Assembly (NCBI GenBank): GCA_965279515.1
Contig: CBDIID010000003.1
Coordinates: forward strand, 128,001-192,000
Source of the DNA: Turneriella sp.
GTDB lineage: Bacteria; Spirochaetota; Leptospiria; Turneriellales; Turneriellaceae
Direction of reading: 5' to 3'
Length of the DNA stretch: 64,000 nucleotides
Shown here: in pieces, positions 1 through 64,000 of the stretch
Layout of the letters: the number at the start of each line of letters is the position of its first letter
Position numbering within the stretch: position 1 is the first letter of the stretch
Translations under genes and position numbers: made by a program
The notes under the pieces: generated by a model
What the model saw: the letters and a program-made list of their open reading frames with translations, nothing else
What the model was told of the DNA's origin: nothing
The model's database searches: none

Positions 1-184
1 ATTGACGCGTCAATAAAACTGGTTTTACACGAAGTAGCTTCGCGTCAATCATCTGCCCGAAGCGCTTCGCGAGCCTGCGAAAAACACACCTCCCGGTTTG
101 GCAGGCGTAGCGATCTTTGGCGCGTAGGGCCGAGCACGCGACCCAACGGAGTGGTCGCGGCGCAGCGCGAAATTCTTGTTCTCT
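1..184 (-). repeat. attC-like site, type G (partial)
   Basis: Right arm cgcgaaattcttGTT; near copy of 22870-23080. Confidence 0.85.
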
Positions 185-291
185 GCAGTGTTTAGCTACG
201 TCAGCCGCGTGCGACATGGAGGTCGCACGCGGACGGCTTTGTCAAAACTAAGGGCTATTTAGCGGCTTTTTCTGGGCAAGTTGTATTTCTG

Positions 292-308
292 TATGTACAT
301 TGTACATA
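292..308. promoter_or_regulatory. Palindromic operator candidate for brnTA
   Basis: TATGTACA-T-TGTACATA immediately before the start codon; conserved at 23177-23193. Confidence 0.55.
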
Positions 309-599
309 ATGAAGTTGGCCTTTGTATGGGATGAAGCCAAGAATCTTGAGAATATCAAGAAGCACGGAGTCTCTTTCGAAGAAGCCAGCACGATCTTTAG
401 CCGTATACCTTATGAGATTTACAATGATCCAGATCATTCAGAAAAGGAACACCGATATCTGGCGATCGGCTTCAGCGACAAGGCTCGTGCCTTACTAGTG
501 AGCCATACTGAAAATGCCACAGGAACAGAGATCAGAATCATATCAGCTCGCAAAATGACAAAACAAGAACGCGCCGATGCGTTTGGAGGCAAACTATGA
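309..599 (+). CDS. brnT: BrnT family toxin
   Basis: FVWDEAKNLENIKKHGVSFEEA...IRIISARK signature. Confidence 0.9.
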   Translation: MKLAFVWDEAKNLENIKKHGVSFEEASTIFSRIPYEIYNDPDHSEKEHRYLAIGFSDKARALLVSHTENATGTEIRIISARKMTKQERADAFGGKL

Positions 600-826
600 G
601 AAAGGAATACGATTTAACCAAGTTGACGAAGGCTTCGCCTAAATACCTGAAGCATATTAAGAAGCCTGTGACGATTCGGCTTGAGCCACAAATAATTGCA
701 TATTTTAAGAGCTTGGCAGAAACTACTGGATTGCCTTACCAATCGTTGCTGAATTTTGTTTTACGCGACTATGCAAACGAGAACAGAAAACCCAATGCGA
801 ATTGGGGCAAAGTAGCTTCGCGTTAA
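596..826 (+). CDS. brnA: BrnA family antitoxin
   Basis: MRKEYD...KKPVTIRL...YFK...GLPYQSLLN; ATGA overlap with toxin. Confidence 0.88.
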   Translation: MRKEYDLTKLTKASPKYLKHIKKPVTIRLEPQIIAYFKSLAETTGLPYQSLLNFVLRDYANENRKPNANWGKVASR

Positions 827-874
827 GGCGGCCGGCAGGGATGCCGGACGCTCTTATCTCTTGCTAAACATTGC

Positions 875-1099
875 AGAGAACGTGGAATTTACCTGAAGTT
901 TATGGTGCGTCGCACAATGGCGGCTGTCTTCTCTCGAAAGCCGCGTTTTGACGCACCATAAATTTGCCCGGAGCGCCTCGCGGCAAAGCACAAAACAAGC
1001 GTCCCGCTTGTGCTTTGTCCGCGATCTTCTGGCGCGTAGGGCCGAGCACGCGAGGAGCCACGGCACCGCAGCGAGCGCAGCAGGTAAATTTTGTTGTGC
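875..1099 (-). repeat. attC-like site, type B
   Basis: AAC gtgg aatttacctg ... caggtaaatt tt GTT. Confidence 0.88.
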
Positions 1100-1120
1100 G
1101 ATGCCGAGAACGCCGCGGAA

Positions 1121-1786
1121 CTAGTCATAGTAAAGCTCTTCTTCTCTAATATTCATTTCATCTTTGAAGTCTTCCCACGCTGACATTGGTGGCAGATATC
1201 CTTTTGGCCTATGTGCTTTGTATAGGCAATTATGCACTTCAAGCTGTAATATACGATACTTAGACTTTAGATCAGCCACTTTATGAAAAATATCCAGTTC
1301 CTTTCTACATTGGATAGCCGGATTAATGTCAAGAATCAAATTGTTTTCAATAGATTTCTCGCCTTGCAGAAGCCGAAGCTTCAATAGGGTAAGAGCGTGT
1401 CGGAAACGAATCTCCCGCTTTGCGTATTCGTGCAACGGCTTCAGAGTTTTGGGTATTTTTAGATTATCAATTTCCATGATGCCTTTCTTGCCTATTGATA
1501 AATTTATCTCAGCATTATGAAAGAAATTTAGAGACTCAACATCATACTTGCCGCATGGTTTGTATGGAGGATTGTCTCGGCATTGAGTTAAATCAGGAAC
1601 TCGTTCTGCAAACCCGAAATGATATTGTGGATGAATTTGCATGATTTCATCAAGCTCGTTCGGAGATATCTTCGTTTTGTCAAAATGCAGCTTTATCGCT
1701 ATGCCATACAGTTGATACTTGCGAGTGGCAGCGAAGGCCTGACTCGAAACAAGAATCAGCAAAAGAAAAATAATGTATTTACGCAT
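1121..1786 (-). CDS. Hypothetical exported protein
   Basis: Fills cassette; signal peptide MRKYIIFLLLILVSSQAFA. Confidence 0.75.
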   Translation of the reverse strand: MRKYIIFLLLILVSSQAFAATRKYQLYGIAIKLHFDKTKISPNELDEIMQIHPQYHFGFAERVPDLTQCRDNPPYKPCGKYDVESLNFFHNAEINLSIGKKGIMEIDNLKIPKTLKPLHEYAKREIRFRHALTLLKLRLLQGEKSIENNLILDINPAIQCRKELDIFHKVADLKSKYRILQLEVHNCLYKAHRPKGYLPPMSAWEDFKDEMNIREEELYYD

Positions 1787-1810
1787 ATTGATGTCGTCGT
1801 TCTCGGTTTC

Positions 1811-2033
1811 GCACAACGTGGAATTTACACGAGGTCGATGGTGCGACGCACAATAAAAGCAGGCTTATTGCGAAAGCCGCGTATTGAGCACCATCGATCT
1901 GCCGTAGACCGCTCGTTGCGCCTGACCAAACAAACGTCCCGTTTGTCAGGCGTCAACGATCTTTGCGGTCGGAGGCCGAGCACGCGAGGAGCCACGGCAC
2001 CGCAGCGAGCGCAGCGTGTAAATTTTGTTGTGC
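1811..2033 (-). repeat. attC-like site, type C
   Basis: aatttacacg ... cgtgtaaatt stem. Confidence 0.88.
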
Positions 2034-2085
2034 GATGGGGCATGCCCTCAGTAATAGCGTACTCGAAACATTGAGCTTGCTGGTT

Positions 2086-2538
2086 TTACGCATATCTTAC
2101 GAGCCAAGCCAAATAACCTATTATAGCTTGCTTTTGGCCTCTCGCAATATAAGTACCAACGACGGCAACAGATGCCACCATACTAAGGATAATGGCAATG
2201 AACCAAATACTTGATGTATCGCCCCTGGATACAGGGATCAAGCCAAAAATGCAAATTGCCAAGATGCCCAACATTACAGGCAATGGCCATGCGAAAAATC
2301 CTATTATTCTGGGCCCATCGGGCGCGTTGCTGATCAAACCGAAGAAGACAGGTTGAAAAGAGTTCATATACCCGAGAAAAACACGAGCCGTAAAAAAGGG
2401 ACCGATTTTATAACCAGAAATACCAGGATATGGTTCTGTTTTCGGTTGCCTAAATAATTCAAACCAACGGAGATTTGCTGCAGCCCTCTCGTAAATAATT
2501 TGAATTGGAATCTTTGTCGGTATTTTCAGAAAAAACAT
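2086..2538 (-). CDS. Hypothetical membrane protein
   Basis: Fills cassette; two C-terminal hydrophobic segments. Confidence 0.7.
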   Translation of the reverse strand: MFFLKIPTKIPIQIIYERAAANLRWFELFRQPKTEPYPGISGYKIGPFFTARVFLGYMNSFQPVFFGLISNAPDGPRIIGFFAWPLPVMLGILAICIFGLIPVSRGDTSSIWFIAIILSMVASVAVVGTYIARGQKQAIIGYLAWLVRYA

Positions 2539-2554
2539 ACTGGCATGCCCTTTC

Positions 2555-2771
2555 GCACAACGTGGAAAATACCCGAATTGCGCCCCCGCGGCTGTAAAGT
2601 GTAAATAATCGCGGCTTTATGCGACTTTCGCGGGAGCGCATTTGCCCGTAGCGCCTCGCGAGCCCGCCAATGCAGGCCCACTGGCCTGCGGGCGCAGCGA
2701 TCTTCGGCGCGTAGGGCCGAGCACGCGACCCAGCGTAGCGGTCGCGGCGCAGCGGGTATTTTTTGTTGTCG
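2555..2771 (-). repeat. attC-like site, type D
   Basis: aaaatacccg ... cgggtatttt stem. Confidence 0.88.
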
Positions 2772-2875
2772 GCAGTTGTTGGTTGATCGCTTGGGCACGG
2801 ATGCCCAAGCAGATGCTGGCTTCTCTAAGTCTTTCTTATGGATTTACCTGTCGTTCTGAGAATTCAGAATAATCA

Positions 2876-3301
2876 ATGATCGGTAGTTGCCTATGCGGCG
2901 AAATTGAGTTCAAATTAGAGAATAAGCAGTATAAGCTATACCAGTGCCATTGCTCACTATGCAGAAAGCAAAGTGGCGGCCCAGCCAATGCAGCAACTTT
3001 GGTGCTTGAGAATAAGTTCTCCTGGCAAAAAGGGAAAGAACACATTCGGTCTTATGTCAAAGCAACAGGCTTTAGATCTGATTTCTGTTCTAAGTGCGGC
3101 TCACCAGTTCCAAATAGGATCGGAAATACCGACTATATGTGGATACCTGCTGGGCTGCTGAAAACCTCTGATAAATTTGAAATTGTTGCCCATTTATTTA
3201 TCGGGTCAAAGGCGGCATGGGACTCGGCGCCCACTCATGGAGAAATCTTTGAGACTGGTCCAGGAGTTGAAGGTCTATTCAGGTTACTCGAAGGAGTGTA
3301 A
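2876..3301 (+). CDS. GFA/CENP-V family Zn-binding protein
   Basis: GSCLCG, CHCSLCRK and FCSKCGSP motifs. Confidence 0.92.
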   Translation: MIGSCLCGEIEFKLENKQYKLYQCHCSLCRKQSGGPANAATLVLENKFSWQKGKEHIRSYVKATGFRSDFCSKCGSPVPNRIGNTDYMWIPAGLLKTSDKFEIVAHLFIGSKAAWDSAPTHGEIFETGPGVEGLFRLLEGV

Positions 3302-3361
3302 TCTGCGATGTATGCACCGCCATGGATGGCGGTGGAGGAACACCTGCTTTCCAACAATTGC

Positions 3362-3578
3362 CGACAACGTGGATTTTACGCTGACGTTTTTTGACGCTCG
3401 TGTCATTTATTCAATTTGTAAAGCCGATTCGCGTCAAAAAATGTGGTCGTAGCGGCTCGCGGCGACGCGCGAAAACACACCTCCCGGTGTGCGCGTCGTC
3501 CGCGATCTTTGCCGCGAAGACCCGAGCACGCGAGGAGCTACGGCACCGCAGCGGCGCAGCGCGTAAAATTTGTTCTCT
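3362..3578 (-). repeat. attC-like site, type A
   Basis: attttacgc ... gcgtaaaat stem. Confidence 0.88.
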
Positions 3579-3738
3579 GCCGTTGTTGGGCTTGTGAGCT
3601 CGGCCACGGATGGCCGAGCGACTAGAATTGAATCATATATGTCTTCGCTATTCATTGATTTCCTAAAAGAGATTCAGATACTTCTAACCTCGGCTTAATT
3701 AGCAATTGACGTTCGGATCAAGGTATGAATCAAATACG

Positions 3739-4062
3739 ATGTACATGAATGAAAAGGAAACAGCACCTATTTGGCTTTTGTATGGCCTACCAAGTGTTCT
3801 ATTGCTATCTGGTCTAATTTCAGTAATTACACGGACTTTCTGGATGGCCGGCGGTGCGCGCGGCGGTACCAGCAAATTAATCGGAATGCCTGCCGTATAT
3901 TTCGGTATTGGTCTAATGTGTTTAGGTATCTTTTTTTACAGTTTCGTAACTATACGACTGACGATGCGGGCCAATCAGCTTATTCGGATCGTTGCCTGGG
4001 TCTCGGGTTTCCTTACTTTAGCCAGCTGGGCTTTACTGGGAATCGTATTAGGTAATCGATAA
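3739..4062 (+). CDS. Hypothetical membrane protein
   Basis: Three hydrophobic segments; start uncertain. Confidence 0.65.
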   Translation: MYMNEKETAPIWLLYGLPSVLLLSGLISVITRTFWMAGGARGGTSKLIGMPAVYFGIGLMCLGIFFYSFVTIRLTMRANQLIRIVAWVSGFLTLASWALLGIVLGNR

Positions 4063-4155
4063 ATTTCCCGATGCGCAAGTCCGTTGGCAGCTGATAAGCT
4101 GCCTTTGAATGAGCATCGGCAAGGATGCCGATGAATATCAGAGCCTAACAATGGC

Positions 4156-4349
4156 AGAGAACGCGGGTTTTACCTTGACGTTTTTGCTTGTGGCGTCTTC
4201 GACACAAGCAAAAATGTGCCCGGAGCGCCTGCCCGAGCCCGCCAATGCAGGCCCACAGGCCGGCGGGCGCAGGGCATCTTTGGCGCGGAGTGGCCGAGCA
4301 CACGACCCAACGAAGTGGTCGTGCGCGCAGCAGGTAAAACTTGTTGTGC
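4156..4349 (-). repeat. attC-like site, type E
   Basis: gttttacct ... aggtaaaac stem. Confidence 0.88.
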
Positions 4350-4479
4350 GACGTTTTTGCGGCTGCACCGGCGGCCACGGATGGCCGCGGGTGCTTTTGA
4401 CAAATTTGTTCTATTCATGAGATTCGGGGGACATTTCAGCATATGGTTGACAAACGCCTTCCGCTATATATTGTTACGC

Positions 4480-4701
4480 ATGGCTAAGTACGCCCTAAAC
4501 ATACGGGACGAAGCAAAAGGAAAGAACCTAGTGCTTTTCCTCAAAACCCTGGATTTTGTTAAGGTTTCAGACGTTCATACCCCTAAAAAATCTAAAAAAC
4601 GCCATCCAAAAGATTTTTTCGCAGCCCAAGGGGTCTGGAAAGAGCATAACATTACTGGAAAAGAGCTTCGAGAATTGGCTTGGAATCGTGGTAATCGTTG
4701 A
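4480..4701 (+). CDS. Putative antitoxin (VapB-like)
   Basis: 73-aa ORF overlapping the PIN gene; TTGACA at 4447 upstream. Confidence 0.7.
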   Translation: MAKYALNIRDEAKGKNLVLFLKTLDFVKVSDVHTPKKSKKRHPKDFFAAQGVWKEHNITGKELRELAWNRGNR

Positions 4702-5062
4702 TACCGATGTCATCGTAGAGTTCCTTCGGGGTTCTCCTGATGCGGCCAAAGCACTAAAGGCAATTAAGCCAGAAAATCTAGCTATTTCTGCTGTTACGAG
4801 AATGGAACTTCTTGTTGGTGCATGGAACAATGCAGAGCTACGAAAAATTGAAAAATCTCTGGATGCCATTCAAGAAATAAGTATTTCTGAGGATATTTCG
4901 GCGAAAGCCGTGGATCTAATACGAAACTACGCCAAAAGCCACGGTCTCAAAATACCAGATGCGATAATTGCCGCAACTGCAATTGACCAATCCGTTCATC
5001 TCTTCACTTACAATATTCGGGATTTCAAATTCATTAAAGGCCTAACTCTGTATTCTGTTTAG
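4688..5062 (+). CDS. vapC: VapC/PIN domain toxin
   Basis: IVDTDVIV...ELLVG...PDAIIAATA...TYNIRDF. Confidence 0.9.
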   Translation: MVIVDTDVIVEFLRGSPDAAKALKAIKPENLAISAVTRMELLVGAWNNAELRKIEKSLDAIQEISISEDISAKAVDLIRNYAKSHGLKIPDAIIAATAIDQSVHLFTYNIRDFKFIKGLTLYSV

Positions 5063-5113
5063 CGTTGAAGCGTCGGCAAGGATGCCGACGAGGCAAAGGC
5101 CGCAAAAATGTTC

Positions 5114-5329
5114 GCACAACGTGGAATTTACCTGAGGTTGAGTGACGCTTTGTTCAACTTTGTATTCTGTAAAGCCATTTTGCGTCACTCAATCTGCCCG
5201 GAGCGCCTCGCGGCAAAGCACAAAACAAGCGTCCCGCTTGTGCTTTGTCCGCGATTTTCTGGCGCGTAGGGCCGAGCACCCGAGGAGCCACGGCACCGCA
5301 GGGAGCGCAGCAGGTAAATTTTGTTGTCT
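5114..5329 (-). repeat. attC-like site, type B
   Basis: AAC...GTT bounded repeat. Confidence 0.88.
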
Positions 5330-5346
5330 GCAGTAAGCGCTTCGAA

Positions 5347-5790
5347 TCAAAGCGCTTTGAGTAAGGCAATGTACCTTATTAAGCATATCAGGTAGCCACC
5401 GCCGATATAGATACTCGCCAAAGTTATGGGAATGTCTTTGGGTATAGAGAGACTCGGGCTAACATTCATAAACGATATAAGGATGAACGGCAGGAATATC
5501 ATAGACAGAGAAAGTAGCGGCAGGAACGAAATGCGATATTTCAATAATATGTCGCTATTGCGTTTTTCCACGGAAATCGAGCAACTTGTCAAAATGCCGA
5601 TAACGGATGTTCCATGGATATTGCCCAGTTTACTCAGTTTTAATGAGCCTGTCAGATCAATCGTATTTCCCCGAATATCAAGTTCAAGCCCTCGGTGCCT
5701 AATCGTTCTAGCTAGTTGTTCTGTGTAATCTTTGGCATCAAGCTCCTCATCGGTCTTAAGCTTAGTGCCATTAAGTGTAAATGGGAGCAT
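5347..5790 (-). CDS. Hypothetical membrane protein
   Basis: Fills cassette; C-terminal TM pair. Confidence 0.7.
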   Translation of the reverse strand: MLPFTLNGTKLKTDEELDAKDYTEQLARTIRHRGLELDIRGNTIDLTGSLKLSKLGNIHGTSVIGILTSCSISVEKRNSDILLKYRISFLPLLSLSMIFLPFILISFMNVSPSLSIPKDIPITLASIYIGGGYLICLIRYIALLKAL

Positions 5791-5871
5791 TTCTCTGTGC
5801 CTTACGGGCTTTTTTCTTTTTTTGTTTTCTTATGCCGATGCATAGTCATAAATTATTTCAGCGCTTATTGC

Positions 5872-6088
5872 AGACAACGTGGATTTTACGCTGACGTTTT
5901 TTGACGCCTGTGTCATTTAATCAATTTGTAAAGCCGATTTGCGTCAAAAAATGTGGTCGTAGCGGCTCGCGGCGACGCGCGAAAACACACCTCCCGGTGT
6001 GCGCGTCGTCCGCGATCTTTGCCGCGGAGACCCGAGCACGCGAGGAGCTACGGCACCGCAGCGGCGCAGCGCGTAAAATTTGTTGTCT
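5872..6088 (-). repeat. attC-like site, type A
   Basis: AAC...GTT bounded repeat. Confidence 0.88.
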
Positions 6089-6118
6089 GAAGTGCCGGTT
6101 CGGAAATTGCTTTTTTAA

Positions 6119-6820
6119 CTAAACTACTGATGCTCTCAAGCATTCGGCTACAGCCTGAGGTTCACAGCCATTCAAACCGGCCCCCCAGGTCGCGTTTGCC
6201 TCAAGAAAGCACCATGTATTGTCCTTCAAGAGGCCAATATCTATCACCAAAGTTTGTGGTAGAACTAACGTTGGCTCAGCTAAAACCTGGTTAATAAACA
6301 GTGTGGCGTCTTCTAGGGTTCCGGTGCCTTCATAGATAGAAATCGTGAGCAATTTGCCTTGCAATATGAAACATCGCGCTTCAGCGACGAATGTCACGGT
6401 TTCACTAGCTATTATGCGTGTATCCGGCTCAAGGCCTCGCGTTTCGGCTTGAAGTGCATCGAAAGAAGGGTATACTTTTGAAGTAAATTGCTTGGGTATC
6501 AGCGACTTCAAAAAAATCGGGTAGCTGAGAGCACCTGCCTCAGCAAGAGATATATGCTCAATTTTGCGATGAAGATACTTTGGTGGAACAGAAAAGATAA
6601 GATCATCTGCCGGCGTTACAAGGTTAAGATTGAGCTTCTGAGCCAATACCAGACAAAATGTATCATTGCCATAGACCCGTGCTGTCGCCGAATTCAGGAT
6701 TGGCGGCTCCCAGAATCGACCAAGTCGTAAGACTTCGCCGCCATCTGCTTGCCAGATTTGAGCCACTTGGTCTCGCTCAGAATCTGTTTTCTCTGGAACT
6801 ATTAGGGTCAGCTTATTCAT
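6119..6820 (-). CDS. ATP-grasp fold protein (DUF4343/R2K-like)
   Basis: PIFLKS...EARCFI...VIDIG...FLEANATWGAGL. Confidence 0.7.
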   Translation of the reverse strand: MNKLTLIVPEKTDSERDQVAQIWQADGGEVLRLGRFWEPPILNSATARVYGNDTFCLVLAQKLNLNLVTPADDLIFSVPPKYLHRKIEHISLAEAGALSYPIFLKSLIPKQFTSKVYPSFDALQAETRGLEPDTRIIASETVTFVAEARCFILQGKLLTISIYEGTGTLEDATLFINQVLAEPTLVLPQTLVIDIGLLKDNTWCFLEANATWGAGLNGCEPQAVAECLRASVV

Positions 6821-6866
6821 CTTGAATCATTGAGCTTTGTGCAAAGTTTTGCTTTCCCGGCATTTC

Positions 6867-7087
6867 AGACAACGTTGGATTTACAAGAAGTTGATGACGC
6901 GCCGCACAATAAAGGCGGGCTTATCAGGAAAGCCGCATATTGAGCGTCATCAATTTGCCGAGCCCACAGCGTTGCGCCGCACCGAATGCACGTCACGTGC
7001 GTGCGGCGTCAACGCCTCTTTGTGGGCGAGGCCGAGCACGCGAGCCAACGAAGTGCTCGCGCGCGCAGCTTGTAAATCTTGTTCTCT
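6867..7087 (-). repeat. attC-like site, type F
   Basis: gatttacaag ... cttgtaaatc stem. Confidence 0.85.
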
Positions 7088-7193
7088 GCCGTGATCGCGC
7101 TTGTGAGCCCGGGCAAGGAGGCCCGGGCGATCTTTTCGATTAAAGTCTAAGATTCGTTTACAGAATACTTTGCCGAAACTTATGAGCCTATAC

Positions 7194-8135
7194 ATGAAAC
7201 TGATAAAGGCTTTTATGGGCATAAACTTCATTATAGCCATTTTTACCTCTACCTCTATTAGCTCGGCCGATTGGCCCAGTGATATATACTTACATAAAAG
7301 CACTCAGACAGCGTTTGTTTCTTCCTCTAGAGGAAAGGTTTTTTCCATAAACTTGAAAACAAATGAATCAAAGCTGATTTTCTCTGAAAAGTTTGGTATC
7401 ACGGCGCTAGCTCCTCTCGACGGCCAAAATCAGAGACTGATTTTCGGAGGTTCAGCCGGAGTACGTATCATAGATCTAAACGGCAATTTGTTGCGAAAGA
7501 CGGATGTTAGGGAACTATGGTTTGAGTCATTAAGCCCCTTAGCGGGAACGGAAACATTTGCGGTCTCAACGCTCAGCTCGGTTAGAGTTTATGGCCACGC
7601 TGAGTTAGATGTGGCTTCCTTTGATACGCACACGAACCTAATTGGGAGCATTGCCTTCCTCTCGAAAGAAAAGATTATTGGCAAAGCCGAGAAGGCAATA
7701 CTCATTATGTCGCCTCTTACCAAGACATTTGAAGTTTATACGACTGGCGTAAGCCCCAGGGAAGTAATGTTAGAGCACTGCGGCGGCGAAGAAGTCTTAT
7801 CATACGGTTTCGGAACCAAATTTTCCCTTTATCAAATGCAAGACAAGGCAATTAAGGCAGAAGTTTTACAAGTACCTGAAGCCGGTGTCGACATCGATGG
7901 GGTAGGTTGTGATAGAGATTGGGTTGTCATCGGAAGCACTAAAGGCATGCTTTATGTTTTCGATAGAAATACAAAGAGATGGTCGAATTTCAAGGGTCAC
8001 AACGGCAATATTATCAAGGTCAAGATTTTCGGTGATTCATTTTACACCATCTCGACTGATGGTTTTTTTAAAATTTGGACAAAAGAAAAGAAACTGGTTC
8101 GGGAAATTGGCGTTATGCCCCCTGTAGCAAAATGA
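7194..8135 (+). CDS. Exported WD40-like beta-propeller protein
   Basis: Signal peptide; GHNGNI...TISTDGFFKIW repeat; start uncertain. Confidence 0.75.
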   Translation: MKLIKAFMGINFIIAIFTSTSISSADWPSDIYLHKSTQTAFVSSSRGKVFSINLKTNESKLIFSEKFGITALAPLDGQNQRLIFGGSAGVRIIDLNGNLLRKTDVRELWFESLSPLAGTETFAVSTLSSVRVYGHAELDVASFDTHTNLIGSIAFLSKEKIIGKAEKAILIMSPLTKTFEVYTTGVSPREVMLEHCGGEEVLSYGFGTKFSLYQMQDKAIKAEVLQVPEAGVDIDGVGCDRDWVVIGSTKGMLYVFDRNTKRWSNFKGHNGNIIKVKIFGDSFYTISTDGFFKIWTKEKKLVREIGVMPPVAK

Positions 8136-8184
8136 AAGAAAGCGCCAGCATGGATGCTGGCGAACAACGTCGCGCGATCATGGC

Positions 8185-8399
8185 AGAGAACGTGGAAAAT
8201 ACCCGAGGGGCGCGTTTGCGGGTGTAAAGCCGTTTTACTTGGGTTAATGAGACTTTCGCGTAGCGCCTCTGCCGAACCGGCTCGCTGTGGCGCGCCAAAT
8301 GCAGCTCAAGGAGCTGCGCGCCGCAGCGATCTTTGCCGGTGAGGCCGAGCACGCGACCCAACGTAGTGGTCGCGGCGCAGCGGGTATTTTTTGTTCTCT
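8185..8399 (-). repeat. attC-like site, type D
   Basis: aaaatacccg ... cgggtatttt stem. Confidence 0.88.
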
Positions 8400-8710
8400 G
8401 CCGTTGTTGTCCGCGGTTACCTGCGCGGCCATGGCGTTTTACATGCCGACTCAACTGGGCAAGAGCGCCGTCGGTTAAACTTTATTTTATTTCAAAAGCC
8501 AAGCTTTGACTTGCTAAGTGTAGCATTCGATATAACCAAAGATTGCCTTGCAATCTTTGTCGGCAGCTTACGGCAGAAAGTAAGGCGTGTAATACGCCGT
8601 GGTCTTTGCCGCGCTTGCGCTAAACCTCTTCGCGCCAAAGTTCTTAGGGGTAGGGCAACCATTGCCCAGGTTAATCACCTTTCTCTTTGCGCGCTCGTGG
8701 GAGCGAGGCA

Positions 8711-10045
8711 GGTACAATATCAGAACATCGGTAACGAAAAGTCATCACGACATCGGTAACAGTTCTGCCTCAGGCTTTGCCGTGGTTTCCTCCTGATTTG
8801 GTGTAAACAAATAATTGTTCCGATCGATGTAGCCCAATAGCAGGCTACCGAAGTAGACGTCGATGCGCATGTCGGCGATAAACCGGAGCCCGATCGGGTA
8901 GCCGTTAAAAGAATTGCCGATAAATATCCGGTGCTGCTTGTAGTTGGTGTAACCGCGGTCATTTACGATGCGTACGATGCAATCCTCAGGGTAGGCGGGT
9001 AGTACGTCGCCAGTATACGGAATTTCAGATGGTAGGTAGAACTCTGATGGCGTCCTCATGCCCAGGGCTTCATGCGGTCGCACATTGTTGAAGTCTTCGC
9101 GCCACTGATCAAACGAAATCTGGTGAAGCTTTAGATCACCGCGAATGCGCCCCTGCAGTTCCGTGCGGATGTCTCTGTGCATACGCTCATGTCCGCCATT
9201 CTGCGCTGGCTTTCCCGGATCAATGCGGTCCAGAGAAATTCCCAAGGACAGCCACCAGACTGACAATTTTGTCAGGCCAAAGAGGCCCCACGATGATGCG
9301 AAAGGAGTTCCGTTGTCAGAGCGAATAATTTCCGGCAGACCATAGCGTTTGAAGAGTCTGGCAAAGTGTTGTTTTACATTGGAAATATTGCCCTTTTCCA
9401 GTATCTGTATCGACAGGATGTACTTACTGTACTCATCGCGAACTGTCAGAGGTTCGCATTTCTCTGCATGTGCAGTATACCACCACCCCTTGAAATCAAC
9501 CGTCCATATGTGATTGGGATGCGTCGCCTTTTCGCGAAGCATCAGCCTCTCTCCGGTTCTGCGGCGCTTCTTTCCTCTTGGCCTTGTCAGACCAGAGCGC
9601 GCCAGAAGGCGATCGACTGTAGGCACTGAAATATCGCCTTTGCGCTCGGGGTAAAGCCTGCAGAAGACCGCATAGATCTTCTTGGCTCCCCAGCGAGGCC
9701 TGTTATTCTTTATGCGAATAATGTCGCAGATTGTTTCTTCGTCAGTGCGGTTCGGATTGCCTCCTGGTTTTCGTGACAACTCCGCCAATCCAGCTAAGCC
9801 TTTTTCCAGAAACCTTGCCTTCCACTTGTACCCTGTCTTGGTGCTGATACCAAACTCGCGGCACAGCTCTGTGAAACTCTCTACGCCCTCCAGGGCGCGA
9901 AAGACAAAAGATCTTTTCTCTTCCATTTTGGTAACCTCTTTCCACGGCATTTGAGCCCCCTGCCGAAGGCAGGCAAAAGCCCGTTGCGAAGCAAAGTGTT
10001 ACCGATGTCTTGATAGAAATGTGTTACCTATGTCGTGATAGTACC
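8711..10045 (-). mobile_element. IS481-like insertion sequence, copy 1 (flanks do not form a TSD)
   Basis: 1335 bp, ends GGTAC...GTACC with repeated ACATCGGTAAC boxes; flanks GGCA and TAAT. Confidence 0.92.
8745..9950 (-). CDS. IS481-family DDE transposase
   Basis: N-terminal HTH; WTVDFKG, IRSDNG and ERMHR core; RPHEALG. Confidence 0.92.
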   Translation of the reverse strand: MPWKEVTKMEEKRSFVFRALEGVESFTELCREFGISTKTGYKWKARFLEKGLAGLAELSRKPGGNPNRTDEETICDIIRIKNNRPRWGAKKIYAVFCRLYPERKGDISVPTVDRLLARSGLTRPRGKKRRRTGERLMLREKATHPNHIWTVDFKGWWYTAHAEKCEPLTVRDEYSKYILSIQILEKGNISNVKQHFARLFKRYGLPEIIRSDNGTPFASSWGLFGLTKLSVWWLSLGISLDRIDPGKPAQNGGHERMHRDIRTELQGRIRGDLKLHQISFDQWREDFNNVRPHEALGMRTPSEFYLPSEIPYTGDVLPAYPEDCIVRIVNDRGYTNYKQHRIFIGNSFNGYPIGLRFIADMRIDVYFGSLLLGYIDRNNYLFTPNQEETTAKPEAELLPMS

Positions 10046-10057
10046 TAATGCAATGTC

Positions 10058-10274
10058 ACACAACGTGGATTTTACGCTGACGTTTTTTGACGCTTGTGTC
10101 ATTTATTCAGTTTGTAAAGCCGATTTGCGTCAAAAAATGTGGTCGTAGCGGCTCGCGGCGACGCGCGAAAACACACCTCCCGGTGTGCGCGTCGTCCGCG
10201 ATCTTAGCCGCGGAGACCCGAGCACGCGAGGAGCTACGGCACCGCAGCGGCGCAGCGCGTAAAATTTGTTGTCT
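10058..10274 (-). repeat. attC-like site, type A
   Basis: AAC...GTT bounded repeat. Confidence 0.88.
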
Positions 10275-10483
10275 GAAGTAATTGCGCCTGTGAGCCCGGC
10301 TAGGAGGGCCGGGCGACAACGGCTAAGGCTTCACTGGAAAATTTAAAAAGATACTTAACTCAAAAGTTCTCACAGCCTGCCATTCTGTCGCCTCGCAAAA
10401 CAGGCTTTACGCCTAAGACTTACTGGATTCCGAATGTCTTAGTAAGGAGTAAGTTCCTAGTATTTAATATAGGGGGAAGACCA

Positions 10484-10771
10484 ATGACAGCCTGGTGGAA
10501 TCTATTTAATAAAAGCGAAAGGTATTTCGGGTCATCACCGCTTGCACAACCTGAATGGGCGCAACCTTTGTTAGCTATCGGTACTTTAGTTAGAATTACG
10601 TCCAAGCCTGAAAAAATACGCGAGGTAATTGAAATAGAATGGCATTGGCATCGGCACGAATTTGTGTATGTTATTGAAACTAGCGCATTAAATTTGTCCC
10701 CGCCGTTTAAACCCTACTGGTTTTTAAGTCAATTGGTCTCACATCAAGATAAATCCCTTCGGGCAATATAG
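10484..10771 (+). CDS. Hypothetical protein
   Basis: Most protein-like ORF in the cassette; purine-rich SD-like stretch upstream. Confidence 0.6.
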   Translation: MTAWWNLFNKSERYFGSSPLAQPEWAQPLLAIGTLVRITSKPEKIREVIEIEWHWHRHEFVYVIETSALNLSPPFKPYWFLSQLVSHQDKSLRAI

Positions 10772-10902
10772 AAAATCTTTTCTTACATTCATTTCTAAAA
10801 TAAAGCCCTTTAATGCTATAACTGCCCATAGCTGGTTAGTCTGTCGGTGGAAGTTCGCCGCGCCGACAGGAGGTCGGCGGAGAACAAAGGCGCAATTATT
10901 TC

Positions 10903-11117
10903 AGACAACGTGGAATTTACCTGAGGTTGAGTGACGCCTCGTTCAACTTTGTGTTCTGTAAAGCCATATTGCGTCACTCAATCTGCCCGGAGCGCCTCGC
11001 GGCAAAGCACAAAACAAGCGTCCCGCTTGTGCTTTGTCCGCGATCTTCGGCGCGTAGGGCCGAGCACGCGAGGAGCTACGGCGCCGCAGCGAGCGCAGCA
11101 GGTAAATTTTGTTAGGC
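10903..11117 (-). repeat. attC-like site, type B
   Basis: AAC...GTT bounded repeat. Confidence 0.88.
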
Positions 11118-11171
11118 GAAGAAGCTGGTACGGTAGAGCGGCAAAACATGGAGGTTTTGCCGGTTAAGCGC

Positions 11172-11747
11172 TTACAGGGAAATTGCCCGAACATGGCTAA
11201 AAGCCGGCTGATTAAATGGACGAATTTTCTCGACTGTGCCAATGTTTTCGAGCCATTTAGGATTTTGTTTCTTAACATAGTCGTAAAAGCCTTGTTTTTC
11301 GATCTCATCTTTCGACGCCTCAAATTCCGTAAACTTATGGGTAATTTTACGGAACCCGGTCGAAACATCAAGAGCGTAGCTGCCAGCATAATAGATTTTT
11401 TTAGAAACGACTTTGAACGGTTGGCACTCTTCAATGCATACGAATGTGCTACCACCTAAGCAAATCGTGGCGATTTGATAGGTGCCAGCAGGCACAGCAA
11501 TTGTTGTATATGGATCTGTATTTCTAGTTGAAGAGCCGCTTAAAGCATTTGAGAGATATTCTACGTTTGAGTCAATATTGATAACCGAAAAATTCTCGGA
11601 CATTCGCCCGATCTTACCAATGCCGTCTCGATCGACGAAGATGCCCACTAAGCTCTGACCTTCATGGTAATCAGGAAAGCTCTTACATTGGTTGATCATT
11701 AAGCTACCAAGTACACCTATGATCGATATTATCTTATTGATCTTCAT
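11172..11747 (-). CDS. Putative lipoprotein
   Basis: MKINKIISIIGVLGSLMINQ-C leader. Confidence 0.7.
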   Translation of the reverse strand: MKINKIISIIGVLGSLMINQCKSFPDYHEGQSLVGIFVDRDGIGKIGRMSENFSVINIDSNVEYLSNALSGSSTRNTDPYTTIAVPAGTYQIATICLGGSTFVCIEECQPFKVVSKKIYYAGSYALDVSTGFRKITHKFTEFEASKDEIEKQGFYDYVKKQNPKWLENIGTVEKIRPFNQPAFSHVRAISL

Positions 11748-11893
11748 TCTTGTATGATTTACCCGACTTGCGTTGGTATGCCGTTGTAAATCAATATTCA
11801 AAAAGTCTATTCTTGAACAGCGTCAGAGAGAGACGTGCATGTGCCGACAGGAGGTCGGCATTGGGAAGTCTTGAAATCGTTTCCAGCTTTTTC

Positions 11894-12117
11894 GCCTAAC
11901 GTGGAATTTACACGAGGTCGATGGTGCGCCGCACAATAAAAAGCAGACTTATTTAGAAAGCCGCATATTAAGCACCATCGATCTGCCGTAGACCGCTCGT
12001 TGCGCCTGACCAAACAAACGTCCCGTTTGTCAGGCGTCAACGATCTTTGCGGTCGGAGGCCGAGCACGCGAGGAGCCACGGCACCGCAGCGAGCGCAGCG
12101 TGTAAATTTTGTTGTCG
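11894..12117 (-). repeat. attC-like site, type C
   Basis: AAC...GTT bounded repeat. Confidence 0.88.
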
Positions 12118-12156
12118 GACGTCGCAAATTGGAAAGTTTAGCGTTTCACGAAGGCA

Positions 12157-12546
12157 TTATTTATCTTTCATTCGAAAGAAGTGCACACATAGCCATGCAC
12201 CGCCAATTTCGAAGGCAATATAAGCATAGGTAAAAAATATTCTTTCCGAAGGAACTAAAGCCCTGAGAATTATGTACATTGGCAGCCCAAACGCTAATAG
12301 ATAAACCAAAGCAAATCTCAGATATGTTTTAAGGGTTCTCGGTTGAATCAGTTTGAATGCGTAAATTATGCCGACTAATAATAATGTCGCTAAAAATCTT
12401 ACTGGCAAATAGAAAAATAGACCTAGGATAAAGGCTTCTCCTTCTGATAAACCGTGACCATAAATAGACTGTGGCATTATAAAAAAGAAGCAAATCAAAA
12501 GAGTCGATAGCTTTAAGCGGTTTTGAGTAATATTATTCGAGAACAA
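12157..12546 (-). CDS. Hypothetical membrane protein
   Basis: Fills cassette; multiple TM segments. Confidence 0.7.
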   Translation of the reverse strand: MFSNNITQNRLKLSTLLICFFFIMPQSIYGHGLSEGEAFILGLFFYLPVRFLATLLLVGIIYAFKLIQPRTLKTYLRFALVYLLAFGLPMYIILRALVPSERIFFTYAYIAFEIGGAWLCVHFFRMKDK

Positions 12547-12565
12547 TTTAATCCTTTGCGATGTC

Positions 12566-12783
12566 AGACAACGTGGATTTTACGCTGACGTTTTTTGACG
12601 CTTGTGTCATTTATTCAATTTGTAAAGCCGATTTGCGTCAAAAAATGTGGTCGTAGCGGCTCGCGGCGACGCGCGAAAACACACCTCCCGGTGTGCGCGT
12701 CGTCCGCGATCTCTGGCCGCGGAGACCCGAGCACGCGAGGAGCTACGGCACCGCAGCGGCGCAGCGCGTAAAATTTGTTGGGC
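12566..12783 (-). repeat. attC-like site, type A
   Basis: AAC...GTT bounded repeat. Confidence 0.88.
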
Positions 12784-12796
12784 GACGTATGCTGTT

Positions 12797-13561
12797 CTAT
12801 CGCCAAATCGTATCGGTTCTTTCGAATAGGTTGGTCTTACAGTTGAACTCATATTTTTCAACTTCAAGTTTTGGGCAATCCCAATAATGATTAATTCGTT
12901 CTGCTCGAAATTCTTTGCAAGTACCCAAGCTGGGCTGAGGCAACACAGTATGGGAATATTGCTGTCCTGGGCATTTTGAAGGGTTTACGGAAGCAGGTTT
13001 GCCTATCGGGTGTAGTGTTCCTGTCAGTTCCGTCGAGGTGAATTTTGGCCCCTTCGGTGTCACTACCCGAAGGCAACCGAGACGGCCATTTAGATGGTCA
13101 AAATGATATAATACTAATGACGGAGGGCTTTCTGGGTTAATGGCCTCAATAATATAGCTATTAAATCCAGAACAAGTTCCAGTATACGGTTTATCATTTG
13201 GGACAACTACTGCCTCAGTCATTGATTTCATATATACGATACTTATTGTCGGTTCTGTTTGTGAGGCTCCGCCAGTTTGGCGAAAAACGGACTTATTATG
13301 AACTTCAAGCAAAATATAAGGCGGATTTACGCGATATAAGCGAATCTCTATGTCCGAATGTTCAATTCGTTTTCCAAGTTGAAATTCTACTGTTACTGAT
13401 TTTTCGAATTTATTAATTTCCTCAGCGGAAAGCTCTGGCGCCATATCACTCTTTAAGACGGCCACGACACTTTTCTTAAAAATCTTGAGCGGCAGCTCCT
13501 TCGGTTCCATGAAGTTACCGGACCAATTGCTTGTCAGGAGGGTGAGTAATATTAGCAGCAT
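12797..13561 (-). CDS. Hypothetical exported Cys-containing protein
   Basis: Fills cassette; ATG 12 nt after the crossover G. Confidence 0.75.
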   Translation of the reverse strand: MLLILLTLLTSNWSGNFMEPKELPLKIFKKSVVAVLKSDMAPELSAEEINKFEKSVTVEFQLGKRIEHSDIEIRLYRVNPPYILLEVHNKSVFRQTGGASQTEPTISIVYMKSMTEAVVVPNDKPYTGTCSGFNSYIIEAINPESPPSLVLYHFDHLNGRLGCLRVVTPKGPKFTSTELTGTLHPIGKPASVNPSKCPGQQYSHTVLPQPSLGTCKEFRAERINHYWDCPKLEVEKYEFNCKTNLFERTDTIWR

Positions 13562-13566
13562 ATGTC

Positions 13567-13791
13567 GCCCAACGTTGGAATTACCTGACGTCGATGGTGC
13601 GCCGCACCATAAATGCGGTTTTCTTACAAGAGCCGCTCTTGGCGCGCCATCGATGTGCCGCAGGTGGCTGCGTTGCGCCCGCCAATTAAGCTCGATAGAG
13701 CGCGGGCGTCAACGCATTTCAGGCCACCGGAGGCCGAGCACGCGAGGACCCACGGGACCGCAGCGAGCGCAGCAGGTAATTCTTGTTGTCT
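13567..13791 (-). repeat. attC-like site, type H
   Basis: gaattacctg ... caggtaattc stem. Confidence 0.85.
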
Positions 13792-14017
13792 GAAGTAATT
13801 GCGCCTGTGAGCCCGGGCAGGGAGGCTCGGGCGACGACGAACCAAGTCCCAGAATGATCCAAAATGCTGACTTTTAGTGTCATAACTAGTCATTTTGTCA
13901 CCCTGTAGAAGAGGCTTTACACCTGAGGGATCAGGTGGTCGCGTCGCCTTTGGTGGGGATTAATTTCCTAAATGTTAAGTACTTGCCGTCACATGCGGCA
14001 CCAAATATATTAAGTGC

Positions 14018-14254
14018 ATGAGCGTTGAGACATTGGAGAAAGCACAAGAATTCGCTGCAAATCTGACAACAGAGGAAAAAACGCAGTTGCTTGATTTTCT
14101 ATTGGTAGACCTGCAAAATGAAAATGTCGAGATCAGTCCGGCATGGATTAAGCAAATAGAAGAAAGTGAAGCAGAGATGCTCTCAGGCCGCGATCCCGGT
14201 GTGCCTTGGGCAGAAGTGCAAACGAATATGCGTCGAATCATCGGTGGCTCTTGA
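14018..14254 (+). CDS. Addiction module antitoxin component
   Basis: LTTEEKTQLLDFLL...AWIKQIE...GVPWAEV pattern. Confidence 0.8.
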   Translation: MSVETLEKAQEFAANLTTEEKTQLLDFLLVDLQNENVEISPAWIKQIEESEAEMLSGRDPGVPWAEVQTNMRRIIGGS

Positions 14255-14538
14255 AGCCAGTCATTTTTAGCCGCCGCGCAAACGCACACACCGACTCGAT
14301 CACGAAAGCTTACAGGGATGTTTCGGTATCTGCCGCAACGAAATTTGAGAAGGCCATCAATGTCGCCGTCGGTCATATCACTCTGCAGCCGAAAGCGTGG
14401 GCAAATTTTCATACGCACTATCGGAAATTCATTTTGAAACCGTTTCCTTACGCCATTGTGTATCGGGAGCTAAATGATATTATTCGTGTTCTTGAGATTG
14501 TAGATTTGCGCCGCGAACCGGGTTACTGGCTGAAATAG
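14251..14538 (+). CDS. RelE/ParE family toxin
   Basis: YRKFILKPFPYAIVYR...RREPGYW; TTGA overlap. Confidence 0.85.
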   Translation: MKPVIFSRRANAHTDSITKAYRDVSVSAATKFEKAINVAVGHITLQPKAWANFHTHYRKFILKPFPYAIVYRELNDIIRVLEIVDLRREPGYWLK

Positions 14539-14700
14539 ACCTGAAACCGACTTGCCGCCATTCTGAATGACAAACTTTTCGCCTGAAAGTTTGGGGACGG
14601 CCACCAGATCTATTGAGGAATCATGTTCTTAAATGCTTATTCCATACCGGACCAACTGCGTCGGCACGAGGCCGACGAAGTACAAAGGCGCAATTATTTC

Positions 14701-14916
14701 AGACAACGTGGAAAATACCCGAATTGCGCCCTCGCGGGTGTAAAGTGCAAATAAACACGGTTTATGTGACTTTCGCGGGAGCGCATTTGCCCGTAGCGCC
14801 TCGCGAGCCCGCCAATGCAGGCCCAGTGGCCTGCGGGCGTAGCGATCTTCGGCGCGTAGGGCCGAGCACGCGACCCAACGTAGTGGTCGCGGCGCAGCGG
14901 GTATTTTTTGTTAGCC
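14701..14916 (-). repeat. attC-like site, type D
   Basis: AAC...GTT bounded repeat. Confidence 0.88.
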
Positions 14917-15088
14917 GCCGTTACCGGATTCGCGCGGCTGGCGAGCAACCCGAAGGTCGGCGATATGCTGTAGTTCGATATTATTAGTAACCGAGGAGTT
15001 GTCGCCAGGATCAAAGGCGTAAGCAGCGAAATCTGGCTGTACTCTCTGATAACAAATCCTCTTTTTCTCCCCTTCGGGCGCGAAGGAG

Positions 15089-16423
15089 GGTACAATATCA
15101 GAACATCGGTAACGAAAAGTCATCACGACATCGGTAACAGTTCTGCCTCAGGCTTTGCCGTGGTTTCCTCCTGATTTGGTGTAAACAAATAATTGTTCCG
15201 ATCGATGTAGCCCAATAGCAGGCTACCGAAGTAGACGTCGATGCGCATGTCGGCGATAAACCGGAGCCCGATCGGGTAGCCGTTAAAAGAATTGCCGATA
15301 AATATCCGGTGCTGCTTGTAGTTGGTGTAACCGCGGTCATTTACGATGCGTACGATGCAATCCTCAGGGTAGGCGGGTAGTACGTCGCCAGTATACGGAA
15401 TTTCAGATGGTAGGTAGAACTCTGATGGCGTCCTCATGCCCAGGGCTTCATGCGGTCGCACATTGTTGAAGTCTTCGCGCCACTGATCAAACGAAATCTG
15501 GTGAAGCTTTAGATCACCGCGAATGCGCCCCTGCAGTTCCGTGCGGATGTCTCTGTGCATACGCTCATGGCCACCATTCTGGGCTGGCTTTCCCGGATCA
15601 ATGCGGTCCAGAGAAATTCCCAAGGACAGCCACCAGACTGACAATTTTGTCAGGCCAAAGAGGCCCCACGATGATGCGAAAGGAGTTCCGTTGTCAGAGC
15701 GAATAATTTCCGGCAGACCATAGCGTTTGAAGAGTCTGGCAAAGTGTTGTTTTACATTGGAAATATTGCCCTTTTCCAGTATCTGTATCGACAGGATGTA
15801 CTTACTGTACTCATCGCGAACTGTCAGAGGTTCGCATTTCTCTGCATGTGCAGTATACCACCACCCCTTGAAATCAACCGTCCATATGTGATTGGGATGC
15901 GTCGCCTTTTCGCGAAGCATCAGCCTCTCTCCGGTTCTGCGGCGCTTCTTTCCTCTTGGCCTTGTCAGACCAGAGCGCGCCAGAAGGCGATCGACTGTAG
16001 GCACTGAAATATCGCCTTTGCGCTCGGGGTAAAGCCTGCAGAAGACCGCATAGATCTTCTTGGCTCCCCAGCGAGGCCTGTTATTCTTTATGCGAATAAT
16101 GTCGCAGATTGTTTCTTCGTCAGTGCGGTTCGGATTGCCTCCTGGTTTTCGTGACAACTCCGCCAATCCAGCTAAGCCTTTTTCCAGAAACCTTGCCTTC
16201 CACTTGTACCCTGTCTTGGTGCTGATGCCAAACTCGCGGCACAGCTCTGTGAAACTCTCTACGCCCTCCAGGGCGCGAAAGACAAAAGATCTTTTCTCTT
16301 CCATTTTGGTAACCTCTTTCCACGGCATTTGAGCCCCCTGCCGAAGGCAGGCAAAAGCTCTTTGCGAAGCAAAGTGTTACCGATGTCTTGATAGAAATGT
16401 GTTACCTATGTCGTGATAGTACC
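15089..16423 (-). mobile_element. IS481-like insertion sequence, copy 2
   Basis: 1335 bp; 4-bp TSD GGAG confirmed by the empty allele at ~27709. Confidence 0.93.
15123..16328 (-). CDS. IS481-family DDE transposase
   Basis: Same protein as copy 1; a few synonymous changes. Confidence 0.92.
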   Translation of the reverse strand: MPWKEVTKMEEKRSFVFRALEGVESFTELCREFGISTKTGYKWKARFLEKGLAGLAELSRKPGGNPNRTDEETICDIIRIKNNRPRWGAKKIYAVFCRLYPERKGDISVPTVDRLLARSGLTRPRGKKRRRTGERLMLREKATHPNHIWTVDFKGWWYTAHAEKCEPLTVRDEYSKYILSIQILEKGNISNVKQHFARLFKRYGLPEIIRSDNGTPFASSWGLFGLTKLSVWWLSLGISLDRIDPGKPAQNGGHERMHRDIRTELQGRIRGDLKLHQISFDQWREDFNNVRPHEALGMRTPSEFYLPSEIPYTGDVLPAYPEDCIVRIVNDRGYTNYKQHRIFIGNSFNGYPIGLRFIADMRIDVYFGSLLLGYIDRNNYLFTPNQEETTAKPEAELLPMS

Positions 16424-16435
16424 GGAGGTAATGGT

Positions 16436-16650
16436 GGCTAACGTGGAATTTACCTGACGTTTGGTGACACTTGTGTCATTAATTCAATCAGGAAAGCCGA
16501 TTTGTGTCACCAAATGTGCCCGGAGCGCCTCGCGGCAAAGCACAAAACAAGCGTCCCGCTTGTGCTTTGTCCGCGATCTTGGGCGCGCAGGGCCGAGCAC
16601 GCGAGGAGCTACGGCACCGCAGCGAGCGCAGCAGGTAAATTTTGTTGGGC
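16436..16650 (-). repeat. attC-like site, type B
   Basis: AAC...GTT bounded repeat. Confidence 0.88.
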
Positions 16651-16669
16651 GATGTGCGCGATGGATTAG

Positions 16670-16975
16670 TTAGTCAGCAACAACTCTTAAGGATGTCTCC
16701 ATCTGGATGGCCATTTGGCTCAACTCTATTAAAGACGACAAGCAGGAATCGGTAGACTCATTAATTCCCTTAAGTGAAAGGCACTCTGCCTTGAAGGCCT
16801 CAAGCTCGGCAAACACTATAACAGAATCGGCCCAATAATCGGCAAGTCTCTGAAAAATCTGGCAGGATTTCTCTATGGCCTTCAGTCGTAATGCCTCATG
16901 ATCGCCAAGTCCCATGGAGACAAACTTTATGTCGTCACCTGGCACTGAGCCTGCTATATGAAAATCTAAGCCCAT
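16670..16975 (-). CDS. Hypothetical protein
   Basis: Second ORF of a two-gene cassette. Confidence 0.7.
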   Translation of the reverse strand: MGLDFHIAGSVPGDDIKFVSMGLGDHEALRLKAIEKSCQIFQRLADYWADSVIVFAELEAFKAECLSLKGINESTDSCLSSLIELSQMAIQMETSLRVVAD

Positions 16976-16978
16976 AGT

Positions 16979-17623
16979 TCAAATGGAGTTAATGTAATTA
17001 ATTATCATCGCCGTGTTTTCCATGTTTATCTCTGAAATTTGGGTAAAATATATCATCCAGTCGCGATAAGATCTTTCATCAGTGACCTCGCCAACAGATG
17101 ACCGAGACACATCTGTAACATAAGAGGCTCCTTTTTGGTGCATTTCCATTAGGGCATTTTTCGCTTTTCTGCGAAATGCAGAGGTTCTTATCAAATAGTA
17201 CAGAAGGTTTCGCTGATTCTTAATGCGAGTCAGGGCGGCGGCGGCCTTAGAATATTCTGAAATAAGTTCCTTATTGTTATCTGCAATGGCGGCTTGGTTA
17301 AGGATCGGATTCTTAAGTAGCTCGGATTGTCTATGTCGGAGTCCCGAAATATTCTCCAGAGCTTCCTTTTCATTAGATTGCAGAATCAATAGCTCCTGCA
17401 CCGCATTTATAAGTAAGTCCTTTTGGTTTCTTAATATCGAAAATCTCTTGTTGTAAGCGATCGTGACAAAGCAGACGATAACTATATTCAGAAAAAGATT
17501 GGCTACGGCAATTAGATCAACCGTTTGATTGATTTTGAATCCAGTCAGCAGATGTCGGAAACTATATGCAACTGCAAAAAAGGCCGAAATTAAGAGAAAA
17601 GTAATCAGGACCCGAGTCTTCAT
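16979..17623 (-). CDS. Hypothetical protein, 2 N-terminal TM segments plus helical domain
   Basis: First ORF of a two-gene cassette. Confidence 0.72.
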   Translation of the reverse strand: MKTRVLITFLLISAFFAVAYSFRHLLTGFKINQTVDLIAVANLFLNIVIVCFVTIAYNKRFSILRNQKDLLINAVQELLILQSNEKEALENISGLRHRQSELLKNPILNQAAIADNNKELISEYSKAAAALTRIKNQRNLLYYLIRTSAFRRKAKNALMEMHQKGASYVTDVSRSSVGEVTDERSYRDWMIYFTQISEINMENTAMIINYINSI

Positions 17624-17640
17624 ATTTCTTCGCGCATTTC

Positions 17641-17858
17641 GCCCAACGTGGATTTTACGCTGACGTTTTTTGACGCTTGTGTCATTTATTCAGTCTGTAA
17701 AGCCGATTTGCGTCAAAAAATGTGGTCGTAGCGGCTCGCGGCGACGCGCGAAAACACACCTCCCGGTGTGCGCGTCGTCCGCGATCTTTTGCCGCGGAGA
17801 CCCGAGCACGCGAGGAGCTACGGCACCGCAGCGGCGCAGCGCGTAAAATTTGTTGGCT
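17641..17858 (-). repeat. attC-like site, type A
   Basis: AAC...GTT bounded repeat. Confidence 0.88.
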
Positions 17859-17870
17859 GCCGTAGCGAAG

Positions 17871-18323
17871 CTACATGCCCATTAGAGTAATTAAGCCTGA
17901 TTTCCTTTCTTCCAACCATTTCATTAACTCTGAAATTGTCTGTACTAGTGTAACTTTGTTTTTGTGCCAATTTGGCATCAATATATTCTCAGCGTAATCA
18001 TCTTGCATCACATTAGAAAGCGGCAAATCTGAGAAGCTTGAATTCTCGGCCTCGAGCTTCTTTTTTAGGATTTCCAAATCCTTAATAATCTGAGTCGTTT
18101 CTGCTTCCCTCATCTCCATGAAAGCATAGTGGTCATAATTTCTAATTGCATTCTGAAAAATCTTTTCTATCGTAATTATTGCTTCTTCACTTAGGAAAAC
18201 GGAAGTTGCATTCCAGCATTTATCTTGATATTTGCCAGGGTAAAACTCAAAATAACAGGTTCCTTCCAATTCAGAAACCTCGGTTATTAATCTTAAATCG
18301 GGCTCAAATTCTTCTGGATTCAT
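17871..18323 (-). CDS. Hypothetical acidic protein
   Basis: Fills cassette. Confidence 0.75.
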   Translation of the reverse strand: MNPEEFEPDLRLITEVSELEGTCYFEFYPGKYQDKCWNATSVFLSEEAIITIEKIFQNAIRNYDHYAFMEMREAETTQIIKDLEILKKKLEAENSSFSDLPLSNVMQDDYAENILMPNWHKNKVTLVQTISELMKWLEERKSGLITLMGM

Positions 18324-18342
18324 ATTGATTCTTCGCTATGGC

Positions 18343-18560
18343 AGCCAACGTTGGATTTTACGCTGACGTTTTTTGACGCTTGTGTCATTTATTCAATTTG
18401 TAAAGCCGATTTGCGTCAAAAAATGTGGTCGTAGCGGCTCGCGGCGACGCGCGAAAACACACCTCCCGGTGTGCGCGTCGTCCGCGATCTTTGCCGCGGA
18501 GACCCGAGCACGCGAGGAGCTACGGCACCGCAGCGGCGCAGCGCGTAAAATTTGTTCTCT
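18343..18560 (-). repeat. attC-like site, type A
   Basis: AAC...GTT bounded repeat. Confidence 0.88.
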
Positions 18561-18714
18561 GACGTAGTTGCGCATGCGAGCCCGGGCATGGAGGGCCGGG
18601 CGACAAGTAGACCAGGCTCCTCGCCCTTTAGCGTTTTAAAATGAAAATCTGTGTTGCCGCTCTATGTTTGGCCAGAAAAAAATCCATTACTGATACAGAA
18701 TTTAAGAACTATTT

Positions 18715-19206
18715 ATGAATTATTTGCTTCTCCTGTTTCTGCTCCTTGCATATCCAATAGAATTATTCACCATGCAACCTTGTAGGTCTAATGAGATTAA
18801 AACGGAACACATCGGACTTGCGCCCATTAGCCTCAATGCCGGCTACCCGCAGATTTTATCAGTGCGAAGCGGATTCCTTTTTGATTTTTTGGAAAATCCA
18901 TGTGAGAGATTCGCCCTGGATATTTATGTTGAGCCTGGAATTACTGGTGCCAAGGGCATATTTGCAGTGAGTTTGGAAGGTTATTACTCAGGTATTTACG
19001 TCGGCTTAGGCTACTTGTATAATTATCTGCTCTTAACAAGCAGTATGAAGCAACAATATCTGGGCGGTGAGTTTGGGTTGCGCGTATTTAATCTTAATTT
19101 AAATGCGGGTTTGTACTTTAGCCAGCCACTTTTAACTGAAACCTCAGATTTGGTGCTAAATCTACAAATAGGGTATACGTTTTTGAATACGTTGAGACTG
19201 CAATAA
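18715..19206 (+). CDS. Hypothetical outer-membrane beta-strand protein
   Basis: Signal peptide; alternating Gly/aromatic strands. Confidence 0.65.
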   Translation: MNYLLLLFLLLAYPIELFTMQPCRSNEIKTEHIGLAPISLNAGYPQILSVRSGFLFDFLENPCERFALDIYVEPGITGAKGIFAVSLEGYYSGIYVGLGYLYNYLLLTSSMKQQYLGGEFGLRVFNLNLNAGLYFSQPLLTETSDLVLNLQIGYTFLNTLRLQ

Positions 19207-19294
19207 CGTACAATAGGCCAAGTTTAGCAAAACTCTTCAGATACAGGTCGAGCACCGCCATGGATGGCGGTGAAGCACAACCCGCAACTATGTC

Positions 19295-19509
19295 AGAGAA
19301 CGCGGAATTTACCTGACGATTGGTGACGCTAGTGTCATTAATTTAATCAGGAAAGCCGATTTGTGTCACCAATTGTGCCCGAAGCGCCTCGCGGCAAAGC
19401 ACAAAACAAGCGTCCCGCTTGTGCTTTGTCCGCGATCTTCGGCGCGTAGGGCCGAGCACGCGAGGAGCCACAGCACCGCAGCGAGCGCAGCAGGTAAATT
19501 TTGTTGTAT
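19295..19509 (-). repeat. attC-like site, type B
   Basis: AAC...GTT bounded repeat. Confidence 0.88.
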
Positions 19510-19522
19510 GACGTTGCGTTTG

Positions 19523-19912
19523 TTAAGGATAGTTTTTATTGCAACCGGGGCAAGAATATCGCCCTAAAACGCCAGCAACCCGAACATTATTAGCTGTTAG
19601 TCGAACTTTCCTTTTATCTTGCTCGAAGCATGTGGCACAAAAAGGCCCGTCATTTTCTTTAGTGTAGTAATAACCTTCTCGAAAATCCAAATCAATAGCG
19701 GGTTCTGTCTTTTGCTTTAAAGCTGTATTTTCGGCCTTAAGGTCGCTGTTTTGCGTCATCAAATCAGCGATTTTTACTTTCATTTCAGCCAGTTGCAATT
19801 CAAGATTTGCAAATAAAGTGGCAAATTCAGCGTCTTTTATCTTTTCATTTGCCGTACGTAATGTTTTTAGAATATTTATAGAAGCAGTTATCGAAGAAAT
19901 TATCTCGGTCAT
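19523..19912 (-). CDS. Coiled-coil plus Zn-ribbon protein
   Basis: GPFCATC...CPGC after heptad repeats; GTAGG SD. Confidence 0.78.
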   Translation of the reverse strand: MTEIISSITASINILKTLRTANEKIKDAEFATLFANLELQLAEMKVKIADLMTQNSDLKAENTALKQKTEPAIDLDFREGYYYTKENDGPFCATCFEQDKRKVRLTANNVRVAGVLGRYSCPGCNKNYP

Positions 19913-19995
19913 AGCACCTACTTAATACGGTTTAACAGTCTTCTGTCTGTTCTTTTTCTGCATTTGTGTCATGTCAAATTATTTCACGCAATGTC

Positions 19996-20211
19996 ATACA
20001 ACGTTGGATTTTACGCTGACGTTTTTTGACGCTTGTGTCATTTATTCAATTTGTAAAGCCGATTTGCGTCAAAAAATGTGGTCGTAGCGGCTCGCGGCGA
20101 CGCGCAAAAGCACACCTCCCGGTGTGCGCGTCGTCCGCGATCTTTGCCGCGGAGACCCGAGCACGCGACCCAACGAAGTGGTCGCGGCGCAGCGCGTAAA
20201 ATTTGTTGGGT
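19996..20211 (-). repeat. attC-like site, type A (alternative last hairpin)
   Basis: AAC...GTT bounded repeat. Confidence 0.88.
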
Positions 20212-20269
20212 GCCGTGTTTCAATCGGTGTAAGTCAGCGAAGCTGAGAACGACAACAAGAGCCTGCTAT

Positions 20270-20740
20270 TTATTCTTCAAATTCTTCAGCAGGCCTGAGG
20301 CCGAGAATGAACGCCTTGAACGTCGGCGCAATCTGAATATCTTCCTTACATTCAACATCTATCCACGAAATACAGGGTTCCTTGCCATTACGGTAATCTA
20401 AAGTGATCCACCAATGTCCGTCACCTGTAAGTAGTACTTGCGCAGGAGGAAGGCCCCATTCTTCGATCATATAGGTAGAATGCATAATATTTTGCCCCGT
20501 CTTCATATCTGGATCAGGTTCAATCCCGAAAAGTTCGTCTAAGGGGATGTGATTCGGTGCCCAGGTTGTGCGTTCCTTTGTCGGGTATGCGAATCTTTTC
20601 GTGTAACCACCATTTTGACGTTGTAGTAATGATAGATATTCGGCCGGAAGTGTTACGCGAAGCGTTCTTTCTGCATGCTCTATCTTGTCCCGAGTTAGCG
20701 GCGGATGCGCCGGGTGGTCAGTATCCCAAAATGGTTCCAT
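20270..20740 (-). CDS. SMI1/KNR4 (SUKH) family protein
   Basis: IEHAERTLRVTLPAEY...QNGG...GDGHWWITLDYR...IAPTF. Confidence 0.9.
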   Translation of the reverse strand: MEPFWDTDHPAHPPLTRDKIEHAERTLRVTLPAEYLSLLQRQNGGYTKRFAYPTKERTTWAPNHIPLDELFGIEPDPDMKTGQNIMHSTYMIEEWGLPPAQVLLTGDGHWWITLDYRNGKEPCISWIDVECKEDIQIAPTFKAFILGLRPAEEFEE

Positions 20741-20827
20741 ACTTTCGATAGAGATGAAGCCTGTCCGTATCAGGGCTTTGTAAGCGCAATTAGAATGCCC
20801 GGGCCGAAATAATTACTGAAACATGGC

Positions 20828-21021
20828 ACCCAACGCGGGTTTTACCTTGACGTTTTGGCTTGTGGCGTCTTCGCCGCAAGCCAAAATGTGCCCGAAGCGC
20901 CTGCCCGAGCCCGCCAATGCAGGCCCACAGGCGGGCGGGCGCAGGGCATCTTTGGCGCGGAGTGGCCGAGCACACGACCCAACGAAGTGGTCGTGCGCGC
21001 AGCAGGTAAAACTTGTTCTCT
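20828..21021 (-). repeat. attC-like site, type E
   Basis: Near copy of 4156-4349. Confidence 0.88.
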
Positions 21022-21171
21022 GACGTAGGTGCGCCTGTGAGCCCGGCAAGGAGGCCGGGCGACTTCGATGCAAGCCCATGTTTGAGGGAAGTGCGCCACT
21101 CGCTATTGATAATTTAGTATCATTTGCAAATGTACTTTACGCAAGACAGACACGGCAATATAATGCATTTC

Positions 21172-21828
21172 ATGGACAGCGAATCCTCTGAGATAAACGA
21201 GCGGCCAGAGATCTGGGAAACAGTTTTCGCAGAAAAGCAAACAATATGGGGATTCGAGCCGACGCTGTCGGCCATTTTTGCAAAGGATTACTTTGTTCGA
21301 TTGGGTATCAAGAATGTTCTCATACCTGGTGTCGGTTACGGTAGGAACGCGAAACCGTTTATAGAACACGGCATGTCCGTAACAGGAATTGAAATATCTA
21401 AAACAGCGATTTCTCTGGCTCGTTCGCAGCTAAAGCTAGAGATACCCATTCACCACGGTTCCGTGTCAAATATGCCGTTCGACACTCACCAATACGAAGG
21501 TATTTTCTGCTATGGACTAATCTACCTGCTGGATGCTGCCGGGCGGACAAAGCTCATCAGAAATTGCTGGGACCAATTGGCATCTGGCGGTGCCATGATC
21601 TTTACTGTCATCTCAAAAGAAGCGCCGATGTATGGGCAAGGCCCCCGGCTCGGAGACGACTGGTATGAAATTCATCCCGGTATGAAAATGTATTTCTACG
21701 ATGCCGATTCAGCCAAGCAGGAGTTCGGTGCTTATGGGCTTCTCGAACAATTCAAAATTGATGAACCACTACATACCGGCAGCTCATTTCCATTCATCAA
21801 TGTAGTATGCAGGAAGAACAAAGCGTAG
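21172..21828 (+). CDS. Class I SAM-dependent methyltransferase
   Basis: VLIPGVGYGRN, VTGIEIS and GSVSNMPF motifs; start uncertain. Confidence 0.9.
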   Translation: MDSESSEINERPEIWETVFAEKQTIWGFEPTLSAIFAKDYFVRLGIKNVLIPGVGYGRNAKPFIEHGMSVTGIEISKTAISLARSQLKLEIPIHHGSVSNMPFDTHQYEGIFCYGLIYLLDAAGRTKLIRNCWDQLASGGAMIFTVISKEAPMYGQGPRLGDDWYEIHPGMKMYFYDADSAKQEFGAYGLLEQFKIDEPLHTGSSFPFINVVCRKNKA

Positions 21829-21947
21829 ATCGCTAAGACCAAAATTTATCGTAAACCAAGGGGTGGTGAATTAATAAGCGCTCGATTAGATACCTCAAAA
21901 ATTGCGCCGCCATGGACGGCGGCGAAAAACAAAGGCGCACCTATGTC

Positions 21948-22162
21948 AGAGAACGTGGAATTTACCTGAGGTTGAGTGACGCTTCGTTCAACTTTGTATT
22001 CTGTAAAGCCATTTTGCGTCACTCAATCTGCCCGGAGCGCCTCGCGGCAAAGCACAAAACAAGCGTCCCGCTTGTGCTTTGTCCGCGATCTTTGGCGCGT
22101 AGGGCCGAGCACCCGAGGAGCTACGGCACCGCAGGGAGCGCAGCAGGTAAATTTTGTTGTGC
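21948..22162 (-). repeat. attC-like site, type B
   Basis: AAC...GTT bounded repeat. Confidence 0.88.
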
Positions 22163-22169
22163 GACGGAG

Positions 22170-22859
22170 TCAAAATTGCCGGTTTCTTGCTTGCGGGAAA
22201 AAACTGGAAAAAGATCGCTGAGCAAAATTTTCAATAAGATTTCGAGTAGATTTCTTCATTTTCGCATCTTTCGATGCGCTATATTCAGCGAGTTTTTGAG
22301 CCAAAAACTCGAAGCAGGCTGGGTTCATCTCAAGGACATAATCACTCAGAGAGGCCTGCTTTTTCTTTAGAACGGCTTTCTCGAATAACTGGATCAAATC
22401 AGGAATGCCATCAAAGGAAATATCACCATAATGACTTATTACCCCTATTTTTCGATAGGCCTCAGTATAAAGTGTGTCTTTCACAGGGAACCAAAACAGA
22501 AATGCGTATCGAGCAAGGTCTTCATCACTTAGCTTTTTAAGCCAATCGACTGGTGAACTGGAACTAGTTTGGCCAACTTGATTTTGTCTGATATTTTCTT
22601 TTTCAGCAAGCCTTCTTGAAAGTATGCGACTGCGAACCCAAAAGACACAAGCTAAAATCAGCGCGACGACTGCCAATACTTGCCAGCCATATAGGATAAT
22701 GAAATTTTGAAGCATCTTTAAGAAATCCAATATCAACTGTAGTAAGTTGCCAAGCCAGAGCCACAACGCAGCTACCGCTGCTAATATTCCAGTTGCAATT
22801 ACTTTTGACCAAACTGGGTCTTTCCAAATTTTAGCAAGCAAGCTCATAAAATGCCTCAT
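22170..22859 (-). CDS. Hypothetical membrane-anchored protein
   Basis: Fills cassette; WKDPVWSKVIA then two TM segments. Confidence 0.75.
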   Translation of the reverse strand: MRHFMSLLAKIWKDPVWSKVIATGILAAVAALWLWLGNLLQLILDFLKMLQNFIILYGWQVLAVVALILACVFWVRSRILSRRLAEKENIRQNQVGQTSSSSPVDWLKKLSDEDLARYAFLFWFPVKDTLYTEAYRKIGVISHYGDISFDGIPDLIQLFEKAVLKKKQASLSDYVLEMNPACFEFLAQKLAEYSASKDAKMKKSTRNLIENFAQRSFSSFFPQARNRQF

Positions 22860-22869
22860 TGACTCTGTC

Positions 22870-23080
22870 GCACAACGTTGGAATTTCGCGAGGTGATTGA
22901 CGCGTCAATAAAACTGGTCTTATATGAAGCAGCTTCGCGTCAATCATCTGCCCGGAGCGCTTCGCGAGCCTGCCAAAAACACACCTCCCGGTGTGGCAGG
23001 CGCAGCGATCTTTAGCGCGTAGGGCCGAGCACGCGACCCAACGGAGTGGTCGCGGGCGCAGCGCGAAATTCTTGTTCTCT
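22870..23080 (-). repeat. attC-like site, type G
   Basis: gaatttcgcg ... cgcgaaattc stem. Confidence 0.88.
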
Positions 23081-23193
23081 GCAGTGTTTAGCTACGTTAG
23101 CCGCGGGCGACATGGAGGTCGCTCGCGGACGGCTTTGCCAGAATTAAGAGCTTTTTCTGGGCAAATTTATACACTGTATGTACATTGTACATA

Positions 23194-23484
23194 GTGAAGC
23201 TGGCTTTTGTATGGGATGAAGCCAAGAATCTCGAGAATATTAGGAAGCATGGAGTCTCTTTCAAGGAAGCCAGCACGATCTTTGGCCGTATACCGTATGA
23301 GATTTACGATGATCCAGATCATTCAGAAAAGGAGCATCGGTATCTGGCAATCGGCTTCAGCGATAAGGCTCGCGCCTTACTGGTAAGCCATACTGAAAAT
23401 GCGACTGGCACAGAGATTAGAATTATATCTGCTCGCAAAATGACGAAACAAGAACGGGCAGACGCGTTTGGAGGCAAACTATGA
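23194..23484 (+). CDS. brnT: BrnT family toxin (second copy)
   Basis: Diverged copy of 309-599; GTG start. Confidence 0.9.
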   Translation: MKLAFVWDEAKNLENIRKHGVSFKEASTIFGRIPYEIYDDPDHSEKEHRYLAIGFSDKARALLVSHTENATGTEIRIISARKMTKQERADAFGGKL

Positions 23485-23711
23485 GAAAGGAATATGATCT
23501 AACCAAACTGACGAAGGCTTCGCCTAAATACTTGAAACACATAAAGAAGCCGGTGACGATTCGGCTTGAGCCACAGATAATTGCATATTTTAAGGGCCTG
23601 GCAGAAACTACCGGATTGCCTTACCAATCGTTACTGAATTTTGTTCTACGCGACTATGCTAACGAGAACAGGAAACCCAATGCGAATTGGGGAAAAGTAG
23701 CTTCGCGCTAA
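23481..23711 (+). CDS. brnA: BrnA family antitoxin (second copy)
   Basis: One amino-acid difference from 596-826. Confidence 0.88.
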   Translation: MRKEYDLTKLTKASPKYLKHIKKPVTIRLEPQIIAYFKGLAETTGLPYQSLLNFVLRDYANENRKPNANWGKVASR

Positions 23712-23759
23712 GGCGGCCGGCAAGGATGCCGGACGCTCTTCTCTATTGCTAAACATTGC

Positions 23760-23976
23760 AGAGAACGTGGATTTTACGCTGACGTTTTTTGACGCTTGTG
23801 TCATTTAATCAAATTGTAAAGCCGATTTGCGTCAAAAAATGTGGTCGTAGCGGCTCGCGGCGACGCGCGAAAATACACCTCCCGGTGTGCGCGTCGTCCG
23901 CGATCTTTGCCGCGTAGGGCCGAGCACGCGAGGAGCTACGGCACCGCAGCGGCGCAGCGCGTAAAATTTGTTCTCT
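23760..23976 (-). repeat. attC-like site, type A
   Basis: AAC...GTT bounded repeat. Confidence 0.88.
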
Positions 23977-24108
23977 GACGTAGTTGCGCGTGACCACCCG
24001 ACCAAGGATGGGCGGGTGGGCATTCGAATAAGAGTCTTGCCTGGAATAATGATTAGTTGACCTTGTATCTTGCGATCAATTATGCTTTTTATGGCTGGCT
24101 CTTCCCAA

Positions 24109-24696
24109 ATGTTGAATTTTCGACTTGGACTCATCAGTACCATTCCTATACTGATATTTGTTCAATGTAACGTATTGAGTGTCTCTTATAAACGACGCAG
24201 TGATTTAAGAGAGCCTGAAATTTGCCCGCAAAGTAAGCGAACAGCGCCAGTTGGCTATAATTTATTCTCGACTAATCGGTTTCAAATACAAACTGATCTC
24301 AAAGTTAGCTGGGAAGCCCATCGGTATTGGGCTCTTGCTTCAATCATACCAACCCTTGGTTTCTTGCGAACTGTCGCTATGAACTCTATCGAATTAAAGG
24401 TTACTAACAACAGGCCGTTACCAATAATATTTTCTCAATGTGATGTACTTTTTTTTGATACGAATAATATTTCTACAAAAATAGGAGTTAGTGTTCCAAA
24501 CTGTGAGCAATTACCTAAGTACACAGTTTTACCACAAAAGACCGTTCAAATCGATGTCGAACAAGAAGAAATGACTGTCGCTAGTTTAAAGACTATCAAG
24601 ATAAATTTCAGGTCTGCGAGCCAGACCGATTTGTTGTCACAGGACATTAACATCGAAGAAGATTGGAGCCTCTGCTTTTCGGCAATAAACCGTTAG
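24109..24696 (+). CDS. Putative lipoprotein
   Basis: MLNFRLGLISTIPILIFVQ-C leader. Confidence 0.68.
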   Translation: MLNFRLGLISTIPILIFVQCNVLSVSYKRRSDLREPEICPQSKRTAPVGYNLFSTNRFQIQTDLKVSWEAHRYWALASIIPTLGFLRTVAMNSIELKVTNNRPLPIIFSQCDVLFFDTNNISTKIGVSVPNCEQLPKYTVLPQKTVQIDVEQEEMTVASLKTIKINFRSASQTDLLSQDINIEEDWSLCFSAINR

Positions 24697-24755
24697 AATT
24701 GCAAGAAACTCTGCGCCGCCACGGATGGCGGCGAAGTAAAGCGCGCAACTATGTC

Positions 24756-24978
24756 AGAGAACGTGGAATTTACACGAGGTCGATGGTGCGTCGCACAATG
24801 AAGACTGGCTTATTTGGAAAGCCGCGTATCAAGCACCATCGATCTGCCGTAGACCGCTCGTTGCGCCTGACCAAACAAACGTCCCGTTTGTCAGGCGTCA
24901 ACGATCTTTGCGGTCGGAGGCCGAGCACGCGAGGAGCTACGGCACCGCAGCGAGCGCAGCGTGTAAATTTTGTTGTAC
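24756..24978 (-). repeat. attC-like site, type C
   Basis: AAC...GTT bounded repeat. Confidence 0.88.
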
Positions 24979-25025
24979 GCAGTTGCCGATCGAATACAAC
25001 CTGTCTTTGATGAGATTTTGGTAAA

Positions 25026-25469
25026 TTATGTAATTTCACCGACCATGCCGTCCCAATACAAGGTTTCACTCTCAAGCTTAGAAAAGCGTCTAAGCAATCG
25101 CCCTAGATTGTTTATGCCAGCCGGTTCGCATGGAATCGAAAAATCAGTAAGAGCCCGAATTGGATGATCCAAATTGTTGGCAAATCTAAGGTTAATCGCC
25201 GCATGGCCGCTTGAATCTATTAAATAAACCCGGAATCTAAAGAAGAAGGCAAATCTAGCTTTTGGGTCTTCGGAGCCTAATTCCCAAAGAAAATTGTCCT
25301 TATTATTCTTAGGAAATTCTTCTAAGGCATTGGCGCATAAAATAAGTGATTCTGCATTATCATAAATTTCTAGTTCACCAGCTTGGTGACCATTCGAAGC
25401 CTCAATAACTAAATTTATGTGATAAGGCTCTTCGTACGGAATTCTCACTAATTTCAATGAATTCTTCAT
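25026..25469 (-). CDS. Hypothetical protein
   Basis: Fills cassette. Confidence 0.75.
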   Translation of the reverse strand: MKNSLKLVRIPYEEPYHINLVIEASNGHQAGELEIYDNAESLILCANALEEFPKNNKDNFLWELGSEDPKARFAFFFRFRVYLIDSSGHAAINLRFANNLDHPIRALTDFSIPCEPAGINNLGRLLRRFSKLESETLYWDGMVGEIT

Positions 25470-25493
25470 GTGTAATTATCTCTCGGCAATTGC

Positions 25494-25709
25494 GTACAAC
25501 GCGGAATTTACCTGACGTTTGGTGACACCTGTGTCATTAATTTAGATGGAAAAGCCGCCTTGTGTCACCAAATGTGCCCGGAGCGCCTCGCGGCAAAGCA
25601 CAAAACAAGCGTCCCGCTTGTGCTTTGTCCGCGATCTTCTGGCGCGCAGGGCCGAGCACGCGAGGAGCCACGGCACCGCAGCGAGCGCAGCAGGTAAATT
25701 TTGTTGTGC
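25494..25709 (-). repeat. attC-like site, type B
   Basis: AAC...GTT bounded repeat. Confidence 0.88.
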
Positions 25710-25738
25710 GTCGTAGTTAAACTGGCAAAAATGTTTGT

Positions 25739-27253
25739 TTACTCCTGTGCTCCAAGTAAGTATCCAGAGGTAAGACCTTTGGACTTTAGCCAATCTTTAA
25801 CGGCGGTTTTATTGCCTGCAATAACGCTATCAATTTCGCTATCTTTCGGAAGGGACCAAAACTGAATACCTATTAGCCTGGAGAAAATATTGCGGATTTT
25901 GTCAAAATCTGTATCCGTCAATTCTCTATAGAATGGCCGCGCTCGCTCATCACTATCAGTAATTTCAAGTTTTGCACAGACTGCATCGCGAAATAATTCC
26001 GACCATGCCATGATGCTCTTTGAAGCGAAAATGCGTTCTAACTTGATTTGTTCCGTTTTTGTAGGGGAAGAATCTTTGTTCCAGTTAAAGAGAGCCAAAT
26101 CAAACAAAATATTCAATAACTGTATATTGTTTGAAAACTCAAGTTCACGTTTGTAACTATCGCTGGCCATATTGTCCGCAACCGGCTCAGTGTTCAAGAA
26201 GCACGAAAAAATAGATTTTGAGAGCATATCGACGGTAATTGGCTCCTCCATTGAGCCACGATTGCTGCTAGAAATAAGAGATTTCATCTTATTCGTTGGG
26301 TCATTCAGAACTGAATCGTACAGGTAGCTGCGAAACCTTTTGTTCCTTTCTGCACGCGTCATTGTTGTATCTTGAATCCTTTCTAAATATTCCAAGAAGC
26401 CAATTTCTGATTTGACTTGGCCGTCTTCGATGTTCTTGTATGCTTCGAAATCTTTGCCAAACTGTTGACCTAATTTTTGAATCAGGACTGGTGAAAAAAA
26501 TCTGGTTTGAGCAAACCTGTCATGGGCTGCAATGTTTGTTTGGTTTAGAATTCGTATTTCTGGGTTAACGTAGATTTTGCATTCTAGAATTTTCCGGCCA
26601 TTCCACAACAGAGCGGCGGCCTTATGCTGCCCATCAAACAGTAGTATTTTATCGCCTTTCACCCTGCCGATTGATGGCTGCAAAACCGGATAAATCTGAA
26701 AATGTCGGTATAATTCAAAAACTTTGTCAAAAATTAGATATCGAGGCTGCAAGCCAATAGATTGATCATCTTCATCATCGCTGTTGAGAATATCGATTGG
26801 CAAATTACCGTAAAAATATTTCCATTTCGTCAGAGGACACACATGCAGGTCAAAAGCATTATTAAACGAATGATTTTCTGCACTGATGATCTTGCCGCTT
26901 TCCTTAAGCGATACAGATTGGCCAAAATCTGTAATTAGCTTCTTTGTCTTAAAGAATTCAAGCAGGTGCTTTAATGTTTGTTTTTCACCGTTCTCGAAAA
27001 ATTCTTCGATTTGCAACTTAATTCGGAAGTCTTCAAGAGGCAGCATACCCTTTGCTTTGTTGTGAAATTCGCACATTGGTGCAATATTGTCCAGTTCGCT
27101 TTGACCACCAAGGGCATGGGCTCTAATGTGATCAAAATGGAGTTTGTCACTTTCGGGAATGTCATGATTATTGGCGAAGCATTTGCGACCAAATCTGGTA
27201 AGAATGGTCTTCTTCTCTTCTTCGTTTAGTTGTCTTTTTAAAGTTATAGCCAT
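25739..27253 (-). CDS. HNH endonuclease fused to a ParB/DGQHR-like domain
   Basis: HFDHIRAHALGG...NIAPMCEFHNKAK; LLFDGQHKAAA. Confidence 0.8.
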   Translation of the reverse strand: MAITLKRQLNEEEKKTILTRFGRKCFANNHDIPESDKLHFDHIRAHALGGQSELDNIAPMCEFHNKAKGMLPLEDFRIKLQIEEFFENGEKQTLKHLLEFFKTKKLITDFGQSVSLKESGKIISAENHSFNNAFDLHVCPLTKWKYFYGNLPIDILNSDDEDDQSIGLQPRYLIFDKVFELYRHFQIYPVLQPSIGRVKGDKILLFDGQHKAAALLWNGRKILECKIYVNPEIRILNQTNIAAHDRFAQTRFFSPVLIQKLGQQFGKDFEAYKNIEDGQVKSEIGFLEYLERIQDTTMTRAERNKRFRSYLYDSVLNDPTNKMKSLISSSNRGSMEEPITVDMLSKSIFSCFLNTEPVADNMASDSYKRELEFSNNIQLLNILFDLALFNWNKDSSPTKTEQIKLERIFASKSIMAWSELFRDAVCAKLEITDSDERARPFYRELTDTDFDKIRNIFSRLIGIQFWSLPKDSEIDSVIAGNKTAVKDWLKSKGLTSGYLLGAQE

Positions 27254-27320
27254 TTAGAATTTCCTATTGGGACTTGTTCTTATTCTCTCGTGAAAAGATA
27301 TATTATTTTTTAACTATGAC

Positions 27321-27539
27321 GCACAACGTGGAAAATACCCGAATTGCGCCCCCGCGGGTGTAAAGTGTAAATAATCACGGCTTTATGTGACTTTCGCGGG
27401 AGCGCATTTGCCCGAAGCGCCTCGCGGCAAAGCACAGAACAAGCGTCCCGCTTGTGCTTTGTCCGCGATCTTTGGCGCGCAGGGCCGAGCACGCGAGCCA
27501 ACGAAGTGCTCGCGGCGCAGCGGGTATTTTTTGTTAGCC
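27321..27539 (-). repeat. attC-like site, type D (mosaic)
   Basis: D outer stem with B-type inner hairpin. Confidence 0.88.
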
Positions 27540-27727
27540 GCCGTTACCGGATTCGCGCGGCTGGCGAGCAACCCGAAGGTCAGCGAGATACTGTAGTTCG
27601 ATATTATTAGTAACCGAGGAGTTGTCGCCAGGATCAAAGGCGTAAGCAGCGAAATCTGGTTGTACTCTCTGATAACAAATCCTCTTTTTCTCCCCTTCGG
27701 GGCGCGAAGGAGGTAATGGTGGCTAAC
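27533..27727 (-). other. ORF-less 195-bp cassette
   Basis: Matching end IRs gttagccgccgttacc / ggtaatggtggctaac; no ATG-started ORF of note. Confidence 0.8.
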
Positions 27728-27938
27728 GTTGGATTTTACGCTGACGTTTTTTGACGCTTGTGTCATTTATTCAATCTGTAAAGCCGATTTGCGTCAAAAA
27801 ATGTGGTCGTAGCGGCTCGCGGCGACGCGCGAAAACACACCTCCCGGTGTGCGCGTCGTCCGCGATCTTTGCCGCGGAGACCCGAGCACGCGAGGAGCTA
27901 CGGCACCGCAGCGGCGCAGCGCGTAAAATTTGTTGGGC
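27721..27938 (-). repeat. attC-like site, type A
   Basis: AAC...GTT bounded repeat. Confidence 0.88.
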
Positions 27939-28029
27939 GCCGTTGTCGCTACGTAAAGCTCGGCCAAGGAGGGCCGAGCGTGAGCCTTTTCCCCTGATTA
28001 TTCGAGAAAATGCTTTTTAGCCTGTTCAC

Positions 28030-28569
28030 ATGAAACAATTCGGAATTATGTCGCATTGGGGATGGACCATATTTCTTGTCATACTACTTGGGTGTAAAAC
28101 CGCCCCGCCGGATTCGGTTGAAACGCTTAATGATGTTCAATTAGAAGAGGACGAAGACCCCGCTGATTCAACGCGACTTATAATCAAGAAAATTGGACAT
28201 ACAGAGGCCAATGGCTTCAGACAATTAAGTGTACGAATCGAAATTTCTAGCTACGGCGAAGTTATGCAGTCTTTTCAAGAGCTCTTCATTACTTTTGGCT
28301 CGATTGAAAAGCTAGTCTTCGGTGAAAAGATTGCCTATTTCATTTCATGCGACAGGCAAGGGTCAACTTGGGCTGCCAAGAAAGCCATTATTGTATGGGA
28401 TAAAGAAGGCATTTGGAGTATTTTGCCGCTGCATTTTGATCGCGCCACGCTTCATAAAAATGAGAAGCGTTTCCTGATAGATGAGAAAATTGGCGTGATC
28501 GGCGAAAATCCTACTGGGAACCAGCTCTATGAGTTCAATGATGGCTTGCTAACATTGTATAAACCCTGA
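28030..28569 (+). CDS. Putative lipoprotein
   Basis: FLVILLG-C lipobox. Confidence 0.75.
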   Translation: MKQFGIMSHWGWTIFLVILLGCKTAPPDSVETLNDVQLEEDEDPADSTRLIIKKIGHTEANGFRQLSVRIEISSYGEVMQSFQELFITFGSIEKLVFGEKIAYFISCDRQGSTWAAKKAIIVWDKEGIWSILPLHFDRATLHKNEKRFLIDEKIGVIGENPTGNQLYEFNDGLLTLYKP

Positions 28570-28639
28570 CTGACGTCATCCTGTTCAGCTTGCAAACAGG
28601 CGCGCAAGGATGCGCGCGAAATCGAAATTGATTTATGCG

Positions 28640-29974
28640 GGTACAATATCAGAACATCGGTAACGAAAAGTCATCACGACATCGGTAACAGTTCTGCCTC
28701 AGGCTTTGCCGTGGTTTCCTCCTGATTTGGTGTAAACAAATAATTGTTCCGATCGATGTAGCCCAATAGCAGGCTACCGAAGTAGACGTCGATGCGCATG
28801 TCGGCGATAAACCGGAGCCCGATCGGGTAGCCGTTAAAAGAATTGCCGATAAATATCCGGTGCTGCTTGTAGTTGGTGTAACCGCGGTCATTTACGATGC
28901 GTACGATGCAATCCTCAGGGTAGGCGGGTAGTACGTCGCCAGTATACGGAATTTCAGATGGTAGGTAGAACTCTGATGGCGTCCTCATGCCCAGGGCTTC
29001 ATGCGGTCGCACATTGTTGAAGTCTTCGCGCCACTGATCAAACGAAATCTGGTGAAGCTTTAGATCACCGCGAATGCGCCCCTGCAGTTCCGTGCGGATG
29101 TCTCTGTGCATACGCTCATGTCCGCCATTCTGCGCTGGCTTTCCCGGATCAATGCGGTCCAGAGAAATTCCCAAGGACAGCCACCAGACTGACAATTTTG
29201 TCAGGCCAAAGAGGCCCCACGATGATGCGAAAGGAGTTCCGTTGTCAGAGCGAATAATTTCCGGCAGACCATAGCGTTTGAAGAGTCTGGCAAAGTGTTG
29301 TTTTACATTGGAAATATTGCCCTTTTCCAGTATCTGTATCGACAGGATGTACTTACTGTACTCATCGCGAACTGTCAGAGGTTCGCATTTCTCTGCATGT
29401 GCAGTATACCACCACCCCTTGAAATCAACCGTCCATATGTGATTGGGATGCGTCGCCTTTTCGCGAAGCATCAGCCTCTCTCCGGTTCTGCGGCGCTTCT
29501 TTCCTCTTGGCCTTGTCAGACCAGAGCGCGCCAGAAGGCGATCGACTGTAGGCACTGAAATATCGCCTTTGCGCTCGGGGTAAAGCCTGCAGAAGACCGC
29601 ATAGATCTTCTTGGCTCCCCAGCGAGGCCTGTTATTCTTTATGCGAATAATGTCGCAGATTGTTTCTTCGTCAGTGCGGTTCGGATTGCCTCCTGGTTTT
29701 CGTGACAACTCCGCCAATCCAGCTAAGCCTTTTTCCAGAAACCTTGCCTTCCACTTGTACCCTGTCTTGGTGCTGATACCAAACTCGCGGCACAGCTCTG
29801 TGAAACTCTCTACGCCCTCCAGGGCGCGAAAGACAAAAGATCTTTTCTCTTCCATTTTGGTAACCTCTTTCCACGGCATTTGAGCCCCCTGCCGAAGGCA
29901 GGCAAAAGCCCGTTGCGAAGCAAAGTGTTACCGATGTCTTGATAGAAATGTGTTACCTATGTCGTGATAGTACC
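28640..29974 (-). mobile_element. IS481-like insertion sequence, copy 3
   Basis: 1335 bp; 4-bp TSD TGCG. Confidence 0.93.
28674..29879 (-). CDS. IS481-family DDE transposase
   Basis: Identical protein to copy 1. Confidence 0.92.
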   Translation of the reverse strand: MPWKEVTKMEEKRSFVFRALEGVESFTELCREFGISTKTGYKWKARFLEKGLAGLAELSRKPGGNPNRTDEETICDIIRIKNNRPRWGAKKIYAVFCRLYPERKGDISVPTVDRLLARSGLTRPRGKKRRRTGERLMLREKATHPNHIWTVDFKGWWYTAHAEKCEPLTVRDEYSKYILSIQILEKGNISNVKQHFARLFKRYGLPEIIRSDNGTPFASSWGLFGLTKLSVWWLSLGISLDRIDPGKPAQNGGHERMHRDIRTELQGRIRGDLKLHQISFDQWREDFNNVRPHEALGMRTPSEFYLPSEIPYTGDVLPAYPEDCIVRIVNDRGYTNYKQHRIFIGNSFNGYPIGLRFIADMRIDVYFGSLLLGYIDRNNYLFTPNQEETTAKPEAELLPMS

Positions 29975-29986
29975 TGCGACAATGGC

Positions 29987-30202
29987 GCCCAACGTGGAAT
30001 TTACCTGACGTTTGGTGACACTTGTGTCATTAATTTAATAAGGAAAGCCAAATTGTGTCACCAAATGTGCCCGGAGCGCCTCGCGGCAAAGCACAAAACA
30101 AGCGTCCCGCTTGTGCTTTGTCCGCGATCTTCTGGCGCGTAGGGCCGAGCACGCGAGGAGCCACGGCACCGCAGCGAGCGCAGCAGGTAAATTTTGTTGT
30201 AC
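29987..30202 (-). repeat. attC-like site, type B
   Basis: AAC...GTT bounded repeat. Confidence 0.88.
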
Positions 30203-30221
30203 GTCGTGTTTGGGGATCAAT

Positions 30222-31226
30222 TTAGTAAGGTGTTCTCTTTATCCAGTTAAGGTATTCTGGGCTTCGTTGACTTCCGTAGTTTGTAAGGGCTTCATTAAGC
30301 CAATCTTTGGGGTTTGGCTTTGCTTGAATATTAAACTTCGGATCATCCATACATTCCGCGAAGTAATATACTATTTTACCCTTATGACCGAAAATGGTGA
30401 CGATAGTTCTGGTTAGTTCGCCCCGTTCATTTGGGTGATGTTTTTTGTAGCTTTCAAGGTAAACAAAATACTCTAAGAGTTTATCGTATTGTATCGGCGC
30501 AGCTTTACCGACGAAGATTTTTTGGGGTTTCAAGAAAGATAGGTTTCGCCTCGCTTTACTTTCAAAATATTTATCAATCGCAGCTATGTTGTCAGACATT
30601 AGGTGTTTCTTTATATTTTCAAAGCTATGAATATCATTCGAGTAGTGGTATATTACCTGTTGGGATTGACTTGTGTCAAAACTAAAAAAATTACTGTCCG
30701 GAAAAACGGGCTTCAGTATGTAGGTTTGAGTTTTCTTATTGGGATCGAAGAGTTGAGTTAAAATTTTCTCAGATTCTTGTTCTGTTACTGTAGGACCATC
30801 ATCCTTCGGAAAAAAGATGCGCACTAAACTGTATATTTTTGGGGCTTCGTACAAAATGTAGGCAACATATGTTATTTTGAACTGAGGATCATCTTTGCTC
30901 TTTAAGACGGCCGAAAGTCGCGTTTTGCCAATTAAAGTACTAATCTTAATTTCACTCACATGCGGCTCGGCCTTAGATAACCATTCTTTTCTCCGCTGTT
31001 CTAAATCATCGATGTGAAAGCCGCCATATTCTACCTCCACTAATGGCATTGAAAATTTAGCTTTATCGGTCATGCCTGCGCTGAGCTCAATGGCCTTTAG
31101 GTCATTTTCTGTTGCGAAATAACTGGCTACTCTCCTGTTCGGAAAATTCGGGACAAATTTATATTCAGCAATATCTTCAGACCACAAGGGAATCGAAGCT
31201 AAAAAAACAAGGACTATTGCTTTCAT
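30222..31226 (-). CDS. Hypothetical exported protein
   Basis: Signal peptide MKAIVLVFLASIPLWS; fills cassette. Confidence 0.78.
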   Translation of the reverse strand: MKAIVLVFLASIPLWSEDIAEYKFVPNFPNRRVASYFATENDLKAIELSAGMTDKAKFSMPLVEVEYGGFHIDDLEQRRKEWLSKAEPHVSEIKISTLIGKTRLSAVLKSKDDPQFKITYVAYILYEAPKIYSLVRIFFPKDDGPTVTEQESEKILTQLFDPNKKTQTYILKPVFPDSNFFSFDTSQSQQVIYHYSNDIHSFENIKKHLMSDNIAAIDKYFESKARRNLSFLKPQKIFVGKAAPIQYDKLLEYFVYLESYKKHHPNERGELTRTIVTIFGHKGKIVYYFAECMDDPKFNIQAKPNPKDWLNEALTNYGSQRSPEYLNWIKRTPY

Positions 31227-31282
31227 ATTCGGTTAATAGATTTTAGAAAGCCTATGGTGAAAAGTAAAATAGTCAAGCCACG

Positions 31283-31299
31283 TATGTCGTGATAGTACC
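31283..31299 (-). mobile_element. 17-bp IS end remnant
   Basis: TATGTCGTGATAGTACC is identical to the terminus of the three IS copies. Confidence 0.75.
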
Positions 31300-31311
31300 C
31301 CCAAACATGAC

Positions 31312-31528
31312 GTACAACGTGGATTTTACGCTGACGTTTTTTGACGCTTGTGTCATTTAATCAATTTGTAAAGCCGATTTGCGTCAAAAAATGTGGTCGT
31401 AGCGGCTCGCGGCGACGCGCGAAAACACACCTCCCGGTGCGCGCGTCGTCCGCGATCTTTGCCGCGAAGACCCGAGCACGCGAGGAGCTACGGCACCGCA
31501 GCGGCGCAGCGCGTAAAATTTGTTGTGT
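31312..31528 (-). repeat. attC-like site, type A
   Basis: AAC...GTT bounded repeat. Confidence 0.88.
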
Positions 31529-31532
31529 GAAG

Positions 31533-32039
31533 TTAGCCAACGGGAGAATAGCCTTCTGCGACCAGAATTGAATAATCTATTTTGCGGAAGTTATGCTTTT
31601 CCTTTCCATCCGGTTTCGCATAGAGAAGATAATCTCCATTTACCTTAAAGCAAATACCGTGCAGCTCATATTGGTACATAATGCCCGGATTTTGGGGTAG
31701 GGTTTGGTATTCGTGGAGAATTCGATACTTTATGAGTATATCCTCAATTTGGCCAGCCTTGAGCAGGGCAGCTATTGATAAGTCGATTTCGCTGTATTCA
31801 TTAGCATTCAAAATATTTGTTGCATTGGGCTCTTCATGAAGCCATACTCCTAATTCGCCCAAAATATCGTCTGATTCCAAATAAGGCAACTCGTAGCCGA
31901 TAAATAACACAGGAGAATCTTGTATCTTAAGCGCTATGTCTTGATACCTATCGAAATCGTTGAATCGATATTCAGTAGAATAGATCTTCTGAATCTTTTT
32001 TCCAAGTATCTGTATTAGATGCGCGAACGGTTTGCTCAT
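31533..32039 (-). CDS. Hypothetical protein
   Basis: Fills cassette exactly between the end IRs. Confidence 0.75.
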   Translation of the reverse strand: MSKPFAHLIQILGKKIQKIYSTEYRFNDFDRYQDIALKIQDSPVLFIGYELPYLESDDILGELGVWLHEEPNATNILNANEYSEIDLSIAALLKAGQIEDILIKYRILHEYQTLPQNPGIMYQYELHGICFKVNGDYLLYAKPDGKEKHNFRKIDYSILVAEGYSPVG

Positions 32040-32049
32040 GGCTAATTTC

Positions 32050-32265
32050 ACACAACGTGGAATTTACCTGACGTTTGGTGACACTTGTGTCATTAATTCA
32101 ACCAGAAAAGCCGCCTTGTGTCACCAAATGTGCCCGGAGCGCCTCGCGGCAAAGCACAAAACAAGCGTCCCGCTTGTGCTTTGTCCGCGATCTTCTGGCG
32201 CGTAGGGCCGAGCACCCGAGGAGCCACGGCACCGCAGGGAGCGCAGCAGGTAAATTTTGTTGGGC
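32050..32265 (-). repeat. attC-like site, type B
   Basis: AAC...GTT bounded repeat. Confidence 0.88.
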
Positions 32266-32269
32266 GAAG

Positions 32270-33745
32270 TCATTCTGCTAACGTTCGAGCTTGGTTCTTA
32301 AGGTAAAGAAAAAGGCTGAATATCGCCGACCTTGCTATTCGCGTTAAGGAATCTAGGTCTTTCAAAAGTTGCTCTCTTGATACCTTTTTTATTGGGCCAC
32401 TTGCCGTTTCAAAGATTGAACTCTTGGTCAATATCAGGGTGGAATGCTCAAGGATGTTACGGTATTCCTTAAAGAAGCGAAGTTCGCCAGTCTTCGATTG
32501 AAGGTCCGTGGCAATGCTGTATAAGGCTATGAGATTGAAATTTCCCTCGCTGAACACGGCGTTCTTAATTGTGGGGTAATTTCGCCAGAAAGATTCGAAG
32601 AGAACTGATTCGGCAGCGTGGAATTTGATATTATGGCAAAGCATCAGGCCAACTGCAATTTTGTCGAAAACACCATAAATGTAGCGGAACCCGGAAATCA
32701 AGCTTAAGTCTGGCGTAAGGGTGGGAAAAAATTCCAAATTTGAAGTCGTGGCTTGATACAGGAGAGAACGACCAATATGAAAATCTACGATAATGCGATC
32801 AAATATATGCTTAATGTTGACCGCCGATCGAAGCGAGCGGTTCTTAATGATCTTTAATGTCTCACTTTTGTCAGCAAGAATGTCGTTTCGACCTGCGGAA
32901 CAGGAACAATAGTTACTATGTTGTGAAAGGAAAAGACCTCTCTTCAAGCAAAATGATGCCAAATCACCGTAGGAAGTATCATCCAAAACATACTCGAATC
33001 GGTGGCGCCGATCATCCTGTGTGAATTTGAAGCCCATACGCTTCAAGATTTCCCGGATGTATTTTAATTTGGTCCTTAGAAAATCTTTGCTGCCATATGG
33101 CGTAGCAAGGCGAATGGCTTTTCGGAGATGGTGAGACATAGAGAAAAGCATCTGGGGAGTGAACCGGTCCGAAAGATCATTTAACAGCTCCAAAGCCGTT
33201 ACCTTGCTAGCATGTGCTTCAAATCGATCTGGATTTATACTAAGGGCCTGTGAGTAGAAAAATAATGCTTCCGTTACTCGACCGGTGCAATTCAAGGCAT
33301 TTGCGATATTTACGAGAAGCTGGTCCTTCATGTCCTCATCATGGTCAGATAATTGTTTTAGACTGCGCCAATAATGATTTTTAGCTTCTATGACGGTTTG
33401 TAGGTTTTCAGCTGAATAATCGTTGTTTGAATGTCGCCTATGGTCAAATATCGCCTTTTTAGCATTTCCGAGATTGTACTGGAATGAAGACTTTGAATAA
33501 TATTTCTCATATCGCTGCACTTGAATGATCGCTAAACCTTTTTCAATGATATCAAGCCGCATTTGGTACGCGCCAATGTCAGTTAGAAGACAACCAGCTT
33601 TGTAATGAGAATTAATCTTGAAAATCGAGTCTTCGAGTCTTGGAAAAATATTCTCCAAGAAATTCAGAACCAAAGCCATTGCTTCGGCACTATTACCTTC
33701 ATCTACTAAGCGGTCTGCTGTTTCTAGATCAGAATGTATCGTCAT
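32270..33745 (-). CDS. TPR plus HEPN domain protein (LA2681-like)
   Basis: TPR-like QYNLGNA and LVNIANALNCTGRVTEAL; C-terminal YRNILEH (RxxxxH). Confidence 0.75.
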   Translation of the reverse strand: MTIHSDLETADRLVDEGNSAEAMALVLNFLENIFPRLEDSIFKINSHYKAGCLLTDIGAYQMRLDIIEKGLAIIQVQRYEKYYSKSSFQYNLGNAKKAIFDHRRHSNNDYSAENLQTVIEAKNHYWRSLKQLSDHDEDMKDQLLVNIANALNCTGRVTEALFFYSQALSINPDRFEAHASKVTALELLNDLSDRFTPQMLFSMSHHLRKAIRLATPYGSKDFLRTKLKYIREILKRMGFKFTQDDRRHRFEYVLDDTSYGDLASFCLKRGLFLSQHSNYCSCSAGRNDILADKSETLKIIKNRSLRSAVNIKHIFDRIIVDFHIGRSLLYQATTSNLEFFPTLTPDLSLISGFRYIYGVFDKIAVGLMLCHNIKFHAAESVLFESFWRNYPTIKNAVFSEGNFNLIALYSIATDLQSKTGELRFFKEYRNILEHSTLILTKSSIFETASGPIKKVSREQLLKDLDSLTRIARSAIFSLFLYLKNQARTLAE

Positions 33746-33772
33746 GCGGTCTTGTCTTGGCAGAATGATTTC

Positions 33773-33988
33773 GCCCAACGCGGAATTTACCTGACGTTTG
33801 GTGACACCTGTGTCATTAATTCAATCAGGAAAGCCGGTTTGTGTCACCAAATGTGCCCGAAGCGCCTCGCGGCAAAGCACAAAACAAGCGTCCCGCTTGT
33901 GCTTTGTCCGCGATCTTCTGGCGCGTAGGGCCGAGCACGCGAGGAGCTACGGCACCGCAGCGAGCGCAGCAGGTAAATTTTGTTGTGC
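33773..33988 (-). repeat. attC-like site, type B
   Basis: AAC...GTT bounded repeat. Confidence 0.88.
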
Positions 33989-33994
33989 GATGAT

Positions 33995-34684
33995 TCAGCG
34001 GGCTTTGGGTGTCAGCGCCTTGGGGAAAATGGCAAAAAAAGCCCCTTGCAACTGACACATCATAACTAAATTTAAGCCATTAGCCCTGATGAAAACTTTA
34101 CCCTTATTAAAGTACGTCAATGATTTGCCTGAAAATTTGGCCATGCTTCTGTGTTGCTTTGCGGCCTTAATGAAATCGAAAGCCGCGTTTTTGGGCAAGT
34201 CCCTATCTGCAACCTGACTACTGAGCAGAGCATCCAATGAAACTTGCTCGTCAGATTTATGGGCTATAACAGGAAAATTCTTTGCCAATTTTACGCCGTA
34301 TTCTTCGGTTAGACTCAAAGTTTCATATCCTGAATTTCCAAGGGTATTCGCTTGGTCAATTTCCCAATATTTGCCAATCAGAAAATCTTGGGCTTTTACA
34401 GTGGAAAACTGAAAGGCGGTGCCATTTAAGAACTGTTGGATGGTATCACACATTTCAGGAATCTCTGGTTTCGAAGCACAATTCAGAGCAGTAGCATATC
34501 TGGCTATTTCTGTATCTGTGACGTCTGTCTTAACTTCAGCTTGGTCATAAGGAACTCCGCCCCTGTTATAAAGGTCTTCCATGCCAAATTCGCGCAATGC
34601 CATTTCTCGCCTGCTATGCCGACATGAGTATAAAACTAGCGCGGAAGAAAAGAGTATGGTCAGAGTTCTTAAGTCTTTGTTCAT
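33995..34684 (-). CDS. Putative lipoprotein
   Basis: ILFSSALVLYS-C leader. Confidence 0.72.
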   Translation of the reverse strand: MNKDLRTLTILFSSALVLYSCRHSRREMALREFGMEDLYNRGGVPYDQAEVKTDVTDTEIARYATALNCASKPEIPEMCDTIQQFLNGTAFQFSTVKAQDFLIGKYWEIDQANTLGNSGYETLSLTEEYGVKLAKNFPVIAHKSDEQVSLDALLSSQVADRDLPKNAAFDFIKAAKQHRSMAKFSGKSLTYFNKGKVFIRANGLNLVMMCQLQGAFFAIFPKALTPKAR

Positions 34685-34723
34685 TTTAGATCCCAATAAT
34701 CATATCTGGCCCGCTGAATTTTC

Positions 34724-34939
34724 GCACAACGCGGAATTTACCTGACGTTTGGTGACACTTGTGTCATTAATTCAATCAGGAAAGCCGCCTTGTGTCACCA
34801 AATGTGCCCGAAGCGCCTCGCGGCCAAGCACAAAACAAGCGTCCCGCTTGTGCTTGGTCCGCGATCTTCTGGCGCGTAGGGCCGAGCACGCGAGGAGCTA
34901 CGGCACCGCAGCGAGCGCAGCAGGTAAATTTTGTTGGGC
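34724..34939 (-). repeat. attC-like site, type B
   Basis: AAC...GTT bounded repeat. Confidence 0.88.
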
Positions 34940-34955
34940 GAAGTGCATTTTCGGA

Positions 34956-35966
34956 TTATGGTTTGCTAAGAATTTTCGTCTTTATTCGATCAAACAGATT
35001 CTGTTTCTTTTCTGGATTTGATCGATCGAAGACTCCATAATGGGCGCGGGCGATTACTAGATGGGGGAATTTGCGCTCAACCACCTCTGCAATATGGTTG
35101 TATAGCTCAATAAGGCTTTTCATCGCGCGCAGGCATTCATCGCGATCAAGTGGGACAATACCCTCGTGAATCAGCCGGTTTCGTAAGTCATATAAGTCAT
35201 TCTTCCAACGGATTACAAACTCGTTTTTTGTGTAGGACAAGTCGGCATCTACGTTTTTCCCAATATGGCGTTCCAGTTTCGGCTTAAGCGTATTTTCTTC
35301 AATGATCTCATCAATCTCTGCATCATTTCGCTGCTGGATTTTGAGGATATTCCGTAATAATTTGTTTACATATATTTCAAATGAGGTTTGGAGATCAATA
35401 ATGCCCATTTTGTACTGGGAGTTCGCCAGCTTTTGCTTCCCTAAGAAGAAATGCTCGTTGACCCTACTTAGGTCAAGTTTATCGTTCCAACGCCTGAGTA
35501 TTTCAATACTATTTGTAAAGTTTTCCTCTGTAAAAGATTCGAAATTGTGATCGTGTAATTTTCCCGGATCAGTAACATACATCGTAATCTGACCCCCAAT
35601 CTCAACAGGAATCAACATTGGAAGATCTGTTATCCCAATCGGAACCAGGTGCATAATTTCCTTTTCCGCAACCAATGCGGCCAAAATGGAATTTATCTCA
35701 TAAATACCTAAGTGCACGAACCTCTGTATCTGCGCTTCAGAAAAATCAGACATCTTTTTATTCTCGAATGCAGGAAATTCTACTTCCACTAGAGTGAAAT
35801 CCAGTTCCGACTCTACGCCAATATTCTCGTAATAGTTTGGAACAGAGCTTCTGCCTCGGCGCTTAGAGAAAGAAATTATTATAATATGATCTCTCGCATA
35901 ACCTATTTCGAGGCTCAATTTTTGAGGAGCGGGAATATTGTATGGCAGGAGGTAGATAATTTTCAT
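34956..35966 (-). CDS. HEPN domain protein
   Basis: LQTSFE helix and LRNRLIH (RxxxxH). Confidence 0.72.
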   Translation of the reverse strand: MKIIYLLPYNIPAPQKLSLEIGYARDHIIIISFSKRRGRSSVPNYYENIGVESELDFTLVEVEFPAFENKKMSDFSEAQIQRFVHLGIYEINSILAALVAEKEIMHLVPIGITDLPMLIPVEIGGQITMYVTDPGKLHDHNFESFTEENFTNSIEILRRWNDKLDLSRVNEHFFLGKQKLANSQYKMGIIDLQTSFEIYVNKLLRNILKIQQRNDAEIDEIIEENTLKPKLERHIGKNVDADLSYTKNEFVIRWKNDLYDLRNRLIHEGIVPLDRDECLRAMKSLIELYNHIAEVVERKFPHLVIARAHYGVFDRSNPEKKQNLFDRIKTKILSKP

Positions 35967-35977
35967 AAATGCATTTC

Positions 35978-36193
35978 GCCCAACGTTGGATTTTACGCTG
36001 ACGTTTTTTGACGCCTGTGTCATTTATTCAATCTGTAAAGCCGAATCGCGTCAAAAAATGTGGTCGTAGCGGCTCGCGGCGACGCGCGAAAACACACCTC
36101 CCGGTGTGCGCGTCGTCCGCGATCTTTGCCGCGAAGACCCGAGCACGCGACCCAACGGAGTGGTCGCGGCGCAGCGCGTAAAATTTGTTCTCT
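35978..36193 (-). repeat. attC-like site, type A (alternative last hairpin)
   Basis: AAC...GTT bounded repeat. Confidence 0.88.
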
Positions 36194-36346
36194 GCCGTAG
36201 CTGCACTTGTGAGCCTAGGCACGGATGCCTAGGCGACTAAGATCGGTAAAGTTACCGCCGGCATTCTACTTATTTCGGATATGAGCTCTTGCTCAAAAAC
36301 AATGTTTACGGCTTTCGAAGCCATAATTTCTGGTCAGGCTTTTCTT

Positions 36347-36895
36347 ATGAGTCTTAATTCCTTATTTAATTTTCGTATCTCATGTACATGTTTCTTACTA
36401 CTGCTTTTTAGTACTTCCATAAAAGCGGCTGAATTGCCTGGATTTGATGTCGGAGTTTTAGGCAATGTATATGATACCATTAAGAGTGATGGCAGACCTC
36501 TGGCCTGGGGTAGTGGAGCTGGTGCTCTCGTTCACTGGCAATGGTCCGCGGATTGGCGAAGCGGAATGCAGATTGGATGCATAAGCGTCTGTGCTGGTAA
36601 TCTTGAAATCGGTTATCGAGCACAAACAATCTCTTATTCTCGGTTTCGGTATCCAGAACGACTGATTTATTATATCATCGGTTTGGGTATTCATGAAGTT
36701 TGGTTGCGTTTTGTCACGGGGATCAATTCAGTTAAGAACTATGATTCGCAACTTGGACTCGGTGTTGGATTCAGTGTGCACGCGTTTAAAATAGGCGATT
36801 TCTTCTTATCCTACGGAATAAATTTCTACATCATTAATGAATATATGGCATTTGGCTTAGGTCAAGCTTTTGCAGCTCTAGCGTTTCGGCTCTGA
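36347..36895 (+). CDS. Hypothetical outer-membrane protein
   Basis: Signal peptide; amphipathic beta strands; start uncertain. Confidence 0.65.
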   Translation: MSLNSLFNFRISCTCFLLLLFSTSIKAAELPGFDVGVLGNVYDTIKSDGRPLAWGSGAGALVHWQWSADWRSGMQIGCISVCAGNLEIGYRAQTISYSRFRYPERLIYYIIGLGIHEVWLRFVTGINSVKNYDSQLGLGVGFSVHAFKIGDFFLSYGINFYIINEYMAFGLGQAFAALAFRL

Positions 36896-36965
36896 GGAGA
36901 GATAATACATAACTGCGACGCGGCACCGCCACGGAGGGCGGTGAAAGAAAAAGTGCAGCTATGGC

Positions 36966-37179
36966 AGAGAACGTGGAATTTACCTGACGATTGGTGACAC
37001 TAGTGTCATTAATTTAATCAGGAAAGCCGAATTGTGTCACCAATTGTGCCCGGAGCGCCTCGCGGCAAAGCACAAAACAAGCGTCCCGCTTGTGCTTTGT
37101 CCGCGATCTTCGGCGCGTAGGGCCGAGCACGCGAGGAGCTACGGCACCGCAGCGGCGCAGCAGGTAAATTTTGTTGGGC
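36966..37179 (-). repeat. attC-like site, type B
   Basis: AAC...GTT bounded repeat. Confidence 0.88.
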
Positions 37180-37222
37180 GAAGTGCACTTCAGTCGGCGA
37201 AAGCATGTTTTAGCAAAGACTA

Positions 37223-37723
37223 TTAGTCTTTTAAACTAGATTTAATAATTTTTATAAGGCTTACAAGATAAATGACCAGAACGCCTGCGATTGACCAAAC
37301 CTCAGGCGATTTGACCCAATCCATAAGAACGAACGGTGCAAAGAACATTGCCCAAAAACTGGGATTCCGAATTTCTTCTCTTCTTGCTAGGGATGTTATG
37401 AGATTTTCAGCAGGCTTGAAATTAGCATAGTAAATGGCTAAGAAAAACAGAAATATCGAAAACAGGGTAAAAACTATGAAATATAGAGCAAAAATCTTAG
37501 AGAATCGATCTTGAATTCCTAATTTGTAGGCACAAACCAGTACCGATATCGAATAAACAAGAATGTAATAATTGAACCAACCGTAAAAACTGCTAGGAGA
37601 ATTATCCGTGAAAGGATTGAAAATTAGATAAAGCAAGATCAAAGCTGATGCTATCAAAAATGCAGCAAAACATGCAATTGCTCTAGATTGACCTGACTTT
37701 TCATAAGTAATAGAGTTTCTCAT
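37223..37723 (-). CDS. Hypothetical membrane protein
   Basis: About 4 TM segments; fills cassette. Confidence 0.72.
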   Translation of the reverse strand: MRNSITYEKSGQSRAIACFAAFLIASALILLYLIFNPFTDNSPSSFYGWFNYYILVYSISVLVCAYKLGIQDRFSKIFALYFIVFTLFSIFLFFLAIYYANFKPAENLITSLARREEIRNPSFWAMFFAPFVLMDWVKSPEVWSIAGVLVIYLVSLIKIIKSSLKD

Positions 37724-37793
37724 CAGGTATAAAGGACTAAGTTAGAATAAAATGTATTTGTCTATAGCAATGAATTATTACTCTGTGCATTTC

Positions 37794-38010
37794 GCCCAAC
37801 GTGGATTTTACGCTGACGTTTTTTGACGCTTGTGTCATTTATTCATTTTGGAAAGCCGAATCGCGTCAAAAAATGTGGTCGTAGCGGCTCGCGGCGACGC
37901 GCAAAAACACACCTCCCGGTGTGCGCGTCGTCCGCGATCTTTGCCGCGGAGACCCGAGCACGCGAGGAGCTACTGCACCGCAGCGGCGCAGCGCGTAAAA
38001 TTTGTTGGGC
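37794..38010 (-). repeat. attC-like site, type A
   Basis: AAC...GTT bounded repeat. Confidence 0.88.
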
Positions 38011-38027
38011 GCAGTAAACCTTCGGTT

Positions 38028-39038
38028 TCATAAGGATCGCATGCTGAGGGATAGATTCAGAGACATTTCCAGTGTCGTATCTTTGAGTATCAGTTCTATG
38101 GCTAGCTGTAACGATTCCAGAGCTTCCAGCATGTCAATATTCCTTCGATTCAAACTATGGGCCACGTCATTTCTCAATTGTCTAAGTTTATCAATTCTTT
38201 TCAATACGCTGATATCGATAACTTCTGCGATTTCTAAAATATTGCTCATAACGCCCGCTGTAAAATCTCGACCCTCAAGAAACTTGCGTCTGTCTGCATT
38301 TATTCGCGAACTAGAGTCACGTAGATTAGTCAAGTACGTAGAATATGTATCTTTAAGTATTGCTTCAACAATGAACCAGGAAAGCACAATTGTCAGTCTG
38401 TAATTAGTCTTCTTGAACTCACTTATGGCTTTGCTCAGCGAATATATGGATTCTGAAAGGCTGGGCGAAGCACAGACAGCAATAAATAGTTCAAACGTGG
38501 ATTGGAGAATCGTCAAGGGCAAAGGCCAGCGAGAAGTTAATCCGAAGCTAGCTCTTAAGGGAAGACCTGGTCGATGTGTACTCCTGAATCGCTGCATGAA
38601 GTAATGGCCAACAACCGAGTTTGGTGGTATACCGGCACTGGTTTGGTTATTTTCCTCGTATGTGGTGCGCTGAGCGTCAGTTGAGGTTATTTCTCGAAAC
38701 TCAAACTGGGCAGATTTTTTTTCTCTAACTGTTACGCCATCGAGAATTAGAGTGTAGATGTTGCATAACTTAAGATACTCATTCCAAAGTTTTGCTCCAT
38801 GTTCAAAATCAGCGGGCTCGTTCTCACCCTTAACTTGCCCTTCTAATTTTTCATGACTAATCTCAACCATGCCATCACGTGCAACTCGAACAATTATGCC
38901 GTCTTTAGAATGACTTGAAACGATTTCAGAAAAATATTCTTCAAAATCCGGTCTGAGTTCTAATTCAGCCCAATTCGGCTCCTCGCCTGCCCAGAACGGG
39001 GGATTAGTGTAAAAATAAGTAAAATTTGCTTTGCTCAT
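38028..39038 (-). CDS. HEPN domain protein
   Basis: SWFIVE helix and LRNDVAH (RxxxxH). Confidence 0.72.
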   Translation of the reverse strand: MSKANFTYFYTNPPFWAGEEPNWAELELRPDFEEYFSEIVSSHSKDGIIVRVARDGMVEISHEKLEGQVKGENEPADFEHGAKLWNEYLKLCNIYTLILDGVTVREKKSAQFEFREITSTDAQRTTYEENNQTSAGIPPNSVVGHYFMQRFRSTHRPGLPLRASFGLTSRWPLPLTILQSTFELFIAVCASPSLSESIYSLSKAISEFKKTNYRLTIVLSWFIVEAILKDTYSTYLTNLRDSSSRINADRRKFLEGRDFTAGVMSNILEIAEVIDISVLKRIDKLRQLRNDVAHSLNRRNIDMLEALESLQLAIELILKDTTLEMSLNLSLSMRSL

Positions 39039-39064
39039 TCGGTCTTATGCACTAGGTTTATTGC

Positions 39065-39280
39065 GCCCAACGTGGAATTTACCTGAGGTTGAGTGACGCT
39101 TCGTTCAACTTTGTGTTCTGTAAAGCCATATTGCGTCACTCAATCTGCCCGAAGCGCCTCGCGGCAAAGCACAAAACAAGCGTCCCGCTTGTGCTTTGTC
39201 CGCGATCTTTTGGCGCGTAGGGCCGAGCACGCGAGGAGCCACTGCACCGCAGCGAGCGCAGCAGGTAAATTTTGTTGTCT
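39065..39280 (-). repeat. attC-like site, type B
   Basis: AAC...GTT bounded repeat. Confidence 0.88.
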
Positions 39281-39294
39281 GCAGTTCTGGGCCA

Positions 39295-39960
39295 TTAGTG
39301 GATATCTATCGTCACTGCACCAAATAAGCCAGTGGCGTACTCAACATGGGCTTTTTCTCCTTGTCTTGTCCTTAAATAGACTGCTTTGCTCACACTTAAG
39401 TACAGGTTTTCAGAACCATTGCCATGCGTCAGCACCAGGTGATTACGCGGTCCCTTGCCATTTGTTTCGTATCTTTGAACTACATTCATTTTCTCAATTC
39501 TGCGTTCCTTAATGCTCACCATATTAAGCAACGCGATGAAGAAAATAGTCGGCAGAGAGAAAAGGGCTGCGTAGTAAGCAATGCGCGGTATCCTGAATTC
39601 ATACTGGTAGCCGCGGAAAGTAAGAGCCCCGTAAAAAATCAGCATGAATGCAGCTAAGAATAATAGCCCAAAAAAAAGGATTGGGAGGAAATTGAGCCAA
39701 TTAGCGGACGAGACCACAATACCGAAAAGAAAATTTGATACGATTATCCCTACTATCGGGGCCCGCAATGGCAAAGGCTCAAAGTAGAGCGGTCTTCGAG
39801 TAAAACCCACGGAAATAATAATGATTACTAGGTTTAGGCCAGAAGCAAGTAGAATTCGAAAATTGTTCTGTGGATCCGTGAAAATTAGAATCAAAATGAA
39901 AATCAAGTAAGAGTATTCTCGAACTTTACTGGACTCAAAGTATTTATAAAGTAGTTGCAT
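39295..39960 (-). CDS. Hypothetical membrane protein
   Basis: About 5 TM segments plus a C-terminal soluble domain. Confidence 0.72.
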   Translation of the reverse strand: MQLLYKYFESSKVREYSYLIFILILIFTDPQNNFRILLASGLNLVIIIISVGFTRRPLYFEPLPLRAPIVGIIVSNFLFGIVVSSANWLNFLPILFFGLLFLAAFMLIFYGALTFRGYQYEFRIPRIAYYAALFSLPTIFFIALLNMVSIKERRIEKMNVVQRYETNGKGPRNHLVLTHGNGSENLYLSVSKAVYLRTRQGEKAHVEYATGLFGAVTIDIH

Positions 39961-39979
39961 ATGCTTGGCCCAGAATTGC

Positions 39980-40195
39980 AGACAACGTGGAATTTACCTG
40001 AGGTTGAGTGACGCTTCGTTCAACTTTGTATTCTGTAAAGCCATTTTGCGTCACTCAATCTGCCCGGAGCGCCTCGCGGCAAAGCACAAAAACAAGCGTC
40101 CCGCTTGTGCTTTGTCCGCGATCTTCTGGCGCGTAGGGCCGAGCACGCGAGGAGCTACGGCACCGCAGCGGCGCAGCAGGTAAATTTTGTTGTCT
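39980..40195 (-). repeat. attC-like site, type B
   Basis: AAC...GTT bounded repeat. Confidence 0.88.
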
Positions 40196-40224
40196 GCAGT
40201 TCGCCTTTAAAAAAATCATTGGGG

Positions 40225-40842
40225 TTATTCTGATTGTATGTAGGTGAATTCTAGTATGGGCTTTCGGGCCTGTTCACGCTGGATAAGACTTCTTAGCTGT
40301 TTTAGTTCGGTCTTGACTTTTTCTAGTTCATGCTCTTGCTTGAGTTTTTCCAGAGCGTTCGTTTCTTTCCTGATCATAGTGATTAATCGCTTCTCTGAAT
40401 TCTCAAATAAGGTGACCGAGGAAGGGGCATAATCAGGTTCTTCCTGACTTTCCTCGTAATGGCTGCGGCTATTTGAATAAGATTCAACTTTGAACTTGTA
40501 CTGGGAGTATAAAGCGTCAAGAATGGAAATCAACCTTTCCTGAGGACATTCGAACCCTGCTGCGCCACCAGTAAGATGATTCATGTGCAGCTCCTTGCCG
40601 AATTTCTCTTTCAGATAATTGATAACCTTGAAAACATCCGTAGGCCCGCTGATTGCTACGCGTAATGTTGGAATTAATTGATAACTAGGTTGCATCGCAA
40701 CTGAGCTAAAAATGGGCCTAAACGCCTCATAAGTCATAGGTCGATCTTGGGCTATTGTTTGCCGGCCAGTACAATAGGCGCTAAGCAGCACCGAAAGCAG
40801 GAAAACTGTATTCTTTTTTCGGTTCCAAATTCTTAGTTTCAA
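40225..40842 (-). CDS. Putative lipoprotein with C-terminal coiled coil
   Basis: FLLSVLLSAY-C leader; CAGGAG SD before TTG. Confidence 0.7.
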   Translation of the reverse strand: MKLRIWNRKKNTVFLLSVLLSAYCTGRQTIAQDRPMTYEAFRPIFSSVAMQPSYQLIPTLRVAISGPTDVFKVINYLKEKFGKELHMNHLTGGAAGFECPQERLISILDALYSQYKFKVESYSNSRSHYEESQEEPDYAPSSVTLFENSEKRLITMIRKETNALEKLKQEHELEKVKTELKQLRSLIQREQARKPILEFTYIQSE

Positions 40843-40865
40843 AAAAATCTCCTGTGGCGAATTGC

Positions 40866-41081
40866 AGACAACGTGGATTTTACGCTGACGTTTTTTGACG
40901 CTTGTGTCATTTATTCAATCTGTAAAGCCGATTTGCGTCAAAAAATGTGGTCGAAGCGGCTCGCGGCGACGCGCAAAAGCAAGCGTCCCGCTTGCGCGTC
41001 GTCCGCGATCTTTGCCGCCGAGACCCGAGCACGCGAGGAGCTACGGCACCGCAGCGGCGCAGCGCGTAAAATTTGTTGGCT
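40866..41081 (-). repeat. attC-like site, type A (mosaic inner hairpin)
   Basis: A stem with B-type caagcgtcccgcttg tip. Confidence 0.88.
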
Positions 41082-41113
41082 GAAGTGATGCGTTGGGAGA
41101 TTACGCTTTGCCG

Positions 41114-41674
41114 CTATTTTAGAACCTTCGATTTTCGTTTATCAACGTCACTTAAGTAAAGAAACCCGGGAACGGTACCGCTATTTGTACCCCCCTTAAA
41201 AGGAACTGTAGCTCTGAATTTGAGGGGAAACATCTGTTTTGCATTCTTTTTGAGGGCCTTGTAATTTTCTTTCAATTCTGCCGCCTCGGGTTTTATTATT
41301 CCGTTCCAGAACGCAATTTGTTTAGTCCTGGCAATAATTATCGGGTGAACATAACCCAAATCTACCGTATCACTTGGTGTAATGTAACCAATAAAGGCTG
41401 TTCCATCGGCGCTGATAAATTCGGCCCGGACAACAAGTTGACCGGTAAATTCAGTAATTTCCTTGAGATCTGGGCGAGGGCGGACGGTAGCTTCATCTTG
41501 ACCTTCAATACCTTCTTCGTCCAAGGCAAATTCCCATACCGGACATTGCTCGATATCTGAGATTTTCAAATCGTATACTTGTTTTCGGATTCGCATCTGT
41601 GCCGCCAAATTCGTGACCAATAGTATCAATGTAATAAGTGGGGGAAGAGCTCGTCTGGTCAGAGAAATTATCAT
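41114..41674 (-). CDS. Hypothetical protein
   Basis: Fills cassette; hydrophobic leader. Confidence 0.75.
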   Translation of the reverse strand: MIISLTRRALPPLITLILLVTNLAAQMRIRKQVYDLKISDIEQCPVWEFALDEEGIEGQDEATVRPRPDLKEITEFTGQLVVRAEFISADGTAFIGYITPSDTVDLGYVHPIIIARTKQIAFWNGIIKPEAAELKENYKALKKNAKQMFPLKFRATVPFKGGTNSGTVPGFLYLSDVDKRKSKVLK

Positions 41675-41702
41675 GTAAACATCTTAGTCATCGCATCATT
41701 TC

Positions 41703-41920
41703 AGCCAACGTGGATTTTACGCTGACGTTTTTTGACGCGTGTGTCATTTATTCAAACTGTAAAGCCGATTTGCGTCAAAAAATGTGGTCGTAGCGGCTCG
41801 CGGCGACGCGCGAAAACACACCTCCCGGTGTGCGCGTCGTCCGCGATCTCTGGCCGCGGAGACCCGAGCACGCGAGGAGCTACGGCACCGCAGCGGCGCA
41901 GCGCGTAAAATTTGTTGTCT
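41703..41920 (-). repeat. attC-like site, type A
   Basis: AAC...GTT bounded repeat; first attC after the attI-like end. Confidence 0.88.
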
Positions 41921-41994
41921 GAAGTAATTGCGCCTGCAAGCCTGGCCAAGGAGGGCCAGGCGGCTAATTAAGATAAAATTTTAGGCTCATAAAT

Positions 41995-42510
41995 TCAGAT
42001 AAATGACGGTACAAGTATATCTATTCCTTTGAGATTTATTCGCGATAGGATTTCCTTTCCGCGGGGAGAAATAAATAGCCTAGGCTTATTTATTTCATAA
42101 TAAACCAGCTCGTCTTTCAGTACATTATCTTTGAACACCGGTTCATCAATAACCAAAATGTTTCCGGAAGAGCCATAGGTGATCTGGGAACTCCCTTGAT
42201 CCAAGCAGCTTCTATGATTTTTGCATGCGAATAGGAATATCTCGGTATCATCGCACATTAATCTGTGAAATGTACCGTCATTGCTTAACGCGGAAAATAG
42301 CTCAGGAATTTTCTTGCCAATTACAGTTAGCCCGACACTTGTATCAATATCTGGCATGGGTCGTGTTTTTGCATAAGCCCATGAGACCTTAGTGTTTTTG
42401 AGGACGTTTGGGCTGAATCGCCCAAAACGCAGTGCGTCATCGATTTCGTTTTGATTTGAGAACAAGAGTTGCTGATATCTGTTCTTAGGCGAAAGTATGT
42501 ATGGCTTCAT
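41995..42510 (-). CDS. Hypothetical protein, Imm11-like
   Basis: CLDxxxS...ILVIDEPVF...LFIS...LKGI pattern resembles Imm11/DUF1629. Confidence 0.5.
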   Translation of the reverse strand: MKPYILSPKNRYQQLLFSNQNEIDDALRFGRFSPNVLKNTKVSWAYAKTRPMPDIDTSVGLTVIGKKIPELFSALSNDGTFHRLMCDDTEIFLFACKNHRSCLDQGSSQITYGSSGNILVIDEPVFKDNVLKDELVYYEINKPRLFISPRGKEILSRINLKGIDILVPSFI

Positions 42511-42668
42511 TAGACGCCCCTGGCAAATAAATCAATATTCTCGAGATTGATTTTATATGGCAAATCATGTTGTCACTCAAAAGGAATTTCATATAAGAAA
42601 ATGCCCTCCCTTGCCTTGCGCGCAGCGTCGCCAAGGATGGCGACGAAGTATATAGGCGCAATTATTTC

Positions 42669-42765
42669 AGACAACGTCTATTAGCTGAATTGCGTATAAT
42701 TGCCAAAATGTCAATAATCTGGCGAAAAGCGAGGGGGATTTGGTGTTTTCGCGCATTGCGTAAAA
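42669..42765 (-). other. Putative attI-like site (array entry point)
   Basis: The cassette starting at 41914 ends with its matching IR ...tttcagacAAC at 42675. No attC body follows; - strand reads ...cagctaatagac-GTT. TTGCGTA is repeated at ~42690 and ~42756. Confidence 0.6.
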
Positions 42766-42811
42766 GATCCATGTTCTTCCCAGGCGGGGGGCGCCTTTTG
42801 CGATGAGAGAG

Positions 42812-43750
42812 CTAGCGCTCTTTACACGATTCTTTGTAAATAATCACCCACGGTCGCTCCTGGATGCATTTGATGAACGAGCGGCTGTATTCGATGGTGA
42901 GGCGAATGTTGTCGCGTAGTTGTTTGCTCTCTTTATTGAATTTGCCGAGTGTGCCGCGGTTTGTGCTGAGGGCTTTTTCCAGGTATTCGAGGTTGCGGGC
43001 CATGGCGGCGGTGTTTGAGACGAGTTCGGCGAGGCTTTGCTGTTGGGCGGTGAGAATTTCTTCGCTATTGCGGGCGATGAGAGAGATGTTGGTTTTGAGG
43101 CCTTCGAACTGTTCTGAGATCGTGGAAAAGTAACTTTTTGCACCGGAGAGGGTGACGTTGAGGTCATCGCGGTTTTCGGCGACGACGGCGTCGATGTTGG
43201 CGCGCAGGATGCTGGCTTTGGCAAAAATCTGTTCGGCGACTTCGCCGGCGCTCTTGCCTTCAAACCAGCTGGAGAAGGACAGCATCATCTGTTCGAAGGA
43301 GGGCGGCGAGATGCCACGCACGATTTGGCCGGGCTGGATGGTTTTATCACCTGCCATCATTTCCTTGAACTGGACGTTGATGTATTTCTGGCCCATGAGG
43401 TTATTGCTGAAGATCGCGATCTGCGTTTCTTTCGTGTCGGGCATCACATTCTTGAGACTGTTTTCAAGATAGACGCGGACATAGGTCTGCTGGTCTTTCT
43501 GGAAGATATCCTGCACATAACCGACCTGGCGGCCGCCGGCGAGCAGGACGCGGGCATTTTTGGTGAGATTACTGAGGAAAGAAAACGCGACGTCGATGGT
43601 GAAACCCGAGCGGGCAGTGTGGATACGCGCGCCGACGATGGCGCCGATGACGAGGACAAGAAAGCTGAGCAGTACATAGGAACCGACGCGGATCGAGCGG
43701 CGGCGGGCGGCTTCGACGGGGCTCAGGGCAGGCTTGGCGGCCGCAGACAT
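42812..43750 (-). CDS. mlaD: MlaD/MCE family protein
   Basis: TM anchor, MCE domain (LMGQKYINV), helical tail. Confidence 0.85.
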   Translation of the reverse strand: MSAAAKPALSPVEAARRRSIRVGSYVLLSFLVLVIGAIVGARIHTARSGFTIDVAFSFLSNLTKNARVLLAGGRQVGYVQDIFQKDQQTYVRVYLENSLKNVMPDTKETQIAIFSNNLMGQKYINVQFKEMMAGDKTIQPGQIVRGISPPSFEQMMLSFSSWFEGKSAGEVAEQIFAKASILRANIDAVVAENRDDLNVTLSGAKSYFSTISEQFEGLKTNISLIARNSEEILTAQQQSLAELVSNTAAMARNLEYLEKALSTNRGTLGKFNKESKQLRDNIRLTIEYSRSFIKCIQERPWVIIYKESCKER

Positions 43751-44640
43751 TAATTGCCTTTGTTGAGAAAGAGAGAGGGATTTTCTTCGAGCTTACGGAA
43801 CAGCTCGCGCGCGTGGTAGGCGGCTTCGTTGGCGTTCTTGTAGAGTTCTTCGTCCTGGATAAGTTTACCGACCGAGCCGCGGCCTGAGTTGACGCGCTGT
43901 GTGATGAGGTTGAGGTCGCGCGAAATTTTCGACATGTTCTCGAGCATGATCTGTATGTCTTGTTTGTTCTGGTTCGAGATGTCGGTAAAGTTTTTCGAGA
44001 GGATGTTGAGTTTTTGCATGAGAGTATCAAGCTGGGCGGAGAGTGAGGTGAACGATTCGCGCGCCTGTTTGATGGTCTGGCGGATATCCCCCCGGTTTTC
44101 ATTCACGATGCCGTTGAGATTGGAGAGGAATGTCTCGGTTTCTTTCATGATCTCGGCCAGAACCTGGCCGCCGTTTTTACCGTCGAACCAGCTGGAGAAC
44201 GCCATCATCATCTGGTCGATGGAGGGCGGGTCGATGCCGACCCATTCATCGCCGTTCTGGAAGAAGACTTCGTTGGGTTTGGCTTCGGGGATGGTGATGT
44301 TGATATACTTTTGGCCCATGAGGCCGGTGGTATAGATGGCGAAGACGGTTTCGACGCGCTTGGGAATTTTGCCGAGCAGGTCTTTTTTTAGGGAGATTTG
44401 TACGTAGGTTTTGAGGTCTTTCTGGTAGATGTTTTCGACATAACCGACGGGCAGGCCGCCTGAGATACGCACGGGGGCACCGTTCGAGAGGTTGTTGAGG
44501 AACCGGAAGCGCAGGTTGAGGCGCAGCCCGTCACCGGAGACTTGCCAGCGGCCGAGAATGGCCAGCAGGCTGACGAATGTCGCCACGGAGATAAGGGTCA
44601 TGACGCCGACGGCGACCTTGGTTTTTCTGTCTTTATCCAT
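43750..44640 (-). CDS. mlaD: MlaD/MCE family protein
   Basis: LSNGAPVRISGGLPVGYV, TTGLMGQKYINI. Confidence 0.88.
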   Translation of the reverse strand: MDKDRKTKVAVGVMTLISVATFVSLLAILGRWQVSGDGLRLNLRFRFLNNLSNGAPVRISGGLPVGYVENIYQKDLKTYVQISLKKDLLGKIPKRVETVFAIYTTGLMGQKYINITIPEAKPNEVFFQNGDEWVGIDPPSIDQMMMAFSSWFDGKNGGQVLAEIMKETETFLSNLNGIVNENRGDIRQTIKQARESFTSLSAQLDTLMQKLNILSKNFTDISNQNKQDIQIMLENMSKISRDLNLITQRVNSGRGSVGKLIQDEELYKNANEAAYHARELFRKLEENPSLFLNKGN

Positions 44641-45398
44641 TATAAAATCGGTATCGGGCCTTCGGCTGAACCTTCTACAAATTGGCGTATCACAGGGTCA
44701 TCCGATTTTCTAAAATCATCGGGGGTGCCGATGAGGCGGAATACCCCGTCATAGAGCATGGCGACGCGGTCGGCGGTACGGAACACCGATTGCATATCGT
44801 GAGAAATGACGATCGAGGTGACGCCGGTTTTCGTGTTGAGGCTGCGGATGAGGTCGTCGACGGCGGCGCCGAGAATGGGGTCAACGCCGGTCGTGGGTTC
44901 GTCGTAGAGCACGATTTCGGGATTGAGGGCAATGGCGCGGGCGAGGCCGACGCGTTTTTGCATGCCTCCTGATAAGGCGGATGGATTGATGTGTTCGACG
45001 TCTTTGAGGCCGACGAGGCCCAGTTTCTCCCGAACGAGTGCGGCGATTTCGGCTTCTTTCATACGCGTAAAACGGCGCGGAGCGAAGGCGACATTTTCAT
45101 AGACCGACATCGAGTCGAAGAGGGCGGCCATCTGGAAGAGGACGCCCATTTTTTTACGCAGGATATTGAGGTCGTCGTCACCGAGGCTATGGACATCGGC
45201 ACCGTCGATGAGCACGCGGCCTGAGTCGGGGCGCAGGAGGCCGGTGATATTTTTGAGCGTGACGGATTTGCCCGATCCGCTTTTGCCGATGATGTAGATA
45301 ATTTCGCCGCGCATGATGTCGAGGTCGACGCCGCGCAGAACGTGTTTGTCGCCGAAACTTTTGACGAGGTTTTCGAGGCGGACGTGGACGTCAGGCAT
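44640..45398 (-). CDS. mlaF: MlaF ABC transporter ATPase
   Basis: GKSGSGKS, LSGGMQKRVGLARA, YDEPTTG. Confidence 0.92.
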   Translation of the reverse strand: MPDVHVRLENLVKSFGDKHVLRGVDLDIMRGEIIYIIGKSGSGKSVTLKNITGLLRPDSGRVLIDGADVHSLGDDDLNILRKKMGVLFQMAALFDSMSVYENVAFAPRRFTRMKEAEIAALVREKLGLVGLKDVEHINPSALSGGMQKRVGLARAIALNPEIVLYDEPTTGVDPILGAAVDDLIRSLNTKTGVTSIVISHDMQSVFRTADRVAMLYDGVFRLIGTPDDFRKSDDPVIRQFVEGSAEGPIPIL

Positions 45399-45539
45399 TT
45401 GGGACGCCCCATTTTTTTGAAAAGCCGCTCAAAAATACCGGGCCTCGCAACTTGCCGCGCAAGTTGCTGCTAAAGCGCTTCGCTGCCCGGTACTTTTGGA
45501 AGCCGCGCGGCTTTTCAAGCAAGTTGCAATCCGCATAAG

Positions 45540-46349
45540 TCATAATCCAAATAACTGAAAAATATACGTAATGAAATAGTCCGACACGATGATCATCATA
45601 AAGGAGAACACGACAGCCTGGATCGTCGCCTGGCCGACACCTTCGGCGCCGCCGCGCGCGCGAAAGCCCGAGAAGCACGAGATGAGCGCGATCTCGGCAC
45701 CGAAGAAAAAGGTTTTGCCGACACCCGAGACAAGGTCTTTGCTGTGTACGAGCGTGCGCGCCGAATCGAAGTAGAGATTGTAGGGTATGTCGAGGCTGAT
45801 ATTCGAAATGAGCGCGCCGCCGAAAACGCCGACAACGATGGCCATGACGGTAATCATGGGAATGCAGATGAGCGCAGCGAGAAAGCGCGGTACCGAGAGG
45901 TAGTGCACGGGGTTTGTGGCGAGCGTTGCGAGGGCGTCGATCTGTTCGGTGACCTTCATGGTACCGACTTCGGCGGCGATCGATGAGCCGACGCGGCCGG
46001 CAAGCAGGACGGCGGTGAGTACGGGGGCAAGTTCGCGCACCATGGCGAGGGAAATACCACCGCCCATGAAGGTTGAAATACCCTGGATCTGTTGCTCCAT
46101 GGGGCCGCCGAGCTGCAGCGCCATGACCATGCCGACGAAGAAGGAGCTGACGACGCCGACGGGAATCGATTTTACACCGATCTCGCCCATCTGGTAGAGC
46201 AGGTTACGGAAGTCAAAGGGGCGGGCGAAGACGAAACGAAAGGTTTGGCCAGCGAAAATCGCAAAGCCGCCGAGGGCTTCGAGAAGTCCTAAAACGCCGC
46301 CGCCGATTCTTTCAGCGAGGGGGATTACTTTGCGCGGCAGTCTCTTCAT
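45540..46349 (-). CDS. mlaE: MlaE ABC permease
   Basis: RELAPVLTAVLLAGRVGSSIAAEVGTMKVTEQIDAL. Confidence 0.93.
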   Translation of the reverse strand: MKRLPRKVIPLAERIGGGVLGLLEALGGFAIFAGQTFRFVFARPFDFRNLLYQMGEIGVKSIPVGVVSSFFVGMVMALQLGGPMEQQIQGISTFMGGGISLAMVRELAPVLTAVLLAGRVGSSIAAEVGTMKVTEQIDALATLATNPVHYLSVPRFLAALICIPMITVMAIVVGVFGGALISNISLDIPYNLYFDSARTLVHSKDLVSGVGKTFFFGAEIALISCFSGFRARGGAEGVGQATIQAVVFSFMMIIVSDYFITYIFQLFGL

Positions 46350-48967
46350 TCGACGGTGGTTTCGATACGATCTAAGAGCCAGTCTTTATTCTTGCGTTGA
46401 ATCGGCGACCGACAATACGCGCAGGATTCACTGTCGGTTTCGGGCAGCGGCGCGCCGCAGGTGTCGCAGCTATGGTCGGCAAAACCTGAGCCTTGCTGGT
46501 CTTTTGGGTCAACGGTTAAATGCAGCAAAGATTCCCGATGGCGGATTTCCTTGTCGCCAGGGCCCTGCGCCGACCATTTGATACGCACCGTGGCGGTGAC
46601 GGGTGAAGCGTCGCCGTTAAAATCCTCGAGGTCGGCGGCACCGACAGAGACGTCTTTCCACGGCGCGGCGGCGCGTGTATTTTTGAGGTAGTCGTCCGTG
46701 GCATCGCGCAAGAGGAAATCCTTCTTGCCGGTAATGCCGGTTATGACATCGCGCCAGAAGATAAAGGAGGCACGGTCTTCGACGCGGTCAGCGCTCATGC
46801 CTTTTCCGGACATCTGTTTACGCTTGCCCTTGCTGTATTCCACTTCCTGGGTAATTTCGGCGAGCACCCAGTCAAAGGTGCCTGAGCCCATGACGGCAGC
46901 GCAGCTCTTGCACTTGGTGATTTCGCCTTCGCCGGTAAAGGGCGTGCCGCAATGGCTGCAGGCATCGATACTCTCCTGGACGGATGTTTTCGCGTTACTG
47001 CGGCGCATGAAGGTGTAATATTCGACAAAGCTATTGCAGGGGGCCTTGTGCGCTGCCTGGGCTGCTTCTGCCTGCGTCAGCGCTGCATCGACCATAACAT
47101 CGCGCGCTTCGGCATCGAGACGAACAACGATGGCATCGAAAGGCCCGGAAAGCTGGTGCGCGACGATATGAAATGCACGGATCTTGAAATCTGCCATGGC
47201 ATTTTGCCGTTTTTCATGCTCGCGCATGATTTTCAGCTGTGTGCGGAAGCGGTTATAGACGCCCTGCGAGAGATAGCGGCGGCACTCACGCATATCGCCG
47301 GCCGACCAGGCATGCTGGATTTTTTCGGCAATCAGGCGGCCGCGGGTTTTGAAAGCTTCGGCATCGAAGGCGGGGTCACGCTTTCGTATAGCACTGATGG
47401 CGCTCACTTCCCGGTCATGGGATTTTTGGCGTTCGAGGCGCGCATGTTTCATGCGGCCACGCCAGGAGAAGAAGACGATCAGGGCGACGAGGCCGCCAAC
47501 GATCGAGAGAAAATAGAACCAGAAAACCCAGCGCGGGTATTTGCCGAAGGTATGGTAGTGCGAAAAACCAAAACGGATGCGCGTCAAAAATCCGGGGTCG
47601 GCAATCCGGCCTTCTTCGATCTCGCCGATAAACAGCCATAGGCCGCGCACCTGCGCTTCATCTGGCACGAGTACGATCTTGTTTCCTTCGCGGGTCAGTG
47701 TTGTTTTGACGGGCGACAACTTGCTGCAAGTACCGCCCGATTCGGTTTCGCAGTCAAAGATCTTGCCGCTGAGCTTCACACCTTCAGGCGTTTCGACTGT
47801 GATCTTATTGCGGTCGGTGATAAATGTGGGAGACGTTTGGGTATTTGCGACATAGCGCCCGGTGAGCGCCGGCAACGGCAGGATTACTGTCTGTTTGCTG
47901 TGGGCGTCGCTCAGCCAGGCATGCAGAACCGAATAGCTGAGGCGCGTGGCGTTGTCGGTTAAAACGAAATGGGGATCCGTGTACTCGCTGAAATAACCTT
48001 TGCGAATGCCCGCGAGGCGGCCGAGCAGGTAAACCCTGTCGGCGCTTATACCCAGGGGAAAACGCATTTGCACGCCGGCCATGGGCTTTAGGTAAGAGAT
48101 GTTTTCGCTGATATGCGCCACGGCATCTTTATCGAGGCGTATCGTGGTTTCGAGCCGGCTCATCAGGCTTGCCGCATTCCATGCCTTCCATGCAGCGGCG
48201 CGGTGTGTGGCGCCGTTGAGCGAAATGCGCAAGGTCGTAACGCCTTTCAGCGTTTCTGCAGTAAGTTCCGTTACGCCGGGTAACACCAGCGGTTTCGCAT
48301 CGGGGTTTGCGTACTGCACTTCGATGGCGTCTTCGGCAGAGAGTCCTGTAAATTTCAAATGGCAGTCTGCCGCACCCCGGCAAAGAGGTTCCATGTGTAC
48401 AAGGGCGCCCGCACGCGTCGGAACCGCGGCAATCGACAAGACGCTCGTGAAACTGAGTGTGGTGTCCCCTGCCGGAACAGCAGCGAGTTTAAAATAGATG
48501 GCTTCGGTAGTTTGGCGTGCGCTCTTCATTTGGGTGAGGTCGGCCGCGGCGCTCTGGAGTTGCCATGGCACATTCGGCACGCCGGGTACATAGCGGTACT
48601 CATCGGAGACTGTGCCTTTGATCCTGAGTATCGCCTTTTCCGTTACGGTTAGCTTACCGGGGGCGTCGAATGCGTAGGAGCGTTCAAGCGCTTTAAAATC
48701 GCCCAGTGTTTTATACGAAGGGCCTGAAGAAGTGCTGCCCGATGACGACCGGTAGCCTGAACCAGAAGAAGACGACCGGTACGACCCCGATGAGGGGCGA
48801 CTCGAGGAACTGGAGGAGCTATAAGACGACCGGCCTGATGAAGAACTGGATGAGCTCGACCGCGAAGAGCTGGAACTGCTTGAAGAGCGGTAACTGCCGC
48901 CGCCGCCCGCGCGGGCGAATAAATCAAATGTCAAAATCAATGGAATGAGTAGGGCAATGATGCGCAC
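46346..48967 (-). CDS. Tim44-like domain membrane protein with Zn ribbons
   Basis: ARAGGGGS Ser-rich leader; TM; DPAFD...IQHAW; CxxCG pairs. Confidence 0.8.
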   Translation of the reverse strand: MRIIALLIPLILTFDLFARAGGGGSYRSSSSSSSSRSSSSSSSSGRSSYSSSSSSSRPSSGSYRSSSSGSGYRSSSGSTSSGPSYKTLGDFKALERSYAFDAPGKLTVTEKAILRIKGTVSDEYRYVPGVPNVPWQLQSAAADLTQMKSARQTTEAIYFKLAAVPAGDTTLSFTSVLSIAAVPTRAGALVHMEPLCRGAADCHLKFTGLSAEDAIEVQYANPDAKPLVLPGVTELTAETLKGVTTLRISLNGATHRAAAWKAWNAASLMSRLETTIRLDKDAVAHISENISYLKPMAGVQMRFPLGISADRVYLLGRLAGIRKGYFSEYTDPHFVLTDNATRLSYSVLHAWLSDAHSKQTVILPLPALTGRYVANTQTSPTFITDRNKITVETPEGVKLSGKIFDCETESGGTCSKLSPVKTTLTREGNKIVLVPDEAQVRGLWLFIGEIEEGRIADPGFLTRIRFGFSHYHTFGKYPRWVFWFYFLSIVGGLVALIVFFSWRGRMKHARLERQKSHDREVSAISAIRKRDPAFDAEAFKTRGRLIAEKIQHAWSAGDMRECRRYLSQGVYNRFRTQLKIMREHEKRQNAMADFKIRAFHIVAHQLSGPFDAIVVRLDAEARDVMVDAALTQAEAAQAAHKAPCNSFVEYYTFMRRSNAKTSVQESIDACSHCGTPFTGEGEITKCKSCAAVMGSGTFDWVLAEITQEVEYSKGKRKQMSGKGMSADRVEDRASFIFWRDVITGITGKKDFLLRDATDDYLKNTRAAAPWKDVSVGAADLEDFNGDASPVTATVRIKWSAQGPGDKEIRHRESLLHLTVDPKDQQGSGFADHSCDTCGAPLPETDSESCAYCRSPIQRKNKDWLLDRIETTVE

Positions 48968-49001
48968 GCGCGATATTAAAAGACGCCCGCCCTATGTAAA
49001 G

Positions 49002-49922
49002 CTAATGGTGTTGGTGGATGTCCTCTTTACCGGTGCAGAATTCAATCGTGCTGTGGTAGATACCCTCGGCGGCGATGAGCTGGCGGATCTGCTTTTTCAT
49101 TTTACCGAGTGTGGTCAGGCTTTCTTTTCCGGTGATAATCACCTGCAGCGTGATGACATGGTTCTCGCCGTCGAGGGTCCAGGTGTGCAGATCTTCGACA
49201 GCTTTGACGCCTTTGAGCGTGCGGATCTTGCCTTCTAGCTCGGTGAGCTTCAGATGCTGCGGCACTTCGAGCAGCAGAATCTTCACAACGCTGCGCAGGT
49301 TCTTGAAGACATTAAAGAGGATAAAGACTGCAATGCCGAGTGAAATGAGCGGGTCCAAAAACGGCAAATTGAAGAAGATCATTAAAATACTGCTGATCAG
49401 TACGGCAATCCAACCCAAAACATCTTCGAGCAGGTGCAGGTAGACGGCACGTTCATTCAGGGAATGACCCGCTTTGACGCGTAACGCAGCAAAGCCGTTG
49501 ATCACGATACCGAGGATCGCCAGGAGGAGCATACCCTTGGCGTTGGCGGGCTGCGGGTTCATGAGCCTGACGGCCGATTCGCGGATGACCAGAGCCACGC
49601 CAATCAGCAGAACGCTGGAAACCACGAGGGCGCCCAGCAGGGAGAAACGTTTATAGCCATAGGAGTAATAGCGGTCACGGGGTTTTTGCGATACCTTTTG
49701 CAGGTACCAGGCGACGCCCAGGGAGAGGGCATCCCCGAAGTCGTGCAGGGCATCGGAGAGAATGGCGACGCTGTTGGTGTAGAGCCCGCCGACGAGTTCG
49801 ATGATGGCGAAGGAGATATTGAGGAAGAGGGCAATCAGCAAATTCTGCGACGAGCGGTCGGCTCCGTGCGAGTGGCCGTGCCCGTGGCTATGGGAGTGTG
49901 TATGCTTATGACTGTGTCCCAT
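49002..49922 (-). CDS. czcD: Cation diffusion facilitator (CzcD/ZitB-like)
   Basis: His-rich N-terminus; SDALHDFGD; YSYGYKR; HLLED. Confidence 0.9.
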   Translation of the reverse strand: MGHSHKHTHSHSHGHGHSHGADRSSQNLLIALFLNISFAIIELVGGLYTNSVAILSDALHDFGDALSLGVAWYLQKVSQKPRDRYYSYGYKRFSLLGALVVSSVLLIGVALVIRESAVRLMNPQPANAKGMLLLAILGIVINGFAALRVKAGHSLNERAVYLHLLEDVLGWIAVLISSILMIFFNLPFLDPLISLGIAVFILFNVFKNLRSVVKILLLEVPQHLKLTELEGKIRTLKGVKAVEDLHTWTLDGENHVITLQVIITGKESLTTLGKMKKQIRQLIAAEGIYHSTIEFCTGKEDIHQHH

Positions 49923-49990
49923 TATGGATAACAGCAGGGAAAAAAATTCCTTCAGCGCTGATGTAAAGACTGTTTTCTGAGTGCTGTAAG

Positions 49991-50103
49991 AACCACTCCG
50001 CCCCTTTGGGGCACCCCTCCATAGGAGGGGAATTTTCATATGTAGATTGCCCCGAGGTTTCCCCTCCTGCGGAGGGGTGGCAGGCGCAGCCTGACGGGGT
50101 GGT
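49991..50103. repeat. Inverted pair of REP-like double-hairpin elements
   Basis: cccctcc-N-ggagggg hairpins in two inverted units; related to 51461-51563. Confidence 0.65.
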
Positions 50104-50117
50104 CTTGGTGGTCTAAC

Positions 50118-50690
50118 TCATTGCGCCAGCGCCCGCAGTTGATTTTCGAGATCTGTCAGGTAGCGCATATCGCGCGTCAGGCGGTAAAGCATCGCGCAGC
50201 CGGTATAGGCGATCATCATCTTACGGGCGACCTCTTCGGCTTCAGCCGCGTCAAAGCCGAATTCGAGCGCCACATCGTTTTGGAATTTTAACCAGCCGCG
50301 TTCGATCTCGATGAGGCGGCCTTCAAAAAAGGCGCGGTCCTTATCGGGAATCTCGCTGGCGAAGACGGAGAAGGGGCAGCCAAAGAATTTGTCCTTACGC
50401 GCCAGGTGTTTCAGCGAACGCACCCAGGAGACCATATAATCTTCAAATGTGTCGCTCCTCGCCTGCAGGCGGCTCAAGAACAAATGGAAGCCCTTTTGCT
50501 GCATCTCAAGGTAGGCTAAACCTAACTCGTTCTTGGATTTGAAATGGTAGTAGAGCGATGGTTTGGTTAGATTCGTGACCTTCGTGATCTGTTCCATGCC
50601 GGTATTGTTAAAACCCTGCGCATAGAAGAGTTGCCCCGCTTTGTTGAGGATCTTAATCCGCGTCGAGTTTTCGTCTGCAAATGAAAACAT
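50118..50690 (-). CDS. TetR/AcrR family regulator
   Basis: LFYAQGFNNTGMEQI...SLYYHFKSKNEL; GCPF. Confidence 0.92.
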   Translation of the reverse strand: MFSFADENSTRIKILNKAGQLFYAQGFNNTGMEQITKVTNLTKPSLYYHFKSKNELGLAYLEMQQKGFHLFLSRLQARSDTFEDYMVSWVRSLKHLARKDKFFGCPFSVFASEIPDKDRAFFEGRLIEIERGWLKFQNDVALEFGFDAAEAEEVARKMMIAYTGCAMLYRLTRDMRYLTDLENQLRALAQ

Positions 50691-50757
50691 ATTTACAATA
50701 TACCTAACGGTATGTATATGATCAAGCATAAGTTAAATTTTCGCATGCGGAGGGAAA

Positions 50758-51456
50758 ATGGCAACAATGCAGGCTGAAATCTCGGGCAGCTTCTCAAAAC
50801 GCCTCGATGAGCGTGGTGATCTCGAGCTCTGGCTTTTGGGTACGGAGACCATCCCCGAGTTTAATGAGTTCTTGTGGAGAGTTTTTAACCAGGCGTTTAC
50901 GGACGGCACTTACCAGATTCCGCTGGCCGATATCGAAGCGCCCAGCGCCGAATATTTTCACCGTGCCCGGGTCTGCGGCGTGCGCCATAAGTCGGGCCAG
51001 CTGATTGGTACTTGGGGCCTCATTCTCAAGGATCTCAACGATCCCGGGTTTCTTCTGCCCATTGAGAAGCGCTACGGCATCAGCACGGAGAAAATTCTCG
51101 AAAAGATGAATGCGCCCGAGGCGAAATACGTCTTCAATGGCTGGCGCACGGCGGTGGATAAAGATGCGTTAGAGAAGTTCCAGATCGACCGCACCCAGTC
51201 GATTTTTGTCTTCGATTTCCTCTTGCGGGGCCTGACCATGGGCTTTGCCGACGAAGCGAGCCGCTATATCGGCGCAGCCGAAATGGAGATGCTGGTGCTG
51301 AAATACCACCGCCGCGTGGGTATTCCGTGGCAGATCATCGGCGAGCCGGTGAATTTCTGGAATCGCGACCGTTACCCCTGCGCCTTTCGCATGGGTGAGT
51401 ATAAAGAATATATGCGGACGTACCATCCGGAGCGGCATGATTTTCTGTATGGTTAA
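50758..51456 (+). CDS. Hypothetical protein, possible GNAT/acyltransferase fold
   Basis: Divergent from TetR; GGAGGG SD; LIGTWGLI...LPIE pattern. Confidence 0.7.
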   Translation: MATMQAEISGSFSKRLDERGDLELWLLGTETIPEFNEFLWRVFNQAFTDGTYQIPLADIEAPSAEYFHRARVCGVRHKSGQLIGTWGLILKDLNDPGFLLPIEKRYGISTEKILEKMNAPEAKYVFNGWRTAVDKDALEKFQIDRTQSIFVFDFLLRGLTMGFADEASRYIGAAEMEMLVLKYHRRVGIPWQIIGEPVNFWNRDRYPCAFRMGEYKEYMRTYHPERHDFLYG

Positions 51457-51460
51457 GCTT

Positions 51461-51563
51461 AACCCCCTCCCGGCTTTGCCGTACTCCCCCTTAGCAGGGG
51501 GAGAGTTTGCTGAACCAAATTCCCCTCCTGTTAAGGAGGGGTGGCACGCAGTGCCGGGGTGGT
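51461..51563. repeat. Inverted pair of REP-like double-hairpin elements
   Basis: ttcccctcc...ggaggggtggcac...cggggtggt as at 50059-50103. Confidence 0.65.
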
Positions 51564-51616
51564 AGGTGGAAAGAATTTCAGCTTTACAAACTCATTTTTT
51601 TCTCTAACCCAGTGGG

Positions 51617-53323
51617 ATGTCTCTCAGCCCCGAACAATATTTTCAGAAATTCCTGACATCCCCCCTGAGCGCCGCCGAAAAGGCTGAGCTCGAAAGCAAA
51701 AAAGCCGCCCTCATGGCCGAGCGCGCCTTCGAGGGCGAGCCTTCGTTTGGTACGGGGGGCATGCGCGCTGTGACGGGGCTCGGTACTAACCGGTTGAATC
51801 TAGCCAATATTGCGCGGCTCAACATTGCGCTTGCGGCGTATTTCAAAAAAAACAAGGCGGCACCACTTTGTGTTCTCGCCTATGATTCACGCCTGACTTC
51901 GGGTGCCTTCAGCCGCCTCAGCTACCATATCCTCAAAGCGCAGGGTTTGGCGGTTAAAATCTTTAAACGCCCGACGCCGACGCCGTTTCTCTCCTTTGCG
52001 GTGCGTGAGCTGAAAGCAGATTGTGGTGTGGTGCTGACCGCCTCGCATAACCCGCCGCAATATAATGGCTACAAAGCCTATGGTGCTGACGGCGGGCAGA
52101 TCATTTCACCCGTCGATAAAGATATTCAAAAGCTTTTTCTCGGCGTAGACTATGCTTCACTGCCCAGTGACCTTGCGGCTTTGGCTGAAAAGGCGATTCC
52201 TGCAGGCGATCTCATCGAAGAAGAGATTGTCGCCGCCTACTGGGCGCGCATTGAGAAAGAAATTTTCTACACGAAAAAACCCAAAAAATCCAAAATTCTT
52301 TACTCGCCACTGCACGGCACAGGCGGATGGATTTTTGAGAAGACTTTTAAACACCTGGGTTATGAAAATTTCCGTGTGCTGCCCGAGCAGGCAGAGCCCG
52401 ACGGCAATTTTCCCACGGTGAAATCGCCGAACCCCGAAGAGCCGTCGGCTTTTGAGCGCCTGCTTGCGGCTGCCGAAAGCGAACGGCCCGACCTGCTCGT
52501 GGCCACCGACCCGGACGCGGATCGCGTCGGTGCGATGGTTAAGAAACCGGTGGGCTACCACTTTCTTACTGGCAACCAGATTGGTTCTCTTCTTTTAGAG
52601 AGTATCGCACGCAAGAAGGCAAAGTCGCTGGCGAAACCCTTTATCTGCAAAACCATTGTCACGACGGAATTGCAGCGCCTGATCGCCGACTCGTACGGCA
52701 TTCAAACCGTCGAGACGCTGACCGGCTTTAAATATATCGCGGAGAAGGTGGCCGTCGATCCCGACAACTATCTGTTCGGCGGCGAAGAAAGTTTTGGTTA
52801 TCTGCCGGTTCACTGGGTGCGCGACAAAGACTCGCTGTCATCGGCTATCGCGTTGGCCGAACTTGCCGAAGACGTCGATCTCGCTAGCGCACTCGATGAG
52901 ATTTATCTGAAGCACGGGTTGTTCCATGAGCTCCTGCACAATATCGATCTGAGTAAAAATCCCGACCTGTTGCCGCAGGTAATGGGCAAATTTTCGGCGC
53001 CGCGAGAATTCGCGGCAGCGGCAAATTTTGGCCGCGAAATCGTCGATGTACTCGACCTCAGAAAATGTGCTCCGGAACCTGAAACCGAGGCTGCGCGCGT
53101 GCTCAAGAAACAGCTGGGTGAGGCGGATGTCATCCAGTTCTGGCTCAAGGATTTTTCGCGGCTGACCATCCGCCCTTCGGGCACCGAGCCGAAAGTGAAA
53201 GCCTACCTGAGCCTTATGGGGAAAAATAAACCTACGGCGGCGAGCCTTGCGGCTGATAAAGACGCGCTTAAGGCTGAAGCGGAAGGCATTCTCAGGAAAT
53301 TTCTCGCTGCACTCGGCGTGTAG
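51617..53323 (+). CDS. pgm: Phosphoglucomutase/phosphomannomutase
   Basis: FGTGGMR, TASHNP, DPDADR, GEES and RPSGTEPK motifs. Confidence 0.93.
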   Translation: MSLSPEQYFQKFLTSPLSAAEKAELESKKAALMAERAFEGEPSFGTGGMRAVTGLGTNRLNLANIARLNIALAAYFKKNKAAPLCVLAYDSRLTSGAFSRLSYHILKAQGLAVKIFKRPTPTPFLSFAVRELKADCGVVLTASHNPPQYNGYKAYGADGGQIISPVDKDIQKLFLGVDYASLPSDLAALAEKAIPAGDLIEEEIVAAYWARIEKEIFYTKKPKKSKILYSPLHGTGGWIFEKTFKHLGYENFRVLPEQAEPDGNFPTVKSPNPEEPSAFERLLAAAESERPDLLVATDPDADRVGAMVKKPVGYHFLTGNQIGSLLLESIARKKAKSLAKPFICKTIVTTELQRLIADSYGIQTVETLTGFKYIAEKVAVDPDNYLFGGEESFGYLPVHWVRDKDSLSSAIALAELAEDVDLASALDEIYLKHGLFHELLHNIDLSKNPDLLPQVMGKFSAPREFAAAANFGREIVDVLDLRKCAPEPETEAARVLKKQLGEADVIQFWLKDFSRLTIRPSGTEPKVKAYLSLMGKNKPTAASLAADKDALKAEAEGILRKFLAALGV

Positions 53324-53695
53324 TTAATAAGGCTTTTTCAGGCCGGGAAACATGGGGAAGTGTTTGAGATTTAAGGTATGGAGTTTCAGGTAATATAACT
53401 GAGCGGTTGCAGCAATAGCAGCATCGGGTAGTTCAACGGCATGAGATCTGTAATATTGCCTCATATAATCCCCGGCTAGTTCTGCAACTTCCGTATCGAA
53501 AGGCAGAATGCGGAAAGATTCCACGAACCTGCCGACTTTGATTTTTTGCTCCGCAGAGCGCACGCCGCCATACAGTTCGGCAACGCTGATCGACGAGATG
53601 GTTACGCCGTCACCCAGGGAGTCCGCAAAAATTTTCGCCTTTGTAATTCCGCGTAACTGATCAATGAGAATATTGGTGTCTAGAATGCAGTTCAA
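53324..53695 (-). CDS. vapC: VapC/PIN toxin
   Basis: ILDTNILI...ELYGG...DAAIAATA...TLNLKHF. Confidence 0.9.
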   Translation of the reverse strand: MNCILDTNILIDQLRGITKAKIFADSLGDGVTISSISVAELYGGVRSAEQKIKVGRFVESFRILPFDTEVAELAGDYMRQYYRSHAVELPDAAIAATAQLYYLKLHTLNLKHFPMFPGLKKPY

Positions 53696-53928
53696 AACTT
53701 GCGCGTCCAGGTTTTTCTCATTGCCTCAAAATCAAAATCGTTGTCTTTCCAAATGCCGGCAACTTCATTCAACACCTTACGTCGGTTTTCTGCGGAGTAT
53801 CTCTTCAAGTGCTCGTCGATCGCCTCGCGGATAATCTCGCTGCGCTTTTTTTTAGTCTGGCGGCTGAGCTGCGTGAGCGCCTTATGTTCATTTTGTGTCA
53901 GGTATACCTGTGTGCGCTTCATCGCCAT
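53692..53928 (-). CDS. CopG/RHH antitoxin
   Basis: MKRTQVYLT...SEIIREAID; overlaps vapC. Confidence 0.88.
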   Translation of the reverse strand: MAMKRTQVYLTQNEHKALTQLSRQTKKKRSEIIREAIDEHLKRYSAENRRKVLNEVAGIWKDNDFDFEAMRKTWTRKF

Positions 53929-53996
53929 ACCTACATGTATGTCGGCATATACATCATGTCAAGACCGTTTGCCAGCTCGCGGCTTTTACGGCGCTT

Positions 53997-54790
53997 TTAG
54001 CGCTCGCTAGCCGCTTTGAGTATTTCATCCCAGATTGGGTCTTTAACGCGCGCGAATTTTTTCGCGTAACCATCACGGCGCTTTTTGACTTTTTCGACCT
54101 GAGAAGGTGTGTAGAGCCAGCCGGTTTCACCCGGCTCGAGCGGTTTGCAACCTTTGCTAAAGTTCATCACATTCGGTCGATCGCCCGAACCCTTGGCTGG
54201 CGGGCAGGAATGGCTGAGGCCAAAGGCATGGCCCAGCTCATGGAGAAATACGCGCTCGTCCTTGCGGAAGCGCTCCCAGTTAATTTGCGCGAACGGCATG
54301 CCGTTGATCTGGCCGCCATAAGAGAGTTTGTCTTTATCATGGTGTTTGATGAAGATGGTGATGCCCTGCGGCGCGCGCACCTTCGGGTCTTTACATTTCC
54401 AGTAATCGCCGTAACGCGTGTTCGTGCGGTTAACAATTGATTCGTAGATTTCGGGGCACGATGAGGTGCGGATGGTCTCGAGTGACGCAAAGGAACGGAC
54501 CTTAAAACGCGCCAAATGTTCACCGGTGGTGCCGGCGAATTTGCGGTTCAGAAGATCTTCAATTGGGCAAAACGTTCCGGTGTGGCCGCCGCAACGGCTT
54601 TTTCATGGTCGGTCATCAGTACAAAATGCAGAGAGAAAAGCGGCAGCTCCTTTTGGTCCACTGCTGACGTTTCGCCCTTAAATTCTCCCGAGGTTTCCAG
54701 TACCGGCGTGTTTTCGTTGCCGTCGTCGTCAGCAGTTAGGGGAAAGGCCGCCAGTACGGCGATCAGCAGCGGAAGGTATTTCAATCGCAT
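53997..54790 (-). pseudogene. Exported zinc metallopeptidase, frameshifted
   Basis: Signal-peptide ORF 54548-54790 joins the HELGHAFGLSH ORF if one A is restored near 54562. Confidence 0.7.
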
Positions 54791-55028
54791 CCACCCAGAT
54801 TTGAATAGAGCATGTCACCGCAATGATTTATCCGCACAACCCACAAAAAAATCTCAAAAAACTTGCCGCCGCGTCGACATATAGTATATTAAACTTATGC
54901 CGATGGCAAGCGCCACTTCTAAATTCAATTCCTCACTCGGCATACTACAGCTATTGCCCCGACTATAATCCGCAGATTGTAATAAGCAATCTGCCGGAAT
55001 TTCCATAAAATTTTTGCTTGGAGGCAAT

Positions 55029-56729
55029 ATGAAAACTGAAATCGTTAATAAATATCAACCTTATAAACCCCTCGAATTACCTGACCGTACCTGGCCCAAT
55101 AAAACCATAACCAAGGCGCCACGCTGGTGCAGTGTCGATTTGCGCGACGGTAACCAGGCTTTGGTTTATCCCATGGATATTCCGGCCAAAGAAGACCTGT
55201 TCCGGTTACTGGTCGAGATTGGCTTTAAAGAAATCGAAGTGGGATTTCCCGCTGCGGCGGATGTGGAATACAATTTCCTGCGGCATCTTGTGGATAAAAA
55301 GATTATTCCCGACGATGTCACAGTACAGATTCTCACCCAGGCGCGCGAGCACCTGATCCGTAAAAGTTTCGAGGCATTGGCGGGTGTCAAAACCGCGATT
55401 GTCCACCTCTATAACTCCACGTCGACCTTGCAGCGCGATGTCGTGTTTGGCATGAGCCGTGAGCAGATCAAAAATCTCGCGGTTGAGGGTGTGAAGCTCG
55501 TGAAGCAGCTCGCGGTCGAATACCGCGCGAAAACCGGCACCGAGTTTTTTCTCGAATATTCTCCCGAAAGTTTTACCGGTACCGAAGTCGACTTTGCCGT
55601 CGAAATCTGTGCTGCCGTCATGGATGTCTGGGAGCCAACGGAGAAGAGTAAGGTGATCCTTAACTTACCGAGCACGGTCGAGATGACGAGCCCGAATCTC
55701 TATGCCGACCAAATCGAGTATTTTATCCGCAACATCAAGAACCGCGACCTGGCGGTGATTAGTTTGCACACGCATAATGACCGCGGCTGCGGTGTGGCGG
55801 CGTCAGAGCTCGCACTCATGGCAGGCGCCGACCGTGTTGAAGGTACACTCTTCGGCAACGGCGAGCGCACGGGTAACTGCGATCTCGTAACCGTGGCGCT
55901 CAATATGCTCACCCAAGGTGTGAATCCGAATCTCAATTTTTCTGACATCAACCGCGTCGCTGAAATCTACGAACGCACGACGCGCATGGGCATCCACGAG
56001 CGCCATCCGTATGTGGGTGAACTTGTCTTCACCGCGTTCTCGGGCTCGCACCAGGATGCGATCAATAAGGGTTTGGCCAAACTCAACGGAAAAGGTTCTG
56101 TTTGGGCGGTGCCGTATTTGCCGATTGATCCGCACGATATCGGCCGCACCTATGAGTCGATCATCCGTATCAATTCGCAATCCGGCAAGGGCGGTGTCGC
56201 CTATGTCATGGAACACGACTTTGGCTGCCGTTTGCCGAAGACGATGCATCCGGAGTTTGCGAAGGTCGTGCAGGTGATCGCCGAGAAGCAGGGTGGCGAA
56301 GTCATGCCGCAGGAAATCAATACCGCGTTTGAGAATGAATATTTAAAGAGGAAATCGCCCCTGGACCTTCAGGGCATCTCCGCCATCGAAGAAAAACCCG
56401 ATAGCGGAGAAGTGAAGATTTCGCTCAGTATCGCATCCGACAAAGCAGGCTTTCTGACGCAGGGAAATTCCGCGTATACAGGGCAGGGCAATGGGCCCTT
56501 GGATGCAGCGCGTGCGGCGATTATGGGTGCAACGGCAAGTAAGCCGAAATTCCAGATCAAAAACTACAGCGAGCATTCGCTGGGTGAAGGTTCGGATGCG
56601 CGCGCGATTGCCTATATTCAGATCGAGCGGGAAGATAAACAGACATTTTATGGTGTGGGTGTGAGCCCCAATATCTCGCGTGCTTCGATTGAGGCGCTCT
56701 TCAGTGCGGTGAATCGGGCATTCGCCTAA
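55029..56729 (+). CDS. leuA: 2-isopropylmalate synthase
   Basis: SVDLRDGNQAL, HTHNDRG, GNGERTGN, GSHQDAI, INSQSGKGG. Confidence 0.95.
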   Translation: MKTEIVNKYQPYKPLELPDRTWPNKTITKAPRWCSVDLRDGNQALVYPMDIPAKEDLFRLLVEIGFKEIEVGFPAAADVEYNFLRHLVDKKIIPDDVTVQILTQAREHLIRKSFEALAGVKTAIVHLYNSTSTLQRDVVFGMSREQIKNLAVEGVKLVKQLAVEYRAKTGTEFFLEYSPESFTGTEVDFAVEICAAVMDVWEPTEKSKVILNLPSTVEMTSPNLYADQIEYFIRNIKNRDLAVISLHTHNDRGCGVAASELALMAGADRVEGTLFGNGERTGNCDLVTVALNMLTQGVNPNLNFSDINRVAEIYERTTRMGIHERHPYVGELVFTAFSGSHQDAINKGLAKLNGKGSVWAVPYLPIDPHDIGRTYESIIRINSQSGKGGVAYVMEHDFGCRLPKTMHPEFAKVVQVIAEKQGGEVMPQEINTAFENEYLKRKSPLDLQGISAIEEKPDSGEVKISLSIASDKAGFLTQGNSAYTGQGNGPLDAARAAIMGATASKPKFQIKNYSEHSLGEGSDARAIAYIQIEREDKQTFYGVGVSPNISRASIEALFSAVNRAFA

Positions 56730-56745
56730 AAAAAGACTCCCCACC

Positions 56746-57753
56746 ATGCGGGGAGGGGAGTTGAGCACATTGACTAAAATTGAACGGCTGGGCATTTTTT
56801 CTGCTTTTATCTGCACTCTCGGCGCACCGGATTTAGCAGCTATCCGTTGGGAACCAGGCACCGAAGATCGCCGCGGCAATAAATGGGATCTCATGGTGAC
56901 AGACCCCATCACCACGGACTCGTGCAACATGACGGCGAAAGGCCTTTTTGTTATACAGAATTTCACTCTTATTAACATTACCCGCGCGCGCTTTGACGGT
57001 GATGGCAAACCGCAGAAAATCGACGGTTCCGTAGCCGACCAGAACATGACCATCAATCACCAGGTGACTTACGGAATCACCGAAAGATGGGAAGTCGATG
57101 CGATACCTTTTCCGATCGTTATCAACGATAATACGCGCGAAGTGGATGGTCCGCGCCTCAGCATCGGCGACGCTTCGGCGTGGTCGAGGTACCTGCTTTA
57201 CGAACAAAGGATGGAAGCGCGCTGGATACCATCCCTGCTGTTTTTTACACAGATTAAGGTGCCGAGCGGCAGCGTCGATCTGGGCGATGCCACCGGCCGG
57301 CGTACTTTTGGCAACCTCATGACCGAAACGACAGTTGGCTTTAATACCATGTGGGAATTCCGCCCCGTGGTTATTAACCTCAACTTCTGGTATGATCGTA
57401 CTTTCGGGCCTTTTTTCCATGCCCCTTCCGGGGGTGTCTATGAAAGTGCCGGAGATATGGTACAGTTCAATGCTTCGGCCGAGTGGGTCGTGCGCGACTA
57501 TGCGGATGATTCTTCGGTGTTATTTGCTGAGGTGAACCAGATTTATCAGGGAAGATTTAAGGCATTTGGCGCTCCCACGGAGCAGCCGATAGTCTACTCC
57601 ATTCAGGGTACGGTTGGCTTTGCCGAGTTTATTGATAAGGATACCTTTCTGATGGTCTCACTTTCCGTGGTGCTCTACGGTCTCAACACCTATCAAAACT
57701 GGGGACCGTATTTGTCGGCGGGTAAAACCTTTGGTTTTGGTCGCTCCGGTTAG
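56746..57753 (+). CDS. Putative outer-membrane channel protein
   Basis: Beta-strand rich; GDASAWSRY, IKVPSG; start uncertain. Confidence 0.65.
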   Translation: MRGGELSTLTKIERLGIFSAFICTLGAPDLAAIRWEPGTEDRRGNKWDLMVTDPITTDSCNMTAKGLFVIQNFTLINITRARFDGDGKPQKIDGSVADQNMTINHQVTYGITERWEVDAIPFPIVINDNTREVDGPRLSIGDASAWSRYLLYEQRMEARWIPSLLFFTQIKVPSGSVDLGDATGRRTFGNLMTETTVGFNTMWEFRPVVINLNFWYDRTFGPFFHAPSGGVYESAGDMVQFNASAEWVVRDYADDSSVLFAEVNQIYQGRFKAFGAPTEQPIVYSIQGTVGFAEFIDKDTFLMVSLSVVLYGLNTYQNWGPYLSAGKTFGFGRSG

Positions 57754-57768
57754 CCGAAACTCAAACCT

Positions 57769-58316
57769 TCAAAAAGCATAACCGATCGAGCCGCCGAGCC
57801 ACGGCAGGCGCCGCGATTCGACGCCCTGGCTGTCGATGCCCTGGAACATATAACAGGCGAAACGAACCACAAGGCCGCCTTCGCGGGGCAGCCAGGCAAA
57901 CGCGAAGCCCGCGACAGGGGTGAACGGTTGCCCCGTAACTGTGGCGCGCACTCCCGTGCGCTCTGTGCGCTCCGAGCCGATCATGAAATTACCGCCAAAA
58001 AGAATCTCGGCGTGGATGGGCCATGTCGTAAACGGCAGTTGCCAAATGGCGGAGAGCGTTACGGGATAATGTGAAAACTGGCGGTCTTGCCGCCAGCGTC
58101 TACAGGGGGGATTTCGGTATAACTATAACCGACATTGACCATGGCGCGTTCATGGAAGCGGTAACTACCGCGCAGCGAATACCAGATACCCTGGCCATAG
58201 GCTTCGCCACCAACAATAATGCGCGCGAGCTTAGGTTCGGCATCAGCCAGCAATGGTTGTGCTGCGATGGCTATAGTGGCTATGAAAGTGGCTAAAAGCC
58301 GGGAAAACATGGACAT
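57769..58316 (-). pseudogene. Outer-membrane beta-barrel protein, frameshifted
   Basis: ORFs 58059-58316 and 57769-57984 join if one C is restored at ATC CC GTA (~58063); ends GGSIGYAF. Confidence 0.68.
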
Positions 58317-58352
58317 CCGGTAAGCCAGATGCGAAGTCAGAGGTCAAGAATT

Positions 58353-58426
58353 TGCGAAATACTGGATTCGAACCAGTGACCTCTTCCATGTCAAGGAAGC
58401 GCTCTAACCAACTGAGCTAATTCCGC
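58353..58426 (-). tRNA. tRNA-Val(GAC)
   Basis: GCGGAATTAGCTCAGTTGGTTAGAGC...CTTCC-TTGACAT-GGAAG...GGTTCGAATCC; CCA not encoded. Confidence 0.96.
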
Positions 58427-58532
58427 TTAATTTCCGCTTTCTGCGTACAGCAGAAATTGACTTTTAGACACTGTGTCAATGAGATTCAAAATCAGAATGA
58501 CAAAATAAACTCAAAACACAAGTCTACCCGCC

Positions 58533-59210
58533 GTGAAGCAATCCCAGTGTCCATCGTGCGGAGCTCCACTTACCTTCGAAAACGCCCATAGCCTTTACGC
58601 GGTTTGCAAGTACTGCCGCACCATGTCGGTGCAAGCGGAAGACGCCCTTAAAGAAGTCGGCAAGACGGCCGCGCTGATCGAAGACGGTTCGCCCCTGCAG
58701 CTCGGCGCCTCGGGCACGATCGATGGCAAAACCTTCACGATTATTGGCCGCATCCAGTATAACTTTGGCCTGGGCTTCTGGAATGAATGGTATATCAATA
58801 TGGCCGAAGATGCAGGCGGGCCGGCGTGGCTCGGCGAAGCGAACGGCATGTATTTTTTCACGCGACAGAAGAAGGATGCCCAACTGAGCGACGCGCTCGA
58901 ATTCGACAAACTTTATGCCGGGGGCTCCGTTTATATCGACGGCAAAGAATTTTATATTAAGGATATCCAGACGAGCAAGGTCGTTTCGGGCGAGGGCGAA
59001 CTGCCTTTTCCCTTTGAGTCTGAGTATGAAGCACCTGTGGTAGACCTCGTGCGGCAGGATGGCACATTTGCGACGCTCGATTTCAGCGAAGACAAAACAA
59101 TCGTCTTTATCGGCAAGGCACTGACTTACAATGACTTACATATGACGCGCGTGCGGAGCGTCTATGGTTTTAAGGCTGCTGACGCCGAAGTTGCAGGAGC
59201 CAAAGCGTGA
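58533..59210 (+). CDS. DUF4178 domain protein
   Basis: CPSCGA; SPLQLGASG; WNEW; GEGELPF. Confidence 0.85.
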   Translation: MKQSQCPSCGAPLTFENAHSLYAVCKYCRTMSVQAEDALKEVGKTAALIEDGSPLQLGASGTIDGKTFTIIGRIQYNFGLGFWNEWYINMAEDAGGPAWLGEANGMYFFTRQKKDAQLSDALEFDKLYAGGSVYIDGKEFYIKDIQTSKVVSGEGELPFPFESEYEAPVVDLVRQDGTFATLDFSEDKTIVFIGKALTYNDLHMTRVRSVYGFKAADAEVAGAKA

Positions 59211-60916
59211 GCGAGCGCGTTGGAGATAATTTAGCCCCAAAAGAAGCGGCGCCGGTTACGGCGAAGGGCTTTAAATGCCCGAACTGCGGCGGGCCGGTTA
59301 ACCTCGAGCTGCCCGGCAAATCACAGACGGTCCGTTGCCCTTATTGCAGTTCAATTCTCGAACCCGGCCACGACGTTCTCGTACTCAAAAAGAAATACAA
59401 CGAAAAATTCAGCCAGCACATGTGGATTCCGCTGGGCGCGGAAGGCACGCTTGAAGGCATAAAATTCAAATGCGTGGGCATGGTCGTGCGCGGCGACGAC
59501 GATGGCGGCGAGTGGTCAGAATACCTGCTCTTTAATCCTTACCACGGCTACCGTTACCTTGTTGAAAGTTCAGGACACTGGACATTGATGCAGCAGGCGC
59601 CAGGGTTGGGTTTTGATTCGGGTGGCCGGCCGGGCTGGTATGGGCCAACAGGCAAGATGCAGATCGGCGGCAAGAAGCTGAAATACTTCACACATTACCG
59701 CGCGACGGTGAAAAGTATCATCGGTGAGTTTCCGTGGCAGGCAACCATTGGCGAGATCAATGATGTTACCGAATATATCAATCCCCCTTATGCATCATCA
59801 TGCGAAACGGTAGCGCAGTATTTTGATAAAGCGGGCAAACAGGTCAATCTTGAAAAGCTGCTGCACAAACATAAGGCCAAGGTGCAACAGGCCGAAGACT
59901 CGGACGACGACGAAGAGATCGAAGATGATGACGTCGACGATGTTGCGGATGTCATTCAGAAGCACCAGCTGACGAAGCGCATTACGGAGAGCAACTGGTC
60001 AACGGGTGAGTATAAATACCCCGAAGAAATTCAGGCGGCTTTTGGCCTCAAGGAAATGCCTGAGCGCGTGGGTTTCGGCATGTGCGAGCCGAACCCCGCG
60101 AAAAAACGTTATCTTTTCTCCCTGGCGTGGACGGCTCTCTTGTTCCTTGCCACGACAGCGACCTGCAGCGTCGTTTCGGGCCGCTCTGAGAACAAGGTAG
60201 TGCTTACTAAAGAAGTTAAACTCAATACAGCGGACTTTGAACTGAAGCAGGAAAACGGCACCGATTACCTCGAGTTCAATTTTGAGCCGGGCTCCATCGA
60301 ACTTAATAAAGACACGAACGTCGAGTTTGAATTCCGCGCGAACCTCAACCAGCAGTGGATGAGTCTGAATATCTTTATGATCGACGAGACGACCGGGCAG
60401 GGTTATATCTATGACACCGAGTTGTCGCACTATTGGGGCGGCAGCGGCGATGATTCGTGGTCTGAGGGCAGCGATTCGGCAGACTTTACCACAGATAAGA
60501 TGCCGAAGGGTAATTATTTTGTGTTTGTTGCCGGAGCGACCAACATCGGTGTCGATAATTTTAAACGTTACCTGAACCAATATGGACAGAGGCAGGCCGC
60601 TCCGATTCTGCCGCCGACGCCTCCCCTGGAAAAAGGAAATCCTGGGAAATCCGGGGATGCCCCCAAAAAGAAAACGGAAGCTAAAACAGCGCCACCTCCG
60701 CCGCCAGCCGCACCATCCCCTGCTGCCAATGAAAAACGCGGCAAGTTATTACCGGAAGAGTTTCCGCTCAAGCCAGCTGCGCCGCGCTTTCAGCTGAATA
60801 TGCGGGCAAAGCGCGACGTGGCAGCGATTGGCATGGCCTTCGTGCTGGTGCTGACGCTCCTGGGTTTTAATATCTACTATTACATCCGTTACCGGATGAA
60901 AGAGGGTGAACGATAG
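59207..60916 (+). CDS. DUF4178 domain membrane protein
   Basis: CPNCGG; IPLGAEG; WSEYLLFNP; GEFPW; DSWSEGS. Confidence 0.85.
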   Translation: MSERVGDNLAPKEAAPVTAKGFKCPNCGGPVNLELPGKSQTVRCPYCSSILEPGHDVLVLKKKYNEKFSQHMWIPLGAEGTLEGIKFKCVGMVVRGDDDGGEWSEYLLFNPYHGYRYLVESSGHWTLMQQAPGLGFDSGGRPGWYGPTGKMQIGGKKLKYFTHYRATVKSIIGEFPWQATIGEINDVTEYINPPYASSCETVAQYFDKAGKQVNLEKLLHKHKAKVQQAEDSDDDEEIEDDDVDDVADVIQKHQLTKRITESNWSTGEYKYPEEIQAAFGLKEMPERVGFGMCEPNPAKKRYLFSLAWTALLFLATTATCSVVSGRSENKVVLTKEVKLNTADFELKQENGTDYLEFNFEPGSIELNKDTNVEFEFRANLNQQWMSLNIFMIDETTGQGYIYDTELSHYWGGSGDDSWSEGSDSADFTTDKMPKGNYFVFVAGATNIGVDNFKRYLNQYGQRQAAPILPPTPPLEKGNPGKSGDAPKKKTEAKTAPPPPPAAPSPAANEKRGKLLPEEFPLKPAAPRFQLNMRAKRDVAAIGMAFVLVLTLLGFNIYYYIRYRMKEGER

Positions 60917-60943
60917 TATGAATGCGATTCAGGACGGTAGCCG

Positions 60944-61144
60944 ATGAAAGATATACGGAAAATGTATATCTATATCCCCGTGACCCTACTGCTGTTCATC
61001 CTGACGCTTGTATCGCTCATTACACAGTCGGGCGGAAAAGACCCGATACTGGCAAAAAATCTCAGCGTGAAGAACATCCGCGCGAACCCGACTTCTTTTC
61101 GCGCGGTTTATATGCCGCGTATTCTGTCAGGCGGAGGCAAATAA
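60944..61144 (+). CDS. Small membrane protein of the DUF4178 cluster
   Basis: TM plus IRANPTSFR...GGGK. Confidence 0.7.
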   Translation: MKDIRKMYIYIPVTLLLFILTLVSLITQSGGKDPILAKNLSVKNIRANPTSFRAVYMPRILSGGGK

Positions 61145-61183
61145 CTTGCGCACTATATTAATCACATCAACAAAGAGGTATGT

Positions 61184-61486
61184 ATGAAAAAAATCCTGTT
61201 CTATCTTCTGCTGGCGGCCATTGTCGCTTCGGGGGCCATCTATGCCAACGGGGATCTTCCGCGCATGAAGGCGCCTTTGCTCGACCTCGAGCATATTCTC
61301 GCCGTGCTGATATATTCAGTCATGGGCATCATTATCATGGTGCTGGCGTTTGTGATCATCGACTGGATTCACCCGCGCGACATCTGGGGTGAGATCGCTG
61401 ATAAACAAAACACGGCGATGGCGATTATGTTCGGCTGCATGATGCTGGGGATTGCCATCATCATCGCCGCATCGGTCGTGGGTTGA
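61184..61486 (+). CDS. DUF350 family membrane protein
   Basis: IDWIHPRDIWGEIADKQNTAMAI. Confidence 0.85.
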   Translation: MKKILFYLLLAAIVASGAIYANGDLPRMKAPLLDLEHILAVLIYSVMGIIIMVLAFVIIDWIHPRDIWGEIADKQNTAMAIMFGCMMLGIAIIIAASVVG

Positions 61487-61524
61487 TGGCATTCGCCGCG
61501 CTCTTCTGGCGCGGCGCTTAAACC

Positions 61525-63519
61525 GTGCGTAAATGGATTTTACGCGTTGCTCTCGCTCTGTTGCTGCTGCTCATCTGCAGCGCGGCAGGGTTTATCTATT
61601 TCATCCGTAAGAACTATTCTCCCGAAAAAGTAAAAAAAGAACTCGAGATGGCGATCCGGCAAAAGACCGGTCTCGACATGTCGATTGGTTCGCTGGAATT
61701 CACCTGGACCGGGGATATCAAACTCAGGCAAATCTGCATTCGTAACCCGCTGATGAAAAGCGATCGCTGCCTCATCGCGGCGAATATCACACATCTCGAT
61801 CTGCGTGTGCTGCCGCTTCTAAAAAAACGCATCGAGATCCGGGCGGCGGTGCTCGACGACATGGCACTCAATCTCTTCGTGCTCGAAGAAAAGGCAGCAA
61901 ACGGAAAAAAGACCCTGCTGAAGAGTTGGGAGATCCCCCTGCGCGACGACGCTATCAAAACAGAATCGGGCGCCGTCGCCGAGATGCGGCTCGACGCGCT
62001 CAAGGTCGGGCATGGTGATATCAATCACGAGTATGCGGTTCTGCCCTTGCCGCTGGGGAAAAATCAATTCTCACTTGCGTTCAGCGAAGGCGAAGAGAAG
62101 TCGGTGCGTCTCGATCTTGAATATGCGAACGGTGGCTTTACCGGGTTCAAGCTCAAGGTCGGTTCGCAAAACCTGCTCTCGAGCGTGAAACGCCTGGTGC
62201 GTGAGGGGCAGGCTTTGGATACCGACACGGTTTCCGGCGAATTTGAATGCAAGCGTTGTAATGCGGGCGCATTTGACCGGCGATTGGGGCATGTGACCGG
62301 GAAGTTTGATCTTACCGGAGCGAAGAACAGGATCAGCCTCGAAACAAAAAATACCGAACTTAATGTATTGAGTCCTGTCACGGGCAATTTTAATACGTCG
62401 GCAAAATTTACTGTGACGCTGCCGGCCATGTCGGTGCAGGAAGCTGCGGGCAGTTTATCGACAACCGGGCTTTCCGCAACTTTTCAGAATTTTTCGGTGG
62501 ATACACTCTCGGGCGCCAAGGGTGATTTTGACGCCACCGTAGATTTCGCAGCGGCGCGCGCGCTGCTCAAATTGCCGGCAAATATGACAGGTGTTGCGCA
62601 TGCACATGGCCGCCTCGAAAAAGGCATTGCCTCAGGTGCGCTGCGCGTCAAAAATTTCAGCCTGGCCGCGACGCCGGGGATGGTCGTCGCGTCTCCGGAT
62701 TTTTCGGCGGGCTTTATCGATTCCCGGCTGAGTTTAACGAATCAGCCGTTCAAGCTCAATGAACATAGTCTTTTGGTAACTGGTACGGTATTGCCAGGTG
62801 ATATTTCTTTGCGCATTTCGGCAGATGTTTTGCAATATCAAAAATGGCGTGTGGAAAAATTCACGGGTAATCTGAGGCGAACCGCAAATCAGCTGGAGAT
62901 CCGCGATGCGGCGATGATCTTTGCGCGGGGCCGCCTGACGGCGAATTACCTGCGCAAAGCCGATAGCAAGGCCCAAAACCTGCGCCTCACCGCTGCGGGC
63001 CTTAAAGGCCAGGATCTAAGCAATATCTTTGGCCTCAAGGCGACGGTCTTTGGCGACGTGGGTGCAGAAGCGACGATGAATTTCAGCGGTGATACGGCCG
63101 ATGAAATGCGGCGCAGCCTCTCGGGCAACACCACACTCAAGATCGGCCGCGGCAAAATCAAGGACAGCTTTTTCCAGAAGGGCATGCTGGGCGGACCGCT
63201 GCACAAACTCGAGGAAAAGTTTTCGGACATTGAGTTCGCTTCGCTCACCGCAGAAGTGTCATTTCAGAATGGCCGCTGGAGTGCGCGCCGTGTCTTCTTT
63301 GACGCCGAGGAATGGAATCTGACCTTGCGGGCCGAGGCCGACGCCGAAAACCTGGGCAAGGCCGCACTCGATTTCCGTTTCAGGCAAAGTTTTGTCGAGA
63401 ACGTCGCGAATCCCCTGCACCTGGGCATTGAGGGCCGCAAGGAAGGCGAGTTCTACGAGTTACCCTTCGCCTGCCGCGGCAATGTTTTGTCGGGTGCTTG
63501 TTATAAACAAAACTGGTAG
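61525..63519 (+). CDS. AsmA family protein
   Basis: N-terminal TM; LDLRVLPLLKKRIEI; SLSGN...GKIKD C-terminal region. Confidence 0.8.
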   Translation: MRKWILRVALALLLLLICSAAGFIYFIRKNYSPEKVKKELEMAIRQKTGLDMSIGSLEFTWTGDIKLRQICIRNPLMKSDRCLIAANITHLDLRVLPLLKKRIEIRAAVLDDMALNLFVLEEKAANGKKTLLKSWEIPLRDDAIKTESGAVAEMRLDALKVGHGDINHEYAVLPLPLGKNQFSLAFSEGEEKSVRLDLEYANGGFTGFKLKVGSQNLLSSVKRLVREGQALDTDTVSGEFECKRCNAGAFDRRLGHVTGKFDLTGAKNRISLETKNTELNVLSPVTGNFNTSAKFTVTLPAMSVQEAAGSLSTTGLSATFQNFSVDTLSGAKGDFDATVDFAAARALLKLPANMTGVAHAHGRLEKGIASGALRVKNFSLAATPGMVVASPDFSAGFIDSRLSLTNQPFKLNEHSLLVTGTVLPGDISLRISADVLQYQKWRVEKFTGNLRRTANQLEIRDAAMIFARGRLTANYLRKADSKAQNLRLTAAGLKGQDLSNIFGLKATVFGDVGAEATMNFSGDTADEMRRSLSGNTTLKIGRGKIKDSFFQKGMLGGPLHKLEEKFSDIEFASLTAEVSFQNGRWSARRVFFDAEEWNLTLRAEADAENLGKAALDFRFRQSFVENVANPLHLGIEGRKEGEFYELPFACRGNVLSGACYKQNW

Positions 63520-63653
63520 GCTGAAAAAGCGCAAAGGCCGCAGAGCTACGCAAAGGTATCGCGCGGAAGATCTTACTTTGCGGAACTTAGCGTACTTTGC
63601 GTTGTCATTCCGCATGTTACAGGTTGAAATAGATTTTACGTTTATCTGCTAAA

Positions 63654-64000
63654 TCACTTCTGCGTTTCGGCAAAACTCAGTTTGCGCAGCGAGGGAATAA
63701 AAAAGGCAATCGTCAATACGACCAGAATTGTCATCGATCCGCCGAAGACGACGGAGGGCACAAGGCCCATAAACTTCGCTGTCAACCCGCTTTCAAACGC
63801 GCCGATTTCATTCGATGAGGCGATGAAGATCGAATTCACCGCAGCGACGCGCCCGCGCATCGGGTCGGGCGTATGCGTCTGCATGATGGTCGAGCGCATG
63901 ACAACGCTGATATTGTCGACGGCACCCGAAAGCGCCAGGATCACTATCGCCGCAGAGAAATCTTTATTGATGCCAAAAGCAATCATGAGCAGGCCAAAGG
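63654..64000 (-). CDS. MFS transporter (3' part, truncated by window)
   Basis: DNISVVMRSTIMQ...MRGRVAAVNSIF...SNEIGAFESG. Confidence 0.88.
   Translation of the reverse strand, partial: FGLLMIAFGINKDFSAAIVILALSGAVDNISVVMRSTIMQTHTPDPMRGRVAAVNSIFIASSNEIGAFESGLTAKFMGLVPSVVFGGSMTILVVLTIAFFIPSLRKLSFAETQK

What the first reader, a model, noticed from the sequence alone, without database searches (positions are those of the whole stretch)
178..42675. A cassette 'chassis': paired ANGGAN-loop hairpins at both ends of every reverse-oriented cassette
Seen: 15 cassettes (starting 178, 2765, 3572, 4343, 7081, 10268, 11111, 13785, 18554, 21015, 23074, 23970, 27932, 36187, 41914) have a GC-rich hairpin ~25-30 nt inside the left end and another usually ~30-40 nt before the right end. 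Stems differ with compensatory changes, but the + strand loop is almost always C-ANGGAN-G, with a few AGGAG/ACGAG variants. Examples are ccgcgtgcgac-ATGGAG-gtcgcacgcgg (205-232), gcttgggc-ACGGAT-gcccaagc (2789-2810) and caccgcc-ATGGAT-ggcggtg (3315-3334). All 13 cassettes with + strand (inverted) genes have the pair; only 2 co-oriented cassettes do. Unrelated cargoes share near-identical ends (10268, 13785 and 41914 all begin gttgtctgaagtaattgcgcctg). Known: CANGGANG in a hairpin loop is the CsrA/RsmA binding consensus. Inference: this is a reusable empty cassette frame into which genes are loaded, with hairpins acting as CsrA sites, insulators against antisense transcription, or ssDNA signals for gene capture. 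At 4369-4390 the hairpin is upstream of the likely promoter, so a simple 5'UTR role does not fit everywhere.
Basis: partly seen in the sequence, partly recalled or inferred. Interest (0 to 1): 0.85.

Follow-up and report, generated by a model that had tools for sequence, protein, structure and literature searches.

The report
CsrA-type hairpins cap integron-like cassettes
In a spirochaete's large library of swappable gene cassettes, about a third of the cassettes carry a small hairpin at each end whose loop matches the docking site of the regulator CsrA, always on the strand that recombines and whichever way the genes point, which suggests an undescribed helper signal for moving self-expressing DNA.

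Summary
In detail: 15 of 41 window cassettes carry the hairpin pair (26 strict hairpins on +, 0 on −; shuffles give 0.07). The window is the attI end of an integron-type array with ~210-nt branched attC sites. In relatives the array sits beside a tyrosine recombinase lacking IntI's I2 patch. Across 387 distinct cassettes from 6 genomes, 134 carry hairpins, and all 236 lie on the folded (bottom) strand, none on the top. The marker is not gene reversal: 38 of 43 inverted single-gene cassettes have them, but so do 25 of 163 co-oriented ones, toxin-antitoxin pairs in both directions, and multi-gene pieces up to 9 kb. Between homologous cassettes the loops change almost only at the two positions CsrA ignores (20 versus 2 changes), so they stay under selection. 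They are not intrinsic terminators. No empty frame was found. A dispersed family of 61 two-hairpin repeats shares the loops, so the motif is not cassette-specific. Best reading (0.4): bottom-strand docking sites, probably for dimeric CsrA, flanking attC in the excised circle. Rival (0.3): control of antisense RNA. Binding is untested.

The parts
1..42675 (-). attI-proximal part of an integron-type cassette array (41 cassettes in the window; the array continues left to about C3:90.8 kb); the top strand is the − strand
   Evidence: direction from the attI-like end and from the G·T wobble polarity
42673..42690 (-). attI-like site: the last cassette ends in AAC with no attC after it; no integrase beside it in this genome
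   Evidence: same arrangement next to the integrase in G002 and G011
10062..10270 (+). Example attC-like repeat, 209 nt, AAC...GTT, basal stem with branched arms; folds better on + (104 of 114 sites)
178..881 (+). Hairpin-capped cassette, inverted BrnT/BrnA; loops at 216 (ATGGAG) and 837 (AGGGAT)
2765..3368 (+). Hairpin-capped cassette, inverted GFA gene; loops at 2797 and 3322
3572..4162 (+). Hairpin-capped cassette, inverted 118-aa ORF; loops at 3606 and 4121
4343..5120 (+). Hairpin-capped cassette, inverted PIN toxin; loops at 4377 and 5078; the best promoter-like match (4447-4474) lies downstream of the left hairpin
7081..8191 (+). Hairpin-capped cassette, inverted WD40-like gene; loops at 7115 and 8150
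10268..10909 (+). Hairpin-capped cassette of the shared-end family; left hairpin 10294-10314, right loop at 10868
11111..11900 (-). Hairpin-capped co-oriented cassette; loops at 11148 and 11849 are on +, antisense to the gene
13785..14707 (+). Hairpin-capped cassette of the shared-end family; loops at 13819 and 14666 (ACGAG, no GGA)
18554..19301 (+). Hairpin-capped inverted cassette; loops at 18588 and 19260
21015..21954 (+). Hairpin-capped cassette, inverted methyltransferase; loops at 21048 and 21912
23074..23766 (+). Hairpin-capped cassette, inverted BrnT/BrnA paralogue of 178; loops at 23112 and 23722
23970..24762 (+). Hairpin-capped inverted cassette; loops at 24004 and 24721
27932..29993 (+). 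Hairpin-capped inverted cassette interrupted by an IS (28641-29973); left loop at 27966, right hairpin 28600-28617
36187..36972 (+). Hairpin-capped inverted cassette; loops at 36221 and 36931
41914..42675 (-). First cassette after attI; shared-end family, co-oriented 171-aa ORF; loops at 41948 and 42633 on +
8712..10044 (-). IS copy with a 401-aa rve transposase inside a cassette (others at 15090-16422 and 28641-29973)

Best explanation
Shown: the window is a chromosomal integron-type array. Each cassette begins and ends with a ~18-21-nt inverted repeat that completes the outer attC stem in the excised circle. About a third of the cassettes add one GC-rich hairpin with a C-A(N)GGAN-G loop just inside each end, always on the bottom strand. 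These cassettes are enriched for DNA that must bring its own promoter: inverted genes, toxin-antitoxin pairs in either direction and multi-gene pieces up to 9 kb. The loops stay under purifying selection long after the cassette formed. Inferred: the two hairpins work as a pair on the single-stranded bottom strand, where in the excised circle they flank the base of the attC stem. They are bound by a two-site host protein, most likely the CsrA dimer, which holds or protects the ends and so favours excision, survival or re-insertion by the I2-less recombinase. In this genome that recombinase would act in trans from C3:2926093-2927193. The hairpins were probably recruited from the small mobile two-hairpin (TwoAYGGAY-like) repeats of the same genomes. 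My odds: CsrA is the binder about 0.6; the strand-level, mobility-linked role about 0.4 overall.
For: Polarity follows the recombining strand, 236 vs 0, regardless of gene direction. The + strand is the folded strand: terminal-repeat mismatches are G·T 431 vs A·C 6, and attC folds better on + in 104 of 114 sites. The hairpins come as a pair: 102 both, 4 left only, 28 right only, 253 none. A modelled circle junction folds as hairpin, long stem, branched attC, hairpin. Loop-blind tally of 219 strong end hairpins: 191 GGA, 20 ACGA, 8 other, 0 TCC. In 34 comparisons of homologous cassettes, positions N and X change 13 and 7 times, A1/G3/G4/A5 change 0/1/0/1 times (six IS-linked rows dropped). Stems covary: 6 of 8 pairs change on both sides, 0/500 shuffles reach the score. 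This is the pattern CsrA reads (PMC4005645); Leptospira CsrA binds GGA hexaloops (PMC8668096); csrA is in 41 of 41 genomes. Dispersed doublets show no clear sense bias, 28 vs 21. Stems are nearly all Watson-Crick, 20 G·T in 1652 pairs. In 12 of 42 metagenome hits the array type is the same; the 10 whole cassettes recovered start 24-25 nt before the motif and carry a right-end hairpin.
Against: CsrA is described as an RNA-binding protein; no passage I read shows it binding single-stranded DNA, and my search for that found nothing relevant. Two thirds of cassettes lack the hairpins, so they are not needed for recombination. About 9% of loops are ACGAN and lack GGA. The enrichment in self-promoted cargo fits an expression role as well. 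Modal spacing could come from shared ancestry of the ends. The homologous cassettes and the six genomes are related, so counts are not independent. ORF classes rest on a crude longest-ORF rule. Recombination by the I2-less enzyme was not tested.
Confidence: 0.4

Rival explanations
1. RNA-level insulation or sponging. Bottom-strand (antisense or read-through) transcripts carry the hairpins; CsrA binds them and ends, traps or stabilises these RNAs, shielding self-expressed cassettes and their neighbours.
For: CsrA is an RNA binder and the loops match its site exactly. Hairpins are in 38 of 43 inverted single-gene cassettes, whose mRNA is the bottom strand, against 25 of 163 co-oriented ones. TwoAYGGAY elements are proposed Csr/Rsm sponges (10.64898/2026.09.22.753630). 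The same double hairpins ride on unrelated small mobile-looking elements in other genomes, which argues for a role that does not depend on one recombinase.
Against: About 49 co-oriented cassettes carry the loops on the antisense strand only. The left hairpin lies upstream of the best promoter match in 4343. Only 1 of 370 attC sites has a bottom-strand promoter-like match. Dispersed doublets show no clear sense bias.
Confidence: 0.3
2. Capture frame only. The ends are a prefabricated frame used once, when a piece of DNA is turned into a cassette, and are passive afterwards.
For: 25 cassettes in 4 genomes share the first 22 nt around unrelated cargo of 0.6-9 kb. Cargo includes chromosome-like operons such as a mer operon and an 8.9-kb ClpP/ECF-sigma/DsbD piece. 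Hairpin cassettes are longer: 17 of 134 vs 5 of 184 over 2 kb.
Against: No empty frame among 69 short cassettes. The family's attC sites fall in 8 clusters and are no more alike than others. Loops stay selected between homologous cassettes whose cargo has diverged to 67-97% identity. This reading can still be true alongside the best explanation.
Confidence: 0.13
3. Selfish REP-like hairpins that accumulated at cassette ends without serving the cassette.
For: 61 dispersed doublets share the loops, including ACGAG; three examined loci are insertions relative to orthologues.
Against: Single long-stem hairpins at both ends, 236 vs 0 strand bias, strong pairing of the two ends, and conservation between homologous cassettes. 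The dispersed family inserts in both orientations.
Confidence: 0.1
4. Ordinary intrinsic terminators or RNA-end stabilisers.
For: GC-rich perfect stems at gene ends; three window hairpins pass a simple terminator scan.
Against: A T-tract follows only 10 of 106 left and 2 of 130 right hairpins on the bottom strand, and 2 and 10 on the top strand. This reading does not explain loop conservation or polarity.
Confidence: 0.05

Closest known systems
Sedentary chromosomal integrons (IntI, attI, attC)
   Same: Array of GTT...AAC cassettes separated by fold-back repeats, attI-like end, divergent recombinase gene in relatives, bottom-strand folding bias, toxin-antitoxin cassettes.
   Different: The recombinase lacks about 41 residues spanning VchIntIA 179-245, which holds the I2 region, and scores below the TIGR02249 cut-off. 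attC is about 185-217 nt and branched. Terminal repeats run about 20 bp. A third of the cassettes carry CsrA-type end hairpins and cargo up to 9 kb.
rAID-1 of Bacteroidales (bioRxiv 10.1101/471110, passages read)
   Same: XerD-family tyrosine recombinase beside gene arrays with repetitive intergenic sequences 'reminiscent of integrons'. Related I2-less recombinases with GTT...AAC cassettes were seen in Bacteroidota and Bacillota loci.
   Different: rAID-1 is defined by co-directional immunity genes in Bacteroidales; the passages read describe no end hairpins or inverted cargo. Direct homology to BF9343_RS08045 was not tested.
TwoAYGGAY RNA motif (Rfam RF01731; bioRxiv 10.64898/2026.09.22.753630, outline and passages read)
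   Same: Two A(N)GGAN hairpins beside a long basal stem; mobile-like copy number; proposed Csr/Rsm sites. Leptospiral RF01731 hits share the GAGC...GCGA context of the left hairpin.
   Different: Here the two hairpins sit at opposite ends of a cassette and meet only around attC in the circle. No RF01731 match in the array or in G000 at E<=0.001. That preprint has no mention of integron or attC in its main text.
Csr/Rsm binding sites and CsrB/RsmZ-type sRNAs (PMC4005645, passages read)
   Same: A(N)GGAX hexa- and pentaloops closed by C-G, with N and X free.
   Different: Placement follows a DNA recombination strand and not a transcript; about 9% of loops are ACGAN.
IS200/IS605-type elements with subterminal hairpins (recalled, not read here)
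   Same: Two same-strand hairpins near the two ends of a unit that moves as single-stranded DNA.
   Different: The genome's only Y1 transposase is flanked by unrelated palindromes with A/T loops; the cassette ends are attC arms.

Membership tests
Integron (canonical) | IntI with the extra I2 helix domain | tested here: not met
   The array-linked recombinase has 24 residues where VchIntIA has 65; TIGR02249 192 and 161 bits against a cut-off of 265; 0 of 41 genomes over the cut-off. I2 as the IntI hallmark: PMC7790495.
Integron (canonical) | Recombinase gene next to attI and the array | tested here: met
   Met in relatives G002, G005, G007, G011, G012, G013; not in G000, where the orthologue lies 0.8 Mb or more from both arrays.
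Integron (canonical) | attC sites with AAC/GTT cores that fold preferentially on the bottom strand | tested here: met
   104 of 114 fold better on +; G·T 431 vs A·C 6 in the terminal repeats.
Integron (canonical) | Canonical extrahelical bases read by I2 | tested here: inconclusive
   Predicted folds show a two-base bulge near the core and a branched top; they were not mapped to canonical positions.
Integron (canonical) | Recombinase-driven excision and insertion of cassettes | not testable with these tools
   Indirect only: homologous cassettes occur at different places and in different genomes.
Csr/Rsm binding site | A(N)GGAX loop closed by C-G on a stem | tested here: met
   191 of 219 strong end hairpins in a loop-blind tally; 20 are ACGA and fail.
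Csr/Rsm binding site | CsrA encoded by the host | tested here: met
   (41 of 41).
Csr/Rsm binding site | The site lies in a transcript and is bound by CsrA | not testable with these tools
   No usable RNA run; antisense to the cargo in co-oriented cassettes.
TwoAYGGAY (RF01731) | Match to the covariance model above the gathering score | tested here: not met
   None in window 1-43500; none in G000; best dispersed doublet 24.4 bits, E=2, against 43 (10 loci searched).
REP-like dispersed repeat | Spread genome-wide with no fixed position relative to cassette ends | tested here: not met
   Not met for the cassette hairpins (85 in 151 kb vs 26 in 4.75 Mb; modal spacing). Met for a separate family of 61 doublets.
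Intrinsic terminator | T-tract right after the stem | tested here: not met
   2-10 of 106 or 130 hairpins, either strand.
rAID-1 | Recombinase over 44% identical to BF9343_RS08045 with co-directional downstream genes in Bacteroidales | not tested
   Not compared; the host here is a spirochaete and the recombinase is divergent from the array.

The most novel reading that the evidence does not exclude
An integron-like system with an I2-less recombinase uses the host RNA regulator CsrA as a clamp on single-stranded DNA. CsrA bridges two A(N)GGAN hairpins that flank attC, and this lets promoter-bearing chromosomal pieces of either orientation, up to 9 kb, be captured and moved as cassettes. That would be a second route of cassette formation, a DNA role for CsrA, and a link between TwoAYGGAY-type elements and gene capture.
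Probability: 0.2. Interest if true: 0.92.

Novelty: new variant of a known kind. Interest (0 to 1): 0.72.

Why it matters
How integron cassettes are made is an open question (my knowledge of the field). This array shows two classes side by side: tightly trimmed promoterless ORFs, and hairpin-capped pieces with their own promoters, up to whole operons. That gives a direct handle on capture. It also ties a global carbon and motility regulator to cassette traffic or expression, and it places large arrays in spirochaetes outside Treponema, run by a recombinase that IntI-based searches miss (a 2013 abstract calls Treponema the only spirochaete clade with integrons; PMC3607928). The tests are simple: a gel shift with RNA versus DNA hairpins, and loop mutants in an excision assay.

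Tried and rejected
Rfam scan of window 1-43500: 0 matches at E<=1. Canonical IntI in G000 or 40 relatives: none over the cut-off. Y1 transposase as partner: its flanks are unrelated palindromes. Loop-loop kissing between GGA loops and the TCC loop of attC arm 2: not enriched, 62 of 127 hairpin cassettes vs 109 of 176 others. Clustering of hairpin cassettes in the array: 50 adjacent pairs vs 47 expected. Co-inheritance of the shared ends with one attC type: rejected. Empty frames: 0 of 69 short cassettes. Intrinsic terminators: rejected. Promoter-like scans were weak: 17 sites vs 20 in shuffles, and class differences were small. Expression data: no RNA holder listed; laying 4 of 9 listed runs gave contigs only, confirming the assembly of cassettes in 1-8300 and nothing on strand or level. 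The exact left-frame pattern was found in 0 of 300 other genomes of the phylum, none of them from the same genus. Test of dependence on CsrA across phyla: three Bacteroidota genomes without a csrA hit showed 8, 11 and 87 loop-motif matches vs 2, 5 and 75 in controls, and their few visible cassettes were co-oriented and hairpin-free, so it is inconclusive. One search's loop tally was circular (detection needed the motif) and was redone. Replichore side in G011 and G002 from flank skew was mixed. Literature searches for CsrA or GGA hairpins in integron cassettes, for integrons in Turneriella, and for I2-less integrons found no description (listings only); the library lacks most subscription papers, and no supplements were read.


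Full report
Setting. The window is G000:C3:128001-192000. Bases 1-42675 are the right end of an array of about 71-76 cassettes at C3:90.8-170.7 kb; a second array of about 46-52 lies at 3734.5-3805.4 kb. Cassettes start with GTT and end with AAC on +. Between them lie repeats of about 185-217 nt that fold into a basal stem with branched arms. The last cassette ends at 42675 with no repeat after it, so this is the attI side and the array reads on the − strand. The + strand is the folded strand: 104 of 114 repeats fold better on +, and mismatches in the cassettes' terminal inverted repeats are G·T 431 times and A·C 6 times. The host is a spirochaete with csrA beside fliW and a flagellar hook gene. 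That it is Turneriella-like is my inference from recall; no call names it.

The recombinase. No protein in G000 or 40 relatives passes the IntI cut-off. In G002, G005, G007, G011, G012 and G013 a 366-429-aa tyrosine recombinase gene lies beside the array, divergent from it. It aligns with VchIntIA at both ends but has 24 residues where VchIntIA has 65, so it lacks the I2 region that defines integron integrases (PMC7790495, passages). Its homologue in G000 is at C3:2926093-2927193, away from both arrays. The repeat occurs in 12 of 13 other genomes of the genus and 1 of another genus. Related recombinases lie next to GTT...AAC cassettes in Bacillota and Bacteroidota loci. The closest described system is rAID-1 (10.1101/471110, passages). 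So this works like an integron but fails the IntI membership test.

The observation. All 15 named cassettes, of 41 in the window, have both hairpins. In 27932 an IS has moved the right hairpin away from the end. A strict scan finds 26 on + and 0 on − in the window's array, against 0.07 in shuffles, and 85 in 151 kb of arrays against 26 in the other 4.75 Mb.

Wider sample. I parsed 448 cassettes from G000, G002, G003, G005, G011 (partial array) and G013, kept 437, removed duplicates to 397 and dropped 10 with weak end repeats, leaving 387. Of these 134 have at least one hairpin: 102 both, 4 left only, 28 right only. Several right-only cases show an interrupted left stem on inspection, and one (12777) is a spurious A/T-rich hit. 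All 236 hairpins are on the bottom strand and none on the top. By a crude ORF rule they occur in 38 of 43 single inverted, 25 of 163 single co-oriented, 20 of 24 other mostly inverted, 24 of 47 other mostly co-oriented, 21 of 30 multi-gene or IS-bearing, 6 of 11 ambiguous and 0 of 69 short cassettes. Pfam on 150 of 230 ORFs from hairpin cassettes shows toxin-antitoxin genes in both directions, Mrr, a mer operon, and chromosome-like pieces of 5-9 kb. On 150 of 203 ORFs from hairpin-free cassettes it shows mostly single unknown genes but also some PIN and Gp49 toxins, two of them inverted. The class is therefore 'DNA with its own expression signals, any direction', with exceptions, not 'reversed gene'. 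Own promoters are inferred from cargo type; the promoter scans were weak.

The loops. A tally that did not use the loop sequence gave 219 strong end hairpins: 191 GGA, 20 ACGA, 8 other, 0 TCC. Stems covary (20 hand-picked left ends, 6 of 8 pairs with double changes, 0/500 shuffles; relatedness inflates this). Between homologous cassettes (34 comparisons after dropping 6 rows joined only by a shared IS) positions 2 and 6 changed 13 and 7 times and positions 1, 3, 4, 5 changed 0, 1, 0, 1 times. Hairpin state was uniform in 17 of 19 families. This is the A(N)GGAX pattern that Csr/Rsm proteins read, including the five-base variant (PMC4005645, passages). Leptospira CsrA binds GGA hexaloops (PMC8668096, passages), and csrA is in 41 of 41 genomes. 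Against a uniform CsrA role, about 9% of loops are ACGAN.

The chassis idea. One end design, identical over 22 nt, caps 25 cassettes in 4 genomes with unrelated cargo, but on 8 attC clusters, and no empty version was found. Other hairpin cassettes have different ends. A shared frame is real for a subfamily; a free empty chassis is not shown.

A dispersed relative. With shorter stems allowed, G000 has 61 two-hairpin loci outside the arrays, against 0 for three control loop motifs. They fall 28 sense and 21 antisense to nearby ORFs, 12 unclassed (crude gene calls). Three loci checked are insertions relative to orthologues, two of them in frame. They resemble TwoAYGGAY but do not reach the Rfam score. 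ACGA loops favour the first hairpin in doublets (16 vs 9) and the right end in cassettes (19 vs 3), which matches the order right hairpin, attC, left hairpin at the circle junction. True RF01731 hits in 11 of 81 genomes of the class are mostly tRNA-linked tandem units, and a Bacillota genome carries the doublet at the tip of ~260-nt palindromes. The recent TwoAYGGAY preprint proposes Csr/Rsm sponging and mobile-like spread and does not mention integrons (outline and passages).

Mechanism. Any explanation must cover four facts: strict bottom-strand polarity regardless of cargo, pairing of the two ends, continued selection on A..GGA, and enrichment in self-expressed or long cargo. A role on the single-stranded bottom strand covers the first three best, because the hairpins meet only around attC in the circle and a CsrA dimer has two sites. 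It needs CsrA, or a protein with the same preference, to bind DNA, which I found no report of. A role on antisense RNA uses known CsrA chemistry and covers the fourth fact best, but needs bottom-strand transcripts over co-oriented cassettes. I put these at 0.4 and 0.3. One-time capture frame 0.13, passive repeat 0.1, terminator 0.05.

Verdict. The feature is real and far beyond chance. It is a new variant of the integron-type cassette, built from two known kinds of part. I found no description of hairpin-capped cassettes in the searches (listings only; open library; no supplements read, and those of the two preprints could bear on this). Earlier unchecked notes of this scan report similar things in other genomes; they are leads, not support. 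Interest 0.72.

Noticed in passing
G000:C3 outside the arrays (e.g. 814415, 1545134, 4269770); none in window 42700-64000: 61 dispersed ~55-60-nt two-hairpin repeats with A(N)GGAN or ACGAN loops, some tandemly expanded, inserted in either direction and sometimes in frame inside genes such as a MarR gene. How they move is unknown.
   Followed up: partly
L013 (G000:C3 about 2927200), L057, L058: A GTTC-N7-GTTC direct repeat lies just upstream of the array-linked recombinase in G000, G002 and G011. From recall it resembles an alphaproteobacterial LexA box and may mean SOS control.
   Followed up: no
G000:C3:2926093-2927193 and 2781225-2782130: The array-type recombinase is detached from both arrays, with an attC remnant at 2929088-2929180; a second SAM_4-type recombinase lies at 2781 kb.
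   Followed up: partly
G000:C3, 26 nhmmer hits outside the arrays: Solitary cassettes and mini-arrays, some with end hairpins (1301805, 1703355-1708130, 2882905); one 4.8-kb unit ends without an attC.
   Followed up: partly
both G000 arrays: By cumulative GC skew both arrays have the bottom strand on the lagging-strand template. PMC5371416 reports at most 22 cassettes for chromosomal integrons in that orientation; these have about 76 and 52.
   Followed up: partly
L067-L078 (family f8, genus g21): Gene-less ~390-bp units carrying an RF01731 TwoAYGGAY match, sitting in tandem just upstream of a tRNA gene cluster, each with a copy of the tRNA's start. They look like a separate tRNA-targeted element.
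   Followed up: no
L240, L241, L244-L246 (G338, a Bacillota record): ~260-nt palindromic elements with two AYGGAY-type hairpins at the tip; one family has GTT...AAC-containing ends that, from recall, resemble IS1182-type ends.
   Followed up: no
window 27533-27727 and 14910-16442; G011 array: Repeated gene-less cassettes: a 194-nt type in G000 (also the IS target at 14910) and many 280-nt and 375-nt copies in G011, none with the end hairpins.
   Followed up: no
window 8712-10044, 15090-16422, 28641-29973: Three copies of an IS with a 401-aa rve transposase inserted near cassette ends; at 8393 the two ends do not match, which suggests a deletion.
   Followed up: no
L035:940-2049, L035:3510-6466, L059:11731-12912: Cassette cargo in relatives includes a reverse transcriptase (hairpin-free cassette), a mer operon and an IS91-type transposase (hairpin cassettes).
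   Followed up: no
L202 (metagenome contig, about 57% GC): A left-frame hairpin with part of its terminal repeat, followed by low-GC cassette-like genes, inserted after a nickel-regulator-like gene in a different genomic background.
   Followed up: partly
large shared-end cassettes, e.g. G000:C3:3785083 and 3794248: Further shared motifs 15-100 nt inside the hairpins in several unrelated cargoes, suggesting a longer common leader and trailer in that subfamily.
   Followed up: no

Follow-up and report, generated by a model that had tools for sequence, protein, structure and literature searches.

To our knowledge, few insertion sequences (IS) choose their target precisely. The 64,000-nucleotide stretch of a Turneriella sp. 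contig analysed here (the window) raises the question of whether an IS481-like element does so by positioning itself relative to the recombination sites of a cassette array and, if so, what its transposase recognizes. The original prediction held that the ends of this element, together with one end scar, all lie exactly 19 nt from the C of an attC AAC core, in one orientation, beside unrelated target tetramers and next to two types of site.

The window contains three full copies of the IS, which align base for base across all 1335 bp and lie on the minus strand. IS copy 1 (8711..10045) carries the transposase gene P0001 (8745..9950, minus strand), IS copy 2 is found at 15089..16423 (transposase gene 15123-16328) and IS copy 3, identical to copy 1, at 28640..29974 (transposase gene 28674-29879). 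At 31283..31299, also on the minus strand, the transposase-proximal end of the IS is present alone, as a 17-nt remnant. Beside copy 1, the interval up to the C of AAC spans 10046..10064, and its last 12 nt (10053-10064) correspond to the conserved R′ arm. Beside copies 2 and 3, the intervals at 16424..16442 and 29975..29993 each consist of a 4-bp target duplication (GGAG and TGCG, respectively) plus 15 nt, and beside the scar the interval spans 31300..31318. The predicted spacing of 19 nt is therefore exact at all four ends (10064, 16442, 29993 and 31318). Both types of attC-like site are used, as anticipated: type A beside copy 1 (10062..10270, 209 nt from AAC to GTT, with the plus strand as bottom strand) and beside the scar (31316..31524), and type B beside copy 2 (16440..16646) and copy 3 (29991..30198).

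The letters of the predicted tetramers TAAT, GGAG, TGCG and CCCA are likewise right, and two of them, GGAG and TGCG, are true 4-bp duplications. In IS-free paralogues of these two occupied cassettes the target is present in single copy: GGAG, whose left duplicate is at 15085..15088, occurs once in at least 10 paralogues, and TGCG, whose left duplicate is at 28636..28639, occurs once in the paralogue at C3:108500-108799, where the flank is 100% identical. CCCA adjoins the 17-nt scar. TAAT is not a duplication, because the flanks of copy 1 are hybrid, drawn from two different cassettes; the paralogue of its left flank at C3:109035-109334 continues differently.

The occupied sites belong to two giant arrays (C3:90.8-169.9 kb and 3734-3805 kb) built of attC-like repeats ~207 nt in length. 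The 112 attC-like sites measure 205-217 nt, which is unusually long. Each site is an imperfect palindrome with inverted AAC and GTT cores, inner boxes and unpaired bases on one arm, and both strands fold strongly (-71 and -74 kcal/mol, z -4.8 and -4.2). The crossover is placed at the core by at least 10 paralogues of one cassette, which are alike up to ...GGCTAAC and then run into four different site types; the following cassette contributes the outer 4 nt of R′. Cassette families are multi-copy, with at least 12 copies of one of them. Both arrays are closed by attI-like junctions. The junction closing array 1 (42673..42694) consists of the conserved arm up to AAC and then of sequence similar to a congener's attI. 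It is not followed by a recombinase gene, and none is adjacent to either array in this genome. In 4/4 congeners examined, the recombinase gene adjoins the array. An Rfam scan of the window returned one tRNA and no attC match.

The recombinase of these arrays departs from the canonical integron integrase. It is devoid of the IntI-specific additional domain: scores against TIGR02249 are 161-193 bits for a cut-off of 265, and residues 180-234 of IntI4 (2a3v) match only 14 residues in P0002. For this reason we call the sites attC-like and the integron non-canonical. No canonical IntI was found in this genome, where the best TIGR02249 score per stretch is 93 bits. The genome encodes only four tyrosine recombinases, none of them near the arrays, and the gene of the P0003 family lies 2.75 Mb away from them.

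Mapping the IS across the 4.9-Mb genome identified 7 full copies, 1 truncated copy and 2 end remnants, providing 10 transposase-proximal ends. All 10 lie within the two arrays and share one strand, the single orientation that had been predicted from the window, and no transposase-proximal end was found in the other ~4.7 Mb of the genome. Seven ends lie 19 nt and two lie 18 nt from the C of AAC, placing 9/10 at 18-19 nt. The remaining end, that of the truncated copy at C3:89513-90770, is rearranged and abuts the interior of a repeat. The IS occupies 9 of the 112 AAC sites of the arrays. Chance cannot be the source of this placement.

The copies are 99.3-100% identical, with 0-3 SNPs between most pairs, and such near-identity points to a young IS that has recently been active. 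Target site duplications (TSDs) are perfect and 4 bp long in four of the seven full copies, 3 bp long in one and absent from two, and they differ among copies (GGAG, TGCG, TAAG, CGCA and GAG). Some copies have hybrid flanks. We tentatively attribute the absence of TSDs, which concerns 2/7 full copies here and most Leptospira copies, to recombination between IS copies.

The geometry of insertion can be defined to the base pair. In this genus the cuts on the two strands are staggered, at 12 and 16 bp past the R′ GTT or, counted from the G|TT crossover, at 14 and 18 bp, so that the landing point is 3 bp beyond a conserved 12-nt arm beginning at the crossover GTT, with TSDs of 3-4 bp. This arm (positions 1-12) is the sole conserved sequence near the insertion points. 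Information at the TSD positions amounts to only 0.17-0.31 bits, the targets comprise at least 9 different sequences, and CGCA, the commonest tetramer at empty sites (23/103), is used 1/9 times. Together with the clade-wide recurrence described below, these figures bear out the earlier idea that placement is measured from attC and does not follow a target motif. IS ends were found on 0/98 R″ sides, though the R″ arm is almost identical to R′, the one fixed difference being at position 11 (A vs G). We are highly confident that insertion is targeted relative to the attC-like site. One apparent IS end on an R″ side, a 9-mer match, was dismissed as a chance match.

According to orientation analysis, the IS comes shortly after the R′ GTT, which places it in the 5′ leader of the following cassette, with its IRL (the transposase-proximal end) toward the site. 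Insertion leaves both the recombination site and the cassette gene intact. The original prediction of a safe slot was correct in that the 12-nt arm is spared and the slot lies upstream of the next gene; this slot is not the 3′ end of a cassette, ahead of that cassette's own attC. The prediction also proposed that the IS travels as a passenger of the mobile cassette. We do not adopt this reading: two IS-bearing copies of one cassette family are 3 IS SNPs apart with flanks only ~97% identical, and therefore look independently inserted.

The same targeting recurs over 16 genomes, and the attC-adjacent transposases form one clade (SH-aLRT 97). Two congeners have the IS at exactly 19 nt. At 18 loci in 13 other spirochaete genomes, an attC-like hairpin has its GTT 15-18 nt ahead of the IS tip, and in a sister lineage 7/9 copies use the same side of the site at 25-26 nt in reversed orientation, with the other 2/9 away from a clear site. 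Distances in other genomes are uncertain by ~1 nt because tips were placed by inverted-repeat alignment. The rule of exactly 19 nt therefore holds within the genus and gives way to these other spacings in relatives and in the sister lineage. Of 80 loci, 11 were unscored, as were 8 with short flanks. Our attC scanner, based on 7-nt R″/R′ complementarity and folding energy, was too strict: L104, with at least 4 sites, gave a single hit, and partners were recovered for only 10/18 IS-adjacent sites. Sites near the IS were accordingly judged by inspection, folds and repeated 3′ ends within the locus (9/17 loci).

The IS holds one gene, a single uninterrupted frame of 401 aa, with no accessory gene and, within its 1335 bp, no Tn7-like selector or ATPase genes. 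Pfam matches in the transposase are rve, rve_3, HTH_32 and LZ_Tnp_IS481 (26 bits, cut-off 22.2), and the catalytic residues D152, D212 and E255 are invariant across 21 sequences. Two helix-turn-helix domains precede the DDE (rve) core and a C-terminal beta domain follows it, an HTH-HTH-DDE-beta-barrel build as in TnsB, IstA and MuA. The best family is NF033577, the NCBI IS481 equivalog, at 209.8 bits, with IS3 at 123; as this score is below the cut-off of 224, we name the element IS481-like. Its tips are imperfect inverted repeats with GGTAC... ends. The transposase does not belong to the IS1202 family, scoring 33 bits against NCBIfam ISNCY_2 for a cut-off of 250, the overall fold class being common to both. 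Nor is the element a member of IS1111-attC, given its rve DDE transposase and insertion 12-16 bp outside the core. A complex prediction pairing the transposase with the P0003 recombinase scored 0.00 and speaks neither for nor against an interaction.

How, then, would the transposase find its site? Our leading explanation, to which we give somewhat less than even confidence, is a site-specific IS481-like element whose transposase directly reads the duplex R′ end. In the duplex site the R′ end is asymmetric, comprising the 12-bp arm and the neighbouring L′ side, and the transposase would recognize it by means of its predicted N-terminal helix-turn-helix domains. Such docking would hold the catalytic core at a distance of about one and a half helical turns. 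The mode of action would resemble that of sequence-reading transposases and of Tn7-type selectors measuring from a landmark.

Because a P0003-type recombinase is present in every checked genome with targeted copies, a protein-tethered mode is equally compatible. The transposase may dock on a P0003-family recombinase bound at the R′ arm and insert just outside its footprint, which we consider possible but on the whole doubtful. The same tethering has been proposed for IS1202 elements of the ISAjo2 type, which lie next to XerC at pdif sites (PMC10132070). A P0003-like recombinase is found in 5/5 other searched genomes with targeted copies and in 12/13 congeners, and it lies ~17 kb from the array of the sister lineage. 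The use of R′ alone, the two arms being nearly identical, also suits an asymmetric protein complex. In this genome, however, the recombinase gene is 2.75 Mb from the arrays, yet the IS copies look recently active. A broader version, which we regard as rather unlikely, is that an unrecognised Leptospirales integron lineage, with a chromosomal, Xer-like integrase devoid of the IntI domain, has a co-evolved clade of IS481-like elements using the R′-bound recombinase as target selector. If this were true, a DDE transposase would be guided by a tyrosine recombinase, in convergence with IS1202 and XerC, and the docking of the two sub-lineages would differ by about half a helical turn (19 vs 25 nt) and be opposite in orientation.

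Recognition of DNA structure is improbable. Here the transposase would sense the base of an extruded hairpin or cruciform, with the bulges on one arm setting side and orientation. The strong folds on either strand agree with this, as do a stem that in this genus extends ~20 bp beyond AAC/GTT with the target at its outer end, asymmetric bulges (4 vs 2 unpaired nt beside the core) and position 11, where one strand has a G-T wobble and the other an A-C mismatch. However, DDE strand transfer requires a duplex target, and the distance is kept in other genomes despite a shorter extended stem.

Random insertion followed by survival only in a harmless slot is very improbable: an insertion in this slot does leave recombination site and cassette gene unharmed, but at least 9 independent events are nucleotide-exact in position and orientation, the ~150 kb of array DNA, largely dispensable, has no other insertion, the equivalent R″ slot is never used, and the copies are near-identical and therefore young. 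We give just as little weight to the idea that, in place of repeated transposition, a single insertion was spread by homologous recombination, the integrase or duplication of cassettes: although cassette families are multi-copy and some IS flanks hybrid, the flanking cassettes and TSDs differ and the IS copies are more alike (99.3-100%) than paralogous cassette flanks (~97%).

Direct reading of the R′ end by a single protein can be set beside known cases of target choice. IS1397 and ISKpn1 (IS3 family) encode rve-type DDE transposases directed to REP palindromes, and IS1397 inserts in the loop. Tn7 inserts at a fixed distance from a recognised landmark, attTn7, and needs the separate selectors TnsC and TnsD. 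The element described here shares with IS1397 a repeated palindromic target but not the loop insertion; with Tn7 it shares the fixed distance to a landmark, but it encodes no TnsC/TnsD-like selectors. The IS1111-attC group (IS110/IS1111), reportedly described by Tetu and Holmes in 2008 and by Post and Hall in 2009, is similarly specialised on integron cassette sites in one orientation. It differs in having an RNA-guided DEDD transposase that inserts inside attC with no DDE-type duplication, whereas our element combines an rve DDE transposase with insertion outside the core and TSDs of 3-4 bp. The RNA guide of IS110/IS1111 is the subject of the seekRNA paper (PMC11187229).

Group IIC-attC introns are likewise a lineage homing to attC in one orientation with the cassette gene intact, but they are retro-elements that insert in the attC stem by RNA-DNA recognition (PMC3001079). 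ISAjo2-type IS1202 elements are also single-gene DDE elements of HTH-HTH-DDE-beta-barrel build with one orientation and short TSDs, insert 5 bp from a tyrosine recombinase binding arm at pdif/dif and, like the element here, have a second putative transposase-binding repeat near each end (PMC10132070). They differ in their transposase family (441-457 aa), their TGT/ACA tips and their Xer sites, which are not of hairpin type (PMC10132070). Our literature search found no paper on an IS481-like element inserting beside attC sites.

Known elements that seek attC rely on RNA guides (IS1111) or retro-homing (group IIC introns), and a plain single-protein DDE transposase would be a third solution. Its clade-wide recurrence with two geometries offers a simple system for how transposases read landmarks. 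The IS sits between each occupied site and the next cassette gene and may seed homologous recombination inside the arrays. It also marks a set of giant cassette arrays with an integrase outside the canonical IntI type.

This genome shows hybrid copies, solo ends and a split array. ORFs are mostly on the minus strand, and a single replichore (origin near 2.78 Mb, terminus near 0.30 Mb) carries both arrays.

The insertion sequence (IS) of this region is inserted at a set distance from attC-like sites, repeats that run from AAC to GTT, and we regard this targeting as established with high confidence. Copies 1, 2 and 3 occupy window positions 8711-10045, 15089-16423 and 28640-29974 in an alignment of the three, each with its transposase gene on the - strand. 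From the IRL, the end beside the transposase start, 19 nt lead up to the C of AAC at 10064, 16442 and 29993, and a solo IRL remnant of 17 nt (31283-31299) is followed by 19 nt to the C at 31318. These four distances agree with the original prediction, and the single orientation that it also claimed holds genome-wide, with 10/10 IRL ends and 7/7 ends of the other kind (IRR) on one strand. Mapping all copies in the 4.9-Mb genome, in which the window is C3:128001-192000, gave seven full copies with 98.7-100% identity, besides a truncated one and two remnants of ends. Every IS end falls within two arrays of AAC...GTT repeats, array 1 at C3:90.8-169.9 kb and the other at 3734-3805 kb, and none was found outside them in the whole genome. 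Of the ten IRL ends, seven leave 19 nt and two leave 18 nt to the C of AAC. The tenth belongs to the truncated copy, a 94%-identical IS copy at C3:89513-90770, outside the window, that forms the far edge of array 1; there the IRL is joined to sequence within a repeat, a fusion that suggests an IS-adjacent deletion. The arrays contain 112 AAC sites, of which nine are occupied.

The element is exactly 1335 bp long in the three aligned copies, with similarity ending sharply on both sides, and carries a single gene for a 401-aa product. Its ends are imperfect inverted repeats starting GGTAC, and the subterminal repeat GACAT(A/C)GGTAAC occurs twice at each end. The transposase has the Pfam domains rve, rve_3, HTH_32 and LZ_Tnp_IS481, and its top NCBIfam model is IS481 at 209.8 bits, slightly below the cut-off of 224, followed by IS3 (123 bits) and ISNCY_2 (33 bits). 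When 21 homologues are aligned, residues D152, D212 and E255 never vary. An AlphaFold model (pLDDT 81) predicts two helical N-terminal domains, an RNase-H core and an all-beta C-terminal domain, with TnsB, IstA, MuA and retroviral integrases as top fold matches.

Where the IS lands can be stated relative to the cassettes. The repeats are imperfect palindromes of 205-217 nt, and one cassette family is conserved as far as ...AAC, after which four different repeat types follow, placing the crossover at ...AAC. Together with this position, the location of most ORFs on the - strand and of the extra unpaired bases on the arm adjoining the + strand AAC shows that cassettes read on the - strand. The IS therefore lies directly after the GTT of the outer arm R', within the 5' leader of the cassette that follows, and transposase and cassettes share their reading direction. 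In the 103 sites without an IS, counting from the C of AAC, information content is 0.7-2 bits at positions 1-12 and only 0.16-0.31 bits at positions 13-19, and the target duplication covers positions 16-19; the IS thus lands 3 bp past a 12-bp arm in non-conserved sequence. The most frequent tetramer at the target positions, CGCA (23/103 empty sites), was used in one of nine insertions. The insertion point lies between the arm and one of the GC-rich hairpins with AGGAGG- or AGGATG-like loops (+ strand) that flank the sites at both ends (families D11 and D13; for example window 10285-10310).

Judged from their flanks, the insertions are real, independent transpositions. Perfect 4-bp target duplications border four of the seven full copies (GGAG, TGCG, TAAG, CGCA) and a 3-bp duplication, GAG, borders one. 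An IS-free paralogue of the copy 3 left flank, 100% identical, has a single TGCG and then directly the arm, and at least 10 IS-free paralogues of the copy 2 cassette have a single GGAG. Copy 1 has no target duplication, and the paralogue of its left flank has a different 15 nt ahead of AAC, so that copy 1 combines a left flank from one 19-nt insertion (target GGCA) with a right flank from another, the outcome expected of recombination between two IS copies. Most IS pairs differ by 0-3 SNPs. The GGAG cassette family has two IS-bearing members, 3 IS SNPs apart and with flanks ~97% identical, which look like separate insertions at the same position, not one moved cassette.

Relatives in other genomes extend the pattern. 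A protein search limited to one genome for each species found 80 loci, of which 69 were scored and 11, being partial matches, were left unscored; flanks were too short or the end motif was absent at 8 loci. At 18 loci in 13 spirochaete genomes, the IS tip follows the GTT closing an attC-like hairpin of 99-178 nt, at 15 nt (one locus), 16 nt (seven), 17 nt (nine) or 18 nt (one), distances accurate to about 1 nt since tips were set by inverted-repeat alignment. The hosts are Leptospira vanthielii, kemamanensis, ognonensis, abararensis and soteropolitanensis and Leptospirales, Spirochaetia and Spirochaetaceae MAGs. Target duplications of 3-4 bp occur at 5 of the 18 loci, and at 9/17 loci tested the 3' end of the site recurs in further copies close by, in the same orientation. 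Two other Turneriella genomes (congeners) hold diverged or decayed copies, again with a distance of exactly 19 nt to the C of AAC. A tree was built from 34 transposases (13 of 47 ORFs, shorter than 330 aa, were excluded); in it nine targeted transposases and one of unknown context form one group (SH-aLRT 97), and this group plus a sister pair, 12 rows, has support of 97 likewise. This sister lineage, from one Spirochaetia MAG (L018-L027), sits within a cassette array ~17 kb from a gene like that of P0003, the tyrosine recombinase described below. In 7/9 of its copies the IRR faces the site, 25 nt (five loci) or 26 nt (two) before AAC, and 6/9 have 4-bp target duplications. This IS is antisense to the cassettes: compared with our element it lies on the same side of the site, 6 bp further out and flipped.

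Homologues at most 47% identical, from Verrucomicrobiota, Myxococcota, Planctomycetota and other phyla, had no attC-like site on either side when inspected by eye. Runs of 6-7-nt tandem repeats (CCTGTAG, GGCTAAA and TTCATCC, for example) flank such distant homologues in the three named phyla, often 5-15 nt from the IRR (L030, L031, L038, L042, L043, L046, L049, L063, L066, L070, L083, L084 and others), several with 4-bp target duplications; the wider family may target short tandem repeat tracts.

The behaviour described here is site-specific IS targeting beside a recombination site, and the core of the original prediction, insertion positioned by the attC-like site, is borne out and extended by the genome-wide distances, the non-conserved targets and the spirochaete relatives. 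Full texts available outside subscription journals gave no account of an IS481-type element targeting attC, and the IS1111-attC group and group IIC-attC introns are the only attC-seeking elements that they cite. The reading of the landmark is constrained by the other outer arm, R'', which is nearly the same arm inverted, the sole fixed difference being position 11, where 97% of R' arms have A and 100% of R'' arms have G, but which has no IS end at any of 98 sites. What is read must therefore be asymmetric, whether position 11, the adjoining inner side L' or a bound protein. Our tentative first choice is that the HTH domains of the transposase read the duplex R' end directly, ranked so because the IS, which lacks a selector gene, encodes a single protein and because no sequence other than the arm is conserved across the genomes. 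Docking of the transposase on a recombinase bound at R' is rather less probable; the geometry resembles that of ISAjo2-type IS1202 elements, which PMC10132070 places 5 bp away from the XerC arm of pdif. Sensing of a hairpin or cruciform ranks third and is improbable. Very unlikely are random insertion with survival only in a harmless slot and a single insertion copied by cassette duplication. The arms at window 10053-10064 and 10268-10279 exemplify the 12-nt inverted repeats found in all 112 sites; position 11 would pair as a G-T wobble in the folded + strand and an A-C mismatch in the folded - strand, an asymmetry that could signal strand choice.

A genome-wide search found no canonical integron integrase. 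P0003 (366 aa; C3:2926093-2927193, outside the window) is 41% identical to P0002, a recombinase of 358 aa in a Leptospirales MAG, which adjoins an attI-like GTT and an IS-bearing cassette array; a Leptospira MAG has the same layout. The P0003 gene is present in 12/13 congeners and its orthologue immediately adjoins an array of the same repeats in 4/4 examined, while in the present genome the gene lies 2.75 Mb away from either array. Each of the arrays ends in an attI-like junction (window 42673-42694 and C3:3805399) that resembles the attI region of a congener, with the arm up to AAC and then GTCTATTA..CTG.ATTGCG, so that an ancestral integron was seemingly duplicated or split and parted from its integrase. 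P0002 and P0003 score 161-193 bits against TIGR02249 (cut-off 265) and lack the IntI-specific insert, IntI4 residues 180-234 matching only 14 residues; for these reasons we term the sites attC-like and the arrays a non-canonical integron, a side result based on these few genomes. The full texts searched, again outside subscription journals, held no account of integrons in Turneriella, and a 2013 statement in PMC3607928 confined integrons among spirochaete clades to Treponema.

The Xer-like tyrosine recombinase that serves as the arrays' putative integrase has 358-388 aa, an N-terminal extension of ~90 aa and no IntI-specific domain, and adjoins the array in the four congeners and two other Leptospirales genomes (L115, L117-L120, L104, L107). 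A small cassette of ~400 bp occurs in at least 12 copies over both arrays, some in tandem at a spacing of 396-400 bp, including window positions about 2550-2780, 8190-8400, 14700-15088 and 27320-27700 (repeat families D12, D15, D18 and D20). After it comes a site of a third type, AACGTGGAAAATAC..., without a matching GTT motif. Cumulative GC skew places the origin of chromosome C3 at ~2.78 Mb and the terminus at ~0.30 Mb; the two arrays share a replichore, array 1 near the terminus, and the bottom strand of the attC-like sites is the + strand (leading, G-rich).
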